Source of the DNA: an uncultured Candidatus Saccharibacteria bacterium
GTDB lineage: Bacteria > Patescibacteriota > Saccharimonadia > Saccharimonadales > 2-12-FULL-41-12
Reading direction: 5' to 3'
Assembly: GCA_964573095.1 (NCBI GenBank)
Contig: CAZNIK010000001.1
Span: forward strand, 1 to 54,506
Length of the DNA stretch: 54,506 nt
In this document: positions 1-54,506 of the stretch, one piece after another
How positions within the stretch are numbered: the stretch's first letter is position 1
How the letters are laid out: each line of letters opens with the position of its first letter
Position numbers and translations under genes: made by a program
The notes under the pieces: model-generated
Database searches by the model: none
Seen by the model: only the letters and a program-made list of their open reading frames with translations
Told to the model about the DNA's origin: nothing

Positions 1-2
1 GG

Positions 3-2567
3 AACGCGTTATTTAGGAACTCTAGCGATACGACCACCGCTTTTCAAGTTCAGAACGCGGCGAGTACGAACATATTCACAGTAGATACCACGAACGGTAG
101 GATCGGCATTAACACGGCGGCACCGAGTGCTGATCTTACCTTTGGTCAAGGAGCAAATCGGACCCTAAATGTGCTTACCAGAACTACCAACGCTGCTGGA
201 AATAGCCTCACGATCGCAGCAGGCGCAGCTGGTTCCGGTGCGTCGGCGTTTGCTGGTGGTGGCTTGACGCTTCAAGGAGGAGCAGCGGGAGGAACAGGTA
301 ATGCAAACGGTGGGGCAGTGACAATTTCTGGTGGTACTGCGGTCGGGACAGGAACCCAAGGACTCGTGAATCTTTCTACCAGTGCATTTACATCAGCGGC
401 TGAACAGGCGTTTACGTCTAATACCTCAATTACTGCTGGAAATGTTGACTTGTATAGCTCACTCCCCGTAAAAGCAAACACCAACACAGGACTTACTTTG
501 ACGGTTCCAGATCCAGCCCAGAGTACGATTGGTCGAATACTTTACATATCAGCCAGAAGTGGTTCGCTTGACTTTACTATGCGGCTTAATAGTGCAAGAA
601 CTCCGATAGATATTGCCATGAAGCAAAATAGTACCGCAACCCTTATTTGGAACGGCACTGACTGGACGGCGGCGGGCGCCTCGAGTTCCACTGACCTTCA
701 GTCGGCCTACAACAACACACTTACGAGTGCTGGTGGTGCAGAGCTGGTGCTAAACGGGAGCGGCGGTAATGCCGACGGTTTGACCATACGAAATAATTCC
801 TCAAATCCAATATACGGTGGGGTTTTGGAGGTACAAACCGGCATTGGAAGTAACTTGTTTACGGTAAACAATAACGCGGTAGAGTATGCAACGAACGGTG
901 GGGCTGAAACTCAAGGAGCCAGCTCTTCAACCTTCCCGGCGAGCACGTGGGGCGCTGCGCCCGCAGGTGGAACTGTGTCACGAAATACCACTGCGGCAAA
1001 CAATGCAACCGGGCAAGCATCCGTTTCGGTGGTGACAACCGCGGTGGCAAACCACGGAGCGGCCGATACCTTAAGTGCGGCGTTGACGGCAAATCTACAG
1101 TACAATGTGAGTTATACCGTAAAGGGTGCCGCAAGCTTCTCTACACTCGACACTATTTATTCGAGGGATGGCACAAACACCGCAACAACCAGCTGTAGGA
1201 CTGGAAGTACGGTTACAACCTCAGTATTTACCCGAATTACTTGTACGTTTACGGCGCCGTCAAGCGGCATTACCGCGGCGAATGCAATCTTTATTCGGCA
1301 GAGTGATGCCACGGCCAGGACATTCTACATCGATAACCTTAGCGTGACGGTAAATGCGAGCGTCAATCATGCGGCTGACGGTAGCGTTGACTCGGCGCTC
1401 GGGACAAACTGGACTGCCTTTGACGGGGATGGAGCGGGGGCTGGAACCACCACCCCAAGTCGCGACACAACCACTATCTATGACACCAGCGGCTCAGTCG
1501 CCGATGTCACCTCTGCGCACGCGAATATGGGTGTGCGCAACAACATGGCAATAACGCCGTCAATAAATACCCAGTACCTAATAACTTTTTACGCTCGGAG
1601 TTCTAACACCTTCAATGACATTACGGTAGGCTTCTTGCCGGCCGGCGGTAACACCGTTCCTATAGCTGCGCAACTGTGTGTCGACTATAACACCCGGACT
1701 GTATCCACTACTGGCTGGACAAGGATAACCTGTACCATAACCACTCCCGGGTCCGGTATTTCTGACCCAGATATTGTAATTTATCAACCGACCGGTACGG
1801 CCAGAACATTCTATGTTGATGCGCTGTTTGTGGCTCTTAACACCAACACTGCGTCAAACGTGCAAGTTGGGGGAGGCAATAAGGGTGGCCCAACTACATT
1901 GTTTACTCTTGATCGATCGTCGACCGCTCCCATTGCTGATAATAATGATGCCTACCTTGGTTCGATGTACTATGACACAACCTCTGGGCGCATCCAGTGT
2001 TATGAGGCGGATGGTTGGGGAGCCTGTGGTGCTGCGCCAGACAATATCGTAAACCTCAATCCAGAGTTTGCGGGTGCCGTACTAAACGGCACAGGCGTTG
2101 GTACGATGAGCGCAGATTTCTGTGGTAACGGCGGCGGTTTGTCGGTTAATACTTCGCTATGTTCGAGCGGCCAGGCGCGCAACTTCTACAAGTGGACAAG
2201 CCCGCAAGCTTCGATGCAAACGTACAGTATCTACGTTACCTATCAGCTGCCCGCCAGCTTCAAGAATTTTTCGAGCGATGACACGGTTCAGTTGACCGCA
2301 CGAACCAGTAACACCTCTGACGGCTCGGTGACCTATGAGATGTTTAGAAATGAGTCTGGAGCTATTTCGGCGTGCGGCACCGAAACAACCGTAACAAGTG
2401 TCATCGATACGTGGCAGACCTTGGGAGTAAACGGTAACGAATCGACAGGCTGTGGATTTACTACAAGCTCTGGCAATGCGTTTGTGATCTTTAAGATAAA
2501 CGTCAAAGCCCGGAATAACGCAAATGTGTATGTGGGGACTCTAAGCTTTACGACGCTGGGTAGGTAA
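3..2567 (+). CDS. Giant surface/adhesin-like protein, 3' part only (5'-truncated by window); Gly/Thr/Ala/Asn-rich, two tandem CBM4/9-like (galactose-binding-like) domains
   Basis: Frame is open from base 3 (NALFRNSSDTTTAFQVQNAASTNIFTVDTTNGRIGIN...) into the 171..2567 ORF. It has two similar ~155-aa units, each ending TRITCT.T.P.S...I.I.Q..GTARTFY(I/V)D. The stop overlaps the next ATG (TAATG). Confidence 0.8.
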   Translation, partial: NALFRNSSDTTTAFQVQNAASTNIFTVDTTNGRIGINTAAPSADLTFGQGANRTLNVLTRTTNAAGNSLTIAAGAAGSGASAFAGGGLTLQGGAAGGTGNANGGAVTISGGTAVGTGTQGLVNLSTSAFTSAAEQAFTSNTSITAGNVDLYSSLPVKANTNTGLTLTVPDPAQSTIGRILYISARSGSLDFTMRLNSARTPIDIAMKQNSTATLIWNGTDWTAAGASSSTDLQSAYNNTLTSAGGAELVLNGSGGNADGLTIRNNSSNPIYGGVLEVQTGIGSNLFTVNNNAVEYATNGGAETQGASSSTFPASTWGAAPAGGTVSRNTTAANNATGQASVSVVTTAVANHGAADTLSAALTANLQYNVSYTVKGAASFSTLDTIYSRDGTNTATTSCRTGSTVTTSVFTRITCTFTAPSSGITAANAIFIRQSDATARTFYIDNLSVTVNASVNHAADGSVDSALGTNWTAFDGDGAGAGTTTPSRDTTTIYDTSGSVADVTSAHANMGVRNNMAITPSINTQYLITFYARSSNTFNDITVGFLPAGGNTVPIAAQLCVDYNTRTVSTTGWTRITCTITTPGSGISDPDIVIYQPTGTARTFYVDALFVALNTNTASNVQVGGGNKGGPTTLFTLDRSSTAPIADNNDAYLGSMYYDTTSGRIQCYEADGWGACGAAPDNIVNLNPEFAGAVLNGTGVGTMSADFCGNGGGLSVNTSLCSSGQARNFYKWTSPQASMQTYSIYVTYQLPASFKNFSSDDTVQLTARTSNTSDGSVTYEMFRNESGAISACGTETTVTSVIDTWQTLGVNGNESTGCGFTTSSGNAFVIFKINVKARNNANVYVGTLSFTTLGR

Positions 2568-5500
2568 TGATGAGATTTAAAGATACAAACCACCAATTCC
2601 AAGCTCAAAAACCAATCAACGTCCTTGATGGGGTGCACAGAAAAGATGAGCTGCCAAAGATGAGTCTTCCGTATCGTTCGACAGCGCCCGGGCCGGACAG
2701 AGATCAATTGATCCCATCACCCAAAACAAAATTGACTAGGCGCGTAAAAATAGAGCGTGTGTTATCCAGGTTGTTTGATCTCGAGAGGCAGCATGGGTTG
2801 GCGTTTCGAGTAGTCGCTGTGTCGCTCGCGCTCATAATGTTTTCGACATTTTTGATTGAAATCACCCAGCCAAAGCTGAGTGCACAACGGTACAATCTAG
2901 CGCCATACGAGGGCCTCTTATTGAATAAGCCGGTAGATCTTTATGCTGAAAAACTGAACGTAAATCCAAAGTCACAAACCATAAACTACAACCAAGGCTA
3001 CAAACCGGGTGGGGAGGTAGCGGGACAAACGTTTGGGCCAAAAATTAGTGCGAGTTTTGATTCGAGCGACAGTAGGGCCGTTCGTGTCGAAGATCCATTG
3101 ACCAATGTGAGTATCAGCCTTAAGCCAAAATTTAAGACAGAAGCACCACAAAAGGATAAGAATCGAGTCGTGTACCCAATTGTTGGCAAGCCCGCCAAGG
3201 CAGTGTACACGGTACGGAGCGCGAGCGTAAAAGAAGATATTATTCTTGACCACTTCGTGAAAGATACACTGGAGTTCGAATACGAGCTTGGCTTGGAAAG
3301 CGGCATGGAAGCACGGGTCGAAAATGATGGTTCGCTGGGAGTATATGGAGTTTCAAAACAACTGCTCGGAAGCGTATCGACCGGCTCGGAAAAAGATGCT
3401 GAACTTCTTAAAAAAGCCAGAGAAAACGGCGAAAAAAACAATCTGATTTTCCGCATTCCAGCGCCATTTATTCTTGAAGGTCTGAAGAAAACAAGTTCTG
3501 CAAAGAGTTGGTACAGCCTTGAGGGTAATACATTGAGTGTTCATGCGGCGGGACTTCGGGGGGCCAATTATCCTTTGAGCATCGACCCGAGTGTGTATGT
3601 AGAAACCGCGGCAAAACTGATGAAAGGCAACAATGAAAGCAATGTTGACTTTGATATTTCGAACGAACTAATCCAAAAAAGTCAGACGACCGGCGCGCGA
3701 ATAAATGGCTGGTCCGACTCCACAGAGATGAACTCGGGAATTTGGGATCAATCAACTGCCGCAGCTGGTGGATATGTCTATCGGGCGGGAGGCAGGATCG
3801 ATCCCACAATGCCGTATGTTGTTAGCCAACAGTCTTCGGTTCAAGCAACAAATAGCACCTCGTTTGTGATGAACATGCCGAGCATCAGACCAGCTGGGGA
3901 TCTGTATGTTGCCATAATCGCACACGACGGGACAGGGGCGATTACGCCCCCAGGCGGCGGGGGCTGGACTGAATACGCTGACACTAGAGAGCACGCTGCG
4001 TACTACAAGATTGGAACCGATCAAGGCGGTGGAAACGAATCGGCTTCCTACACGTTTACCGGGAGTAGCGAACAGTGGTCTGGAGTAATTTTGCGAATAA
4101 AGGGTTTTGAGTCGAGCTCTCCTATTAGCGGTACTGCCGGTACGGGCAGTAGTGCAAGTAATGCGGTGCCAGTTTTTCCGACGACCACACCGTCTCATGA
4201 TGCAACACTGGTAATTCGGGCTGTTGGCGTAGACGCTGATCAGCCAAGCGAATTTGGTTGGCTCCCCAGCGGACATACAAAATTATTTACTGGCACGAGT
4301 AGTACTGATACCGCCAACAGTGCCGCGTTAATGGTTGCTTCGCTTGACGTGCCGCCGCTCGCGACCAACGCAACAGGCACCACCACCTTAGTGAATGACG
4401 GCCTAGTGAACGATACGTATGGTGCCTCATCGATTGCGATTCGCCCGGCGACTGTGACCGCAGGCATTCAACAGTCAGTACAATGGGCTCGTTTTAACAC
4501 CTCGACGGGGGCAATTGACAGTCCCAACCCGGGCAATGGCACCTGTAGCGGTTGGTGTACAAACTCAGCTTATAATTTACCGGCGGTACGAGTCGGCATG
4601 TCGATGATTTCGTACAATGGCTTTTTGTATGCGCTTGGTGGTACTTCAACTGGTGCGGCTGCAGGTGGCACCTCAACGGTGTGGATCGCCAAGCTTGGTG
4701 CGAACGGCGAGCCGCAACTGTGGCATCCCACAGGTGGTACGCCAGGGTATTGGTTTGCGTCTGCCAACACCCTGCCTGCGGCAGCCAGCTACACGGCCGT
4801 GGCGGCATACAACAACCGATTATATTTGTTGGGTGGCAACAACACGGCGGGTACGAGTCTTGGTACCGTTCATGTTGCAGACCTTAAGCCAACTGGAGAT
4901 ATTTCGGCATGGTCAACCACTGGCATGCAAGCTATGCCAGACGCGAGGTTTGGCCACTCGGTGCACGTCTATAACGACGTGATGTACCTGGTTGGTGGCA
5001 ATAGCGGCGGTACGCTACGCAACACTGTGTATTACAGCAAACTTAATAATGATGGAACCATGAACCCCTGGACAGCGACCTCAAACTTTACGACGGCGCG
5101 TTCTAGCTTTGGCGGATCTATGACCGCGCTCTGGGGTGGTTACATATATCTTGCTGGCGGCTGTACGGCACTTACCTCTGGGAACTGTTCGACAATTGCC
5201 AGTGATGTCCAGCTGGCAAGTATTAATGCCGATGGATCGCTTGCACCATGGAATTCTATCCTTAATCTCAGCAACCAACGCATTGGCTATTCGTTTGTGG
5301 CCTGGCAAAATGGTTTATATCGCTTTGGTGGCTGTAATCGCCAAAATACCGGCACTGGCACATGCTATGCGGTCCATCAAGATGTTGAATATGGCATCAT
5401 TAACCCCGATGGGGACGCGAGTACGGTAAGTAACTCTGAACCTGCCAACACCGCTCCGTGTAGTGGCGCATCTCCGACCGACTGTGATCTTCCGGCAGCT

Positions 5501-8134
5501 GGTGATGGTGCCGAACAAGGTGGGCAAATGAGTAGTGCCACGGCAATTAATAACGGCTTTATCTATGTAATTGGTGGCTGTACCAATGTTGCGGCAAATA
5601 ATGTCTGTGAAAACGCTGGAACAGCTCAATCGTCGGGCAACATAATGTACGCCGCACTTGATTCGAATGGAAAAATGTCAAAGGCTGCAACGTGTGGGGG
5701 GACGTTTGTAACCAATAGTCTGTGGTGCGTAGATAGTACAAATACCATAAACGGAACGACTGGGTTGTCTGCAGCCAGTGCCACAGTATTTAACAACACC
5801 ATCTACGTTGCCGGTGGTACCACGGGGAGTGATTGGCAGAAAACCGTTCGGCGTGTGGGACTGAATGCCAATGGCTCACTGTCTGGTGCATGGACAACTC
5901 AAGATATGACTACCGACTTGGGTTTGAGTGGAACGGCCGACGATGAAAGGGGCTATATGTATACGTTTGCCAGGGCAAATCCCGCCGCCGCCGGCTCGAA
6001 TCCAGGAAACTATTATATGTTGGGAGGCTGCCGTGGCGGCGCTGGCGCTGGAGCGGACGGTCTGGGGTGTGGTACGTACTACACCGAAGTTATCAAGTGT
6101 AATATCGGCACAACTGGCGCGCTCGCTAGTTGCGGTACGGGTAGTCAGCTACAGATAGATGCTGATAATGTGAATGCTGGCAACCAAGGGTTGGGGCTGA
6201 TGGCGGGAGCAATTTACGCCAATCGAATATACTTAGTTGGTGGAGCATGCACGCAAGTTGGTTCGGCCAACGACCCCTGTGGCTCAAACTACTCCGGGAA
6301 CCGAAAAGACACCATTTATGCATCAATTGACAACAACAATAACATAGTTGCTTCGAGTGGTGGGATCTGGCAGCTCACCAGCGGTCAAATGAGCCCAGTG
6401 CGCCGGCGAGCTATGGCGTTTGGGTATAATGGTTATATTTACTCGCTTGCTGGTTACAGCGGCTCGGCGTCCTTGCAAGACCTTTTGTTCGCCAAAATCG
6501 ATGTCAGCACGGGAGATATGGGCAGTTTTAGCAGTTCTGGTGTGGTGGTAACACCAAGATGGGATCTTCGAGCAATTGTTTCAAATGGCTATGTTTACGC
6601 GCTCGGAGGCTGCGGCACTGGGTCAGCGCCGGATCAATGTACGGCGATGCAACCGGAAATTCAGACCTTCCAATTGTACAACAACGACAGTGGCGCCCCG
6701 GCGAGTTATACGGCGGCATCAGATGACACTTTTGCTGCGGATACTGACCGTTGGGGGGCGAGTGCCGCAATACTGAACGGTTATATTTATGTGGCTGGTG
6801 GCTGCATTAGCGCAACGGATTGTACAAATGCCACCAACAATGTGCAGTACGCACCGATTAGTGCGACCGATGGCAGTATTGGCACGTGGGCAAGTACGAC
6901 AAATGTGTTGACACTTGATAGGGCCTGGGGGCAATTGGAGGTCGCGGGGGGCACGCTGTACTACATTGGTGGGCAAGATGACACTGCCACCAACGAACAG
7001 TCAACAATTTATTATGCAACCCCCGTGAGCGGCGGAAATATTACCTCGGCGTGGGCTACGACAACCAGGGCGCTTGGCGATACGGGTGGCGGCGGAAATG
7101 CCCGCACCAAGCACGGCGCGACTGTGTGGAATAACCGTATTTATGTGGTTGGCGGCCTTGACTCTACTGCCGCGGTTCAGAATACCGTCTACGTGAGTCC
7201 TCAGTTAAATTCTGGGGGGGATATTACTGCAGTCTGGACGTCAACGAGCGCCTTTAATGTGGCAAGAATGGGTGCTGCCACTGTAGCTTATGCGAATAAC
7301 CTCTATCTATTTGGTGGCTATGATGGGACTAATTACCTCAACGATACACAGTACACGCAGATAAACTCTGACGGTACGATCGATGCGTGGTCGTATTCCA
7401 CCAGTTTGCCTGGTTCGTTGAGTCAAGCGGATGCTTTTGCCTCAAATGGCTATATTTACTTGATAGGTGGTCGTTCGGCGGCTTCGACGTGTGTACCGAA
7501 TACGATCGTGACCCCAGTGAGTGCAAACACTACCATTGCGTCTGGCAACAATCCAACTGGCATTGGCGAGTGGTACGAAACCAATGTCAAATACACTGGT
7601 GATCGTTATGGAACGGCGGTCGCGTATAGTAACGGCAAGGGATATGTGCTTGGCGGAGGCTGTACGGCGCCTCTTGCGTCGACCCGGCACTATTTTAGCG
7701 CATACAAATCACAGCCCCAGATCGCAAAATACTCGCGAATGATAGATACCGATACAGATGTGTTCCCAACAAAATGGCTGCTTAACGGACTTGATAACTC
7801 AATTGGAGCACAGTGGTATTTACGATATCGATCTTCTACTAATTCGGCGGCTGCCTGGGGTCAAGAAACAAATGTCGGTGCGGTGACGCTTGGCACCCCA
7901 GGAACCTATACGCCCAAGGACGCGGGCGGCAGCAACACAAACTTTGCGCGCTATTACTATCTGTCGGTATACATTGACAGCTCACAAGCGTTCGGCTACC
8001 CAGAAGACGTTTCGAGGGGGCCGACAATCACAGACCTAAGCCTTTTCTTTACGGCTGACCCAAGTAAGCGCATGCGTCACGGCAAAACATTCACTGGTGG
8101 CGAACTTCAGCCACTGGATACGCCGTTTCCATAA
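2567..8134 (+). CDS. Large membrane-anchored Kelch-repeat (beta-propeller) surface protein, 1855 aa
   Basis: N-terminal TM segment (FRVVAVSLALIMFSTFLIEI), a domain ending YPLSIDPSV, then 18 Kelch-type hydrophobic-Y-x-x-GG motifs. Confidence 0.85.
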   Translation: MMRFKDTNHQFQAQKPINVLDGVHRKDELPKMSLPYRSTAPGPDRDQLIPSPKTKLTRRVKIERVLSRLFDLERQHGLAFRVVAVSLALIMFSTFLIEITQPKLSAQRYNLAPYEGLLLNKPVDLYAEKLNVNPKSQTINYNQGYKPGGEVAGQTFGPKISASFDSSDSRAVRVEDPLTNVSISLKPKFKTEAPQKDKNRVVYPIVGKPAKAVYTVRSASVKEDIILDHFVKDTLEFEYELGLESGMEARVENDGSLGVYGVSKQLLGSVSTGSEKDAELLKKARENGEKNNLIFRIPAPFILEGLKKTSSAKSWYSLEGNTLSVHAAGLRGANYPLSIDPSVYVETAAKLMKGNNESNVDFDISNELIQKSQTTGARINGWSDSTEMNSGIWDQSTAAAGGYVYRAGGRIDPTMPYVVSQQSSVQATNSTSFVMNMPSIRPAGDLYVAIIAHDGTGAITPPGGGGWTEYADTREHAAYYKIGTDQGGGNESASYTFTGSSEQWSGVILRIKGFESSSPISGTAGTGSSASNAVPVFPTTTPSHDATLVIRAVGVDADQPSEFGWLPSGHTKLFTGTSSTDTANSAALMVASLDVPPLATNATGTTTLVNDGLVNDTYGASSIAIRPATVTAGIQQSVQWARFNTSTGAIDSPNPGNGTCSGWCTNSAYNLPAVRVGMSMISYNGFLYALGGTSTGAAAGGTSTVWIAKLGANGEPQLWHPTGGTPGYWFASANTLPAAASYTAVAAYNNRLYLLGGNNTAGTSLGTVHVADLKPTGDISAWSTTGMQAMPDARFGHSVHVYNDVMYLVGGNSGGTLRNTVYYSKLNNDGTMNPWTATSNFTTARSSFGGSMTALWGGYIYLAGGCTALTSGNCSTIASDVQLASINADGSLAPWNSILNLSNQRIGYSFVAWQNGLYRFGGCNRQNTGTGTCYAVHQDVEYGIINPDGDASTVSNSEPANTAPCSGASPTDCDLPAAGDGAEQGGQMSSATAINNGFIYVIGGCTNVAANNVCENAGTAQSSGNIMYAALDSNGKMSKAATCGGTFVTNSLWCVDSTNTINGTTGLSAASATVFNNTIYVAGGTTGSDWQKTVRRVGLNANGSLSGAWTTQDMTTDLGLSGTADDERGYMYTFARANPAAAGSNPGNYYMLGGCRGGAGAGADGLGCGTYYTEVIKCNIGTTGALASCGTGSQLQIDADNVNAGNQGLGLMAGAIYANRIYLVGGACTQVGSANDPCGSNYSGNRKDTIYASIDNNNNIVASSGGIWQLTSGQMSPVRRRAMAFGYNGYIYSLAGYSGSASLQDLLFAKIDVSTGDMGSFSSSGVVVTPRWDLRAIVSNGYVYALGGCGTGSAPDQCTAMQPEIQTFQLYNNDSGAPASYTAASDDTFAADTDRWGASAAILNGYIYVAGGCISATDCTNATNNVQYAPISATDGSIGTWASTTNVLTLDRAWGQLEVAGGTLYYIGGQDDTATNEQSTIYYATPVSGGNITSAWATTTRALGDTGGGGNARTKHGATVWNNRIYVVGGLDSTAAVQNTVYVSPQLNSGGDITAVWTSTSAFNVARMGAATVAYANNLYLFGGYDGTNYLNDTQYTQINSDGTIDAWSYSTSLPGSLSQADAFASNGYIYLIGGRSAASTCVPNTIVTPVSANTTIASGNNPTGIGEWYETNVKYTGDRYGTAVAYSNGKGYVLGGGCTAPLASTRHYFSAYKSQPQIAKYSRMIDTDTDVFPTKWLLNGLDNSIGAQWYLRYRSSTNSAAAWGQETNVGAVTLGTPGTYTPKDAGGSNTNFARYYYLSVYIDSSQAFGYPEDVSRGPTITDLSLFFTADPSKRMRHGKTFTGGELQPLDTPFP

Positions 8135-8210
8135 CAATTATTTTGTGCGGGTTCTACCCCTGTTGTTAGGCTGTTTTTATGTGAAGAATTATGATAGGCT
8201 TGAGACAGAG

Positions 8211-8987
8211 ATGAGAGACAACAAAAACAGTTGGATAGACAGTCTTTCTGGTGATGATCTTCGGGCTCGACTTGCCCAAAAACCAATACCAGTAAGAGAA
8301 GCGCCACCAAAGAAGAAAAAGAAGCTCAAAAATAGATTGAGTCGACCCCTGTTACCTAAATTGGAAAACCCCGTAAATACCGAAAAAGCGAAAGCGAGCG
8401 GCAAAAACGTTGAAGTTTCAGTGAGTTTCAAGATTCCAAAGATCCCAGCCAAAAGGCTTTGGCGGCAGTATAGAAAAAACACCTACGCGAAGGTAGTCAG
8501 TGTAATTGTAGTCATTATTCTTTTGAATATTGTGGCGGTGTCGATCGTAAAAAATCATAACAATGGGCGCGGCGTACAGGGGGCAACCACTGGAAAAGGC
8601 TCGCCAAGTTCGCCTTCTTACAAGCCGTTCTTGCCCGGGGGTGATGTTGCGAATACGAACAGTCAAGCCTATAAATATACCTCCGAAAAGCAGCTCGTTG
8701 GTTACGCCGACAAGATTGGTCAAAACGAGGTTTTGGTGACGCAACAGCCCCTTCCAGAGGAATTTAAGGATAATCCCGACGGCAGGGTAGAGATATTTGC
8801 CAAAAATGCTAACTATAACGAACTTTTACAGATTACCGGTGGGCGGGCGCATCTTGGCACATCGGAAAAAGGTCCTCAGTTTGTGGTCTTTCACAAAAAT
8901 GGGCTAATGATCTTTCTGCGGTCCGACAAGAAGCTGCTGAATGCTGATTGGACCAACTATATTAATGGACTCAAGCAATCGAAGTAG
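8211..8987 (+). CDS. Hypothetical single-pass membrane protein
   Basis: ORF track 8097..8987 overlaps the upstream gene, so ATG 8211 is preferred. Lys-rich N-terminus, one TM (VVSVIVVIILLNIVAVSIV), soluble C-domain. Confidence 0.7.
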   Translation: MRDNKNSWIDSLSGDDLRARLAQKPIPVREAPPKKKKKLKNRLSRPLLPKLENPVNTEKAKASGKNVEVSVSFKIPKIPAKRLWRQYRKNTYAKVVSVIVVIILLNIVAVSIVKNHNNGRGVQGATTGKGSPSSPSYKPFLPGGDVANTNSQAYKYTSEKQLVGYADKIGQNEVLVTQQPLPEEFKDNPDGRVEIFAKNANYNELLQITGGRAHLGTSEKGPQFVVFHKNGLMIFLRSDKKLLNADWTNYINGLKQSK

Positions 8988-9094
8988 TACTAGTACTAGA
9001 CGGCTAGTTAACAGATATTAATCTTTGGGGCTCTGAGTTTACTAATCACCCTAGGGATGTTAGGCTTGGAAGATAGCACTTAGGTACAACTACA

Positions 9095-9862
9095 ATGGCA
9101 AAACAAAAAATTATTGCGGTTTTGAATCAAAAGGGCGGGGTAGGCAAAACGACGACCGCTATAAATCTTGGTGCCTATTTGGCAAAAATGGGCAAAAGCG
9201 TACTTTTGGTTGATGCTGACCCTCAAGGAAATGCCACCAGCGGGCTTGGCTACGAGAAAAACGATCTGAACGCAACATTGTGCGACGTTATGTTTGGGAG
9301 GCACGAGCTACATACAACCATTCTTGAGTCGTCAATTGATAAGTTGTTTTTGCTTCCCACAGATGCTCGACTTGCGAGTGCAGAGATAGATCTTGCAACC
9401 AGGGATCGACGTGAGTATGCCCTGCAGGACATACTAACAGGGGCAACAGACTACGACTTTATTCTTATTGATTGCCCTCCAGCGCTAGGACTTCTGACGA
9501 TAAACGCCCTTACTGCAGCGGAATTTGTACTCATTCCTGTTCAAGCGGAGTATTATGCGCTCGAAGGACTAAGCCAACTCTTACAAGTAATGCAAACCGT
9601 AAAGCGCAGCAGCAACCCGCGACTTGAACTACTTGGGGTTGTTATGACCATGTACGATAGCCGGACAGCACTTGCCCAGCAGGTATATAATGAGGTCGGG
9701 AAGCACTTTGGTGGCAAGCTGTTTGAGACAATAATTCCGAGGAATGTCCGCCTGGCAGAGGCGCCAAGCTTCGGAAAGCCTGTGTCGGAGCATGATAAGT
9801 GGAGCAAAGGGGCTCGTGCCTATAAAGCATTGGCAAAAGAATTGGAGGAGAGAGTAAGATGA
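9095..9862 (+). CDS. parA: ParA/Soj chromosome partitioning ATPase
   Basis: Deviant Walker A NQKGGVGKTTT, DADPQGNAT, DCPPALG, IPRNVRLAEAPSFG. Confidence 0.97.
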   Translation: MAKQKIIAVLNQKGGVGKTTTAINLGAYLAKMGKSVLLVDADPQGNATSGLGYEKNDLNATLCDVMFGRHELHTTILESSIDKLFLLPTDARLASAEIDLATRDRREYALQDILTGATDYDFILIDCPPALGLLTINALTAAEFVLIPVQAEYYALEGLSQLLQVMQTVKRSSNPRLELLGVVMTMYDSRTALAQQVYNEVGKHFGGKLFETIIPRNVRLAEAPSFGKPVSEHDKWSKGARAYKALAKELEERVR

Positions 9863-10719
9863 CGAGTTCGAAAGCGCTAGGAAAAGGGTTTGGAAGTTTG
9901 TTGCCTTCTGATTTTGATGATTCATTGTTGCTCGATAAGGAAGAACGCGTTCAAAAGATCTTAATTCAAGACATAAAGCCTGATCCAGCTCAGCCCCGAA
10001 AATCCTTCGATAAAAACTCCATTGAGGAGCTGGCACAATCAATAAAAACGCATGGAATTTTACAACCTTTAGTGTTGGTCGAAACGGAGGGTGGCTACAT
10101 GATCGTGGCGGGCGAACGTCGCTATCATGCTGCAAAACAGGCTGGCCTGTCGCAGCTACCAGCGCTGGTGAGGAGTTTAGAGGAGTTAGAACGGCTCGAG
10201 ATCAGTCTTATCGAGAATGTTCAGCGGGTTGATCTAGCACCGCTTGAACAAGCGCAGTCGATTGCGAGACTGAACGAACAATTTTCGATGAGCTACCAAG
10301 ACATCGCAAAACGGCTCGGTAAAGCCTATACAACCGTTGTAAACATAACACGTCTTTTGCAGTTGCCAGACATTGCATTGCGGGCGCTCTCCGAGGGAAA
10401 AATCTCCGAAGGTCACGCGCGATCGGTGCTCGCGCTAAAGGATGACCCGTCGGCTCAAGAAGAATTAGTGTCGAGTATCATTGAAAAAAAATGGTCCGTG
10501 CGCCGAGCCGAGCAGTTTGTTATTGATAGAAAGCATGCCAACAACGCCACACAGGGTCGGGCGAAGACCAAGCCGCTCCACCCACTTTCTGAGCAACTTG
10601 GCAAAAAACTTCACGCCCAAGTTCGAATAACTGAAACCAAAAAGGGCGGAAAAGTACAGTTGGTGTTTGAAGCCAAAAAGGACCTGGAAGCATTTATTAG
10701 ATCGGTCAGCAACGACTGA
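9859..10719 (+). CDS. parB: ParB/Spo0J partitioning protein
   Basis: LGKGFGSLL N-terminus, QPRK.F, GILQPL, AGERRYHAA, ENVQRVDL; ATGA overlap with parA. Confidence 0.96.
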   Translation: MTSSKALGKGFGSLLPSDFDDSLLLDKEERVQKILIQDIKPDPAQPRKSFDKNSIEELAQSIKTHGILQPLVLVETEGGYMIVAGERRYHAAKQAGLSQLPALVRSLEELERLEISLIENVQRVDLAPLEQAQSIARLNEQFSMSYQDIAKRLGKAYTTVVNITRLLQLPDIALRALSEGKISEGHARSVLALKDDPSAQEELVSSIIEKKWSVRRAEQFVIDRKHANNATQGRAKTKPLHPLSEQLGKKLHAQVRITETKKGGKVQLVFEAKKDLEAFIRSVSND

Positions 10720-10759
10720 ACAACAATCTGTGTATTTGGATGCGTTTTCTGAATAAAAA

Positions 10760-11446
10760 TTAGAAACGCGTAGTCTGATTAAAGGGGTAAATCCGAGCCG
10801 CAAGCTCCCCGACAATGTCACTAGAGGATACGGCGCCGAAGACGCGTGAATCGAGGGAATTGTCTCTGTTATCACCCATTACAAAGACTTCGTCTTTTCC
10901 GATTTTTTGATCAATATTCCCGCTGGTAACTTTTATGATTTTTGACTCGGGGCCCTCGCGATCAACCAAAAATCCATCCGGGTTTTGTTGATTATAAATT
11001 GTCACCACGCCGTCCTTGACAACCACTCGATCGCCGGGCACGCCAATAACCCGCTTTATTAGTTGTTTTTTGGTGACTTGCTCCTCGAAGCCGTAGTCAC
11101 CACGATGATTAAATACGATTATGTCGTAGCGTTTAGGTATATATGGTTTGTTTGTAATTCGTGACACCGTTTTGCCGGCTTTTATCACAATCAGCCGGTC
11201 GCCATTTGAAAGAGTAGTCTCCATGCTTGGCCCGTCCACTTCGTAGTTTTGGACTACAAAACCAATAATGAGAAACGGGATTCCAATGACACCGAGGGCC
11301 AGGATTGCGGTAGTAAGGTTCGCACGAAAGCTCGACTTTTTCTTCGAGCCTTGAGGCTTTTGGCTGGTGTGCGCATCGTGCGGAGACTGTTCCTGCTCAT
11401 GTACTTTTTCCGAATGCATAACAACAAGTAGCTTATCACGAATCAT
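10760..11446 (-). CDS. lepB: Signal peptidase I
   Basis: Catalytic GPSMETTL (Ser), IKRVIG (Lys), GDNRDNSLDSR. Confidence 0.95.
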   Translation of the reverse strand: MIRDKLLVVMHSEKVHEQEQSPHDAHTSQKPQGSKKKSSFRANLTTAILALGVIGIPFLIIGFVVQNYEVDGPSMETTLSNGDRLIVIKAGKTVSRITNKPYIPKRYDIIVFNHRGDYGFEEQVTKKQLIKRVIGVPGDRVVVKDGVVTIYNQQNPDGFLVDREGPESKIIKVTSGNIDQKIGKDEVFVMGDNRDNSLDSRVFGAVSSSDIVGELAARIYPFNQTTRF

Positions 11447-11474
11447 CGGTAGGCATACATGTATTGCAGTAGAT

Positions 11475-11491
11475 TCTCAGTTAATCCTCAG
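11475..11491 (+). promoter_or_regulatory. TCTCAG-N5-CCTCAG direct repeat, candidate response-regulator box (LCP/lepB intergenic)
   Basis: TCTCAG TTAAT CCTCAG, followed 11 nt later by TAGACT (11503-11508). Confidence 0.65.
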
Positions 11492-11618
11492 CTACTATGG
11501 AATAGACTTTTAAAAGAGTTAATTTCCATACTGCCCTTCAAAAATTATATTCAGTTTGTCTGGTTTACTCGGGGGGGTAAAAGTAGGTATAATTGATTCC
11601 TACGTGCTTACGTAATAT

Positions 11619-13268
11619 ATGAACGATTTTCTTCAAAAAAAGCCAAATAAGCGTCGTCCACAAACATCCATCGACGGGATAAGTAGGCCATCAAAAGCAT
11701 CTCGACCAACCGGTGGAGTGGGCTTTGATAAGCCTGCTTCGTATCGTCCCGGATCCCCAAAACTCGACGATTTTTCGAGGCGAGAAGGTTTTCGACCAAC
11801 CTCTCAAGCGCCATTGGCAACCACCAAGTCATACGACGAACCATTGATTATCGAGAAGCAACCGCAAAAGAAATCATTTTTTGGGCGCAAAAAAGCCAGT
11901 CCTTCGGGCTTTCAAAAACGAAAAAAACCAATATCGAACAAGAAAAAAGCCCTCAGAGCGTTTTCGGTGCTGGTTGTACTCGTGATGATGGTTACTGGCT
12001 TTTTGTTTGCCAAGGGCTATATAAATCTCAGAAAGGTGTTGTCCGGTGGCGGCGGGGCTGCAGCACTGCAGGAGAACGTGGACCCCTCAAAGCTTAGAGG
12101 AGAGGGCGATGGACGGGTGAACATTTTACTGCTTGGCCGGGGCGGAGAAGGGCACGAAGGTGCAGATTTAACTGACACAGTAATTTTGGCAAGTATCGAC
12201 CCGGTTGCGAAAGAGGCCGCGCTGGTAAGTGTTCCGCGCGATACCTATGTTTCGGTTCCTGGATACGGTTCCATGAAGATCAACCAAGTATTCTACACAG
12301 GAAAAACCAATGCGCTCAATAAATACTCAAAGAAAACCAACGAAGTAAAAAATCAAGCCGAAGATGCTGGTTTTGCGTTGATGGAAAGTACCGTTCAGAA
12401 AACACTAGGTATACCCGTTCATTATCACGCGATGGTTGATTTTTCTGGATTTAAAGATGCGGTTAATAATGTGAATGGTATCTCCTTGAATGCGCCAAAA
12501 GCCGTCACAGAACAGATGAGAATTGACGGTAAACCATACTATCTTAATGTAAAGCCTGGGCAACAAAACTTTGACGGTTTTCGGGCACTGGCCTACGCGC
12601 GTTCTCGTTACACGAGCGAACGGGGCGATTTTGACCGATCCGAACGCCAACGCCTCATTATTGCGGCACTCAAGGATAAAACCCTGTCGCTTGGCACCTT
12701 TTCCAATCCGCAAAAGATTTCTAACTTGCTCTCGACGTTTGGAAATCATGTACAGACCAACTTTTCTGCCAAGGACTTGTCGCGTCTCTATGACATCACA
12801 AAGGACATTCCCGGCAACAAAATAACCTCGATTGGTCTGGCGGATCCGCCAAATAATTTTCTTACCACCAGCAACGTCGATGGTCTTTCGGTGGTAGTAC
12901 CTACCGCGGGGCGGGGGAATTATAAGGAGATACAGTCATATCTTAGGAATGTGCTAAAAGATAGCTATTTGAAGAGCGAAAACGCCAGCGTAATGCTGCT
13001 TAATGGCACGACAACTGCCGGTTTAGCTACCCAAAAAGCCGATGAACTAAAAAGTTACGGCTACAATGTCACAAAGGTCGACAACGCTCCGACGAAAAAC
13101 TACAGTCGGACGATTGTAGTAGATCTAAGGGGTGGCTCTAAGAAATACACCAAAAATTATCTTGAAAAGCGTTATGGGGTCTCAGCGGTAACCAATCTGC
13201 CCGACGCCAATATTCAGCCTGGAACAGCAGACTTTGTTATAATCATCGGCAGTGATCAATCGAGATAA
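11619..13268 (+). CDS. LCP (LytR-CpsA-Psr) family protein with C-terminal LytR_C domain
   Basis: TM helix, NILLLG, TDTVILAS, VSVPRDTYV, ALAYARSR, DFDRSERQR; C-terminal VMLLNGTTTAGLA...DFVIIIG. Confidence 0.93.
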   Translation: MNDFLQKKPNKRRPQTSIDGISRPSKASRPTGGVGFDKPASYRPGSPKLDDFSRREGFRPTSQAPLATTKSYDEPLIIEKQPQKKSFFGRKKASPSGFQKRKKPISNKKKALRAFSVLVVLVMMVTGFLFAKGYINLRKVLSGGGGAAALQENVDPSKLRGEGDGRVNILLLGRGGEGHEGADLTDTVILASIDPVAKEAALVSVPRDTYVSVPGYGSMKINQVFYTGKTNALNKYSKKTNEVKNQAEDAGFALMESTVQKTLGIPVHYHAMVDFSGFKDAVNNVNGISLNAPKAVTEQMRIDGKPYYLNVKPGQQNFDGFRALAYARSRYTSERGDFDRSERQRLIIAALKDKTLSLGTFSNPQKISNLLSTFGNHVQTNFSAKDLSRLYDITKDIPGNKITSIGLADPPNNFLTTSNVDGLSVVVPTAGRGNYKEIQSYLRNVLKDSYLKSENASVMLLNGTTTAGLATQKADELKSYGYNVTKVDNAPTKNYSRTIVVDLRGGSKKYTKNYLEKRYGVSAVTNLPDANIQPGTADFVIIIGSDQSR

Positions 13269-13289
13269 TTTGAGAGTAACACGCCTAAA

Positions 13290-14045
13290 ATGGTAAGAAT
13301 GCTTGTAAGCAAAGTGCGCCCCGGAAAAGGGTTTTCGCACCTTTTTCATTTTGTGCTGGTCGGTTTGCTGCCCCTGTTGGTATATTTATTTGTTCGACTT
13401 GAGTTTTACAATGTTGCCCTGGCAATCATTTTGCTCAGCAAGTGGAGAATGTTTGCGGTTCGTCCACGACACTGGCTGGCGCACGTTCGGACAAATGCCG
13501 TTGATATTATTGCCAGCTTGTCGTTTTTGACCTTTATGATTAACAGCGAATCGATGTCTATGCAGCTGGTGTGGCTCATAGCTTATGAGGTGTGGGTCCT
13601 ATATCTCAAGCCCGGGTCAACGACGTTACTGATTGGTTTGCAAGCACTGATTGGTCAATTTATTGGGTTGGTTGCATTGTTTATTGCCTTCGAAGATGTG
13701 TCGTTGGCGGTATATGTTATCGGGGTTTCGGTAGTAACCTACTTTTGCTCACGGCACTTTTTTGCAGGATTTGAGGAGGAGAACGCCAGTATTTACTCCT
13801 GGATTTGGGCGTTTTTTGGGGGCTCAATTGCTTGGTTGCTTGGGCATTGGCTGTTGTTCTATGGTCCTATAGCTCAACCTGCGCTGTTGCTCTCGGTAAT
13901 TGGATACGGCTTGATCACGCTGTACTATCTCGATGAAACTGATCGGCTTTCCGCGCTTGTGCGTCGCCAAGTCTTGTTTGTAATTGTTGCCGTGGTGATA
14001 GTGATGATTGTCTTCTCTAACTGGGGCGACAGTGTTATTAAGTAG
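13290..14045 (+). CDS. Hypothetical polytopic membrane protein
   Basis: 251-aa ORF, almost entirely hydrophobic segments; no family recognised. Confidence 0.75.
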   Translation: MVRMLVSKVRPGKGFSHLFHFVLVGLLPLLVYLFVRLEFYNVALAIILLSKWRMFAVRPRHWLAHVRTNAVDIIASLSFLTFMINSESMSMQLVWLIAYEVWVLYLKPGSTTLLIGLQALIGQFIGLVALFIAFEDVSLAVYVIGVSVVTYFCSRHFFAGFEEENASIYSWIWAFFGGSIAWLLGHWLLFYGPIAQPALLLSVIGYGLITLYYLDETDRLSALVRRQVLFVIVAVVIVMIVFSNWGDSVIK

Positions 14046-14057
14046 CAAAATGTTGCT

Positions 14058-14074
14058 TCTCAGCTAATCCTCAG
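14058..14074 (+). promoter_or_regulatory. TCTCAG-N5-CCTCAG direct repeat upstream of htrA
   Basis: TCTCAG CTAAT CCTCAG, 12 nt, TATAAT (14087-14092), 9 nt, ATG. Confidence 0.7.
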
Positions 14075-14101
14075 CCAACCTAGAGTTATAATATAAGCAT
14101 A

Positions 14102-15325
14102 ATGGAACAAACCCCAAGCGAACCAGAAAAAAAGACTGACAAAAAAAAGGCCGCCGCTGCGCCCAAGCAAAAAACCGAGGTTTCGGTTGGCAAACAACGT
14201 GTGCTTACGGTGTTGTTGCTGTTGATAAGCAGTGTGAGCGCTGGATTTCTTGGAGGGTATTTTGGTGGTCGCCAAGACGATACTGCGCAGCGTAACTCGG
14301 TGTCGCAGGCCCAGAAGGTGGTCACGAGTGAAGGTGAACTTATTTCTAAAATTGCCAAAGAGGTCGGCCCAAGTGTCGTTTCGGTAAATGTATCCTCAAA
14401 GACGACCAGAAACAGCGTATTTGGTCCAAGAACACAAAGTCAAGAGAGCGCCGGTACTGGATTCATTATTAGTAAAGAGGGTGTGATTGTAACGAATCGA
14501 CACGTTGTTCCAGCAGGTGCAACTGATGTGAGCGTGACATTGTCAGACGGCACGCAACTTGATGGCGTTGAGGTTATTGGGCGCACGAACGACGGAGATT
14601 CGCTTGATATTGCATTCTTAAAGGTCAAAGACACCAAAGGCAAAGAGCTGAAACCGGCGAAACTCGGTGATTCTGCAAAAGTGCAGGTTGGCGACAAAGT
14701 GGTCGCGATTGGAAACGCGCTTGGACAGTTCCAAAACACGGTTACTTCTGGGATAATTTCGGGTTACGGCCGTAGTGTGGAGGCTGGAGATGATACTGGC
14801 TCGGAGTCATTGCAAAATTTATTTCAGACCGATGCGGCAATTAATCAAGGCAACTCGGGCGGGCCACTTGTAAACACATCTGGCGAGGTAATAGGCATTA
14901 ATACTGCTATTGCGGGCGGAACGGCTCAAAACATTGGTTTTGCGATCCCAATCAACGACGTGGGCGGACTGGTTAAGAGCGTATTGAAAAACGGTAAGCT
15001 TCAGCGTCCCTATCTTGGCGTACGTTACGTAACCCTCAATGACGAGTATGCCTATCAATATAATCTTGACGTTAAGCGTGGTGCGTATATTGCACCGACT
15101 GGGGGTGGGCAAGCGTCAATTATTGATGGTAGTCCAGCGCAAAAAGCAGGGCTAAAAGAAAAGGACATCATCACCAAGGTGAACGACCAAGACATTAATG
15201 AACAGAACAGCCTTGTTTCGGTGCTGGGTCGATATAGTGTGGGTGATAAAGTAAAGCTCACTGTGGTGCGTGATGGCAAAACGATCACGCTTGACGCGAC
15301 GCTCGAGGCAGCGCCGACCAGTTAG
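14102..15325 (+). CDS. htrA: HtrA/DegP-like trypsin serine protease with one PDZ domain
   Basis: TNRHVV (His), DIAFLKV (Asp), AINQGNSGGPL (Ser), PDZ with SPAQKAGL; N-terminal TM. Confidence 0.95.
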   Translation: MEQTPSEPEKKTDKKKAAAAPKQKTEVSVGKQRVLTVLLLLISSVSAGFLGGYFGGRQDDTAQRNSVSQAQKVVTSEGELISKIAKEVGPSVVSVNVSSKTTRNSVFGPRTQSQESAGTGFIISKEGVIVTNRHVVPAGATDVSVTLSDGTQLDGVEVIGRTNDGDSLDIAFLKVKDTKGKELKPAKLGDSAKVQVGDKVVAIGNALGQFQNTVTSGIISGYGRSVEAGDDTGSESLQNLFQTDAAINQGNSGGPLVNTSGEVIGINTAIAGGTAQNIGFAIPINDVGGLVKSVLKNGKLQRPYLGVRYVTLNDEYAYQYNLDVKRGAYIAPTGGGQASIIDGSPAQKAGLKEKDIITKVNDQDINEQNSLVSVLGRYSVGDKVKLTVVRDGKTITLDATLEAAPTS

Positions 15326-15351
15326 TGCACGGGTTTTAACAGAGACGTTTT

Positions 15352-16167
15352 TTAGGTGTGTGGTGAGGTTACGAAAAGCTGAGTAAGTTGCTCAGTTTTT
15401 TGTAATTGGTACCCGGCGCTTTGGGCAAGCTCTGCTTGTGTTTTGTGTTGCGATTCAAGAGCTTCACTCAGAACATATGGTGATCGACTTTTGAGGCGAT
15501 CGACGTGCTGCCAAAACCGACGATAATAATCTAGTCCGTCCTTGCCCGAAAAAAGTGCCAGCTGCGGTTCGTGAGTTATTTCTGGGCTAGTTATAAGGCC
15601 GCTGGGGACGTATGGCAAGTTGGCAATAACTGCGGTTTTGGTAGTAACCCCGTCAACCACCGAGTCAAGCAGGTCGGATTCAATGAATGAAATATCGATG
15701 TGGTGAAGCGCAGCGTTACCTTTTGCGACATCGAGAGCCCCGGCGCTAATGTCGGTTGCAACAACTGTACAGTCGGGGAATTCGAGCTTTGCGGTGATTG
15801 CCAGACAGCCCGAACCGGTGCCGACATCAATGATTTTTTCGAAAGACAGATCTTTTAGGAGTGTAATGAATGCCTCGGACTCTGGTCTTGGTATCATCAC
15901 GTTTGGGTTGACTGCGAAAAAGCGGCCGTAAAACCAGGCTTTACCACGAATGTAGGCCAAAGGCTCTCTGTTCAGCCGGCGCTGCACTGGTCGTTCGAGC
16001 GCAGCCAGATCGTCATCACTCAAAACACGTTCTGGATGTGAGACAACCCACGCTCGATCTTTGTGCAGACAGTCCTCAAGTAGTACTAGCGAATCTCTTC
16101 GAGGAGCATCAACGCCTTGCGCACCAAGCTCGGACATAGTACTAATGAGCCAATCGGCAATTGTCAT
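15352..16167 (-). CDS. prmC: Release factor glutamine methyltransferase (HemK/PrmC)
   Basis: EPLAYIRG, MIPRPESE, DVGTGSGCLA, ANLPYV, GKDGLDYYR. Confidence 0.93.
   Translation of the reverse strand: MTIADWLISTMSELGAQGVDAPRRDSLVLLEDCLHKDRAWVVSHPERVLSDDDLAALERPVQRRLNREPLAYIRGKAWFYGRFFAVNPNVMIPRPESEAFITLLKDLSFEKIIDVGTGSGCLAITAKLEFPDCTVVATDISAGALDVAKGNAALHHIDISFIESDLLDSVVDGVTTKTAVIANLPYVPSGLITSPEITHEPQLALFSGKDGLDYYRRFWQHVDRLKSRSPYVLSEALESQHKTQAELAQSAGYQLQKTEQLTQLFVTSPHT
15374..15401 (+). terminator. Candidate intrinsic terminator for htrA, embedded in the 3' end of the convergent prmC
   Basis: AAAAGCTGAG-TAAGTTG-CTCAGTTTTTT stem-loop with T-run. Confidence 0.4.
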
Positions 16168-16233
16168 CAGTTATGTAGTATAGACGGTCGAACTAACCGT
16201 AAGCAATTGTATATTTTTTCTCGTTTTTAGATA

Positions 16234-16893
16234 ATGTCTCATACAATGTCAGAAGGGAATTTTGAGCAATATCATGGTAGTCAAGAAATTGGCCATGAGC
16301 AGTGCTGGTTTTTTATTGAGAAAATTGAGTCCTTTCGTCCTGCGCTTCTTCCCGTCACTGAGGAACGAGGCTTGTGGCCTCACGGTCACCTAACGGGTAG
16401 TGACTATTGGCGCCATCGCGATCTAAGTGGGCAATTTAGTTTAGCTGATAACAAAGAACTGAGCATCATTATTGCCGAGGAAGAAGTTCGGCTCGATAAT
16501 GTACTTCAAAAATTTCGCGTGCACGCTGCTACGATGAGCGAGTATTTTAACAGTCCTAATGGAAAAAATAAAATTGTTACTTCCTACAGTGTTACCCAAG
16601 AAATGACCCCTGAAGTTGAGGTTACTACCAACTATTCATCAAAGCTATACTGCTGGGACGAAAACGAAGGTGTGTGGAAAAAAGTAAGAACCAGACTAGA
16701 GGAAATGTGGCATACACTTGCAAAAGCCGATCGCGAGCGGGGTGAATCAGAGCTTAGTGGCGACAGCTTTGTGGCGTGGTTCACTGCATATTGTGAAGAA
16801 GAAGGGGAAATGGCAGATATTGGGTTGCCGAACGTATTTACACAAGATCGGTTTAATGAAATTATGGATGTGCTTGAGGGACTTGGGCGTTAA
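16234..16893 (+). CDS. Hypothetical acidic orphan protein inserted between prfA and prmC on the opposite strand
   Basis: 219-aa ORF filling the gap exactly; no motif recognised. Confidence 0.7.
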   Translation: MSHTMSEGNFEQYHGSQEIGHEQCWFFIEKIESFRPALLPVTEERGLWPHGHLTGSDYWRHRDLSGQFSLADNKELSIIIAEEEVRLDNVLQKFRVHAATMSEYFNSPNGKNKIVTSYSVTQEMTPEVEVTTNYSSKLYCWDENEGVWKKVRTRLEEMWHTLAKADRERGESELSGDSFVAWFTAYCEEEGEMADIGLPNVFTQDRFNEIMDVLEGLGR

Positions 16894-16899
16894 CGAACC

Positions 16900-17964
16900 T
16901 CATTCGCGATTTATTAGTTCGTGTTCGTATGCCAACAGCTTCTCGATGAGATCGTCGATGTTGCCATCTAGTGCAGCGGGAATGTTAGATCGGCTGTAGC
17001 CGATGCGGTGATCGGTAATGCGATCTTGAGGGAAGTTGTAGGTCCGGATTTTCTCGCTGCGATCTCCTGAACCGATTAGTTTTTTTCGGGCATCAGATAG
17101 CTCGGCTTGTTCGGCTTCGATTTTTTGGGCTAGTAGTCGCGCTCGAAGTACTCCCATGGCCTTTTCTTTGTTTTTTATTTGGGACTTTTCGTCTTGGCAG
17201 GTAACAACCGTGCCACTCGGAAGATGAGTAATGCGTACCGCAGAATCGGTCGTATTTACGCTCTGTCCACCGTGCCCACCAGAGCGAAACACATCAATTC
17301 GTAGGTCGCTTGGGTTAATTTCTAAATCAGTTTCTTCAGCTTCGGGCATGACGGCGACGGTGGCGGTGCTGGTATGCACTCGGCCTTGAGACTCGGTCAC
17401 GGGAACGCGTTGTACGCGGTGCACACCAGCTTCAAACTTTAGATTTTTATACGCCTCGAGTCCTTTTATTGCAAAACTAATCTCTTTGTAGCCGCCAGCC
17501 TCCGAAGGACTGTCGTCAATGTGCTCTACTTTATAGTTGTGTGATTCTGCCCACCGGCTGTACATTCGAAAAAGCTCGGCGGCAAATAGGCTGGACTCAT
17601 CACCGCCGGCCGCCGCCCGTATTTCAACAATTACGTCGCGGTCATTATTAGGATCCTTGGGGGTGAGGGCTTCAGAGAGCGCTTGATTGGCCTCTGCGCG
17701 GCGGGTTTTGATGTTCTCAAGCTCTCCGCTGGCCAACTCGGCCAGGTCGCCGCCCGCATTTAACATCTCTTGCGCGGTCTTTAGTTGATCATCCAGTCTT
17801 TTTAGCTCGTCAAATAACAATAGGGTTTCTTCGAGTTCTTTTTGTCGTTTGGCCAACTTTGGATACTTTGGATCACTGAAAATTTGTGGATTGCTTAGCG
17901 TGTCTGCCAGCTTCTTTGCCTCGTCCCTAAGGGATATTTCTTTGTCTTGCATGCTATGTTCCAT
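16900..17964 (-). CDS. prfA: Peptide chain release factor 1
   Basis: [16 protein letters not shown] tripeptide ([10 protein letters not shown]), IRTYNFPQ; start may be ATG 17952. Confidence 0.97.
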
Positions 17965-18020
17965 AATGATACCAAAGAACCGAGACGACCCCCGATTTTA
18001 GGGTGAGCTAATAGTAGTTA

Positions 18021-18344
18021 TTAGCCGAGTTTTTGAGGGGTGGCTTGGGCTTTTTTGCTCTTGGCAGTCTTTTTGTTGGTTGCAGCTCGGGCTTTGGCGG
18101 CGGCTTCTGTTCTAGCTTTAAACTTATCAACGCGTCCTTCGATGTCGAGTAGTTTTTCTTGACCGGTAAAGAAGGGATGCGACGTACTAGAAATGTGTAC
18201 ATTTACGAGCGGATACTCATTGCCATCGCTGTGCTTAATTTTCTCGGTTGTTTTTGCAGTCGAACGAGTCAAAAATGTAGTTCCGTTTGACAGGTCCTTA
18301 AAAACCACCAGTCGATAGTTATCTGGGTGAGTATCTTTTTTCAT
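18021..18344 (-). CDS. rpmE2: 50S ribosomal protein L31, type B (Zn-free), with Lys/Ala-rich C-tail
   Basis: MKKDTHPDNY...SHPFFTGQ...GRVDKF; no Cys. Confidence 0.93.
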   Translation of the reverse strand: MKKDTHPDNYRLVVFKDLSNGTTFLTRSTAKTTEKIKHSDGNEYPLVNVHISSTSHPFFTGQEKLLDIEGRVDKFKARTEAAAKARAATNKKTAKSKKAQATPQKLG

Positions 18345-18353
18345 AATCAGCCT

Positions 18354-18403
18354 ATTATAGCTCGAAATTAGTGTTTGATCAAGATCCGCTGATCTGTTAG
18401 AAT
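18354..18403. promoter_or_regulatory. Back-to-back sigma70-type promoters for rpmE2 (-) and rpsB (+) sharing palindrome TTGATCAA as -35
   Basis: +: TTGATC 18375-80, 17 nt, TAGAAT 18398-403. -: TTGATC (complement of 18377-82), 17 nt, TATAAT (complement of 18354-59). Confidence 0.7.
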
Positions 18404-18409
18404 GAAACT

Positions 18410-18524
18410 AATACTAACGTAGACAATCCTGGGAACATATCCTCCGAAGTAGCAATCCGTGCAGGACGCTCATTCGGCCCCTAGGGTGAAGTGATCTCGA
18501 CAATCGAGGCAAGGAAGGATTATT
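18410..18524 (+). promoter_or_regulatory. Structured rpsB 5' leader, candidate S2 autoregulatory element
   Basis: CCGAA/TTCGG, TCC/GGA and CTCGA/TCGAG stems; ATCCT can pair with the SD-containing AGGAT. Confidence 0.45.
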
Positions 18525-19259
18525 ATGGCATCAACAGATGTTGACGTAAAAAAATTGTTAGAGGCAGGCGCGCACTTTGGCCACAAAACGAGTCGTTGGC
18601 ACCCCAAAATGGCGACCTATATCCATAGCAAAAGAGCAGGGAATCATATTATTGATCTTACCCAAACTGCCGAAAAACTGAGTGAAGCACTGGCATTTTT
18701 AGAAAAAACTGCTGCAGAGGGAAAGCAAATATTGTTCGTCGGAACCAAAAGACAAGCCAAAGAAATAATTCAAAAAGCGGCCGAAGACACGGACATGCCA
18801 TATGTGGCAGAGCGGTGGATTGGGGGCATGCTCACCAATACAGCAACTATTAATGGACGCATAAAACACCTTAAGGATCTCGAGCAGAGGATGGCCAGTG
18901 GGGCGCTTGAGGCCAAATACTCAAAACTTGAGGTTCAGCGCTACCAAGAAGAGATTGATGCTATGAACTTCATGTACGGGGGCATTAAACACATGGCTCA
19001 GCGGCCCGGAGCGCTGTATGTAGTTGATGTGACAAATGAGCTCAATGCCGTCAAAGAGGCCCGAAAGTTGAAAATTCCAATCGTTGCCATCACTGACACC
19101 AACGCCGACCCGAGCTTGATCGATTATGTTATTCCGGCCAATGATGATGCGATTAAAACCATCCAGCTGATCACGGACTACGTCGTTGCAGCCGTAAATG
19201 CTGGCAAAACGACTGGCGCAAAAAAGGCAGAAAAAGCCGAGGAAAAAGGAGACAAATAA
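18525..19259 (+). CDS. rpsB: 30S ribosomal protein S2
   Basis: LLEAGAHFGHKTSRWHPKM, RWIGGMLTN, DTNADP, PANDDAIK. Confidence 0.98.
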   Translation: MASTDVDVKKLLEAGAHFGHKTSRWHPKMATYIHSKRAGNHIIDLTQTAEKLSEALAFLEKTAAEGKQILFVGTKRQAKEIIQKAAEDTDMPYVAERWIGGMLTNTATINGRIKHLKDLEQRMASGALEAKYSKLEVQRYQEEIDAMNFMYGGIKHMAQRPGALYVVDVTNELNAVKEARKLKIPIVAITDTNADPSLIDYVIPANDDAIKTIQLITDYVVAAVNAGKTTGAKKAEKAEEKGDK

Positions 19260-19262
19260 TTT

Positions 19263-19853
19263 ATGGATATTGAGGCAATTAAGCGGCTCAGAGAGCTTAC
19301 TGGCGTTGGAATTACTGATGCCAAGAAGGCCCTAGTTGATTCAAAAGGGGATTTCGACAAAGCGCTTCAAGCTATGAGAAAAAAAGGGCTTACCAAAGCC
19401 GAGAAACGAGGCGAACGGGAAGCGCGCGCGGGCGTGGTCAGTACCTATAATCATGACAGTCGAATCGGTGTGGTGCTCGAAGTAAACTGCGAAACCGATT
19501 TTGTGGCGCGAAACCAAGTCTTTACCGATCTGGTGAAGGACATAGCGATGCATATTGCGGCGTCTAACCCCGAATATTTGTCATCCAACCAGGTTAGCGA
19601 ACAGGACAAGGCTCGCATTTTGAAAGAGTTTAGCGATAAGGTACGAGCTGAAGGTAAACCAGACGCAATGGTGCCAAAGATTGTTGAGGGAATGCTTAAG
19701 AAATATTTTGCCGAGCGCAGCTTACTCGAACAGCCTTTCGTAAAAAATCCCGATCAAACAGTTGATCAGTACGTTAAGGAGGGTATTGCCAAGCTTGGAG
19801 AGAATATCGTAGTACGCCGCTTTAAAAGATTTGCACTTGGTGAAGTAGAGTAA
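19263..19853 (+). CDS. tsf: Elongation factor Ts (short form)
   Basis: IKRLRELTGVGITDAKKAL, EVNCETDFVARN, VVRRFKRFALGE. Confidence 0.97.
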   Translation: MDIEAIKRLRELTGVGITDAKKALVDSKGDFDKALQAMRKKGLTKAEKRGEREARAGVVSTYNHDSRIGVVLEVNCETDFVARNQVFTDLVKDIAMHIAASNPEYLSSNQVSEQDKARILKEFSDKVRAEGKPDAMVPKIVEGMLKKYFAERSLLEQPFVKNPDQTVDQYVKEGIAKLGENIVVRRFKRFALGEVE

Positions 19854-19891
19854 GGTACAATACCTATAAAGAGTATTGGAGGCAGGTGTCG

Positions 19892-20455
19892 ATGAGTCCC
19901 TCGGAAGTTGTAGATGGCGCAAAAGCGAAACTGAAAGCCGCAATTGCTCACTTTGAAATAGAGATAACCAAACTTCGAACAGGCAGAGCGCACCCGAGTA
20001 TGCTTGATGGCGTGAGCGCCGAGGCCTACGGTCAGCAGATGCCCTTGATCCAGCTTGCAACTATTGCCACTCCCGAGTCTCAACTTATTCAAGTAACGCC
20101 ATTCGATCCAAGCAACATACAGGCTATCTCGAGCGCGATTCGCGACAATCAATCGCTTGGAATGAATCCTATGGACGATGGACGGGTGGTTCGAGTACCA
20201 ATACCGCCACTCACAGAAGAGCGGCGAAAGCAAATTGTCAAACAACTGGGCGAAAAGGTTGAGGATTGCAACATTGCCATTCGAAATATTCGCCACGAAA
20301 CTTTGAAGCAGCTCGATCAAGCAAAAAAAGATAAAGACATTAGCGAAGATGAACACAAACGGGCGACCAAGCAAGTCGATGACACAATGGCGGAAACAAA
20401 GAAAGAAATCGAACGGCTATCGACCAAAAAAGAAGCTGAAATAATGACGGTGTAA
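19892..20455 (+). CDS. frr: Ribosome recycling factor
   Basis: LRTGRAHP, LGMNPMDDG, IPPLTEERRK, AIRNIRH; SD GGAGG before ATG 19892. Confidence 0.97.
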   Translation: MSPSEVVDGAKAKLKAAIAHFEIEITKLRTGRAHPSMLDGVSAEAYGQQMPLIQLATIATPESQLIQVTPFDPSNIQAISSAIRDNQSLGMNPMDDGRVVRVPIPPLTEERRKQIVKQLGEKVEDCNIAIRNIRHETLKQLDQAKKDKDISEDEHKRATKQVDDTMAETKKEIERLSTKKEAEIMTV

Positions 20456-20541
20456 TTTCTACGTCTAAACGAGACTTGGGTAATTTGCTACACTTTGTAA
20501 TGAAGATGGTGGGATAACGAGCAAGAGGTAATTTTGTTTTT

Positions 20542-21585
20542 ATGAAGTCCGTTGAAATCCCCCCACGACAGAAAAACGAAGTAGTTGTTGCTGGCGGCGG
20601 CGTGTATCCAGAGTTGGCGCACGAAGTTGCGACTGAGCTGGGCGTTGAGGCTGCGAACCTAAATTTGCAACGCCACGGCAACGACGAGCTGTATGTGAGA
20701 TTTCTTGACTCCGTACGGGGCAAAGATGTGTTTATTCTGCAAGCTCATTGTTCAGCAAGCGGCTACAGTACCGAAGAAGCAATTAATGAACACCAGTATC
20801 TTGTAAATGCAGCTGCAGGCGCTACTGCAAGGTCTGTAATGGCAATTGCGCCGTATCTGGGACATAGTCGGGGTGATCGAAAGTCCAAGGGGAGAGAGGT
20901 TGCGCCTGCAGACTATACGGTGCAGTGTTTTGAGGTGGCTGGTCAAAAAACAAAATTTAGTATGATGAGCATTGACTTGCATTCTCCCCCCACAGCGCAA
21001 TCGTTACGCACTGGTAACTATGAGCTATTGACTGCCCAGCCAGAGATACGGCGATCGGTTGTTCAGTATCTTGGCGAACGGATTAAAGATTGTGTGGTGG
21101 TTGCGCCTGATTCTGGTGCAGTGAAGAATAATAATCGCCACGCCAAGGAGTTAAGCAAAGAAACCGGGAACGATATCGAAGTTATTTTTATGGGCAAGGA
21201 AAGAGCCAGAGATGATTCGAGTTTACTCTCGCGTGCCAAAGCGGTTGTGGGGGTTGAGGGGAAAATATGCCTAACGTTTGACGACATGATAGACGGAGGC
21301 TCAACGATGATAACGGCCGCAGAAACCCTCATGGAATCGGGGGCTGCTTCGGTTGTTGTCGGTGCCACGCATCCAATATTGTCAAGAAATGCACCAGAAA
21401 AACTCGCGAATTCCGAAATCGAAAAGGTGTTTTTGGCTGATACGCTTCCATTGGATGAGGCGGAAAAAACTATGCAAGATAAGTTAGAAATCGTTAAAAT
21501 TGCTCCTCTGTTGGGTCGGGCTGTCTATGAGGTTGTAACCGACGGATCGCTTTCTCGACTGTTTGATGACCAAAACCACCGATAA
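20542..21585 (+). CDS. prs: Divergent ribose-phosphate pyrophosphokinase (PRPP synthetase)
   Basis: PYLGHSRGDRK, IDLHS, VVAPDSG, FDDMIDGGST, ATHPILS. Confidence 0.85.
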   Translation: MKSVEIPPRQKNEVVVAGGGVYPELAHEVATELGVEAANLNLQRHGNDELYVRFLDSVRGKDVFILQAHCSASGYSTEEAINEHQYLVNAAAGATARSVMAIAPYLGHSRGDRKSKGREVAPADYTVQCFEVAGQKTKFSMMSIDLHSPPTAQSLRTGNYELLTAQPEIRRSVVQYLGERIKDCVVVAPDSGAVKNNNRHAKELSKETGNDIEVIFMGKERARDDSSLLSRAKAVVGVEGKICLTFDDMIDGGSTMITAAETLMESGAASVVVGATHPILSRNAPEKLANSEIEKVFLADTLPLDEAEKTMQDKLEIVKIAPLLGRAVYEVVTDGSLSRLFDDQNHR

Positions 21586-21599
21586 GCTCCAGTAGCGTT

Positions 21600-21616
21600 T
21601 CTCAGATGTACCTCAG
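21600..21616 (+). promoter_or_regulatory. TCTCAG-N5-CCTCAG direct repeat upstream of rseP
   Basis: TCTCAG ATGTA CCTCAG, 10 nt, TAGAAT (21627-32), 10 nt, ATG. Confidence 0.7.
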
Positions 21617-21642
21617 TTTTTCATGTTAGAATAGATCAAAGC

Positions 21643-22764
21643 ATGTCACTTGCGCTTTTGATTCTTGGTGTTGTTCTTTTTGTGGGCCTTGTTGTTGTAC
21701 ACGAATGGGGTCATTTTATCGCGGCACGTCGTGGCGGTGTCGAGGTAGAGGAGTTTGGTATTGGTTTTCCTCCTTCGGTGTTGAGGCGAAAAATTAAGAC
21801 CAAAAAAAGTCGGTTTGAGCTGAGCGTGAACGCGTTGCCGCTTGGTGGCTTTGTTCGATTAAAGGGCGAAAACGACGATGATAGTCGCCCAGGTAGCTAC
21901 GGTGCCGCGCCACTTGTAACAAAGGTGAAGATCATGACTGCCGGGGTGGCGATGAACCTGTTGGTGGCACTCATAATGTTTACGGCACTTGCCTGGATTG
22001 GGATGCCGAAGCTTGTCGACAATCAATTTAGTGTTGCCGGTGACACCAAGGTTATTCAAGAGAAGCAAAACAAGGGTGCGGTGCTTGTGGGGAAGGTTCC
22101 AGACAATACGCCCGCGAAAAAGGCTGATGTGAGGGTAGACGATCGGATAATTTCTCTGGCCGGTGTGACCATAACTGATACAGCTCAAGTCGGCGCCACT
22201 GCAAAAGAAAACGCCGGCAAAACGGTAAATATGGTGGTTAAAAGAGGTAACGAAACCCTCACAAAAACTCTCACTCTTAATGCTCGGAATGATGGCCAAG
22301 GTTATTTGGGGGTGGTCAGTTCGTCTGGGGAATCTGGACTTGAACTTCGACGTTCAACCTGGTCAGCACCCGTTGTCGCGGTGGGAGTGAGTGCCCAGTT
22401 TACCAAGCTCACATTTCAAGGACTTGGCACAGCGATTCACAGCCTGGTAAAGGGGGATACTGCCAAAGCGAGCGAGCAAGTTTCTGGGCCGGTAGGCATT
22501 GCGGTGATCTTGAACGAAGGCAGTAAACTGGGGTTAAGTTTTATATTAATGATAATTGCAATTATCTCGCTCACGCTTGCCATAATGAATATTCTGCCAA
22601 TTCCTGCACTTGATGGGGGTAGATTATTCGTGACGCTCGGTTTTCGGGCAGCAAAAAAACCACTCACCAGACGAAAAGAAGAATTGATTCATGGAACAGG
22701 CTTTGTGTCGTTAATTGGTCTTATGATTTTGATTACGGTGGTAGACGTAAAGCGATTTTTCTAA
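21643..22764 (+). CDS. rseP: RIP/site-2 metalloprotease RseP (M50) with PDZ
   Basis: HEWGH, AGVAMN, NILPIPALDGG. Confidence 0.95.
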   Translation: MSLALLILGVVLFVGLVVVHEWGHFIAARRGGVEVEEFGIGFPPSVLRRKIKTKKSRFELSVNALPLGGFVRLKGENDDDSRPGSYGAAPLVTKVKIMTAGVAMNLLVALIMFTALAWIGMPKLVDNQFSVAGDTKVIQEKQNKGAVLVGKVPDNTPAKKADVRVDDRIISLAGVTITDTAQVGATAKENAGKTVNMVVKRGNETLTKTLTLNARNDGQGYLGVVSSSGESGLELRRSTWSAPVVAVGVSAQFTKLTFQGLGTAIHSLVKGDTAKASEQVSGPVGIAVILNEGSKLGLSFILMIIAIISLTLAIMNILPIPALDGGRLFVTLGFRAAKKPLTRRKEELIHGTGFVSLIGLMILITVVDVKRFF

Positions 22765-23553
22765 ATGGATTCGACTGAACCACCAAAGAAAAAGCCAAAA
22801 ACTCGAAAATTTTTTGCGAAAAAAACTGGTTTTGGTCCTGTCTCGGCAATTTTGGTTGCCCTTGGCGCGTACCTGGGTTCGCAACTACTGGCCGGAATAT
22901 TTATTGGTCTGTACGCGGCGCAGCGAAACCTAAACGAAGCGCAGATTTCAGACTTGGTCGAAAACTCGGTTGGCTGGCAGTTCGCCTTTATCTTAATTGT
23001 AGAGGTTCTCACGCTTGGGATTTTGTGGTGGTTCATGCGCGGTCGTCGCATACGGTTGTCGGACATTGGCCTGGGCAGAAAGCCAGATCTGAGTGATGCG
23101 GGCAAAGGAATAGTAACTTTTGGTATTTATTTTGTGCTGTTAATCATGATAATGGGCTTGTTGCAGCTGTTTGTCCCCAGCATTAACCTCGAGCAAGAAC
23201 AGCAAATTGGTTTCGAAGCTGCAAAGGGCGCTGGAAGTTTGCTTTTGGTTTTCATTAGCCTGGTTATATTACCCCCAATCGTAGAAGAAATAGTTGTTCG
23301 TGGTTTTCTGTTTTCTGGGCTTCGAAAGGGAATGGGGGTGGTGGCAGCAGCGTTGATTGCAAGTCTGCTGTTTGCGGTAGCGCACCTACAGCTTGGAAGC
23401 GGAGCGCCTCCTCTATGGGTCGCAGCGGTCGACACGTTTGTGCTGTCAATTATCCTCATCATGTTGCGGCTTCGAACGGGGGCTTTGTGGGCGGGAATGC
23501 TGGTCCATGGGCTCAAGAACGGATTGGCATTTATGGTACTCTTTGTTTTGTAA
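22765..23553 (+). CDS. CPBP/Abi (CAAX protease-like) intramembrane metalloprotease
   Basis: PPIVEEIVVRG, FAVAH, MLVHGLKN. Confidence 0.9.
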   Translation: MDSTEPPKKKPKTRKFFAKKTGFGPVSAILVALGAYLGSQLLAGIFIGLYAAQRNLNEAQISDLVENSVGWQFAFILIVEVLTLGILWWFMRGRRIRLSDIGLGRKPDLSDAGKGIVTFGIYFVLLIMIMGLLQLFVPSINLEQEQQIGFEAAKGAGSLLLVFISLVILPPIVEEIVVRGFLFSGLRKGMGVVAAALIASLLFAVAHLQLGSGAPPLWVAAVDTFVLSIILIMLRLRTGALWAGMLVHGLKNGLAFMVLFVL

Positions 23554-23579
23554 AAGTAAGACAGGTACAATAAACCGTG

Positions 23580-24842
23580 ATGTTATCGTTAAGAATTTCA
23601 GAACTTTCGACTAAGACAAGCAAATCTCATCCCGCGGATGAGACTGCAAAAAATGCCCAGCTACTGATACAGGCTGGGTTTGTCCATAAAGAAATGGCGG
23701 GCGTATATGCCTATTTGCCGCTTGGTTTGCAGGTGGTTGAAAACATTAAACAAATTGTCCGAGAAGAAATGAATTCAATCGGTGGTCAAGAAATAATAAT
23801 GACCAGCCTTCAGCGGAGGGAGTTGTGGGAAAAAACTGATCGGTGGGATGATCAAAAAGTAGATGTATGGTTCAAAAGCCAACTAAAAAACGGTACAGCG
23901 GTTGGGCTGGCGTGGTCACACGAAGAGCCGATCACAGAAATGATGAAACAATATCTGCAAAGCTACAAAGATCTACCGGCGTATGTGTATCAGTTTCAAA
24001 CCAAACTGCGCAATGAGTTGCGTGCAAAAAGTGGCATCATGCGTGGCAGGGAATTTGTCATGAAAGATCTGTATTCGTATTCGATTGATGAACAGGCGCA
24101 TGAAGAGTTTTATAAAAGAGTAAGTGATGCCTATATGAAAGTGTTCTCTCGAGTTGGCCTCGGGGAAGACACCTATTTTACCTATGCATCTGGCGGTGCC
24201 TTTACCGAATTTAGCCATGAGTTCCAGACTGTTACCAGTGCCGGCGAAGACACTATTTATGTTGATCGCCAGAAAAAAGTCGCCATCAATCAAGAAGTCT
24301 ATAGTAGCAATTTAGTTCAGCAGCTTGGTCTTGATTCCGAGGCGCTCGAAAAGGTGAGCGCGTCTGAGGTTGGCAACATTTTTAACTTTGGTGGCACAAA
24401 GTCAGAGCAGCTTGGTCTATATTTCACGGATGCGAATGGTGCCCAGAAACCAGTGATTCTCGGCTCTTACGGGATTGGCATTACCAGATTGATGGGCGTG
24501 TTAGCCGAACATTTTGCCGACGAGAAGGGGCTTGTTTGGCCAGCGCAGATTGCACCATCGCACGTGTATCTCGTCGATGTGGGACAGAACCAAGACGTAA
24601 AGAAAAAGGCCGAAGAGTTATTTCAGACTTTTCAGAAGGCGGGAGTTAGTGTACTCTATGACGACCGAGAGGTGCGGCCGGGTGAGAAGTTTGCAGACGC
24701 GGACCTCATCGGCTTGCCGTATCGAGTGGTTGTGAGTGAGAGTGGGCTGCAAAACAATACCTACGAGCTAAAGCGGCGAACAAAAGATGAAGTTGTCCAC
24801 CTCAACGAAGATGAACTTATCAAAACGATTTCTCAAAAATAA
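23580..24842 (+). CDS. proS: Prolyl-tRNA synthetase, short form without editing insertion
   Basis: RNELRAKSGIMRGREFVMKD, GSYGIGITR, anticodon domain DDR..PGEKFADADLIG. Confidence 0.95.
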   Translation: MLSLRISELSTKTSKSHPADETAKNAQLLIQAGFVHKEMAGVYAYLPLGLQVVENIKQIVREEMNSIGGQEIIMTSLQRRELWEKTDRWDDQKVDVWFKSQLKNGTAVGLAWSHEEPITEMMKQYLQSYKDLPAYVYQFQTKLRNELRAKSGIMRGREFVMKDLYSYSIDEQAHEEFYKRVSDAYMKVFSRVGLGEDTYFTYASGGAFTEFSHEFQTVTSAGEDTIYVDRQKKVAINQEVYSSNLVQQLGLDSEALEKVSASEVGNIFNFGGTKSEQLGLYFTDANGAQKPVILGSYGIGITRLMGVLAEHFADEKGLVWPAQIAPSHVYLVDVGQNQDVKKKAEELFQTFQKAGVSVLYDDREVRPGEKFADADLIGLPYRVVVSESGLQNNTYELKRRTKDEVVHLNEDELIKTISQK

Positions 24843-24919
24843 TAATTGTTAAGTTTGATATAATTGAAGGGTTTCTAAGGCAGCCAAAGCTGGCGGCTGA
24901 ATTGAGAGAAAGAACAGGG

Positions 24920-25381
24920 ATGAAGAAACAGTTTAGACTTACCAGGGATGGCATAGAGGAGCTCAAGGCAGAGCTTCAGAATTTGGTTGCAAAACGATCA
25001 ACTATTGCCGACTCTATCAAAACCGCGCGCGAACAAGGTGACTTAAGCGAGAACGCTGAATATCATGCCGCAAAGGACGAGCACGAGCGCAACGAGGCGC
25101 GGATTGCAGAAATTGAAGGTATCTTGAGTAATGCTGAGATTATCAAAAAACCGAAAGGTGATAGCAAAGTACAGCTTGGCAGCGTTGTTGTGCTGTCTGG
25201 AAGTGGTGGAAAAACCAAGGAATTCAAGGTCGTTGGCACCGTTGAAGCCGATCCGCTGAGCGGTAAAATATCCGACGAATCTCCGATTGGGCAGGCGTTG
25301 CTTGGGAAAAAAGAAGGCGATGCAGTCGAGATTGTAACTCCAGCGGACACATCAACCTACAAAGTCACCGACATTAGTTGA
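24920..25381 (+). CDS. greA: Transcription elongation factor GreA
   Basis: AREQGDLSENAEYHAAK, ISDESPIGQALLG. Confidence 0.97.
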   Translation: MKKQFRLTRDGIEELKAELQNLVAKRSTIADSIKTAREQGDLSENAEYHAAKDEHERNEARIAEIEGILSNAEIIKKPKGDSKVQLGSVVVLSGSGGKTKEFKVVGTVEADPLSGKISDESPIGQALLGKKEGDAVEIVTPADTSTYKVTDIS

Positions 25382-25453
25382 TTCAAAACTAGAAGCTGAT
25401 TCTTGCAGAATAATATTCTAATTTAGAACTTTCATCGTCTATAATCAAACACT

Positions 25454-26974
25454 ATGGCTACACTTCGTGATTATCGTGATGAGCGGATCCGTAAACTTAA
25501 CGAGCTTACACGTCTTGGAATAAATCCGTATCCATCAAAGAGCAAGCGGGAGATTGAGATCGCAGAAATCACACGCTCCTTTCAACAGCTCGAAGGAAAA
25601 ACAAAAACCGTCGCGGGACGTATCCGTGGAATACGAAAATTTGGGCAAATAGCTTTTTTGGTGATTCGTGATCAAAGCGGTGAAGTCCAGATTTTTCTAA
25701 AAAAAGACAGCCTTGAGGCCGAAGCCAGCACGGCGGCAAAAAAAGATGGGGGTCTGGGATTTGATCAACTGCCGCTGTTGGATACCGGTGATTTTGTGGA
25801 AGTGTGCGGAAAAATAATCAAAACCCAGACCGGGGAAATATCGGTACAAGCTGACGCGATGCGTCTTTTGGCGAAGGCGCTTCGGCCAATGCCGACGGCC
25901 AATGAAAGTTTTTCAAATAAAGAAGAGCGTCTTCGAAGGCGATATATCGACACGAACGTGAACCAAGATGTTCGCGATCGATACATACGACGATCAAAAT
26001 TCTGGCAAGCGACGAGAGATTTTTTGAATCAAAACGGCTTTATTGAGATGAATACGCCAGTACTCGAGCATACTACCGGTGGTGCCGATGCGAACCCATT
26101 TACCACCCATATGGATGCCCTCGACGAAGACTTTTACCTTAGGATTTCACATGAGCTTCCGCTGAAGCGCTTAATTGGCGGTGGCTACGAAAAAGTCTAT
26201 GACATTGGACCGAGATTTCGTAATGAAAACTACAGCGAAGAACATCTTCCAGAACATGTAGCCATGGAGTGGTATTGGGCGTATGCAGACTGGAATGACG
26301 GAATGGCATTTCAAGAAGAACTCTTTAAATACGTGTTTGAAAAGGTGTATGCGACTCACAGTTTTCGCATCAAAGGGTTCGACGTTGATTTGTCGAAGAA
26401 GTGGGATAGAGTTGACTATGCTGATTTGGTAAAGAAACACTATAAAATTGATGTTTTTGACACAAGTATTGAGAAAGTCAGAGCCCAGCTTAAGGCCCAC
26501 AAGCTGGTGGTCGAAGATACCGACAATCTTGCGCGGTCCATTGATAAGTTATGGAAAAATTTGAGACAGGATATTGCCGGTCCGGTATGGTTGATAAACA
26601 CGCCACTTTTCATTAGTCCGCTTGCAAAAATAAATCAAGCCAATCCTAAAACCGTCCAGCGCTTTCAGCCAATTATTGCCGGTACGGAGCTAGGAAACGG
26701 ATACTCCGAGCTGAATGATCCGATTGACCAACTCAACAGGTTCCTTGAGCAGCAGGCGCTGCGTGATGCCGGGGACAGCGAAGCTCAGATGCTTGATATA
26801 GATTTTGTTGAGATGCTTGAATACGGCATGCCACCCACCTGCGGCTGGGGCCATAGTGAGCGAGCCTTCTGGATATTTGAGGGCGTAAGTGCCCGTGAAG
26901 GGGTTCCATTTCCTCACCTGCGAGCCGAAATTGATCAGACCACTAGATCAATCTATCCGTCGATCGACTTCTGA
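25454..26974 (+). CDS. lysS: Lysyl-tRNA synthetase (class II)
   Basis: OB-fold, GGADANPFTTH, YLRISHELPLKRL, FRNE, ELGNGYSELNDP, YGMPP. Confidence 0.97.
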   Translation: MATLRDYRDERIRKLNELTRLGINPYPSKSKREIEIAEITRSFQQLEGKTKTVAGRIRGIRKFGQIAFLVIRDQSGEVQIFLKKDSLEAEASTAAKKDGGLGFDQLPLLDTGDFVEVCGKIIKTQTGEISVQADAMRLLAKALRPMPTANESFSNKEERLRRRYIDTNVNQDVRDRYIRRSKFWQATRDFLNQNGFIEMNTPVLEHTTGGADANPFTTHMDALDEDFYLRISHELPLKRLIGGGYEKVYDIGPRFRNENYSEEHLPEHVAMEWYWAYADWNDGMAFQEELFKYVFEKVYATHSFRIKGFDVDLSKKWDRVDYADLVKKHYKIDVFDTSIEKVRAQLKAHKLVVEDTDNLARSIDKLWKNLRQDIAGPVWLINTPLFISPLAKINQANPKTVQRFQPIIAGTELGNGYSELNDPIDQLNRFLEQQALRDAGDSEAQMLDIDFVEMLEYGMPPTCGWGHSERAFWIFEGVSAREGVPFPHLRAEIDQTTRSIYPSIDF

Positions 26975-27055
26975 TCGGTTTTAATAAAGTCAGTAACCCC
27001 CATATGCTTGCAAGAAAATAACAAGAGTTTACAATGTGTTGTAATTGTGGAAAAT

Positions 27056-27493
27056 ATGAGTCGCGTACCGAAGAATCTTGTTGAGCTTGCGGAGCCGTTT
27101 GTGTTTGAGTTATCGAAGCGTGCAGACTTTGACTCATTTCAGCGATCTCATGCCGAAAAAAGCGCGCTACAGGAACTCGATAGTATGGCGGAGGACCTAG
27201 CACTGGACGGCAAAGACTACCATGTTGTCGCGGGAAGAGCGTGGTCAATACCAAGATCATTCCGCGTTGAGGAAGAAGTCCACCTCGGCAATTATTATGG
27301 CGTGGAATTTTGGGGAACATTTTGTAGCCACGCAATTGTGAAAATAAACGGACTTTATGGTCGAGAAGATGTTCGCGCACTGTGTTTAACGTTCGATGAT
27401 GTATTGATGTTGCCAGGGTTGGATAAAGTGCCGGCCGATCGGGCTGTCCATGTGCCAGTTTTGGCCGTCGATGATATAATCCCAACAGATTAG
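27056..27493 (+). CDS. Hypothetical orphan protein with its own promoter
   Basis: ORF track 27008..27493. TTGCAA(27008)-16-TACAAT(27030) lies in its 5' part, so ATG 27056 is preferred. Confidence 0.65.
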   Translation: MSRVPKNLVELAEPFVFELSKRADFDSFQRSHAEKSALQELDSMAEDLALDGKDYHVVAGRAWSIPRSFRVEEEVHLGNYYGVEFWGTFCSHAIVKINGLYGREDVRALCLTFDDVLMLPGLDKVPADRAVHVPVLAVDDIIPTD

Positions 27494-27515
27494 TTGGAGG
27501 ATATACGAAAGCGCC

Positions 27516-28214
27516 ATGATAAAGCTGGAGGGGGTGAGTAAGGTTTATGGTAAAAGAGATGCCGAATTTAGGGCGCTTGACGATATAAATCTGGAAGTTT
27601 CTAAAGGCTCAATTGTTGCGATTGTTGGCAAAAGCGGCAGTGGCAAGAGTACGCTCATGCATCTCATGAGCGGTCTGGATAGTCCGACTACCGGCTTGGT
27701 AAGGGTTGGGGAGAATGATCTCTCAAAAATGAGACAGCACCGGGTGGATACGTTTCGCGCGAGTTCGGTGGGATTTATCTTTCAGTCATTCTTTGTTGAG
27801 CCAAAACAGACATGCTATCAGAATGTAGCACTTCCGCTCGAGATCAAGGGTGTGCCTTATGTAAAGCGGCGAAAACTGGTTGGCGATGCCCTCGAGAGTG
27901 TAGGCCTAAGCGACAAAACCAATGAGCAGGCCGGAAATCTGTCTGGTGGTCAAAAGCAGCGCTTGGCAATTGCTCGGGCAATTGTAAACAAGCCGGAGTA
28001 CATTTTTGCTGATGAGCCCACCGGCAACCTTGATTCTGTGAATGGTGAAAAAATTATCAAACTGCTTTTTTCGTTGAATGAGTACATTGGAAGTACGCTA
28101 ATCTTTGTGACACATGACCAAGAACTTGCCAAGAAATGCCAAGTTCAGATTACCCTAAAAGATGGAAAAGTAGAGCGCGTCAAAGAACAAAAACCAAAGA
28201 AGGATAAAAAATGA
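27516..28214 (+). CDS. ABC transporter ATP-binding protein (LolD/MacB type)
   Basis: GKSGSGKST, LSGGQKQR, ADEPTGNLD, VTHD. Confidence 0.95.
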   Translation: MIKLEGVSKVYGKRDAEFRALDDINLEVSKGSIVAIVGKSGSGKSTLMHLMSGLDSPTTGLVRVGENDLSKMRQHRVDTFRASSVGFIFQSFFVEPKQTCYQNVALPLEIKGVPYVKRRKLVGDALESVGLSDKTNEQAGNLSGGQKQRLAIARAIVNKPEYIFADEPTGNLDSVNGEKIIKLLFSLNEYIGSTLIFVTHDQELAKKCQVQITLKDGKVERVKEQKPKKDKK

Positions 28215-29602
28215 AGCTCTCCGACTTAATCAAGAGAAGTGTTAGAAACCTTCGCACGGCAAAGGCGCGCACTCTTTTAACAGCCTTGGCGATCGCGGTT
28301 GGTGGATTTACGTTAACACTCACACTCGGTGCCGGGAACGGGGTGAGAAATTACACCGATACTCTGGTTGCGACGAATTTTGATCCAGCCGAGCTTATTG
28401 TTGGCAGAGATCCCGAGATTTCAAATACTGGTGCGCCGTCCGAGAAACCCAAGGAGTATGACGAAACGGTTTCGAGTGTAGATTTTGGGGGACCGGGTGG
28501 CTCGGTACAGATTAAGAGAGTTACTCAAAAAGACATTCAAGAGCTGAAGTCGCTTTCTTTTATTGAACAAGTCAGAGAAAACTACCAAGTTGGCGTACGA
28601 TACATAACGGTCGATGGACAGAAACGATATACGGCGGCTGGAGAGATATTTAATCCGGCGCAGAAACCAGAAATAAAAGCCGGTTCGCTTGGTCCGAACG
28701 GAGAACTTGGACAGGGTCGGATCCTCTTGCCAGAAAGCTATCTGGGAGTCTTAAATCTTGGTAGCCCAGAGGAAGCGGTCGGTAAAGTGGTGCAAATAAA
28801 TGTGCAGCAGCCGTTTTCAGCGGAATCATTACAACAACTGCTTGGACAGGCGCAAGCTGGAAATTTTTCAAGCGCAACTTCGGATCCATCCAGCCTTAAG
28901 CCAGCTGACAAAACTGTGTCCCTCCGAGTGGCTGGCGTCACAAAGAAGCCGGCAACAAGTCTCGCCGTCGGACAGCTGCCCATCGTGCTCAATAACGAAG
29001 ATGCGAGGGAGCTCTATGACTTTACAACAAAGGGCACCTCCGATTTTGAGAAATACTTGTACGTGAACACGCGCGTAAAAGACGGTGAAAACGCAGAGAA
29101 ATTGGCCGCAGCCAAGTCAGAACTTGAAAAAAGAGGTTATACGGTGCAAAGTTCGAAGGATATACAAAAAACCATCACCCAGTTCGTGAATATTCTTCAA
29201 ACACTGGTTGGGGTTTTTGCAATTATTACGCTTCTCGCGTCAGTTTTTGGGATCATTAACACCCAGTACATCAGTGTGCTAGAGCGCACCAGAGAGATTG
29301 GATTAATGAAGGCCCTAGGGATGAGAAGTAGAGATGTCCGTAGATTGTTTATTTTTGAAGCAAGTTGGATTGGGTTCCTGGGCGGGTTTATCGGTGCAGC
29401 TGGGGCACTTGTTGCTGGGTCGCTTCTTAATCCTTGGATTACAAAAAAATTAGATTTGGGCAGTGAATCACTGATCATTTTCAAGCCTTCACAAATCATT
29501 CTTTTGTTACTCGGTCTCATGGCTGTCGGTGCGCTTGCCGGTTATTTTCCTGCAAGAAAGGCCGCAAAAATGAATCCTATTGATGCACTTCGGAGCGAGT
29601 AG
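28211..29602 (+). CDS. ABC transporter permease (MacB/FtsX type)
   Basis: RTLLTALAIAVG, large extracytoplasmic domain, ERTREIGLMKALG, PARKAAKMNPIDALRSE. Confidence 0.93.
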   Translation: MKLSDLIKRSVRNLRTAKARTLLTALAIAVGGFTLTLTLGAGNGVRNYTDTLVATNFDPAELIVGRDPEISNTGAPSEKPKEYDETVSSVDFGGPGGSVQIKRVTQKDIQELKSLSFIEQVRENYQVGVRYITVDGQKRYTAAGEIFNPAQKPEIKAGSLGPNGELGQGRILLPESYLGVLNLGSPEEAVGKVVQINVQQPFSAESLQQLLGQAQAGNFSSATSDPSSLKPADKTVSLRVAGVTKKPATSLAVGQLPIVLNNEDARELYDFTTKGTSDFEKYLYVNTRVKDGENAEKLAAAKSELEKRGYTVQSSKDIQKTITQFVNILQTLVGVFAIITLLASVFGIINTQYISVLERTREIGLMKALGMRSRDVRRLFIFEASWIGFLGGFIGAAGALVAGSLLNPWITKKLDLGSESLIIFKPSQIILLLLGLMAVGALAGYFPARKAAKMNPIDALRSE

Positions 29603-29605
29603 TAC

Positions 29606-30094
29606 ATGAAAAAAGCATTGTTTGGGGCTGGATGTTTTTGGGGAGTGCAATATTATTTTGATCAAGTACCGGGCGTTTTGCGGTCCCGCGTAGGCTATAG
29701 CGGCGGACATACAGACCGGCCAACCTACGAAGAAGTTTGTTCTCATTCAACCGGTCATGCCGAAGTGGTGGAGCTTTCATTTGACGAAAACGTGGTTAGT
29801 TTTCGAACGCTGGTCCGACATTTTTTTAGAATGCACGACCCGACCCAGCTCAATAGGCAGGGTCTTGATGTCGGCGATAATTATCGATCAATAATACTTT
29901 ATTATGACGATGAACAGCGAGAGATTACCCTTGCTGAAAAACAAGCTGCCGCTGAACAGTTTGTCACACCAATTGCCACAGAGGTTGTGCCATATAAAAA
30001 GTTTTTTGCCGGGGAAGCCTACCATCAAAAGTTCGCCGAACGAACAGGAAGGGGCGTATGCCACGTGCCATATTCACCGCTACCCCTCGGATAG
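29606..30094 (+). CDS. msrA: Peptide-methionine (S)-S-oxide reductase
   Basis: GAGCFWG, GHAEVV, HDPTQLNRQG, YHQKF. Confidence 0.96.
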   Translation: MKKALFGAGCFWGVQYYFDQVPGVLRSRVGYSGGHTDRPTYEEVCSHSTGHAEVVELSFDENVVSFRTLVRHFFRMHDPTQLNRQGLDVGDNYRSIILYYDDEQREITLAEKQAAAEQFVTPIATEVVPYKKFFAGEAYHQKFAERTGRGVCHVPYSPLPLG

Positions 30095-30191
30095 CTGAAC
30101 ACACCAAGACGTTATGTGGCTGCGTGTAGTGAGTGTGCTATAGTGGTGGTAATTGATTAGATAGTTCATGCTAGGGAGGCAAGAAAACGCT

Positions 30192-31070
30192 ATGGCAAAA
30201 GCTAAAAAGACTGCAGGGAAAAAGGGGACAAAAAAAAGCGAATCGAAGAAGGCAGAAGCTACCTTGTCAGTTGATGCAGTTAAGCAAGCAACAAAAAGAA
30301 AAGAGCTTACACCACTCGAGAGAATAAAGGCGCTAAACAGTTTTTCGGCTATCGTGTATCTAGCGCTGGCAGTAGCGGTCGTGGCAGTGATGGCCTCTGT
30401 GTCGGCGAAAATTGGTTTGAGTATCAAAGCGCCAGATATGTTGGCAAATTCGGGCGTTGATCCTCTGGTACCAGCTTCTGAGACACTCTTTGATGTGCAA
30501 TTGCGTTATTTTCTAGCCGCGATTCTAGTGGTGGCCGCAGTGGGTTCAGCACTGCTATCTACAAAACTACGCAAAGCTTATGAGGATGGCGTCAATAAGT
30601 CTGCCAGCGCTGTAAGATGGGTGATTTTAGGTCTTACCGCGGGCCTCACGCTTGAGTTTGTGAGTCTCATTGCTGGCATTAACGATGTGATGACCCTAAA
30701 ACTCGTAGGAGGCCTCATAGTAATAACCGCACTATTGGGTTGGATATCCGACAAAGATAACGGCGTAAAAGGTGGGAAATGGTTGGCGTTTGTGTGCGCA
30801 TTAATTGCGGGTACGCTGGCCTGGCTTCCGTTGCTTGGATCTCTTTTTGGCACCAGCGTGTACGGCGATGCAAGATTTGGTTGGCATGTCTATGCGCTCG
30901 CGGGGGTAGTATTCCTTAGTTCGATGTTGATTGCGTATACCCAGTACAAGGCCATACGTCGGACGGCAACTGCTACCACATACGTTGCGAGAGAAGAAAA
31001 GTACCTCAAGATTGACCTTGTGACAAAAATTGCCGTGGTTTTGATTGTTTTGACAGCACTTGCAGCCTAG
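30192..31070 (+). CDS. Heliorhodopsin-like 7-TM protein with atypical retinal pocket
   Basis: SD GGGAGG before ATG 30192. HeR-like segments: LNSFSAIVYL, Y..G.....VRW, AGINDV, GWISDK, IAG..AW, Y...E..Y...DLVTK. Confidence 0.8.
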   Translation: MAKAKKTAGKKGTKKSESKKAEATLSVDAVKQATKRKELTPLERIKALNSFSAIVYLALAVAVVAVMASVSAKIGLSIKAPDMLANSGVDPLVPASETLFDVQLRYFLAAILVVAAVGSALLSTKLRKAYEDGVNKSASAVRWVILGLTAGLTLEFVSLIAGINDVMTLKLVGGLIVITALLGWISDKDNGVKGGKWLAFVCALIAGTLAWLPLLGSLFGTSVYGDARFGWHVYALAGVVFLSSMLIAYTQYKAIRRTATATTYVAREEKYLKIDLVTKIAVVLIVLTALAA

Positions 31071-31307
31071 AGTACGTGCGACGAGTTTCTCGGATTGCTA
31101 ACACTTGTTAATAGGTTGGTGAAAGCGAGGCCAACGACGCGTATCTTAGCTGTAACCCATCAACTCAAGCTAGGGATGCCAGGTGACCCCATTCATCGTC
31201 CAAGAAGGTCTAGAGGATATAACTTGTTCCCCAAAACTCCACACCCCAAATCTCTCGCCATCCTCACCAGAATACAGCCAATATCCACACCGGAACACCG
31301 TAAAACA

Positions 31308-31343
31308 TGTGACTAAAATACGCGATCGCGCAAAAAAGTCACA
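31308..31343. repeat. Nested inverted repeat TGTGACT-N6-CGCGATCGCG-N6-AGTCACA
   Basis: 7-bp outer arms and a 10-bp perfect palindrome share one dyad axis (31325/31326). Confidence 0.75.
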
Positions 31344-31385
31344 CTTTTGTTTGTGGGTTATGCTTTCGAGTTATACTTGGAAGGT

Positions 31386-32072
31386 ATGAAAGTTCATAGA
31401 TTTTTTGTCGGGGAGAACATCAAACTCAAGAAAGACTTTTGGGTCCACGAGGAGTCCTTGTTGTGGCAGTGGAACAAAGTGCTGCGGTTTCGAGCGGGAC
31501 AACAACTAGTGTTGTTCGATGGGCTGCAGACCGACAGGCTTTATGAAATACTTGAACTCAAAAAAACCGAAGCTCATCTGGTAATGCAAACTGAGCTGGA
31601 TCGGGTAATGCCAAAAAAACACATCTATTTGCTGTGGAGCTTACTCAAGAAAGATAATAACGATCTAGTGCTGCAAAAGTGTACGGAGCTTGGGATTTCA
31701 AATTTTGTACCGATTATTTCAGAGCGATCTATCAGAAAGGACTTTAATCTTGATCGGGCGAGAAGAATAATTATTGAAGCTAGCGAGCAGTGTGGGCGAT
31801 CTGCTATTCCGTTTATTCGAGAACCGGTCCATCTACAAAAAGCAATAGATGAATACAAAGATAAAGTGCCGTTATTTATTGCTCATCACGGCGAATCGAA
31901 CAACATCAAAGTTCCGGATACATGCGGCGCTCTGATCGGTCCAGAAGGGGGCTGGAGCCAGCAAGAACTCGAACTTTTTAAGACACTCGAGCTGCCACAT
32001 ATGTCAGTAAGCGAATTTACGCTTCGCGCCGAAACTGCCGCTGTGGCAACAACGACCAGACTGTTACAATAG
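31386..32072 (+). CDS. rsmE: 16S rRNA m3U1498 methyltransferase RsmE
   Basis: KVLRFR, KCTELG, EASEQCGR, LIGPEGG, LRAETA; ATG 31386 preferred. Confidence 0.93.
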   Translation: MKVHRFFVGENIKLKKDFWVHEESLLWQWNKVLRFRAGQQLVLFDGLQTDRLYEILELKKTEAHLVMQTELDRVMPKKHIYLLWSLLKKDNNDLVLQKCTELGISNFVPIISERSIRKDFNLDRARRIIIEASEQCGRSAIPFIREPVHLQKAIDEYKDKVPLFIAHHGESNNIKVPDTCGALIGPEGGWSQQELELFKTLELPHMSVSEFTLRAETAAVATTTRLLQ

Positions 32073-32900
32073 ATGGTAATGAGTTATACCAGAGAGAGGA
32101 CCCAGCCTTACTTGCCGGGACAGACGACACCGTTTAAGGTGAGTCGTACCAAGATAGAAGATTTTGTTACCTGCCAAAGATGTTTTTGGCTAGACCGGCG
32201 AATGAAGATTCCTCGTCCAAGCTCTCCGCCGTTTAATATCAATAAAGCAATTGATGAATTGTTCAAAAAGGAGTTTGACGCCCATCGAAAAGCTGGTACC
32301 CAGCACCCATTGCAAAAGAAATTTAAGATTGATGCGGTGCCATTTACTCACGAAGAGCTAAACACGTGGAGAACAAATTTTACGGGAGTGCAGGCGTTGC
32401 ATGAGCCAACAAATTTGCTCATTTTTGGGGCAGTTGATGATGTGTGGGTGAAGCCTAACGGTGAATTGATCGTGGTGGACTACAAAGCTACCGCCAAAGC
32501 AAAAGAGATCACCGATCTTGAACCCAAAGGCACGTGGCACGATATGTATCGGCGACAGATGGAGGTATATCAGTGGTTGCTTCGCCAGAAGGGCTTCAAA
32601 GTGAGCGATACCGGCTACTTTGTCTATGCAAATGGCGATGCCAGTGCAGAAGATTTTGGTGATATTTTGAAGTTTCGAACCCATGTATTTCCTCACGTTG
32701 GTGACGATAGCTGGGTGGAGCCAACAATTATCAAGATGAAAAAGTGCCTAGAGGGTGACATCCCAGAGGTGGGTAACGCTGCTATGGGCGGTCCCTGTGA
32801 ATATTGTAGTTATTCCAAAAGGAGAACGAGCGATACGCTTAAGTACTTGATGGAAAAGGGAATTTCTATCGAACAAGCACTGAATAAACTTGAGAGCTGA
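32073..32900 (+). CDS. PD-(D/E)xK nuclease family protein (RecB/Cas4-like), solo
   Basis: CQRC, GAVDDVW, IVVDYK, RRQMEVY (QxxxY), CEYC. Confidence 0.85.
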   Translation: MVMSYTRERTQPYLPGQTTPFKVSRTKIEDFVTCQRCFWLDRRMKIPRPSSPPFNINKAIDELFKKEFDAHRKAGTQHPLQKKFKIDAVPFTHEELNTWRTNFTGVQALHEPTNLLIFGAVDDVWVKPNGELIVVDYKATAKAKEITDLEPKGTWHDMYRRQMEVYQWLLRQKGFKVSDTGYFVYANGDASAEDFGDILKFRTHVFPHVGDDSWVEPTIIKMKKCLEGDIPEVGNAAMGGPCEYCSYSKRRTSDTLKYLMEKGISIEQALNKLES

Positions 32901-32914
32901 GCTATACTAGAAGT

Positions 32915-34159
32915 ATGGTAGATATACAGGTAATTCGTGACGATCCCGAGTTAGTAAAAGAAAAGTCAAAACAAAAAGGGTACGAGGTAGACATTGACAA
33001 ACTGCTGTCGCTCGACGAGGAGCGCAAGCAGCTACTTTCCCAAGTCGACACGCTTCGTCAAAAACGCAACGAAATAGCTGGCAGAATGAGGGGCGGCAAG
33101 CCCTCCGAGGCTGACATCAACGAAGGCAAGCAAGTCAAAGTGCAGCTGGCCGAGCGGGAAGAGTTGTTAGATAAGACTGAGTCCGAATGGCTTGATCTAC
33201 TCAAGATGGTGCCAAATCCCGCAGCAGATGATGTGCCGGTAGGTGACGAGGACAAAAGCATAGAAGTTGGATCTTTTGGCGATAAAAGTAGCGGCGCAAT
33301 GGACCACCTTGACTTGGCTGAGAAAAAAGATTGGGTAGATTTTGAGCGTGGCTCCAAGGTCGCCGGGGCTAAGTTCTATTATCTAAAAGGCGATCTTGCG
33401 CTCCTAGAAAACGCGTTAACCCAATATGCCCTCGACTTTATTGCCAAAAAAGGCTTCACGTTTATGACAGTTCCACATCTGGTTAGTTCGCAGGTCATGA
33501 ATGGCGCCGGCTTCTCGCCTCGTACGAGCGACCAAAGCGATGAGTACTTCATCGACGGCGAAGACCTTGGTCTTATAGCCACGGCCGAAATCCCGTTGAC
33601 TGGTTATCACAAAGACGAAATCATTGATGAAGAAAAGTTGCCACTAAAGTACGTTGCTCTCAGTCCGTGTTACCGTAAAGAAGCAGGTGCTTATGGCAAA
33701 CATGCTCGAGGACTCTTCCGCGTCCACCAGTTTAACAAGCTAGAGATGTACGCGTTTACGACCCCGGAACGGAGCCAGCAAATGCACGAAGATATGCGAA
33801 AGATTGAAGAAGAGCTGTGGCAGAGCATTGGCATTCCATATCACGTTATCAACACCGCATCGGGTGATCTTGGTGCGCCTGCAGTAAAAAAGTATGACAT
33901 AGAGTACTGGTCCAAGGTAGATTCTCAGTACCGCGAACTGACCAGCTGTTCTAATTGTACGGATTATCAAGCGCGAAATCTCAACATTCGAGTGCGTCGC
34001 GAGGACGGCAGGGTTGAAGCATTGCATACACTCAACGGTACAGCCGTCGCGCTCGCAAGGTCTTTGATAGCGATAATTGAGCATTTTCAGATAGAAAATG
34101 GCGACCTTCGTATACCGGAGGTCCTAAAGCCGTATATGGGTAATCGTGACACAATCTAG
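32915..34159 (+). CDS. serS: Seryl-tRNA synthetase
   Basis: N-terminal coiled coil, ATAEIPL, CYRKEAG, GLFRVHQF, SCSNCTDYQAR, HTLNGT. Confidence 0.98.
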   Translation: MVDIQVIRDDPELVKEKSKQKGYEVDIDKLLSLDEERKQLLSQVDTLRQKRNEIAGRMRGGKPSEADINEGKQVKVQLAEREELLDKTESEWLDLLKMVPNPAADDVPVGDEDKSIEVGSFGDKSSGAMDHLDLAEKKDWVDFERGSKVAGAKFYYLKGDLALLENALTQYALDFIAKKGFTFMTVPHLVSSQVMNGAGFSPRTSDQSDEYFIDGEDLGLIATAEIPLTGYHKDEIIDEEKLPLKYVALSPCYRKEAGAYGKHARGLFRVHQFNKLEMYAFTTPERSQQMHEDMRKIEEELWQSIGIPYHVINTASGDLGAPAVKKYDIEYWSKVDSQYRELTSCSNCTDYQARNLNIRVRREDGRVEALHTLNGTAVALARSLIAIIEHFQIENGDLRIPEVLKPYMGNRDTI

Positions 34160-34175
34160 ATAAAAGGAGGGTCCT

Positions 34176-34541
34176 ATGATCAAATCAATACAACTGAGCG
34201 GGGTTCACAGCCAAATTACCGATGATGAGAAAAAGTATGTCCGCCGAAAGGTTGGTGGCCTCGAAAAATACGTACCAAAAAACGCTCGTCAAAGTGTAGC
34301 AGCCGAGGTAAAACTGAAGCAAAAGAAAGCCAAAGACAAGCAAACCTACGAGTGTGAAGTCATTTTAAATCTGCCAAAAGCAACACTTGCGGCGCACGAG
34401 AAGGCAACTACTGCTCTTGCTGCAATCGATCTTGTTGAGGCCAATCTGCGAAACCAACTCAAGAAATATAAAGACAAACATGGATCATCGCGATTCCATC
34501 GACACATTATTGCTCGCTTTAAACGCAAGAGCCTGCGTTAG
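34176..34541 (+). CDS. hpf: Ribosome hibernation promoting factor / RaiA
   Basis: YVRRKVGGLEKY, AAIDLVEANLRNQLKKYKDK; upstream of secA. Confidence 0.85.
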   Translation: MIKSIQLSGVHSQITDDEKKYVRRKVGGLEKYVPKNARQSVAAEVKLKQKKAKDKQTYECEVILNLPKATLAAHEKATTALAAIDLVEANLRNQLKKYKDKHGSSRFHRHIIARFKRKSLR

Positions 34542-34638
34542 ATTGGCTTAACAGAGTAATTACACTTACCATTTCACCGTCACTACGCTACAATATAAAG
34601 CAGTTTAGTAAAAAACTAGCGAGGGAAAATCCTAATCT

Positions 34639-37245
34639 ATGAAGAATAAGGTATTGAAGCGTGTCCTTGGTGATCCTCAGATTCGTGTACTCAAGCGGCT
34701 GAAAAAGCGCGTGATCGACATAAATAAGCTGGAGAATAAATACAAAAAGCTTTCTGATGACCAGTTAAGAGAACAAACTACCCTCCTAAAAAAGCGTCTT
34801 GATAAAGAAACGCTCGACAAAATACTTCCCGATGCCTTTGCTCTTGTGAGAGAGGCTTCCGGCAGGACGCTTGGTATGCGGCACTTTGACGTGCAATTGA
34901 TGGGAGGCGTCGCACTTCATAACGGAAGCGTCGCCGAGATGAAAACCGGTGAGGGAAAAACCTTGGTCGCCACAGCCCCAGTGTATCTAAACGCGCTCAC
35001 CGCCAAAGGTGTCCATGTGGTCACAGTAAATGATTATCTCGCCCAGAGGGATGCGGGCTGGATGGGGGAAGTCTATGACTTTTTGGGTCTCAGTGTTGGT
35101 GTAATTATTGCCGAAGCTTCATTCCTCTATGACAAAAACCATAAGAACACCGATCATGAAGACTCACGGATGCAAAAACTAAAGCCTTGCACGAGGCAAG
35201 AGGCATATAACGCAGATATCACCTACGGAACAAACAATGAGTATGGGTTTGATTATCTGCGTGACAACATGGTTCGCGAAACCGAACAGTTACGTCAGCG
35301 CGAGCTGAACTTTGCGATCGTTGACGAAGTTGACTCAATTCTTATTGATGAGGCGCGAACGCCGCTCATTATTTCGGCTCCGTCTACCGCCAGCGGAACC
35401 GCCTACCAACAGTTTGCAAAAGTCGTCAGAGGTCTAGAGAAAGATGTCCACTACGAAGTCGACGAAAAACGAAAATCGTCAGTATTAACAGATGACGGAA
35501 TAGATCAAGTCGAAAAAGTTTTAGGAATTACCAACCTCTATGCGTCGACGAACATTCGCACGCTGTACCACTTAGAGCAAGCGCTTCGGGCGCAAGCGCT
35601 CTTTAAGCGTGATAAAGATTATGTCGTTACCACTGACGGCGAAGTGGTTATCGTGGACGAATTTACCGGACGATTACTAAAAGGTCGGCGTTATAACGAG
35701 GGGCTTCATCAAGCAATCGAAGCAAAAGAAGGGGTAGAGATTCAAGAAGAATCAATGACGCTGGCCACCATAAGCTTCCAGAACTATTTTCGATTGTACG
35801 AAAAGCTTTCCGGTATGACGGGTACGGCAACAACTGAAGCCGAAGAGTTCCATCAAGTATACAAACTCGATGTGGTCGAAATTCCGCCGAATCAAAAGCT
35901 TATTAGGGTCGATAGGCCAGATCGAATATACAAGACCGAAAACGGCAAGTTTCGATCCATTATTAAAGAGGTCAAGCGGCTTCACAAGAAAGGCCAACCG
36001 GTACTTATTGGTACGGTATCGATCGAGCGAAATGAGCGACTAAGCCGTCTCCTCAAAGAAGCTGGTATTCCACACCAAGTTTTGAATGCCAAGAACAACG
36101 AGAAAGAAGCAACGATTGTCGCCAAAGCGGGCAGAAAAGGCGCCGTAACACTTGCCACCAACATTGCGGGTAGAGGTACTGACATTGTGCTTGACGACGA
36201 CGCCAAGAAGGCCGGAGGGTTGTTTGTGCTTGGTTCTGAGCGGCATGAGTCGAGACGGATCGACAATCAGCTTCGTGGTCGCTCGGGTAGGCAAGGCGAT
36301 CCAGGCGAGACGCAATTTTTTGTAAGCTGTGAAGACGATTTGATGCGTATCTTTGGTGGGGATCGCATTCTAAGCGTCATGAACAGACTCAAAGTCGACG
36401 AAGAGACGCCGATAGAGAACCGAGTCATTAGCAAAAGCTTAGAAGCCTCGCAGAAGAAGGTTGAAGGCTTTAACTTTGATGCCCGAAAAGATGTGGTGAA
36501 ATATGACGACGTCATGAACCGCCACCGAAAAGCCACCTACAGTATGCGAGGTGAAATTCTTCGGCAAGCCGATATAAGTAAGCGCGTCAACGAGTTTATC
36601 TCGTCCGAAGCCAAAGATTTGGCGCATTCGCCCCTTGCAACCACCGAACAATACGAAGGCGTGCTCAAAGAAGTATTTCCATTTGAGGATAGTACCCTCG
36701 ATAAATTGTTTGATGAGCCTTCTAACACGTTTGAGAAAGAGCTGGCTGCACAGGCGAGAACACTTTACAAAGAACAAGAAGAGCGATTTGGAAACGATAT
36801 TCTTCGTAAGATCGAGCGCGATATCTATTTACAAACCCTGGATAATTACTGGATGCAGCACTTGGAGAATATGGAACACCTGCGTGAGGGGATTCGCTGG
36901 ATCGCCGTAGGCCAGAGAGACCCTCTGGTGGAGTATCGGCGGCAGTCGCAACGGATGTTTGAGGAGATGCAGGTTAATTTGCGTCATGACGTTGTTCGCT
37001 CGCTTTATCATGCCCGGCCGATTGACGAAAGCCAGCTCGATAGAGCGGTGGAAACCGAGCTCACTCGGGCAGCGCGTAACGCGGTTGATAATGCCGATAA
37101 AATTCTCGATGCCGATGAATTTAAAGAAACCGACTTTATTTCCGAAAAACAACAAAGATCACGCGCAAAAAAACAGGCCGAGAAACGCAAAAAGGCTCGA
37201 AAAAGCGAACGCCAAAATAAAAAGAAAGCCAAAAAACGTCGCTAA
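34639..37245 (+). CDS. secA: Preprotein translocase ATPase SecA
   Basis: MRHFDVQL, MKTGEGKT, VDEVDSILIDEARTPLIIS, ATNIAGRGTDI, QLRGRSGRQGDPG; no C-terminal Zn finger. Confidence 0.98.
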   Translation: MKNKVLKRVLGDPQIRVLKRLKKRVIDINKLENKYKKLSDDQLREQTTLLKKRLDKETLDKILPDAFALVREASGRTLGMRHFDVQLMGGVALHNGSVAEMKTGEGKTLVATAPVYLNALTAKGVHVVTVNDYLAQRDAGWMGEVYDFLGLSVGVIIAEASFLYDKNHKNTDHEDSRMQKLKPCTRQEAYNADITYGTNNEYGFDYLRDNMVRETEQLRQRELNFAIVDEVDSILIDEARTPLIISAPSTASGTAYQQFAKVVRGLEKDVHYEVDEKRKSSVLTDDGIDQVEKVLGITNLYASTNIRTLYHLEQALRAQALFKRDKDYVVTTDGEVVIVDEFTGRLLKGRRYNEGLHQAIEAKEGVEIQEESMTLATISFQNYFRLYEKLSGMTGTATTEAEEFHQVYKLDVVEIPPNQKLIRVDRPDRIYKTENGKFRSIIKEVKRLHKKGQPVLIGTVSIERNERLSRLLKEAGIPHQVLNAKNNEKEATIVAKAGRKGAVTLATNIAGRGTDIVLDDDAKKAGGLFVLGSERHESRRIDNQLRGRSGRQGDPGETQFFVSCEDDLMRIFGGDRILSVMNRLKVDEETPIENRVISKSLEASQKKVEGFNFDARKDVVKYDDVMNRHRKATYSMRGEILRQADISKRVNEFISSEAKDLAHSPLATTEQYEGVLKEVFPFEDSTLDKLFDEPSNTFEKELAAQARTLYKEQEERFGNDILRKIERDIYLQTLDNYWMQHLENMEHLREGIRWIAVGQRDPLVEYRRQSQRMFEEMQVNLRHDVVRSLYHARPIDESQLDRAVETELTRAARNAVDNADKILDADEFKETDFISEKQQRSRAKKQAEKRKKARKSERQNKKKAKKRR

Positions 37246-37275
37246 TCATCAACTAGTATTTTTGGGAGCCTCATA

Positions 37276-38562
37276 GTGAAACACACAGTTAAAGAAGTTG
37301 TTTTAGATAACGGAGCGAAGGGTGTGCTTGTGCACATTCCAGACGCATCCGTCATGTCTTTCCAGATTGATTTTAGGGCAGGCGAGTATCTTGTCGATCG
37401 TGAGATATGGGAAGCGCCGCATATTATGGAGCACTTACTGCTCGGTGCGAATAAGCGCATTCCAAAAGCCCGGGCTTTTCAAGCCGAGTTTGAAAAGAAC
37501 GGGGCGTATTGTAACGCCAGCACCGGGCCGTACGACATCATGTATGAGGCTGAGTGTGCCGATTTTGAGTGGCAAAGGATAATGGATTGGTTGCTGGTGG
37601 CTATTACCGAGCCTCTGTTTTTGGAAGACGAGTACAAAGCTGAAGTCGGCAATGTCAGAGAAGAGTTGACAGCAAGATCAAACAATCACTTTCGCCACCT
37701 CAGTATCGCGCTGCGAGAAGCCTATGGGTTTTTTAGCGTCACAGATCAAGAACGCCTAAAACTAATGAGAAACGTCAAAATAGAAGACATAAAAAACCAC
37801 TACAAGGCCACGCACTATACGAGCAATATGCGTTTTATGATTTCTGGCAACATCACCCGCACTCGTCGAGAGCAAATTACCTCAGCTCTTAATTCGCTTG
37901 CGCTCCCAAAAGGCAGAACCCGCAAAGAGCTGCCCGTCGAAGTTCCAAAACTACTCGAGTCGCCATTGGTTATTCGGAATCGAACGGTAGATAATTATTA
38001 TTTCTATTTTGACACTTTCGTAAAACGACGAATGACTAACCAAGAACTTACTTCGATGAGCTTGTTAAATAGCATGATGACAGGCACCTTGTATTCAAGG
38101 ATCTTGGGCACCGCACGCGAGCGAGGTTTGGTATACAGTATGAACTCGGGGGTAAGCTTTGATAGGAGCAGCACAAATTGGTGGTTTGGTGCTCAAGTCC
38201 GCCCCGATAATGCCCCCAAGCTTTTTGAAATTGTCGTGACTGAGCTTGAGCAAGTTTTTGCGGGCAAGATTACCAAAGACGAAATTAACGCCGCTAAAAT
38301 GTATAAACTCGGGAGTTATCAGAGAGGTTATCAAACCGTGACAGGACTCGGCAGCTATTATTCTGGGCAGTATTTTTTCGATGACACCTACGTGGATTAC
38401 CACGTGCTCCCAGAGCGGATTAAGGACGTGACTAAGCGACAAATGGTGGCCTGCGCCAAAGAATTATTTGCTGACAATATCTGGGGTTTTGGCTTGTTGG
38501 GGAATCCCAAGAAAGAAGAAGTGCAAGCAATACACGATCGGCTACGTGGGCTGTGGTCCTAG
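37276..38562 (+). CDS. M16 (pitrilysin/insulinase) family zinc peptidase
   Basis: HIMEH inverted zincin, NAST, ARERGLVYS. Confidence 0.9.
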   Translation: MKHTVKEVVLDNGAKGVLVHIPDASVMSFQIDFRAGEYLVDREIWEAPHIMEHLLLGANKRIPKARAFQAEFEKNGAYCNASTGPYDIMYEAECADFEWQRIMDWLLVAITEPLFLEDEYKAEVGNVREELTARSNNHFRHLSIALREAYGFFSVTDQERLKLMRNVKIEDIKNHYKATHYTSNMRFMISGNITRTRREQITSALNSLALPKGRTRKELPVEVPKLLESPLVIRNRTVDNYYFYFDTFVKRRMTNQELTSMSLLNSMMTGTLYSRILGTARERGLVYSMNSGVSFDRSSTNWWFGAQVRPDNAPKLFEIVVTELEQVFAGKITKDEINAAKMYKLGSYQRGYQTVTGLGSYYSGQYFFDDTYVDYHVLPERIKDVTKRQMVACAKELFADNIWGFGLLGNPKKEEVQAIHDRLRGLWS

Positions 38563-38594
38563 GTGCGGCACTTGGTATACTTAAAGGATAGCTT

Positions 38595-39686
38595 ATGGAG
38601 AATCTTGAAAAAGAGCTCGGTGTGTTTAGGAAGGAAGTGCATAACGCGCTTCAATCTTTTGGGTATGAAAAGAAGTTAGAAGCCCGCAAATCGCTGGTGG
38701 AAGCCTCTGAACGGGCGGGCTTTTGGGACGATAGTTCTGAAGCTCAGAAACACATGCAACAACTTGCCACACTTAACTCAAGCCTGGAGCCATGGTCGGC
38801 ACTGGATCGACAAACCGAAGAGCTTAACGAGCTCGTAAAACTTGGTGATGATTCTCTGCGACAGGAGTTAGGGGAAAATCTAAAGCGAGCACAAAATTTG
38901 TTCAATAAACTCAAAGCCGACCTTCGTTTTAATGGGACATATGACGACCACGGTGCAATCTTGAGTATTTATAGTGGCGCAGGAGGGACCGACGCCCAAG
39001 ACTGGACTCAGATGTTGGCACGGATGTATTTCAGATGGGCCGAACAACAAAAGTTAAAGATTGGCGTGCTCGAAGAATCTCCCGGCGAAGAGGCCGGGCT
39101 TAAGAGTATTGGTTATGAAATTGATGGCCCAAATGTCTATGGCAAACTGAGGGGTGAGCATGGTGTTCATAGGTTGGTCCGGCTTAGTCCGTTTAATGCG
39201 AACAACCTCCGTCAAACAAGTTTTGCAAAAGTAGAGGTGCTTCCAAAAATTATTGCCAAAACTGAGGTGCCTTTGGACGAAGCTGACTTGAAAATAGATG
39301 TCTATCGAGCCGGTGGGCACGGCGGTCAAAGTGTCAATACTACCGACTCAGCGGTTCGAATCACTCATCTTCCGACTGGAATTGTAGTGAGTATTCAAAA
39401 CGAGCGTTCACAGCTTCAGAATAAAGAAACCGCCATGACAATACTGCGCTCAAAGCTGGCACAGTTGCAGGTTGAACAACATAAAGAAAGGCTGAGTGAG
39501 CTAAAAGGCCCCAATCAATCGGCCGAGTGGGGTAATCAGATAAGATCGTATGTACTTCACCCCTATAAACAAGTCAAAGACCTCCGCACGCGCTACGAAA
39601 CCTCGGACCCAGACGCCGTACTAGACGGCGACCTAGACGGCCTCATCAACGCCTACCTAGAGCACACTCTCGGCAAGCCTGCTTAA
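38595..39686 (+). CDS. prfB: Peptide chain release factor 2, continuous frame (no programmed frameshift)
   Basis: SPF tripeptide (RLSPFNA), [22 protein letters not shown]. Confidence 0.97.
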   Translation: MENLEKELGVFRKEVHNALQSFGYEKKLEARKSLVEASERAGFWDDSSEAQKHMQQLATLNSSLEPWSALDRQTEELNELVKLGDDSLRQELGENLKRAQNLFNKLKADLRFNGTYDDHGAILSIYSGAGGTDAQDWTQMLARMYFRWAEQQKLKIGVLEESPGEEAGLKSIGYEIDGPNVYGKLRGEHGVHRLVRLSPFNANNLRQTSFAKVEVLPKIIAKTEVPLDEADLKIDVYRAGGHGGQSVNTTDSAVRITHLPTGIVVSIQNERSQLQNKETAMTILRSKLAQLQVEQHKERLSELKGPNQSAEWGNQIRSYVLHPYKQVKDLRTRYETSDPDAVLDGDLDGLINAYLEHTLGKPA

Positions 39687-39762
39687 TTATCCTTGACGTT
39701 CATGCTGTAATTATGGCAAAATATTCTCCAAAGTTTAGTGTATTAAGTTAGGAGCTTTTGGC

Positions 39763-40701
39763 ATGGAGATTAAGGGCAACGGATTAACAGTACAGGTTGA
39801 CGCTGCTGAACAGACAGATCAGTGGCTTATTGAGGCTGCAACAGAAATTCGTGAAGCCGCAGAAGCTCGAGGCTTAGAAGTGCCAGCCTTTACTGGTTTG
39901 GTGGCTGTTGAAGGTGCCAACAATGATATTGATGTGGATACAGCCACCGAGACCGCACGAGACGTTAAAGTTGATCCAGCTGATGTGAAAGAGTCTCTTC
40001 TTGGACAACTTGATACTGCATTCAGTGGCTACAAGACAGTTGTCGAACATATCAATGGAGGTCGATCGCGGGAAGAACAGGTAGAGGTTGCCGATCAAGA
40101 AACCGTAGAAACCGAACTCAAGACTTGGTTAACTGATGAAAAAGCTGAATATATGGCTCGGACCCAAGAAGCTGACCCAGAATTACGCTGGACACTAATT
40201 GCTTCGCCGAACAATGTTGAAGTTACTCCTGAAGAAGCCGAAGAGTTGGCTGTAGAATTCGGTAAAAACCAGCCATATTTAACCTATCCGTTGAGCCCTA
40301 TCTTAAAACGCTACACCCCTGCGGAACTATCTGGCACTGATCCAAGTAACGGCAATAAGATACGTTTTGCCGCTGTACCAAGCAAACTGACCCCAGAACT
40401 CTATGGTACGGTGGCTGCTCAGCGCGATGCCTTGGCTGAGCTGCAAGCCGACATGCCCGATGTTAGGCTTTCTAGTCATCTAGACGATCTCGTGTACTGG
40501 TACACGCTTCGGGCCCAAGGTGATGACCTCGCTCACGGTGATGTCTATGAGCGAACCAATAACAGTCACTTTGACTTGCCCGAACAGCGCCTCGATGGTG
40601 ATGACTTCGTGCTCGATTCGTGTGTCAACGTCATTGGCGAGCCGAGCATAAACGCTCAGAGTGTTCGCTTTGCCTACTACGGTCGCGCCCTGGTGGGGTA
40701 A
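39763..40701 (+). CDS. Hypothetical acidic protein inserted between prfB and ftsE; C-terminus resembles a DGR variable-protein end
   Basis: 312-aa ORF after GGAG SD; C-terminus HFDLPEQRLDGDDFVLDSCVNVIGEPSINAQSVRFAYYGRALVG. Confidence 0.75.
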   Translation: MEIKGNGLTVQVDAAEQTDQWLIEAATEIREAAEARGLEVPAFTGLVAVEGANNDIDVDTATETARDVKVDPADVKESLLGQLDTAFSGYKTVVEHINGGRSREEQVEVADQETVETELKTWLTDEKAEYMARTQEADPELRWTLIASPNNVEVTPEEAEELAVEFGKNQPYLTYPLSPILKRYTPAELSGTDPSNGNKIRFAAVPSKLTPELYGTVAAQRDALAELQADMPDVRLSSHLDDLVYWYTLRAQGDDLAHGDVYERTNNSHFDLPEQRLDGDDFVLDSCVNVIGEPSINAQSVRFAYYGRALVG

Positions 40702-40743
40702 AGTGTAAGACACGCCAAACGGTTTGATGCTATAATAGTGCTA

Positions 40744-41424
40744 ATGATTCTGCTAGACAGGGTAACAAAAACGTATACCAAAGAAGGAAACGCACTCGAA
40801 CGGATCAATCTTCATGTTGAGCCACGAGAGTTTGTGATTGTCGTTGGCCCAAGCGGCGCCGGTAAGTCAACGCTGCTGAAACTTCTCACCAGGGAAGAAA
40901 AACCCAGCAGTGGCAAAATAATTGTCGGCGGAATAGATTATGAGCAGCTGAAAGATCGCAATATCCCGCAACTCAGAAGAAGAATAGGGGTGGTGTTCCA
41001 AGATTTTAAGCTGCTGCCCAACAAAACGGTTTTCGAAAACGTGGCCTTTGCGCTGGAGATTGTTGGCATGAGCAACCGCGAGATTAAACACACGGTGCCG
41101 AAAGTGCTACAAATTGTTGGATTGAAAGATAAAGCCAAAAGTTATCCTCGGGAATTGTCTGGCGGTGAGCGACAGCGAGTGGCGATTGCAAGAGCCATCG
41201 TTCGGCAACCAAAAATTTTGATTGCTGATGAGCCAACGGGCAACCTTGACCCAAAACACGCCTGGGATGTCATTCGGGTGTTAGAGAAAATAAATCGCTA
41301 TGGCACCACCGTATTGTTGACGACGCACAATCAAGAAATTGTCAATAAACTCAAGCGGCGGGTGGTCACCATTAAGGACGGCAAAATAATTAGCGACAAG
41401 GCTGGCGGGAGCTACGAGCTGTAA
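40744..41424 (+). CDS. ftsE: Cell division ATP-binding protein FtsE
   Basis: GPSGAGKST, RIGVVFQDFKLL, LSGGERQRVAIARA, DEPTGNLDP. Confidence 0.96.
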   Translation: MILLDRVTKTYTKEGNALERINLHVEPREFVIVVGPSGAGKSTLLKLLTREEKPSSGKIIVGGIDYEQLKDRNIPQLRRRIGVVFQDFKLLPNKTVFENVAFALEIVGMSNREIKHTVPKVLQIVGLKDKAKSYPRELSGGERQRVAIARAIVRQPKILIADEPTGNLDPKHAWDVIRVLEKINRYGTTVLLTTHNQEIVNKLKRRVVTIKDGKIISDKAGGSYEL

Positions 41425-41431
41425 AGTGCTT

Positions 41432-42403
41432 ATGGATAAGAGACGATTTATAGCATTTAGTCGAGTTGTGCGAGCCGGGTTCGTAAACTTTGTTCGCAAT
41501 GCCTCGCTCAGTATTGCCGCAACAGCGGTTATGACCGTGACGCTGACTATTGTCCTTTTTTCGGTAATTGCAAATGCCACCCTCAACCACACCATTGATC
41601 AGATAAACGATAAGATAGATATCTCGGTCTATCTAAAAGACACCGTGACCGAGGATCAGCGCGATAATTTGATGGCCCAACTACGGAGTTTGGGAAATGT
41701 GAGAGATGTCAAATACGTGTCAAAGGACGAAGCGCTGGCCCAATATCGCAAAGACAATCAAGACAACGTCGATTTGCTGCTGGCGATTTCACAAACCGAC
41801 AACCCACTGCCGGCAACAATTCAAGTAAAGCCAAATGACCCGGTCCAGATAGAAGAAATAAAGAAGGTGCTCGAGCGAAGTGACGTAAAGGCGCTTCAGT
41901 CTGACGAAACATCGTATTCTGGCGATCGAAAAGTAGCTATTGATAAGATAACCCGTGCGACCAAGTTCTTTAGGGAAGCGGTGGGCGTGAGCATTATTGT
42001 GTTTGCCATAATTTCTATGTTGATCATCTTTAACACGATTCAGATGGCAATTTTCAATCGTCGGGACGAGCTGACGATTATGCGACTTTTGGGAGCGGGG
42101 CCATGGTACATCAAAGGACCGTTTATTGTAGAAACCATGCTGTATGGCGTGGTGGCGGCGGTAATTTCGCTCAGTCTATGCAATGCGATTTTCATCATTC
42201 AAGCCCAAGCGTTTGATGCCAGCAGCCTGGGGTTATTAGATCTTAAGTATGCCAACAACTATTTTGCGGACAACTTTTGGCTGATTATGTTTATGCAACT
42301 CACAGCCGGGATGGCGATTGGCGCTATTTCTGCGCTGATCGCGACCAAGCGTTATCTTCGGACAAAGCCGACTCGGCGGGCGCGTCGCAATCTAAAAAAG
42401 TAA
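41432..42403 (+). CDS. ftsX: Cell division permease FtsX
   Basis: YVSKDEAL, NPLPATI, IFNTIQMAIFNRRDELTIMRLLGA, IKGPFIVE. Confidence 0.94.
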   Translation: MDKRRFIAFSRVVRAGFVNFVRNASLSIAATAVMTVTLTIVLFSVIANATLNHTIDQINDKIDISVYLKDTVTEDQRDNLMAQLRSLGNVRDVKYVSKDEALAQYRKDNQDNVDLLLAISQTDNPLPATIQVKPNDPVQIEEIKKVLERSDVKALQSDETSYSGDRKVAIDKITRATKFFREAVGVSIIVFAIISMLIIFNTIQMAIFNRRDELTIMRLLGAGPWYIKGPFIVETMLYGVVAAVISLSLCNAIFIIQAQAFDASSLGLLDLKYANNYFADNFWLIMFMQLTAGMAIGAISALIATKRYLRTKPTRRARRNLKK

Positions 42404-42412
42404 CGACGCTTA

Positions 42413-42480
42413 TGCTACAATGTGGGTTCGGGTGGAAACGAGTCACTCGTCCGTTAAACGAGATAGCAGCCACCCAAATT
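42413..42480 (+). ncRNA. Candidate small structured RNA or leader between ftsX and the CHAP hydrolase
   Basis: Extended -10 TGCTACAAT (42413-21), GGGTGG/CCACCC outer stem, two AAACGAG copies flanking CTCGT. Confidence 0.3.
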
Positions 42481-42509
42481 TCAACAGAGGAAACGTAATG
42501 AAGACGGGG

Positions 42510-42538
42510 TTGCATATTATACGTATGTATGCTATTAT
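42510..42538 (+). promoter_or_regulatory. Sigma70-type promoter for the CHAP hydrolase
   Basis: TTGCAT-17-TATTAT with TG extension. Confidence 0.6.
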
Positions 42539-42554
42539 AAATATGCGAAATAAC

Positions 42555-43691
42555 ATGAAAAAACAAACAATTCTATCAGTAATAAAGCGAATGCAACCTG
42601 CACACAAGTTGTTGGTAGTAGGTATTGTCGGGGTTTTTGTTCTGGCTGGATTCGTGGCACCATTTGCACGAGCCGATCAGTATGAAGCTCAAATTCAAGC
42701 GTTGAATGCCGAGAATGGCAACAAGCGCAATTCACAAAATCAGCTGGGGGCCGAAGCTGCCTCATTGAGCGATACTATTGCCAAGCTACAAGCCGAAATC
42801 AACGCAATTCAGCAAAAGATAACCGATAATCAAAATCGGGTTAATGATCTCAACAAACAAATTGCTGCTGCCGAGATTGAGCTAGAAAAGCAAAAGGATC
42901 TTTTGGGCGAAACTATTAAAGCTATGTATCTCGAGGGGGATATCTCGACAGTTGAGATGCTGGCTTCTAGTAAGAACCTCAGCGATTTTTTTGATAAGCA
43001 GCAATATAGAGAAAGTGTGCGCTCCAAGATAAAGACGACACTTGATAAGATTACGCAATTAAAGCTTGATCTGAGCACCCAAAAAGACACAGTTGAGAAA
43101 TTAATCGCTGAACAGCAGACGCTGCAAGGTCAAGTGGTTGCCCAGCGGGCCGAAAATGATCGCTTGCTTGGACTCAATCAAGGGCAGCGAAATGAACTTG
43201 ATTCACAGATTAAAGCCAATAATTCCAAAATCTCGCAACTTCGAGCTCAACAAGCAGCCGAAAATGCCAAGCTATTCCGAGGCGTTCGCGTTATTGCCGG
43301 CTCTAACGGCAGGGATTCTTACCCAGAGATTTGGCGTAATGCCGCGCAAGACAGCCTTATTGATAGCTGGGGTATGTATAACCGAGAATGCGTGAGCTAC
43401 ACGGCCTGGAAGGTTCATGAGAGTGGTCGCTTTATGCCGTATTGGGGTGGTCGCGGTAATGCCAACCAATGGGATGATAATGCTCGAGCAGCAGGCATTC
43501 CAGTTGATGGCAGCCCTCGCCCCGGTGATGTCGCGGTAAGCAACTCGGGATACTACGGACACGTTATGTATGTTGAGTCTGTGAACCCAAATGGAACAAT
43601 TAACATCAGTCAGTACAACTGGAGTCTCAACGGCACCTATTCTGAGGCCTACAATCTGCCAACGGCTGGCTTAGTGTTCATCCACTTCTAA
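42555..43691 (+). CDS. PcsB/CwlO-like coiled-coil plus CHAP peptidoglycan hydrolase (likely FtsEX partner)
   Basis: Signal/TM segment, long coiled coil, NRECVSY (Cys), WGGRGNANQW, YGHVMYVE (His); start 42543 or 42555. Confidence 0.9.
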   Translation: MKKQTILSVIKRMQPAHKLLVVGIVGVFVLAGFVAPFARADQYEAQIQALNAENGNKRNSQNQLGAEAASLSDTIAKLQAEINAIQQKITDNQNRVNDLNKQIAAAEIELEKQKDLLGETIKAMYLEGDISTVEMLASSKNLSDFFDKQQYRESVRSKIKTTLDKITQLKLDLSTQKDTVEKLIAEQQTLQGQVVAQRAENDRLLGLNQGQRNELDSQIKANNSKISQLRAQQAAENAKLFRGVRVIAGSNGRDSYPEIWRNAAQDSLIDSWGMYNRECVSYTAWKVHESGRFMPYWGGRGNANQWDDNARAAGIPVDGSPRPGDVAVSNSGYYGHVMYVESVNPNGTINISQYNWSLNGTYSEAYNLPTAGLVFIHF

Positions 43692-43706
43692 AGATTTATA
43701 CAAAAG

Positions 43707-43723
43707 TCTCAGATATTTCTCAG
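43707..43723 (+). promoter_or_regulatory. TCTCAG-N5-TCTCAG direct repeat upstream of ctpA
   Basis: TCTCAG ATATT TCTCAG, 11 nt, TATCCT (43735-40). Confidence 0.7.
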
Positions 43724-43783
43724 CATATATTCGGTATCCTTAACAATAACCATAGGGTACAATAAGGATAATCACGATTAATT

Positions 43784-45037
43784 TTGGAGGGGTCCTTGGA
43801 AGGGCAATCAACGCAGTCTGTGTCTGAAAAAACAAAAAAAGGCTGGAAACCAACCTGGAAATGGGCTGGAAAAACGGCGCTTAACGTTGCAATTTTGCTG
43901 GCGGTGTTTGGCGTTGGTGTAGGCTATGGCAGCGGCAGAATTACCTGGGGCCCCGATTCTGTATATCGCAAAACGGTACAAACCCAAAACAACAGTCTCA
44001 GCTTTGATGGGATCGAGCAGCTATATCAACTGCTTCGCCAAAGTTTTGATGGACAGCTCGATAACGCAAAGCTCGAAGATGGCATGAAAGCCGGGTTGGT
44101 GAGGGCAGCCGGCGACCCCTACACTGAGTATCTTAATGCCGAAGAAAATAAAGAGTTTAATGAGCAGCTCAGTGGCTCTTTCGAGGGGATTGGCGCCGAA
44201 CTTACCAAAGACAATGACGCAATTGTGATTGTTTCGCCAATAGCCGGCTATCCAGCCGAAAAAGCTGGCATGAAGCCCAAAGACATCATAAGCAAAATTA
44301 ATGGTGAATCAGCGCTTGACATCACGACGTCTGAGGCCGTGAAGCGCATTCGGGGACCAAAAGGCACCGCCGTAAAACTGGAAGTCGTGAGAGACGGCAA
44401 AGTATTGAACTTTGAAGTACAACGAACCCAAATAAGCATTCCTAGCGTGAAATATGAGGTTACTGCTGACAATATTGGCGTTATCACGGTGTCGAGGTTT
44501 GGAGAAGACACCAATCAACTTATGGTGAAGGCGGCGAACGACCTCAAGTCAAAGAATGTTAAAGGAATAGTCCTTGATCTTCGAGGCAATCCAGGTGGCT
44601 TACTTGATTCGGCGGTTGCAATGTCGAGTCTGTGGCTGCCGCGCGAGCAGACCATTCTTGAAGAAAAGAGGAATGATCAACTTATTCGCACGTTTCGGGC
44701 AAACGGCAACAGTATTTTGCTTGGAGTTCCGACGGTGGTACTTATTAACGAAGGTAGCGCCAGTGCCAGTGAAATCACTGCAGGTGCGCTTCGCGATAAC
44801 GGCGTCGCGACAATTATTGGGCAAAAAAGTTACGGCAAGGGCAGCGTCCAGGAGCTGCGCAGTTTGAGTAACGGTGGTGTGCTCAAGGTTACCATTGCCA
44901 GGTGGTTTACTCCAAAAGGGGTCAATATCGATAAAGAGGGTATTAAGCCGGACCAGGTAGTGGAGCTAAAAGATGCAGACGTGCAGGCAAAAAATGATAC
45001 CCAAAATAACGCCGCGCTCCAAAAACTGAAGCAGTAA
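43784..45037 (+). CDS. ctpA: S41 C-terminal processing protease (CtpA/Prc) with PDZ
   Basis: GDPYTEY, FEGIGA, LDLRGNPGG, SASASEI, GKGSVQ. Confidence 0.94.
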   Translation: MEGSLEGQSTQSVSEKTKKGWKPTWKWAGKTALNVAILLAVFGVGVGYGSGRITWGPDSVYRKTVQTQNNSLSFDGIEQLYQLLRQSFDGQLDNAKLEDGMKAGLVRAAGDPYTEYLNAEENKEFNEQLSGSFEGIGAELTKDNDAIVIVSPIAGYPAEKAGMKPKDIISKINGESALDITTSEAVKRIRGPKGTAVKLEVVRDGKVLNFEVQRTQISIPSVKYEVTADNIGVITVSRFGEDTNQLMVKAANDLKSKNVKGIVLDLRGNPGGLLDSAVAMSSLWLPREQTILEEKRNDQLIRTFRANGNSILLGVPTVVLINEGSASASEITAGALRDNGVATIIGQKSYGKGSVQELRSLSNGGVLKVTIARWFTPKGVNIDKEGIKPDQVVELKDADVQAKNDTQNNAALQKLKQ

Positions 45038-45110
45038 AAAGTTGATAATTATTTGATAATGGCGCACCATTTTGCGAATGAGCTGCTAGAATGTGGGAAA
45101 GGAGTTTACT

Positions 45111-45518
45111 ATGGTCGATGTGTTTGCGAAATCATATGAGTATATCGATGGAAGGTGTTACGTTGATGGTATTTTGCAATCATCAACGGATTCGTGCGAT
45201 GGTATTATTCGCGGAGTTCTCGCGGTTTTGGCAGTTGTCATTATTCCGCTAATTATTCTCGGAATTCTGTCATTTGTGTTCTGGGTGTGGATGTTGGTCC
45301 ATGTTGTCAAAAATGATGAGATCAAGGATCGCACGATCTGGTTAATAACGCTGATCCTAAGCTTTCCAATGGGGCTACATTGGCTTAGTGCCCCAATTTA
45401 CTACTTTGTCGTCAAGCGACCCTATGATGCCGCAAAAAAAGCCCAAACGGCAGCAGGTGCGGGTGCTACTGTCTCGCCGCAACCTACAACCAATCAAGAT
45501 AAATCAAAAACTTCTTAG
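45111..45518 (+). CDS. Small membrane protein with PLDc_N-like hairpin
   Basis: TAGAAT 45087-92 and SD AAAGGAG before ATG 45111; FWVWMLVHVV...IWLITLIL...IYYFVVKR. Confidence 0.7.
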   Translation: MVDVFAKSYEYIDGRCYVDGILQSSTDSCDGIIRGVLAVLAVVIIPLIILGILSFVFWVWMLVHVVKNDEIKDRTIWLITLILSFPMGLHWLSAPIYYFVVKRPYDAAKKAQTAAGAGATVSPQPTTNQDKSKTS

Positions 45519-45638
45519 AGAAGAATTGTTTACAAATAGTACCCGTGCCCTTTAGTGGCAGGCGAAAATGTTCTCGTTTGCTCATCAGCGGTAACTGAGG
45601 TACTATAAGTGCAACAAATTAGGGTTATTGTGAGAGTT

Positions 45639-47228
45639 GTGGCAAAGAAGCAAACGAAATATATCTTTGTGGTGGGTGGGGTCTTGTCGGGAGTCGGCAA
45701 GGGAATCACCGCCGCCTCGATCGGCAATATCTTAGAGGCCCGCGGACTGTCAGTAAACATTCAGAAACTCGATCCTTATCTAAATGTTGACGCCGGAACA
45801 CTTAACCCTGCGGAGCACGGCGAATGTTTTGTGACTGCCGACGGCGCCGAAACCGATCTTGACCTTGGTCACTACGAGCGATTTTTGGATATTGAGCTCA
45901 CAAAAAAGAGCAGTGTTATGAGCGGGCGTCTGTTGCTGGAGCTTATTCAGAATGAGAGGAAAGGCAAATACTTGGGCAAAACTGTTCAAGTAATTCCTCA
46001 TTTTACCAACAGCATCAAAGAGCAGATTCTTGCTGCGGGCGAAGGTCATGATGTTCACATTGTGGAAATCGGCGGAACGGTTGGCGATTATGAAAGTCCG
46101 GCGTTTATTGAGGCAATTCGCGAGCTTGGCTTGCAGCTAGGACGCGAAAACCGAATCTTTGTACATGTGGTGTACCTGCCATACCTTGGGACGAGCAAAG
46201 AAATAAAGACAAAGCCGGCACAGAATGCAGTTCGTGACCTGCGCTCGGTTGGTATCGTTCCCGACATCCTGGCGGCCAGAAGCGAGGAAGTTCCCCCAGA
46301 AGAAGTGATCGACAAGCTAAGTTTGTACGGCGGTGTTGAGAAAAAGGCGATCGTTTTGTTGCCAAATGCACACACCATCTATCAAGTGCCACTTACTCTC
46401 GAAGAAAATGGTATTGGTAACGTCATCACAAAACGGCTTGGACTGAAAACCAAGTCAGCCAATCTTAAGGAGTGGAAAAAGATGGTTGCCCACGCATCAG
46501 CAATTCCAAAAAAGACCTATAGAGTTGCTGTTGTGGCAAAATACTTAAATAATCAAGACACGTACATGTCAGTATTTGAGGCACTTCGAGCAGCGGCCTG
46601 GGCAGAGGGAGTGGGTCTGGTGCTTGAATGGGTGAACGCCGAACAGCTTGCAACCCCGAAAGAGCTAGAAGGCTATGACGGTATTGTGGTGCCCGGCGGG
46701 TTTGGTCATCGTGGGGTTGAAGGCAAGATTGTTGCGGCTCGATATGCGCTCGACAAAAAAGTTCCTTACCTTGGGCTTTGCCTCGGTATGCAAGTTGCTG
46801 TTATCGCGGCTGCGCGCAGGTCCGGTCTTGAAGGCGCGAATTCTACGGAGTTTGATCAGAGTTCCGCAGACCCAGTTATTAGCACCATGAGCGACCAGAA
46901 AGGCAAGGAAGGCACGGGTGGGACCATGCGGCTTGGGAACTATCCTTGTAAGTTTGTGCGCGGCAGTTTGGCTGCAAAAACCTATAAACAAAAAGAAGTT
47001 GTCGAACGTCACCGTCACCGCTACGAGGCAAACAACGACTATGTTGACCGATACGAGTCGTGGGGTATACTCCCAACCGGGAAGAGTCCAGACGAAAAAC
47101 TGGTAGAAGTTATTGAGGCGGTGAATCATCCATTTTTTCTCGCGAGTCAATATCATCCAGAGTTTAAATCTCGGCCAAATCGCCCGCACCCAATGTTTCA
47201 CGGATTTATCAAATCGCTGGGTAAATAG
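45639..47228 (+). CDS. pyrG: CTP synthase
   Basis: GGVLSGVGKG, DPYLNVDAG, DLDLGHYERF, GLCLGMQ, QYHPEF; GTG 45639 preferred over 45609. Confidence 0.98.
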   Translation: MAKKQTKYIFVVGGVLSGVGKGITAASIGNILEARGLSVNIQKLDPYLNVDAGTLNPAEHGECFVTADGAETDLDLGHYERFLDIELTKKSSVMSGRLLLELIQNERKGKYLGKTVQVIPHFTNSIKEQILAAGEGHDVHIVEIGGTVGDYESPAFIEAIRELGLQLGRENRIFVHVVYLPYLGTSKEIKTKPAQNAVRDLRSVGIVPDILAARSEEVPPEEVIDKLSLYGGVEKKAIVLLPNAHTIYQVPLTLEENGIGNVITKRLGLKTKSANLKEWKKMVAHASAIPKKTYRVAVVAKYLNNQDTYMSVFEALRAAAWAEGVGLVLEWVNAEQLATPKELEGYDGIVVPGGFGHRGVEGKIVAARYALDKKVPYLGLCLGMQVAVIAAARRSGLEGANSTEFDQSSADPVISTMSDQKGKEGTGGTMRLGNYPCKFVRGSLAAKTYKQKEVVERHRHRYEANNDYVDRYESWGILPTGKSPDEKLVEVIEAVNHPFFLASQYHPEFKSRPNRPHPMFHGFIKSLGK

Positions 47229-47240
47229 GGATTGCTATTC

Positions 47241-47269
47241 TTGACTCATGAGTAGTTTCGTGGTAGCAT
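47241..47269 (+). promoter_or_regulatory. Sigma70-type promoter giving a leaderless mRNA for the response regulator
   Basis: TTGACT-17-TAGCAT, then 7 nt to ATG; palindrome ACTCATGAGT overlaps the -35. Confidence 0.7.
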
Positions 47270-47276
47270 AAGCTTT

Positions 47277-47657
47277 ATGAATGGAACACAAAAAACAATA
47301 CTATTAGTCGAGGACGACGATAACTTAGCAAGTGTCTATGAAACCCGTCTTCAAGCCGAAGGATTTAACACAAAACGAGTTGCAAACGGTGAGGATGCCC
47401 TTGCAGCAGCAATGCAGGCCAAACCAGATTTAGTCTTGCTGGATGTCATGATGCCGAAGGTGAGCGGGTTTGATGTGCTTGATATTCTTCGGAACGCCCC
47501 GGAGACAGCTGACGTCAAGGTGATAATGCTTACGGCCTTGGGCCAAGACGCTGATAAACAACGCGCAGAGTCGTTGGGTGTTGATGACTATTTGGTAAAA
47601 TCACAAGTGGTGATTGCTGATGTGGTCGAGCGAGTGAAGCAACACCTTGGCGTGTAG
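47277..47657 (+). CDS. Single-domain response regulator (canonical receiver)
   Basis: LLVEDD, DLVLLDVMMP, TAL, YLVK. Confidence 0.93.
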   Translation: MNGTQKTILLVEDDDNLASVYETRLQAEGFNTKRVANGEDALAAAMQAKPDLVLLDVMMPKVSGFDVLDILRNAPETADVKVIMLTALGQDADKQRAESLGVDDYLVKSQVVIADVVERVKQHLGV

Positions 47658-47682
47658 TAGGTTGTTGCTTAAGCGAGAATGT

Positions 47683-47955
47683 TTAAGAGACCGATACTTC
47701 GGTTCGTGACACAGAGCGGCCGGAGAAGGTTTTAAATTTTCGTGGGGTAAAGTGAACAGTCCCGTCTTTTATGGCGTGGATTGTAAAATTTCGGCTCATC
47801 TTGGTGCCTGGCCCAGATCGCTTGGTCATGCCAATCTGACGGACAATCACTTGTCCGTTTTTTACTTTTTGGCCACCAAATAGCTTTACGCCAAGTCGTT
47901 GACCTGGACTATCATGGACATTTTTACTGGAGCCACCTGCTTTGACTTTTGACAT
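47683..47955 (-). CDS. rpmA: 50S ribosomal protein L27
   Basis: KAGGSSKN..DS.GQRLGVK..GGQ.V..G..IVRQ. Confidence 0.93.
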   Translation of the reverse strand: MSKVKAGGSSKNVHDSPGQRLGVKLFGGQKVKNGQVIVRQIGMTKRSGPGTKMSRNFTIHAIKDGTVHFTPRKFKTFSGRSVSRTEVSVS

Positions 47956-47967
47956 ACTATACGTTCC

Positions 47968-49158
47968 TTATTTTCTTTCTAAGACCACGAGCTCGCGAGC
48001 AACAATTTGGTCTGGTCTTCTATAGATCAAGTCCAGGTTCTGCGAGTGGTCAAACTTGATACGATTATAGCCTAAAGCTTCTAGTGAGGCAAGTATTTTA
48101 AGGTGTTGATAGCCGTTATTGGTATGCCACGCGGGCACCGCAATGCACATTCGAAACCCAGTTTTTGTTTGGCGGGCAACATTTGCCAGAAACTTTCGAT
48201 GGATTGTGTTGCAGTCAAACATTATTTTTTGTAATTCACCAGGTGTGGGCATGCTTGAAAGTGGTCGACCGAGATAGGTTTCGGCAGCGATCGCAGCCGG
48301 GTCATCCCAGTCGGCGGTTGTTGCGTCGGCAACTTTGAGTCTAAAATGCGCCTCTTCTGGTTCGGTGATACCTAGCTTTTTTCGAAGCAGCCAAGACAGG
48401 TTTTGGTGACTGTAATCAACCATTCGTTGGTCAATATCACTGCCGAGCCCGCCATAGCCCATCAATAGCGCTTCTTGCAGAATGACACCAGTTCCACAAA
48501 ATGGATCAAGAATTTTATAGCTCGGTTGCGGCTCAATGCTCGCGGTCGCAAGGTTAATAATCGTTTGGGCAAGTTTTGGCGGTAACATGCCAACCCGAGC
48601 ATCACGCCTTGGCCGCTCATGGTCTCGTTTTCGATATGCATCAATGTCTTGCACCCAGTGTGTCTGAGCGAGTATTGTCTGGGTGCCGTCGGCGATAAAA
48701 AGCAATTCCAGGCCAGTCGCCGAAAGCAGGCCTCCATGCAACACCTGCGCGGTGTTAAGTGCTGGCTGCTTGTTTGCGATAATTCGGGTGGACCTACCGT
48801 GCTTGGTGATAACCTTCTTTACGCTTAACACGCCGGCGTTGAGCGTGGGTAGGGAAACATCAATTCCATAGGTGCTCACACCAAGTTTAATTTTCCCTTC
48901 GGGAATGTATCCAAGATGATGTGGAAGGGTTTGGGCAAGGTAGGTTTGTAGTTGTTTCCAGTCGGTGGTTTCTAGTACAGTAAGAAGTTTTGCGATTTTT
49001 ATGCAACCGCCTATCCGATTTGGCTGGATTTGGGATTGCTCTATCTCGACCCTCGCGGCCTGCGCACCAATTGGTAACACAACGGCAGATCCATAGAGGC
49101 TTTCGAGTTCCGCCAACCCAATAGCCGGCTGACGACCGAGGATGATAACTTGAGACAT
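47968..49158 (-). CDS. Trm11-like class I SAM-dependent (probably RNA) methyltransferase
   Basis: GMLPPKLAQTIINLA, ILDPFCGTGVILQEA, GSDID, ETYLG. Confidence 0.75.
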   Translation of the reverse strand: MSQVIILGRQPAIGLAELESLYGSAVVLPIGAQAARVEIEQSQIQPNRIGGCIKIAKLLTVLETTDWKQLQTYLAQTLPHHLGYIPEGKIKLGVSTYGIDVSLPTLNAGVLSVKKVITKHGRSTRIIANKQPALNTAQVLHGGLLSATGLELLFIADGTQTILAQTHWVQDIDAYRKRDHERPRRDARVGMLPPKLAQTIINLATASIEPQPSYKILDPFCGTGVILQEALLMGYGGLGSDIDQRMVDYSHQNLSWLLRKKLGITEPEEAHFRLKVADATTADWDDPAAIAAETYLGRPLSSMPTPGELQKIMFDCNTIHRKFLANVARQTKTGFRMCIAVPAWHTNNGYQHLKILASLEALGYNRIKFDHSQNLDLIYRRPDQIVARELVVLERK

Positions 49159-49206
49159 GCTAGATAGTATAAAGCACCTCTGAAAATAGCGTATAATAAA
49201 CCAACA

Positions 49207-50244
49207 ATGGCTGAAGAAAAGCAGAGAAGGTGGAAAAAGATACTTACCCTGGTCACATTAGTGGCGCTGGCGCTTTTGGTGTATTTTCTCAGAGATCAGA
49301 TTTCAGAGACGATATCCAATTTGGGTAGGGTGAATACCTGGGTGCTGCTCTTGATTATTCCGTGGCAAGCCTTAAATCATCACGGCTATGCGATGGTCTA
49401 TAAATCAAGCCTGGCTATTTTGAAGAGCAAAATTTCGTACTGGTCTATTTATCGTGTGTCGCTCGAACTAAATTTTGTAAATAATGTATTCCCATCGGCT
49501 GGTGTCTCTGGCTTTTCCTACTTTAGCTTTCGGATGAAGCACTACGGGGTATCGACCGGAAAGTCAACCCTCGTGCAGATGCTCAGATTCATCTCAGTAT
49601 TTATGTCGTTTCAAGTACTGCTCTTATTTGGACTTTTTGCATTGGCCATCGAGGGCCGGGCAAGCAATCTGGTGATTTTGGTAGCAAGCTCATTGGTAAC
49701 GCTTATTTTTGTTGGCACCGCACTTCTCGTGTACGTGGTTGGCAGTCGGCAGAGAATCGATGCGTTTTTAACCGGCGCCACGAAATTTATTAATCGCGCA
49801 ATTCAAGTAGTTCGGCCGAAGCACCCAGAAACAATCAATATTATGAGTGCTCGAACAGTCTTTTTAGAACTACACGAAAACTACCTACTTATTCAAAAGG
49901 AGTATGCTCGCCTAAAGCGGCCGTTTTTCTATGCGTTACTGGCAAATGTAACCGAAATCGCGACTATTTATACTGTGTATGTCGCGTTTGGGGAATATGT
50001 TAATATTGGCGCCGTTATTATTGCGTATGTGGTTGCAAACTTTGCAGGCTTAATTTCGGCGCTACCCGGCGGTGTGGGGGTGTACGAAGCGCTAATGACC
50101 GCCGTGCTTGCGAGCGCAGGCATTTCGCCCGCCGTAAGCATACCGGTTACCATCATGTATCGAGTGCTCAGTAGCATGCTCCAGCTTGTGCCAGGCTATA
50201 TCTTTTACCACCAGGCACTGAATACTACAAAGAAAGCGACTTGA
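49207..50244 (+). CDS. Lysylphosphatidylglycerol synthase TM / UPF0104 flippase-like membrane protein
   Basis: NFVNNVFPS.G, LPGGVGVYEA, MYRVLS; multiple TMs. Confidence 0.85.
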   Translation: MAEEKQRRWKKILTLVTLVALALLVYFLRDQISETISNLGRVNTWVLLLIIPWQALNHHGYAMVYKSSLAILKSKISYWSIYRVSLELNFVNNVFPSAGVSGFSYFSFRMKHYGVSTGKSTLVQMLRFISVFMSFQVLLLFGLFALAIEGRASNLVILVASSLVTLIFVGTALLVYVVGSRQRIDAFLTGATKFINRAIQVVRPKHPETINIMSARTVFLELHENYLLIQKEYARLKRPFFYALLANVTEIATIYTVYVAFGEYVNIGAVIIAYVVANFAGLISALPGGVGVYEALMTAVLASAGISPAVSIPVTIMYRVLSSMLQLVPGYIFYHQALNTTKKAT

Positions 50245-50255
50245 AGGGACAAAAA

Positions 50256-51365
50256 ATGATTGGCTCGATGCCCACATTTTCGGTATCAGAATTTGTATCG
50301 GTGTTTAATCAGTCGCTAGAAATTGCCTTTCCGTTTGTGGGCGTGACGGGAGAGTTGTCCAACTTTCGGGTGAGCAAAGGGGCGTGGGTTTACTTTGACC
50401 TCAAAGACGAATATTCGAGTGTGAAATTTTTTGGTTCGATACGAGTGCTTCCCGGCCCTTTGCAAGAAGGGATGAACCTTGAGGTTGTCGGTCGGCCTTA
50501 TCTGCACCCAAAGTTTGGGTTTTCGATTCAAGTGAACACATTGCGACCAGTGGGTGAGGGGACAATAAAAAAGGCGCACGAGTTGTTAGAGAAAAAATTA
50601 CGGTCCGAAGGGTTATTTGACGTTGCTCGGAAACGAGCACTACGGTACCCACCGACAAAGGTTGGGCTCATTACCTCGGCTGAATCAGCTGGCTACAGTG
50701 ATTTTATGAAGATTGTGGCCGTGAGATGGCCAATGCTTCACGTTACGCTATTTGATGTGCTTGTGCAGGGGCAGGAAGCACCCCGTCAGATAATTTCAGC
50801 AATTGAAGAAGCAAATCAGCGGGTCGATCTCGACGTTTTAGTCCTCGCGCGGGGCGGGGGAGCAGCTGATGACTTAAGTGCATTCAATCACGAGCAGGTG
50901 GTACGGGCCGTTGCAGCGAGCCGACTCCCAACATTAGTAGGCGTTGGTCATGAGCGGGATGTTGTACTATCAGAATTGGCTGCTGACAAGCGGGCCAGCA
51001 CTCCTAGTAACGCAGCCGAACTTCTTGTACCGAGCCAACAACACGAACAGCAAGTTCTGGGTCAAATAAAAGCCCAGCTGACGCGATTAGTTGGGCAAAA
51101 ATTTGAAATAGAATTTGCTGAGTTAAAGAATATTGATGCCAAAATTTCTCTGCGCGCTCAAGATCTTTTCAAGGTGGAGCGGGACGAACTTCAGCATTTG
51201 CGTGAACTGGTTGCAGTGCTCGACCCAAGGCAGCTTCTAAAAAGAGGCTATGTACTCGCAATTTCCGATGATGGCAATGTCATTCGGTCTGCCAAAAAGG
51301 CTCGAGTTGCAAAACAATTCTCATTGCGTTTTTGTGATGCTGATGTGCGGGTTGGGGTACAATAA
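50256..51365 (+). CDS. xseA: Exodeoxyribonuclease VII large subunit
   Basis: GELSNF, YFDLKD, ARGGG..DDL.AFN.E, GVGHERD, STPSNAAE. Confidence 0.95.
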   Translation: MIGSMPTFSVSEFVSVFNQSLEIAFPFVGVTGELSNFRVSKGAWVYFDLKDEYSSVKFFGSIRVLPGPLQEGMNLEVVGRPYLHPKFGFSIQVNTLRPVGEGTIKKAHELLEKKLRSEGLFDVARKRALRYPPTKVGLITSAESAGYSDFMKIVAVRWPMLHVTLFDVLVQGQEAPRQIISAIEEANQRVDLDVLVLARGGGAADDLSAFNHEQVVRAVAASRLPTLVGVGHERDVVLSELAADKRASTPSNAAELLVPSQQHEQQVLGQIKAQLTRLVGQKFEIEFAELKNIDAKISLRAQDLFKVERDELQHLRELVAVLDPRQLLKRGYVLAISDDGNVIRSAKKARVAKQFSLRFCDADVRVGVQ

Positions 51366-51373
51366 AAATAACT

Positions 51374-51556
51374 ATGAAACAATCCTACAGCGACATGAAA
51401 AACAAGCTTGACTCGGTAGTTGCGGCACTCCAGGAGCCGAATGTGGGCGTTGATGAGGCGGTTAAACTTCACGAGGAAGCGAAAAAGCTGATCGTCGAGC
51501 TTGAGGCCTATTTGCAAGCAAAAGAGGCGAAAATTACCAAAGCTACAAAAAAGTGA
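51374..51556 (+). CDS. xseB: Exodeoxyribonuclease VII small subunit
   Basis: 60 aa, directly after xseA, LDSVVAALQE.....EAVKLHEEA. Confidence 0.85.
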   Translation: MKQSYSDMKNKLDSVVAALQEPNVGVDEAVKLHEEAKKLIVELEAYLQAKEAKITKATKK

Positions 51557-52038
51557 TTGTCCTAATACTACTGTCATGTGTTCTGTTATTTGGCCTGGTT
51601 GTTTTTGCAGGCGCGCCGTACGTACCAACCCTAAAAAAGCAAGCTGATTTAGCAGTGGAAATGCTCGCACTGGCGTCGGGTGACACTATTATTGAGTTGG
51701 GTTGTGGCGACGGAAGGGTAATGCGTCGACTTGCGGCAGCTGGATATAACGTGATCGGTTACGAATTAAATCCGATACTTGTAGCCGTGGCACACATATA
51801 TACATGGCGGTATAGACAGCAGGTTACAATAATTTGGGGAGATTACTGGCGCAAAGAGTGGCCACCCGCAAAAGGAATGTATGTGTTCTTACTCGAGAAA
51901 TACATGAAGAAGCTCGACAAAAAGCTAGGCAAGTACTCTAAAACCAATGGGCCGATCAGTGTAGTCAGCTACGCCTTTCAGATACCGAAGAAAAGAGCCA
52001 AGACCTCCAAGTCGGGGCTTTATTTGTATAAGTACTGA
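51553..52038 (+). CDS. Small class I SAM-dependent methyltransferase with N-terminal TM
   Basis: GAPYVPT, ELGCGDGR, GYELNP, VSYAFQIP. Confidence 0.85.
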   Translation: MIVLILLSCVLLFGLVVFAGAPYVPTLKKQADLAVEMLALASGDTIIELGCGDGRVMRRLAAAGYNVIGYELNPILVAVAHIYTWRYRQQVTIIWGDYWRKEWPPAKGMYVFLLEKYMKKLDKKLGKYSKTNGPISVVSYAFQIPKKRAKTSKSGLYLYKY

Positions 52039-52081
52039 TGTGTCTTGCTGCGAACACCAATACTCTGTTACCATGAGCGGT

Positions 52082-52735
52082 ATGAGTATTCAAAAAAATG
52101 ATTCCGGCGCGGTGAATGCGCTATTAATTTCTTTGATATTTTCGGTGATTTTGTTATTTTCGGCTGTTGGATTCGGGGCGTGGGCTTACTCTAGTCAACA
52201 AGACTACAAAAAGAACAGTGACGAAAAGTCAGCGAAAGCGGTCGCGATTGCCGTCAAGAAAACTCAAACCGAGAAGGATAACGAGTTTTTGGAGCGAGAA
52301 AAACAGCCACTGCGTGACTATAAGGGGCTTGCGGGACTCGGCAGCATATCATTTAAGTACCCCAAAACATGGAGTGCCACTAGTAAAGATTCTGATAGTG
52401 AGCTTTCACTTATCATGCATCCGCTTATTGTTTCGACGAACGATAAATCGCTCTACGCCCTCCGAGTAGAAGTCATAAATCAAAGCTATGACAATTTGAT
52501 CAAACAACAGGACGCCAATGTGAAAAAAGGCGTTGTGAGCGCCCGACCCTATGCATTACCAAAGCTACCGAATGTTGTGGGTATTCGATTCGACGGTGCG
52601 GTGAGTAAGGATAAGAATGGGTCGGTAATCTTGCTTCCAATGAGAGACAAGACGCTCCGAATTTCAACTGAGTCCCAGGAGTTCAAGCCCGATTTCGATA
52701 AGATTATTCTTCCGGAATTTAGTTACTCGCCCTAA
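52082..52735 (+). CDS. Hypothetical membrane-anchored exported protein (possible class III signal peptide, PsbP-like domain)
   Basis: QKNDSG|AVNALLISLI N-terminus, helical stalk, SFKYPKTWS; extended -10 TACCAT 7 nt before ATG 52082. Confidence 0.65.
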   Translation: MSIQKNDSGAVNALLISLIFSVILLFSAVGFGAWAYSSQQDYKKNSDEKSAKAVAIAVKKTQTEKDNEFLEREKQPLRDYKGLAGLGSISFKYPKTWSATSKDSDSELSLIMHPLIVSTNDKSLYALRVEVINQSYDNLIKQQDANVKKGVVSARPYALPKLPNVVGIRFDGAVSKDKNGSVILLPMRDKTLRISTESQEFKPDFDKIILPEFSYSP

Positions 52736-52765
52736 TAGTCGCTGCGTAGTTTTCGCATCTCATCA

Positions 52766-53494
52766 GTGCTATACTTGTCCATAAGTAATAGGGGTATTAA
52801 CGAGTTGGAACACAGCGGCATACAGGGGGGCGTTGACACGGAACGCGGCCTTTTGGCGTTGGCGAGGGAGCTCCAGACATCCTTGTACTATATTGCAAGG
52901 GAGGCAGAACTCGGCTCCAAGGATGCCTTGCAGGTCATATCCGATTCGGCTGAATACGCACTGAGGCTCATTGATAGTTATTTAATTGCATCACAGGTCG
53001 AGCGTGGTCAATTACACCTAAATCTTGAGCCAGTTGCACTTGGCTCGGTGCTGCATGACACAAAGTATGCGCTTGCTACCTCTTTGCACACTGACATCAG
53101 CATTCACATTCAGAACAAGGCCTCCTTGCCAATAATGACCCAAAAAGATGTGCTGCGCAGCGCACTGGTTGCGTCTGGTATGTTGATTGCCGAGGCTACA
53201 ACAAACAATAAGACGGTAGTACTTCGAAGCTTCACTACAAGGAGCGGTGATATTGGGGCTGGGGTGTTTGCAAGAGATATCAAGCTCTCAAAGCGTGAGC
53301 TCGAATACGCATTGAGCAATTCGGGACGCCCCCATATGGCGCTACCAAAATACAGCGGTAGTACTGGTATCTCGTTAAGTATTGCCGATAGTCTTTGTCG
53401 TGCCTTGGGCGGAAGACTGGAGGTTAAACAACTTGGCCAATTTACCGGTCTTTCGACGATACTGCCTAAGAGCGAGCAGCTGGCAATTATATAG
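52766..53494 (+). CDS. Degenerate histidine-kinase-like protein (no sensor; His and N-box lost)
   Basis: ARELQTSL in place of SHELRTPL; HK-like GQLHLNLEPV and GSTGISLSIADSLCRALGG; true start may be TTG 52805. Confidence 0.7.
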   Translation: MLYLSISNRGINELEHSGIQGGVDTERGLLALARELQTSLYYIAREAELGSKDALQVISDSAEYALRLIDSYLIASQVERGQLHLNLEPVALGSVLHDTKYALATSLHTDISIHIQNKASLPIMTQKDVLRSALVASGMLIAEATTNNKTVVLRSFTTRSGDIGAGVFARDIKLSKRELEYALSNSGRPHMALPKYSGSTGISLSIADSLCRALGGRLEVKQLGQFTGLSTILPKSEQLAII

Positions 53495-53506
53495 AGAAAT
53501 GAAAAA

Positions 53507-53881
53507 TTGAAACACGTTCTTATTATTGAGCCCAACTTCAAAATAGCCAGCTTGTTAGATGCTGCACTCTCAAAAAACTATGTGGTACGCACTGCCCAAA
53601 GTGCCCAAGAAGCGATTCATCTATGTGATCGCACGCTACCAGATCTTGTGCTGCTTGAACTCAGCATTCCAAATCAAAATGGTTTGGCGTTTCTCCACGA
53701 GCTTAGATCCCACAATGATTGGGTTGGCGTTCAAGTTGTGGTACACACTAAAATTCCAAAAGCAGAAAGTGGGTTGCGCCCGAGCCAATGGCAACAGCTG
53801 GGGGTCTCGGAGTACCTCTACAAGCCAACAACCACGCTGGCTGATTTGGACGAAAGAATAAAAAAAGTACTCAATAAATGA
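53507..53881 (+). CDS. Atypical receiver-domain protein (phospho-Asp replaced by Glu)
   Basis: VLIIEP, DLVLLELSIP, NGLAFL, YLYKP. Confidence 0.85.
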   Translation: MKHVLIIEPNFKIASLLDAALSKNYVVRTAQSAQEAIHLCDRTLPDLVLLELSIPNQNGLAFLHELRSHNDWVGVQVVVHTKIPKAESGLRPSQWQQLGVSEYLYKPTTTLADLDERIKKVLNK

Positions 53882-54506
53882 TACAAAAAGCAGATATCGC
53901 AATTGTGTTATCGCGGACGGACTACGGTGAAAAAGACAGAATAATCACGTTTCTGGGGCAAAAAGAGGGCAAGATGAGCGTATTGGCCAAAAGTGTACGA
54001 AGCCAGAAAAGCAAACTTGCAGCTGGTTGCGAGCTCCTTAGTACTACGCAGATTAGTTTTGTGGGTGGTAAGTCTAGTCTTTTGAGGCTGACTGGCTCGC
54101 GACTACTTACACATTATGGAGACATTGCAACTGATCTAAGTAGGATGAATCAAGCGTTTGAATTTTTAAGAATAATAGGTCAAGTATGTGAGCAGGGACA
54201 CGGTCAAGAATATTATTCTGTAGTTGACACTGCCTTGAAATGCCTCAATGAACCGGCGTACGACAATGGCCTGGTTGAGGTGTGGTTTAACATACAAATT
54301 CTTTACAAGCACGGTGTATTAGCGCGCGTGAAACCTGTTGGCGAACAAGCAAGGGGCGACACATTCGTTTTTGATCACGATTTACAGCGGTTTGTTTCGA
54401 GCGGGCGCGGTGAATACAGCCAGGATGATCTTAAGGTGCTTCAACTATCACTCCACAGCGAAAAACCAATAAAACTAAGATCCGAGCACAACAACGATGC
54501 AATCCT
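53878..54506 (+). CDS. recO: DNA repair protein RecO (3'-truncated by window; absent from ORF track)
   Basis: ATG 53878: MIQKADIAIVLSRTDYGEKDRIITFLGQKEGKMSVLAKSVRSQKSKLAAG. Confidence 0.9.
   Translation, partial: MIQKADIAIVLSRTDYGEKDRIITFLGQKEGKMSVLAKSVRSQKSKLAAGCELLSTTQISFVGGKSSLLRLTGSRLLTHYGDIATDLSRMNQAFEFLRIIGQVCEQGHGQEYYSVVDTALKCLNEPAYDNGLVEVWFNIQILYKHGVLARVKPVGEQARGDTFVFDHDLQRFVSSGRGEYSQDDLKVLQLSLHSEKPIKLRSEHNNDAI

Follow-up and report, generated by a model that had tools for sequence, protein, structure and literature searches.

Genes and repeats of the window

The stretch of DNA analysed here, the window, is 54,506 nt long and comes from a Candidatus Saccharibacteria bacterium; in agreement with this, homologues bear the names Candidatus Saccharibacteria or Saccharimonadales. 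The window carries genes for an LCP-family ligase, HtrA, RseP and an S41 protease, assignments that a preliminary description had made from the sequence and that Pfam and NCBIfam bear out. The features that matter for the argument are the following.

10760..11446, minus strand: lepB, S26 signal peptidase I, divergent from the LCP gene (Pfam Peptidase_S26, 1e-38)
11475..11491, plus strand: box 1, TCTCAG ttaat CCTCAG, between the divergent genes lepB and LCP
11503..11508, plus strand: TAGACT, putative -10 of the box-dependent LCP promoter P1, 11 nt 3' of box 1
11619..13268, plus strand: LCP-family glycopolymer-to-peptidoglycan ligase gene (Pfam LytR_cpsA_psr, 5e-34, and LytR_C, 1e-10; NCBIfam LCP family)
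13290..14045, plus strand: hyp251, a conserved polytopic membrane protein of 251 aa and unknown family, placed by synteny directly 5' of htrA
14058..14074, plus strand: box 2, TCTCAG ctaat CCTCAG, 12 nt 5' of TATAAT (14087-14092)
14102..15325, plus strand: htrA, S1C serine protease with a PDZ domain and an N-terminal membrane anchor (Pfam Trypsin_2, 2.5e-30, and PDZ_2, 1e-15; NCBIfam Do-family peptidase, 3e-86)
21600..21616, plus strand: box 3, TCTCAG atgta CCTCAG, 10 nt 5' of TAGAAT (21627-21632)
21643..22764, plus strand: rseP, M50 site-2 protease with a PDZ domain (Pfam; NCBIfam RIP metalloprotease RseP, 6e-63)
22765..23553, plus strand: CAAX/Rce1-like intramembrane protease gene, with no gap after rseP (Pfam)
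43707..43723, plus strand: box 4, TCTCAG atatt TCTCAG, 11 nt 5' of TATCCT (43735-43740)
43784..45037, plus strand: ctpA, S41 C-terminal processing protease with a PDZ domain (Pfam Peptidase_S41, 1e-50; NCBIfam prc subfamily, 1e-100)

Some of these genes are best regarded in groups. The protein encoded by hyp251 has no match in Pfam or NCBIfam, lies directly 5' of htrA in 79 of 84 loci, and probably belongs to the same transcription unit or units as htrA. Likewise, rseP and the CAAX/Rce1-like gene (21643..23553) are syntenic in about 50 loci and probably form one operon. The true start of ctpA is likely the TTG at 43796, which follows a GGAGG; a database protein 99% identical to CtpA is 413 aa long.

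The repeat TCTCAGNNNNNYCTCAG, of the form TCTCAG-N5-YCTCAG, has exactly four matches in the window, the boxes listed above, all intergenic, all on the plus strand and each oriented toward the gene 3' of it. This agrees with the preliminary description, which had reported four intergenic copies and some 0.01 chance hits per window; we obtain the same expectation of 0.01, and none of 100 dinucleotide shuffles reached four matches. A scan of all intergenic DNA found the repeat in none of the remaining intergenic regions of the window, and the exact form is equally absent from coding DNA, where, as in random intergenic DNA, an equal frequency of the motif had been named as grounds for abandoning the idea. 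On its own the hexamer TCTCAG shows no enrichment (17 copies versus 19.5 expected), so that the signal lies in the paired arrangement and not in composition.

Geometry of the box promoters

Inspection of the sequence shows that each box ends 10-12 nt 5' of a TAnnnT hexamer. The individual distances (11, 12, 10 and 11 nt to TAGACT, TATAAT, TAGAAT and TATCCT) lie within the range previously described, and the location of the box in place of the -35 is likewise as described, the box promoters having no recognisable one: a scan that recovers the second LCP promoter and the rpsB promoter detected no -35/-10 pair at them. Across sites, the spacing is 8 nt once, 9 nt six times, 10 nt eleven times, 11 nt twelve times and 12 nt four times. 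Many promoters of this organism seem to be functional without a clear -35, through an extended or bare -10, so the missing -35 supports dependence on an activator weakly.

The four promoters differ in their surroundings. The TATAAT that follows box 2 lies 9 nt before the htrA ATG, as in leaderless-type promoters. At rseP the -10 is extended (TGtTAGAAT) and lies 10 nt before the ATG, so that this promoter may be partly constitutive. Farther downstream, both LCP and ctpA have another -10 that is independent of the box: in the first case a complete promoter, P2 (TTTACT-18-TATAAT, 11564-11593), and in the second a conserved -10-like TACAAT (43758-43763), 34 nt past box 4. Box 1 is located 29-45 nt upstream of the lepB start codon, which is on the opposite strand, and binding there could, speculatively, influence lepB as well; boxes facing lepB are also present in two other loci (L053 and L072).

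These features bear on whether the box would serve activation or repression. A dimer sitting on the tandem repeat could block the -35 region, with stress de-repressing htrA and the other genes, much as CtsR represses clp protease genes by binding tandem heptads arranged as direct repeats. The overlap of the site with the core promoter, the extended -10 at rseP and the frequent lack of a -35 in this organism, which would let box promoters be intrinsically active, all fit such an operator. We nevertheless find it unlikely. The distance to the -10 varies very little (9-12 nt, with a mode of 10-11), which is typical of class II activators that touch RNA polymerase and is unnecessary for occlusion; the -10 hexamers are weak at LCP (TAGACT) and ctpA (TATCCT); and every documented regulator of htrA that has this repeat geometry is an activator (CiaR, PMC3091779; MprA, PMC12113857).

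It is far less probable that an alternative sigma factor of the ECF type, in control of envelope genes, reads the repeat as its -35. The targets are indeed typical of envelope-stress sigma regulons and include RseP, whose proteolytic activity normally sets such sigma factors free, but the -10 elements are of the housekeeping type (TAnnnT/TATAAT) and not of the CGT type, and the window contains neither a sigma nor an anti-sigma gene. Moreover, the box consists of two equivalent conserved T.AG blocks 11 bp apart with a variable spacer, and at LCP a third, weak half-site (TTGCAG, 11464-11469) lies in phase with box 1, a pattern characteristic of an oligomeric DNA-binding protein and not of sigma region 4.

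Conservation across Saccharibacteria

Among 80 other Saccharibacteria species, at least 30 have a degenerate box, TYTMAG-N5-TYTMAG with invariant T.AG/T.AG, 5' of the htrA operon and at 9-12 nt from the -10, while about half of the 80 have no strong box there at the chosen threshold. The exact TCTCAG form occurs in none of the 80 and is peculiar to the clade of the window; many half-sites of the class-wide consensus read TTTAAG (six distal and one proximal literally so). In an alignment of eight species' htrA promoters, the invariant columns are T.AG, T.AG and TATA.T. Where LCP is absent, the box lies 5' of hyp251 and htrA follows with a Shine-Dalgarno site, so the box follows the promoter.

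Searches in both directions agree. When the 80 species were scanned with the window consensus at up to two mismatches, 16 of the 124 matches fell in htrA upstream regions, which make up 0.6% of the search space. Conversely, a matrix trained solely on 19 htrA promoters from other species ranks the ctpA, LCP and htrA boxes first to third in the window, which holds four matches scoring at least 16, compared with 0.2 in shuffles. At a score of at least 14 and in gene orientation, this matrix finds the box upstream of htrA in 23 of 52 cases, at the position orthologous to box 2, of hyp251 in 4 of 30, LCP in 3 of 55, lepB in 2 of 63 and parA in 1 of 51, and in none of some 640 other upstream regions (about 95 kb).

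The other three sites are shared with the closest relatives (proteins 76-84% identical) and mostly not further off, their boxes being found in few species outside the clade. Box 1 (score 17.5; 17.0 in the upstream register) is invariant in the diverged strain L001 although its flanks changed, and the TAGACT of P1 is kept there and, at the identical 11-nt spacing, in L045, one of five further loci with LCP boxes (L176, L045, L059, L028 and L019). The geometry of box 3 is kept in L179 (TCCCAG ccaag ACTCAG; RseP 84% identical) and L180 (TCTCAG ataag TCTAAG; 80%), and a box scoring at least 14 is absent from all 31 more distant rseP upstream regions. Box 4, the top score of the window (18.8), is kept between diverged flanks in L171 (TCCTCAG attt TTCTCAG; CtpA 76% identical) and absent upstream of ctpA in L172, L173/L174 and L175 (64-68%).

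The box thus exists, is non-random, keeps a fixed phase close to promoters and is retained at orthologous promoters in different species; a lack of such conservation would have spoken against the original proposal of an envelope regulon. That proposal stands for the box itself and has to be narrowed for its targets. The htrA box is widespread and the LCP, rseP and ctpA sites are mostly confined to near relatives, which makes htrA the core target of a regulon that grew in the lineage; as judged from these comparisons, htrA is the sole widely conserved target and the four-gene regulon is lineage-specific.

The same data bear on the view that the repeat has no regulatory role and stems from chance, compositional bias, coding constraint or a small mobile repeat. 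In four species the best match falls within coding DNA, at the 3' end of hyp251, where TTC TCA encodes the Phe-Ser of a conserved FSxWGD tail, so that coding constraints can yield part of the hexamer. However, four copies against 0.01 expected with no enrichment of the single hexamer, the strict orientation and distance to the -10, and the persistence of the box between diverging flanks are hard to reconcile with chance, and a mobile element would need a longer similarity than is seen beyond the 17 bp. We consider this reading effectively refuted by the exact-match statistics, the two-mismatch scan, the reverse matrix and the specificity for certain upstream regions.

A predicted regulator and its known counterparts

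The preliminary description had placed the regulator outside the window, and indeed no DNA-binding response regulator is encoded in the window, which has only two receiver-only ORFs. The window, the 4.7 kb past its end and about 90 related Saccharibacteria loci yielded no winged-helix response regulator, and no regulator or kinase gene adjoins htrA in any of 84 loci. The OmpR-like receiver-only protein nearby has close relatives that lack an output domain as well. A winged-helix activator other than a response regulator, either a membrane-anchored one-component sensor like ToxR or CadC or a SARP-like protein, would suit the lack of a classical regulator/kinase pair near any target, and the geometry equally, since ToxR-like and SARP proteins read tandem repeats of 11-bp period beside the -10. 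Yet Pfam reveals no such protein in the window or in related loci, and documented control of htrA through such a box uses two-component regulators, so that we hold this to be doubtful.

The reading we prefer, with a probability of roughly 0.58, is that an OmpR/PhoB-type activator uses the box as its operator and stands in for the -35, with htrA as ancestral target and a regulon expanded in this lineage. A sequence-specific transcription factor, most likely an OmpR/PhoB-family response regulator acting through its winged-helix output domain, would bind the two hexamers (TYTMAG-N5-TYTMAG, recognition core T-N-A-G), one helical turn apart, as a head-to-tail dimer. Because the promoter-proximal hexamer ends 9-12 bp 5' of a housekeeping-type -10 (TAnnnT), the dimer would cover about -40 to -24, replace the missing -35 and bring in RNA polymerase by class II activation, in the manner of PhoB on pho boxes or of CiaR on its own repeats. 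The class-wide ancestral target would be the htrA operon, for quality control of secreted and membrane proteins; the lineage of the window would have added the box to LCP (a wall-polymer ligase), rseP-CAAX (intramembrane proteases) and ctpA (a tail-specific protease), giving a small envelope-maintenance regulon whose regulator and sensor would be encoded elsewhere in the genome. We infer to which family the binding protein belongs, that it activates and does not repress, and that it responds to envelope or secretion stress; the box is most likely the docking site of a stress-response regulator.

Several known systems resemble this arrangement. The pho box of PhoB consists of tandem direct repeats one helical turn apart, about 10 bp 5' of the -10, that replace the -35, and in class II activation by OmpR/PhoB proteins a head-to-tail dimer touches RNA polymerase. 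CpxR and CssR control degP/htrA, and WalR boxes are hexamer-N5-hexamer repeats. The recognition sequences of these four regulators differ from the box of the window, as do their signals (phosphate, periplasmic misfolding), and their cognate proteins are known.

Actinobacteria have the MprAB-pepD(htrA)-sigE circuit, in which an HtrA-family protease and genes of the cell envelope are under the direct control of an OmpR-family regulator, and the MprA box of Mycobacterium tuberculosis, two 8-bp direct repeats with 3 nt between them, has the same 11-bp period. However, mprA, mprB and pepD are adjacent in mycobacteria, whereas htrA here has no such neighbours, and no sigma-factor gene is seen among the targets. 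The MprA motif of Corynebacterium glutamicum, TKTTAAGAAM, bound at htrA and sigE, contains the same TTAAG core (PMC12113857). In Streptomyces, CutR/CssR also exert two-component control over htrA-family genes, together with a cell-wall amidase (PMC12802291), but CutR has as its motif one 8-mer (TAWATAAA), which occurs at variable positions and serves both activation and repression, without a tandem 11-bp repeat at the -35.

The closest documented counterpart is the CiaR box of the streptococcal CiaRH two-component system, TTTAAG-N5-TTTAAG, refined to NTTAAG-N5-TTTAAG, which lies 10 bp from the -10, has invariant T, A and G, and has htrA in its regulon (PMC3091779). The box of the window differs in its hexamers (TCTCAG/CCTCAG, where position 4 is C and not A), in its host, a Patescibacterium and not a Firmicute, in that no CiaR/CiaH orthologue has been identified for it, and in that no csRNA-type small-RNA genes are evident behind the boxes (Rfam gives nothing). 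Both are nonetheless direct repeats of the hexamer-N5-hexamer type with an 11-bp period, lie about 10 bp 5' of a TATAAT-type -10, where the -35 would otherwise be, share the invariant third T, second A and final G (T.AG), and have htrA as a hallmark target (PMC3091779). Geometry and sequence fit an OmpR/PhoB-type activator taking over the role of the -35, and among documented boxes they agree best with that of CiaR.

Paired hexamers at four envelope promoters

The tandem repeat TCTCAG-N5-YCTCAG, which a preliminary description had reported four times, has exactly four matches in the 54.5 kb (starting at 11475, 14058, 21600 and 43707), all on the forward strand, as compared with 0.01 expected from dinucleotide-preserving shuffles. 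Reading the sequence places every copy where it had been claimed, in intergenic DNA and oriented toward the next gene, and the repeat was found in none of the window's remaining intergenic regions. The single hexamer TCTCAG is at expectation (17 observed versus 19.5 expected), so that the signal lies in the pairing of hexamers, and a restriction-site-like bias of CTCAG can be ruled out as its source. The identities proposed for the four downstream genes were borne out by Pfam and NCBIfam, which also identify two of their neighbors.

Genes around the boxes
10760-11446, reverse strand: signal peptidase I (lepB), divergent from LCP (Pfam, NCBIfam)
11619-13268: LCP, downstream of site 1
13290-14045: polytopic membrane protein of 251 aa, between LCP and htrA, without Pfam or NCBIfam match
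14102-15325: HtrA, downstream of site 2
21643-22764: RseP, downstream of site 3
22765-23553: CAAX/Rce1-like protease, gapless after rseP (Pfam, NCBIfam)
43784-45037: S41 protease with PDZ (ctpA), downstream of site 4

The -10 hexamers assigned to these promoters are in place as well, with TAGACT, TATAAT, TAGAAT and TATCCT following sites 1 to 4 after 11, 12, 10 and 11 nt. Among 42 compiled sites, 34 have a recognizable -10 and 33 of these lie 9-12 nt from it (one site at 8 nt, six at 9, eleven at 10, twelve at 11 and four at 12). The box thus abuts the -10, at about 10 bp, and replaces a recognizable -35: a sigma-70 scan of the box promoters detected no -35/-10 pair, a result to be read with the caveat that in this organism, as the window's promoters show, -35 elements are generally weak. 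All four window sites are direct repeats of the hexamer-N5-hexamer type, with the 10-11 bp period of OmpR/PhoB operators, and the compiled sites share this period; the LCP site even has a weak third half-site, TTGCAG, in phase and one more turn upstream. LCP and ctpA have second promoters besides the box promoter. At htrA and rseP, the latter with an extended -10, the ATG follows the hexamer after 9-10 nt.

Two equivalent blocks one turn apart, a variable spacer and a fixed distance to a housekeeping-type -10 without a detectable -35 form the signature of OmpR/PhoB-type class II activation. A head-to-tail dimer of such a winged-helix protein would sit on the box as a class II activator; we put the probability that the predicted binder is of this type at roughly 0.65, and that the box acts in the predicted activation at the same value. 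With -35 elements weak throughout the organism, there is also room for the box being the operator of a repressor, which we consider unlikely. It could finally be the -35 determinant of an ECF sigma factor, but a single GAAC-like block and a CGT-type -10 would then be expected, whereas the -10s are TATAAT-like and conservation lies in two equivalent blocks, making this highly improbable.

A TATAAT-like hexamer 8-10 nt before the start codon, which implies leaderless or nearly leaderless mRNAs, is seen at many promoters, among them those of htrA (14087-14104), rseP (21627-21645) and three further genes. Other promoters of the window have an extended -10 (TGn) in place of a -35.

Further promoters with a TATAAT-like hexamer close to the start
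25436-25456: lysS
49189-49209: mprF-like gene
47241-47279: receiver gene starting at 47277

The remaining genes of the window are housekeeping genes, and homologues of its proteins carry the labels Candidatus Saccharibacteria or Saccharimonadales. Searches of the window matched no Rfam family and no tRNA, and an RNA element was dropped as a reading of the box. Two very large surface proteins are predicted at 171-8134: the first, truncated at the start of the window, weakly matches a carbohydrate-binding module, and the second (1855 aa, Kelch/beta-propeller repeats) varies between strains, its exact protein not being on record while the products of neighboring genes are. A heliorhodopsin gene (30168-31070, Pfam 6e-26) adjoins msrA and a MacB-type ABC exporter in this Saccharibacteria genome; the 276-nt gap that separates it from rsmE (31071-31346) has no called ORF, Rfam match or tRNA.

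The box in other Saccharibacteria

An HtrA alignment, used to scan a single genome of each species, yielded 80 loci of other Saccharibacteria with HtrA identities of 55-74%. The gene order lepB(-)/LCP/membrane protein/htrA ... rseP-CAAX is common to them. Sites 1-3 are kept exactly in other contigs of the same species. The exact motif TCTCAG-N5-YCTCAG occurs in none of the 80 other species, but the lack of conservation that this suggested is overturned by degenerate boxes in the orthologous htrA promoters (TTCTCAG tatt TTCTAAG, GTTTAAG cgta TTCTCAG or TTTTAAG cctt TTCTAAG, for instance), 9-12 nt ahead of a TATAAT-like hexamer. In a non-circular test using the window consensus with at most two mismatches, 16 of 124 matches in 2.7 Mb fell within htrA upstream regions, which make up 0.6% of the sequence searched. 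A matrix iterated from all three promoter sets drifted T-rich and was replaced by one built on 19 htrA sites of other species, each also with a -10 (consensus nTTTCAGnnnTTTCTCAG). Turned back on the window, this matrix ranks ctpA (18.8), LCP (17.5 and 17.0) and htrA (17.2) at the top, the next match scoring 13; four matches reach at least 16, versus 0.2 in shuffles.

We then scanned every upstream region in the 80 loci in gene orientation, with a score of at least 14 as threshold. The matrix test in related Saccharibacteria that had been proposed at the outset gave its strongest result at htrA (23/52 upstream regions), followed by the membrane-protein gene (4/30), LCP (3/55), lepB (2/63) and parA (1/51). 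The concern that the motif might be as common in other intergenic DNA is dispelled, since it reaches that score in none of the remaining upstream regions, which number approximately 640 and total about 95 kb. In about half of the species no strong box is present. In loci without LCP, the box is found upstream of the membrane-protein gene, followed by htrA with a Shine-Dalgarno site, so that it travels with the operon promoter. An alignment of the htrA promoters of eight species leaves only T.AG, T.AG and TATA.T invariant, and TTTAAG half-sites are present in the orthologous promoters of other species among the compiled sites. In four species the motif seemed to stand directly before GGGGG...ATG, with no room for a -10; this is resolved by a TAGCAT/TAGGCT hexamer 10 nt away and by a further in-frame ATG that has a GAGGG site to itself. 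The box is real and conserved, and it is very probably a functional operator.

Some loci depart from this arrangement. In four species (L068 at 9854, L084 at 8995, L013 at 375 and L028 at 9223) the best match lies at the very end of the membrane-protein coding sequence, within the codons for a conserved FSxWGD tail. Its distance to a TAGAAT-like hexamer is about 20 nt instead of 10, so that the match may be a by-product of coding or else a functional site shifted upstream by one turn of the helix. One MAG contig, CAMTWJ010000002.1, has two htrA paralogues 180 kb apart (L006 and L007), with a box-like site only at the syntenic one (L006), the second copy adjoining a CAAX protease gene. The 251-aa membrane protein itself shows strict synteny, directly upstream of htrA in 79 of 84 loci and sometimes first behind the box, and may be a functional partner of HtrA.

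The three other boxes have a narrower distribution. The closest relatives, from one sample, have an LCP box (L176, TTCTCAG ctaa TTTTAAG, along with an htrA box) and a ctpA box amid diverged flanks (L171, TCCTCAG attt TTCTCAG). A diverged strain (L001) keeps the LCP box and its -10 unchanged while flanks and spacer have mutated. Relatives with 84% and 80% RseP identity retain the rseP box with substitutions but in the same geometry, TAAAAT or TAAACT following after 10 nt and the ATG another 9 nt on. Further away, no rseP upstream region has a box at a score of at least 14 (0/31), LCP boxes are sporadic (L045, L059, L028 and L019), and no box was found before ctpA in relatives of 64-68% identity. 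These ctpA relatives come from exact-protein look-ups, as a metagenome scan with a CtpA alignment was uninformative: among the matches listed, most were 35-53% identical, non-Saccharimonadia and without a box. Since the htrA box is widespread and the others occur only nearby, htrA would be the ancestral target and the four-promoter regulon would belong to the window's clade.

In the vicinity of these sites, a close relative (L179, 1516-2100) has an extra 194-aa ORF between prsA and rseP, the box staying directly before rseP. The ftsE-ftsX-(peptidoglycan hydrolase)-ctpA cluster (40738-45037 in the window) is conserved, and its hydrolase type is swapped at the same FtsEX-associated position, being a CHAP-domain protein in the window and L173 and an M23 peptidase in L172 and L175.

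Signaling genes and the predicted regulator

The regulator had been placed outside the window, and the window is indeed devoid of a DNA-binding response regulator. We found no receiver plus winged-helix protein in it, in the 4.7 kb beyond its end (which encode RecO, a tRNA synthetase, GH1 and MraZ) or in about 90 related Saccharibacteria loci, where no regulator/kinase pair stands beside any box target; tblastn with E. coli PhoB gave only matches that are receivers without an output domain. Signaling proteins in the window are limited to a degenerate kinase-like one (52766-53494) and two that consist of a receiver alone (47277-47657 and 53507-53881).

Signaling genes of the window
47277-47657: stand-alone receiver without output domain, best matching OmpR/PhoB-family receivers (PhoB model, 92 bits)
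52040-53881: three-gene cluster encoding a membrane protein of 231 aa with a single pass, a soluble kinase-like protein of 242 aa and a receiver-only protein of 124 aa

The stand-alone receiver is kept downstream of pyrG near ctpA in relatives; in a representative-library search, its close relatives consist of a receiver alone or extend into long, disordered tails rich in Pro, Ala and Ser. The three-gene cluster is conserved in the relatives L085 and L173 and could be a pseudo-kinase signaling module: its kinase-like protein has, by eye, an Arg at the expected phospho-accepting His position, and its histidine-kinase matches are weak (E ~1e-6).

It is rather doubtful that the box is read by something besides a classical OmpR-type regulator, or is the core that survives from an ancestral CiaR/MprA-htrA circuit. 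In the former case a split or otherwise new DNA-binding partner could serve it; in the latter, the circuit could be one shared by Gram-positive-type bacteria and kept among the very few regulons of minimal epibiont genomes.

Significance and comparison with known systems

To our knowledge, little has been documented of how Saccharibacteria and other Patescibacteria regulate transcription. Patescibacteria are reportedly mentioned in a comparative-genomics study of regulatory networks in prokaryotes (PMC7739468), and our literature search found no regulon of this kind described for Saccharibacteria. The box, a conserved and precisely positioned cis-element with htrA as its core target, ranks with the earliest conserved cis-regulatory elements to be defined in these organisms. 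An element of this kind is in itself unsurprising. Its lineage-specific expansion, which reaches wall-polymer attachment and three more envelope proteases, would be an example of regulon growth by promoter capture. It also opens a route to how an ultrasmall epibiont senses envelope damage, for example during host attachment or attack, and offers a handle for identifying the factor through co-occurrence analysis or DNA-affinity methods. Inhibition of epibionts by host Actinobacteria, via Esx secretion, has been reported, and reporter genes can by now be introduced into Saccharibacteria (PMC13622651), which makes the box testable; it could directly become a stress reporter.

The box would work like a CiaR, PhoB or MprA box, and we leave it unassigned to those regulons because their defining feature is the cognate protein. 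In the MprAB-pepD arrangement, regulator and kinase adjoin the htrA-family gene; tblastn with PhoB detected no response regulator beside htrA in the window, nor in the 84 htrA loci with 10 kb on either side. In C. glutamicum, MprA recognizes TKTTAAGAAM, a motif with the TTAAG core, at htrA as well as at sigE (PMC12113857). Streptomyces CutR is different, as it recognizes a single 8-mer at variable positions (PMC12802291). The best-documented match would be the CiaR box of streptococci, TTTAAG-N5-TTTAAG, which is spaced 10 bp from the -10 and whose T, A and G are invariant; htrA belongs to its regulon (PMC3091779). The Saccharibacteria box shares the invariant T.AG of NTTAAG-N5-TTTAAG (PMC3091779) and likewise precedes htrA, in the window and in the orthologous regions counted in our scan, although the window's hexamers are TCTCAG/CCTCAG rather than TTTAAG. 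As to the csRNA genes of CiaR, the window matches no Rfam family, and boxes 2 and 3 lead straight into coding sequence. From the close resemblance to the CiaR box, regulation of htrA through a box of this type would seem to be old.
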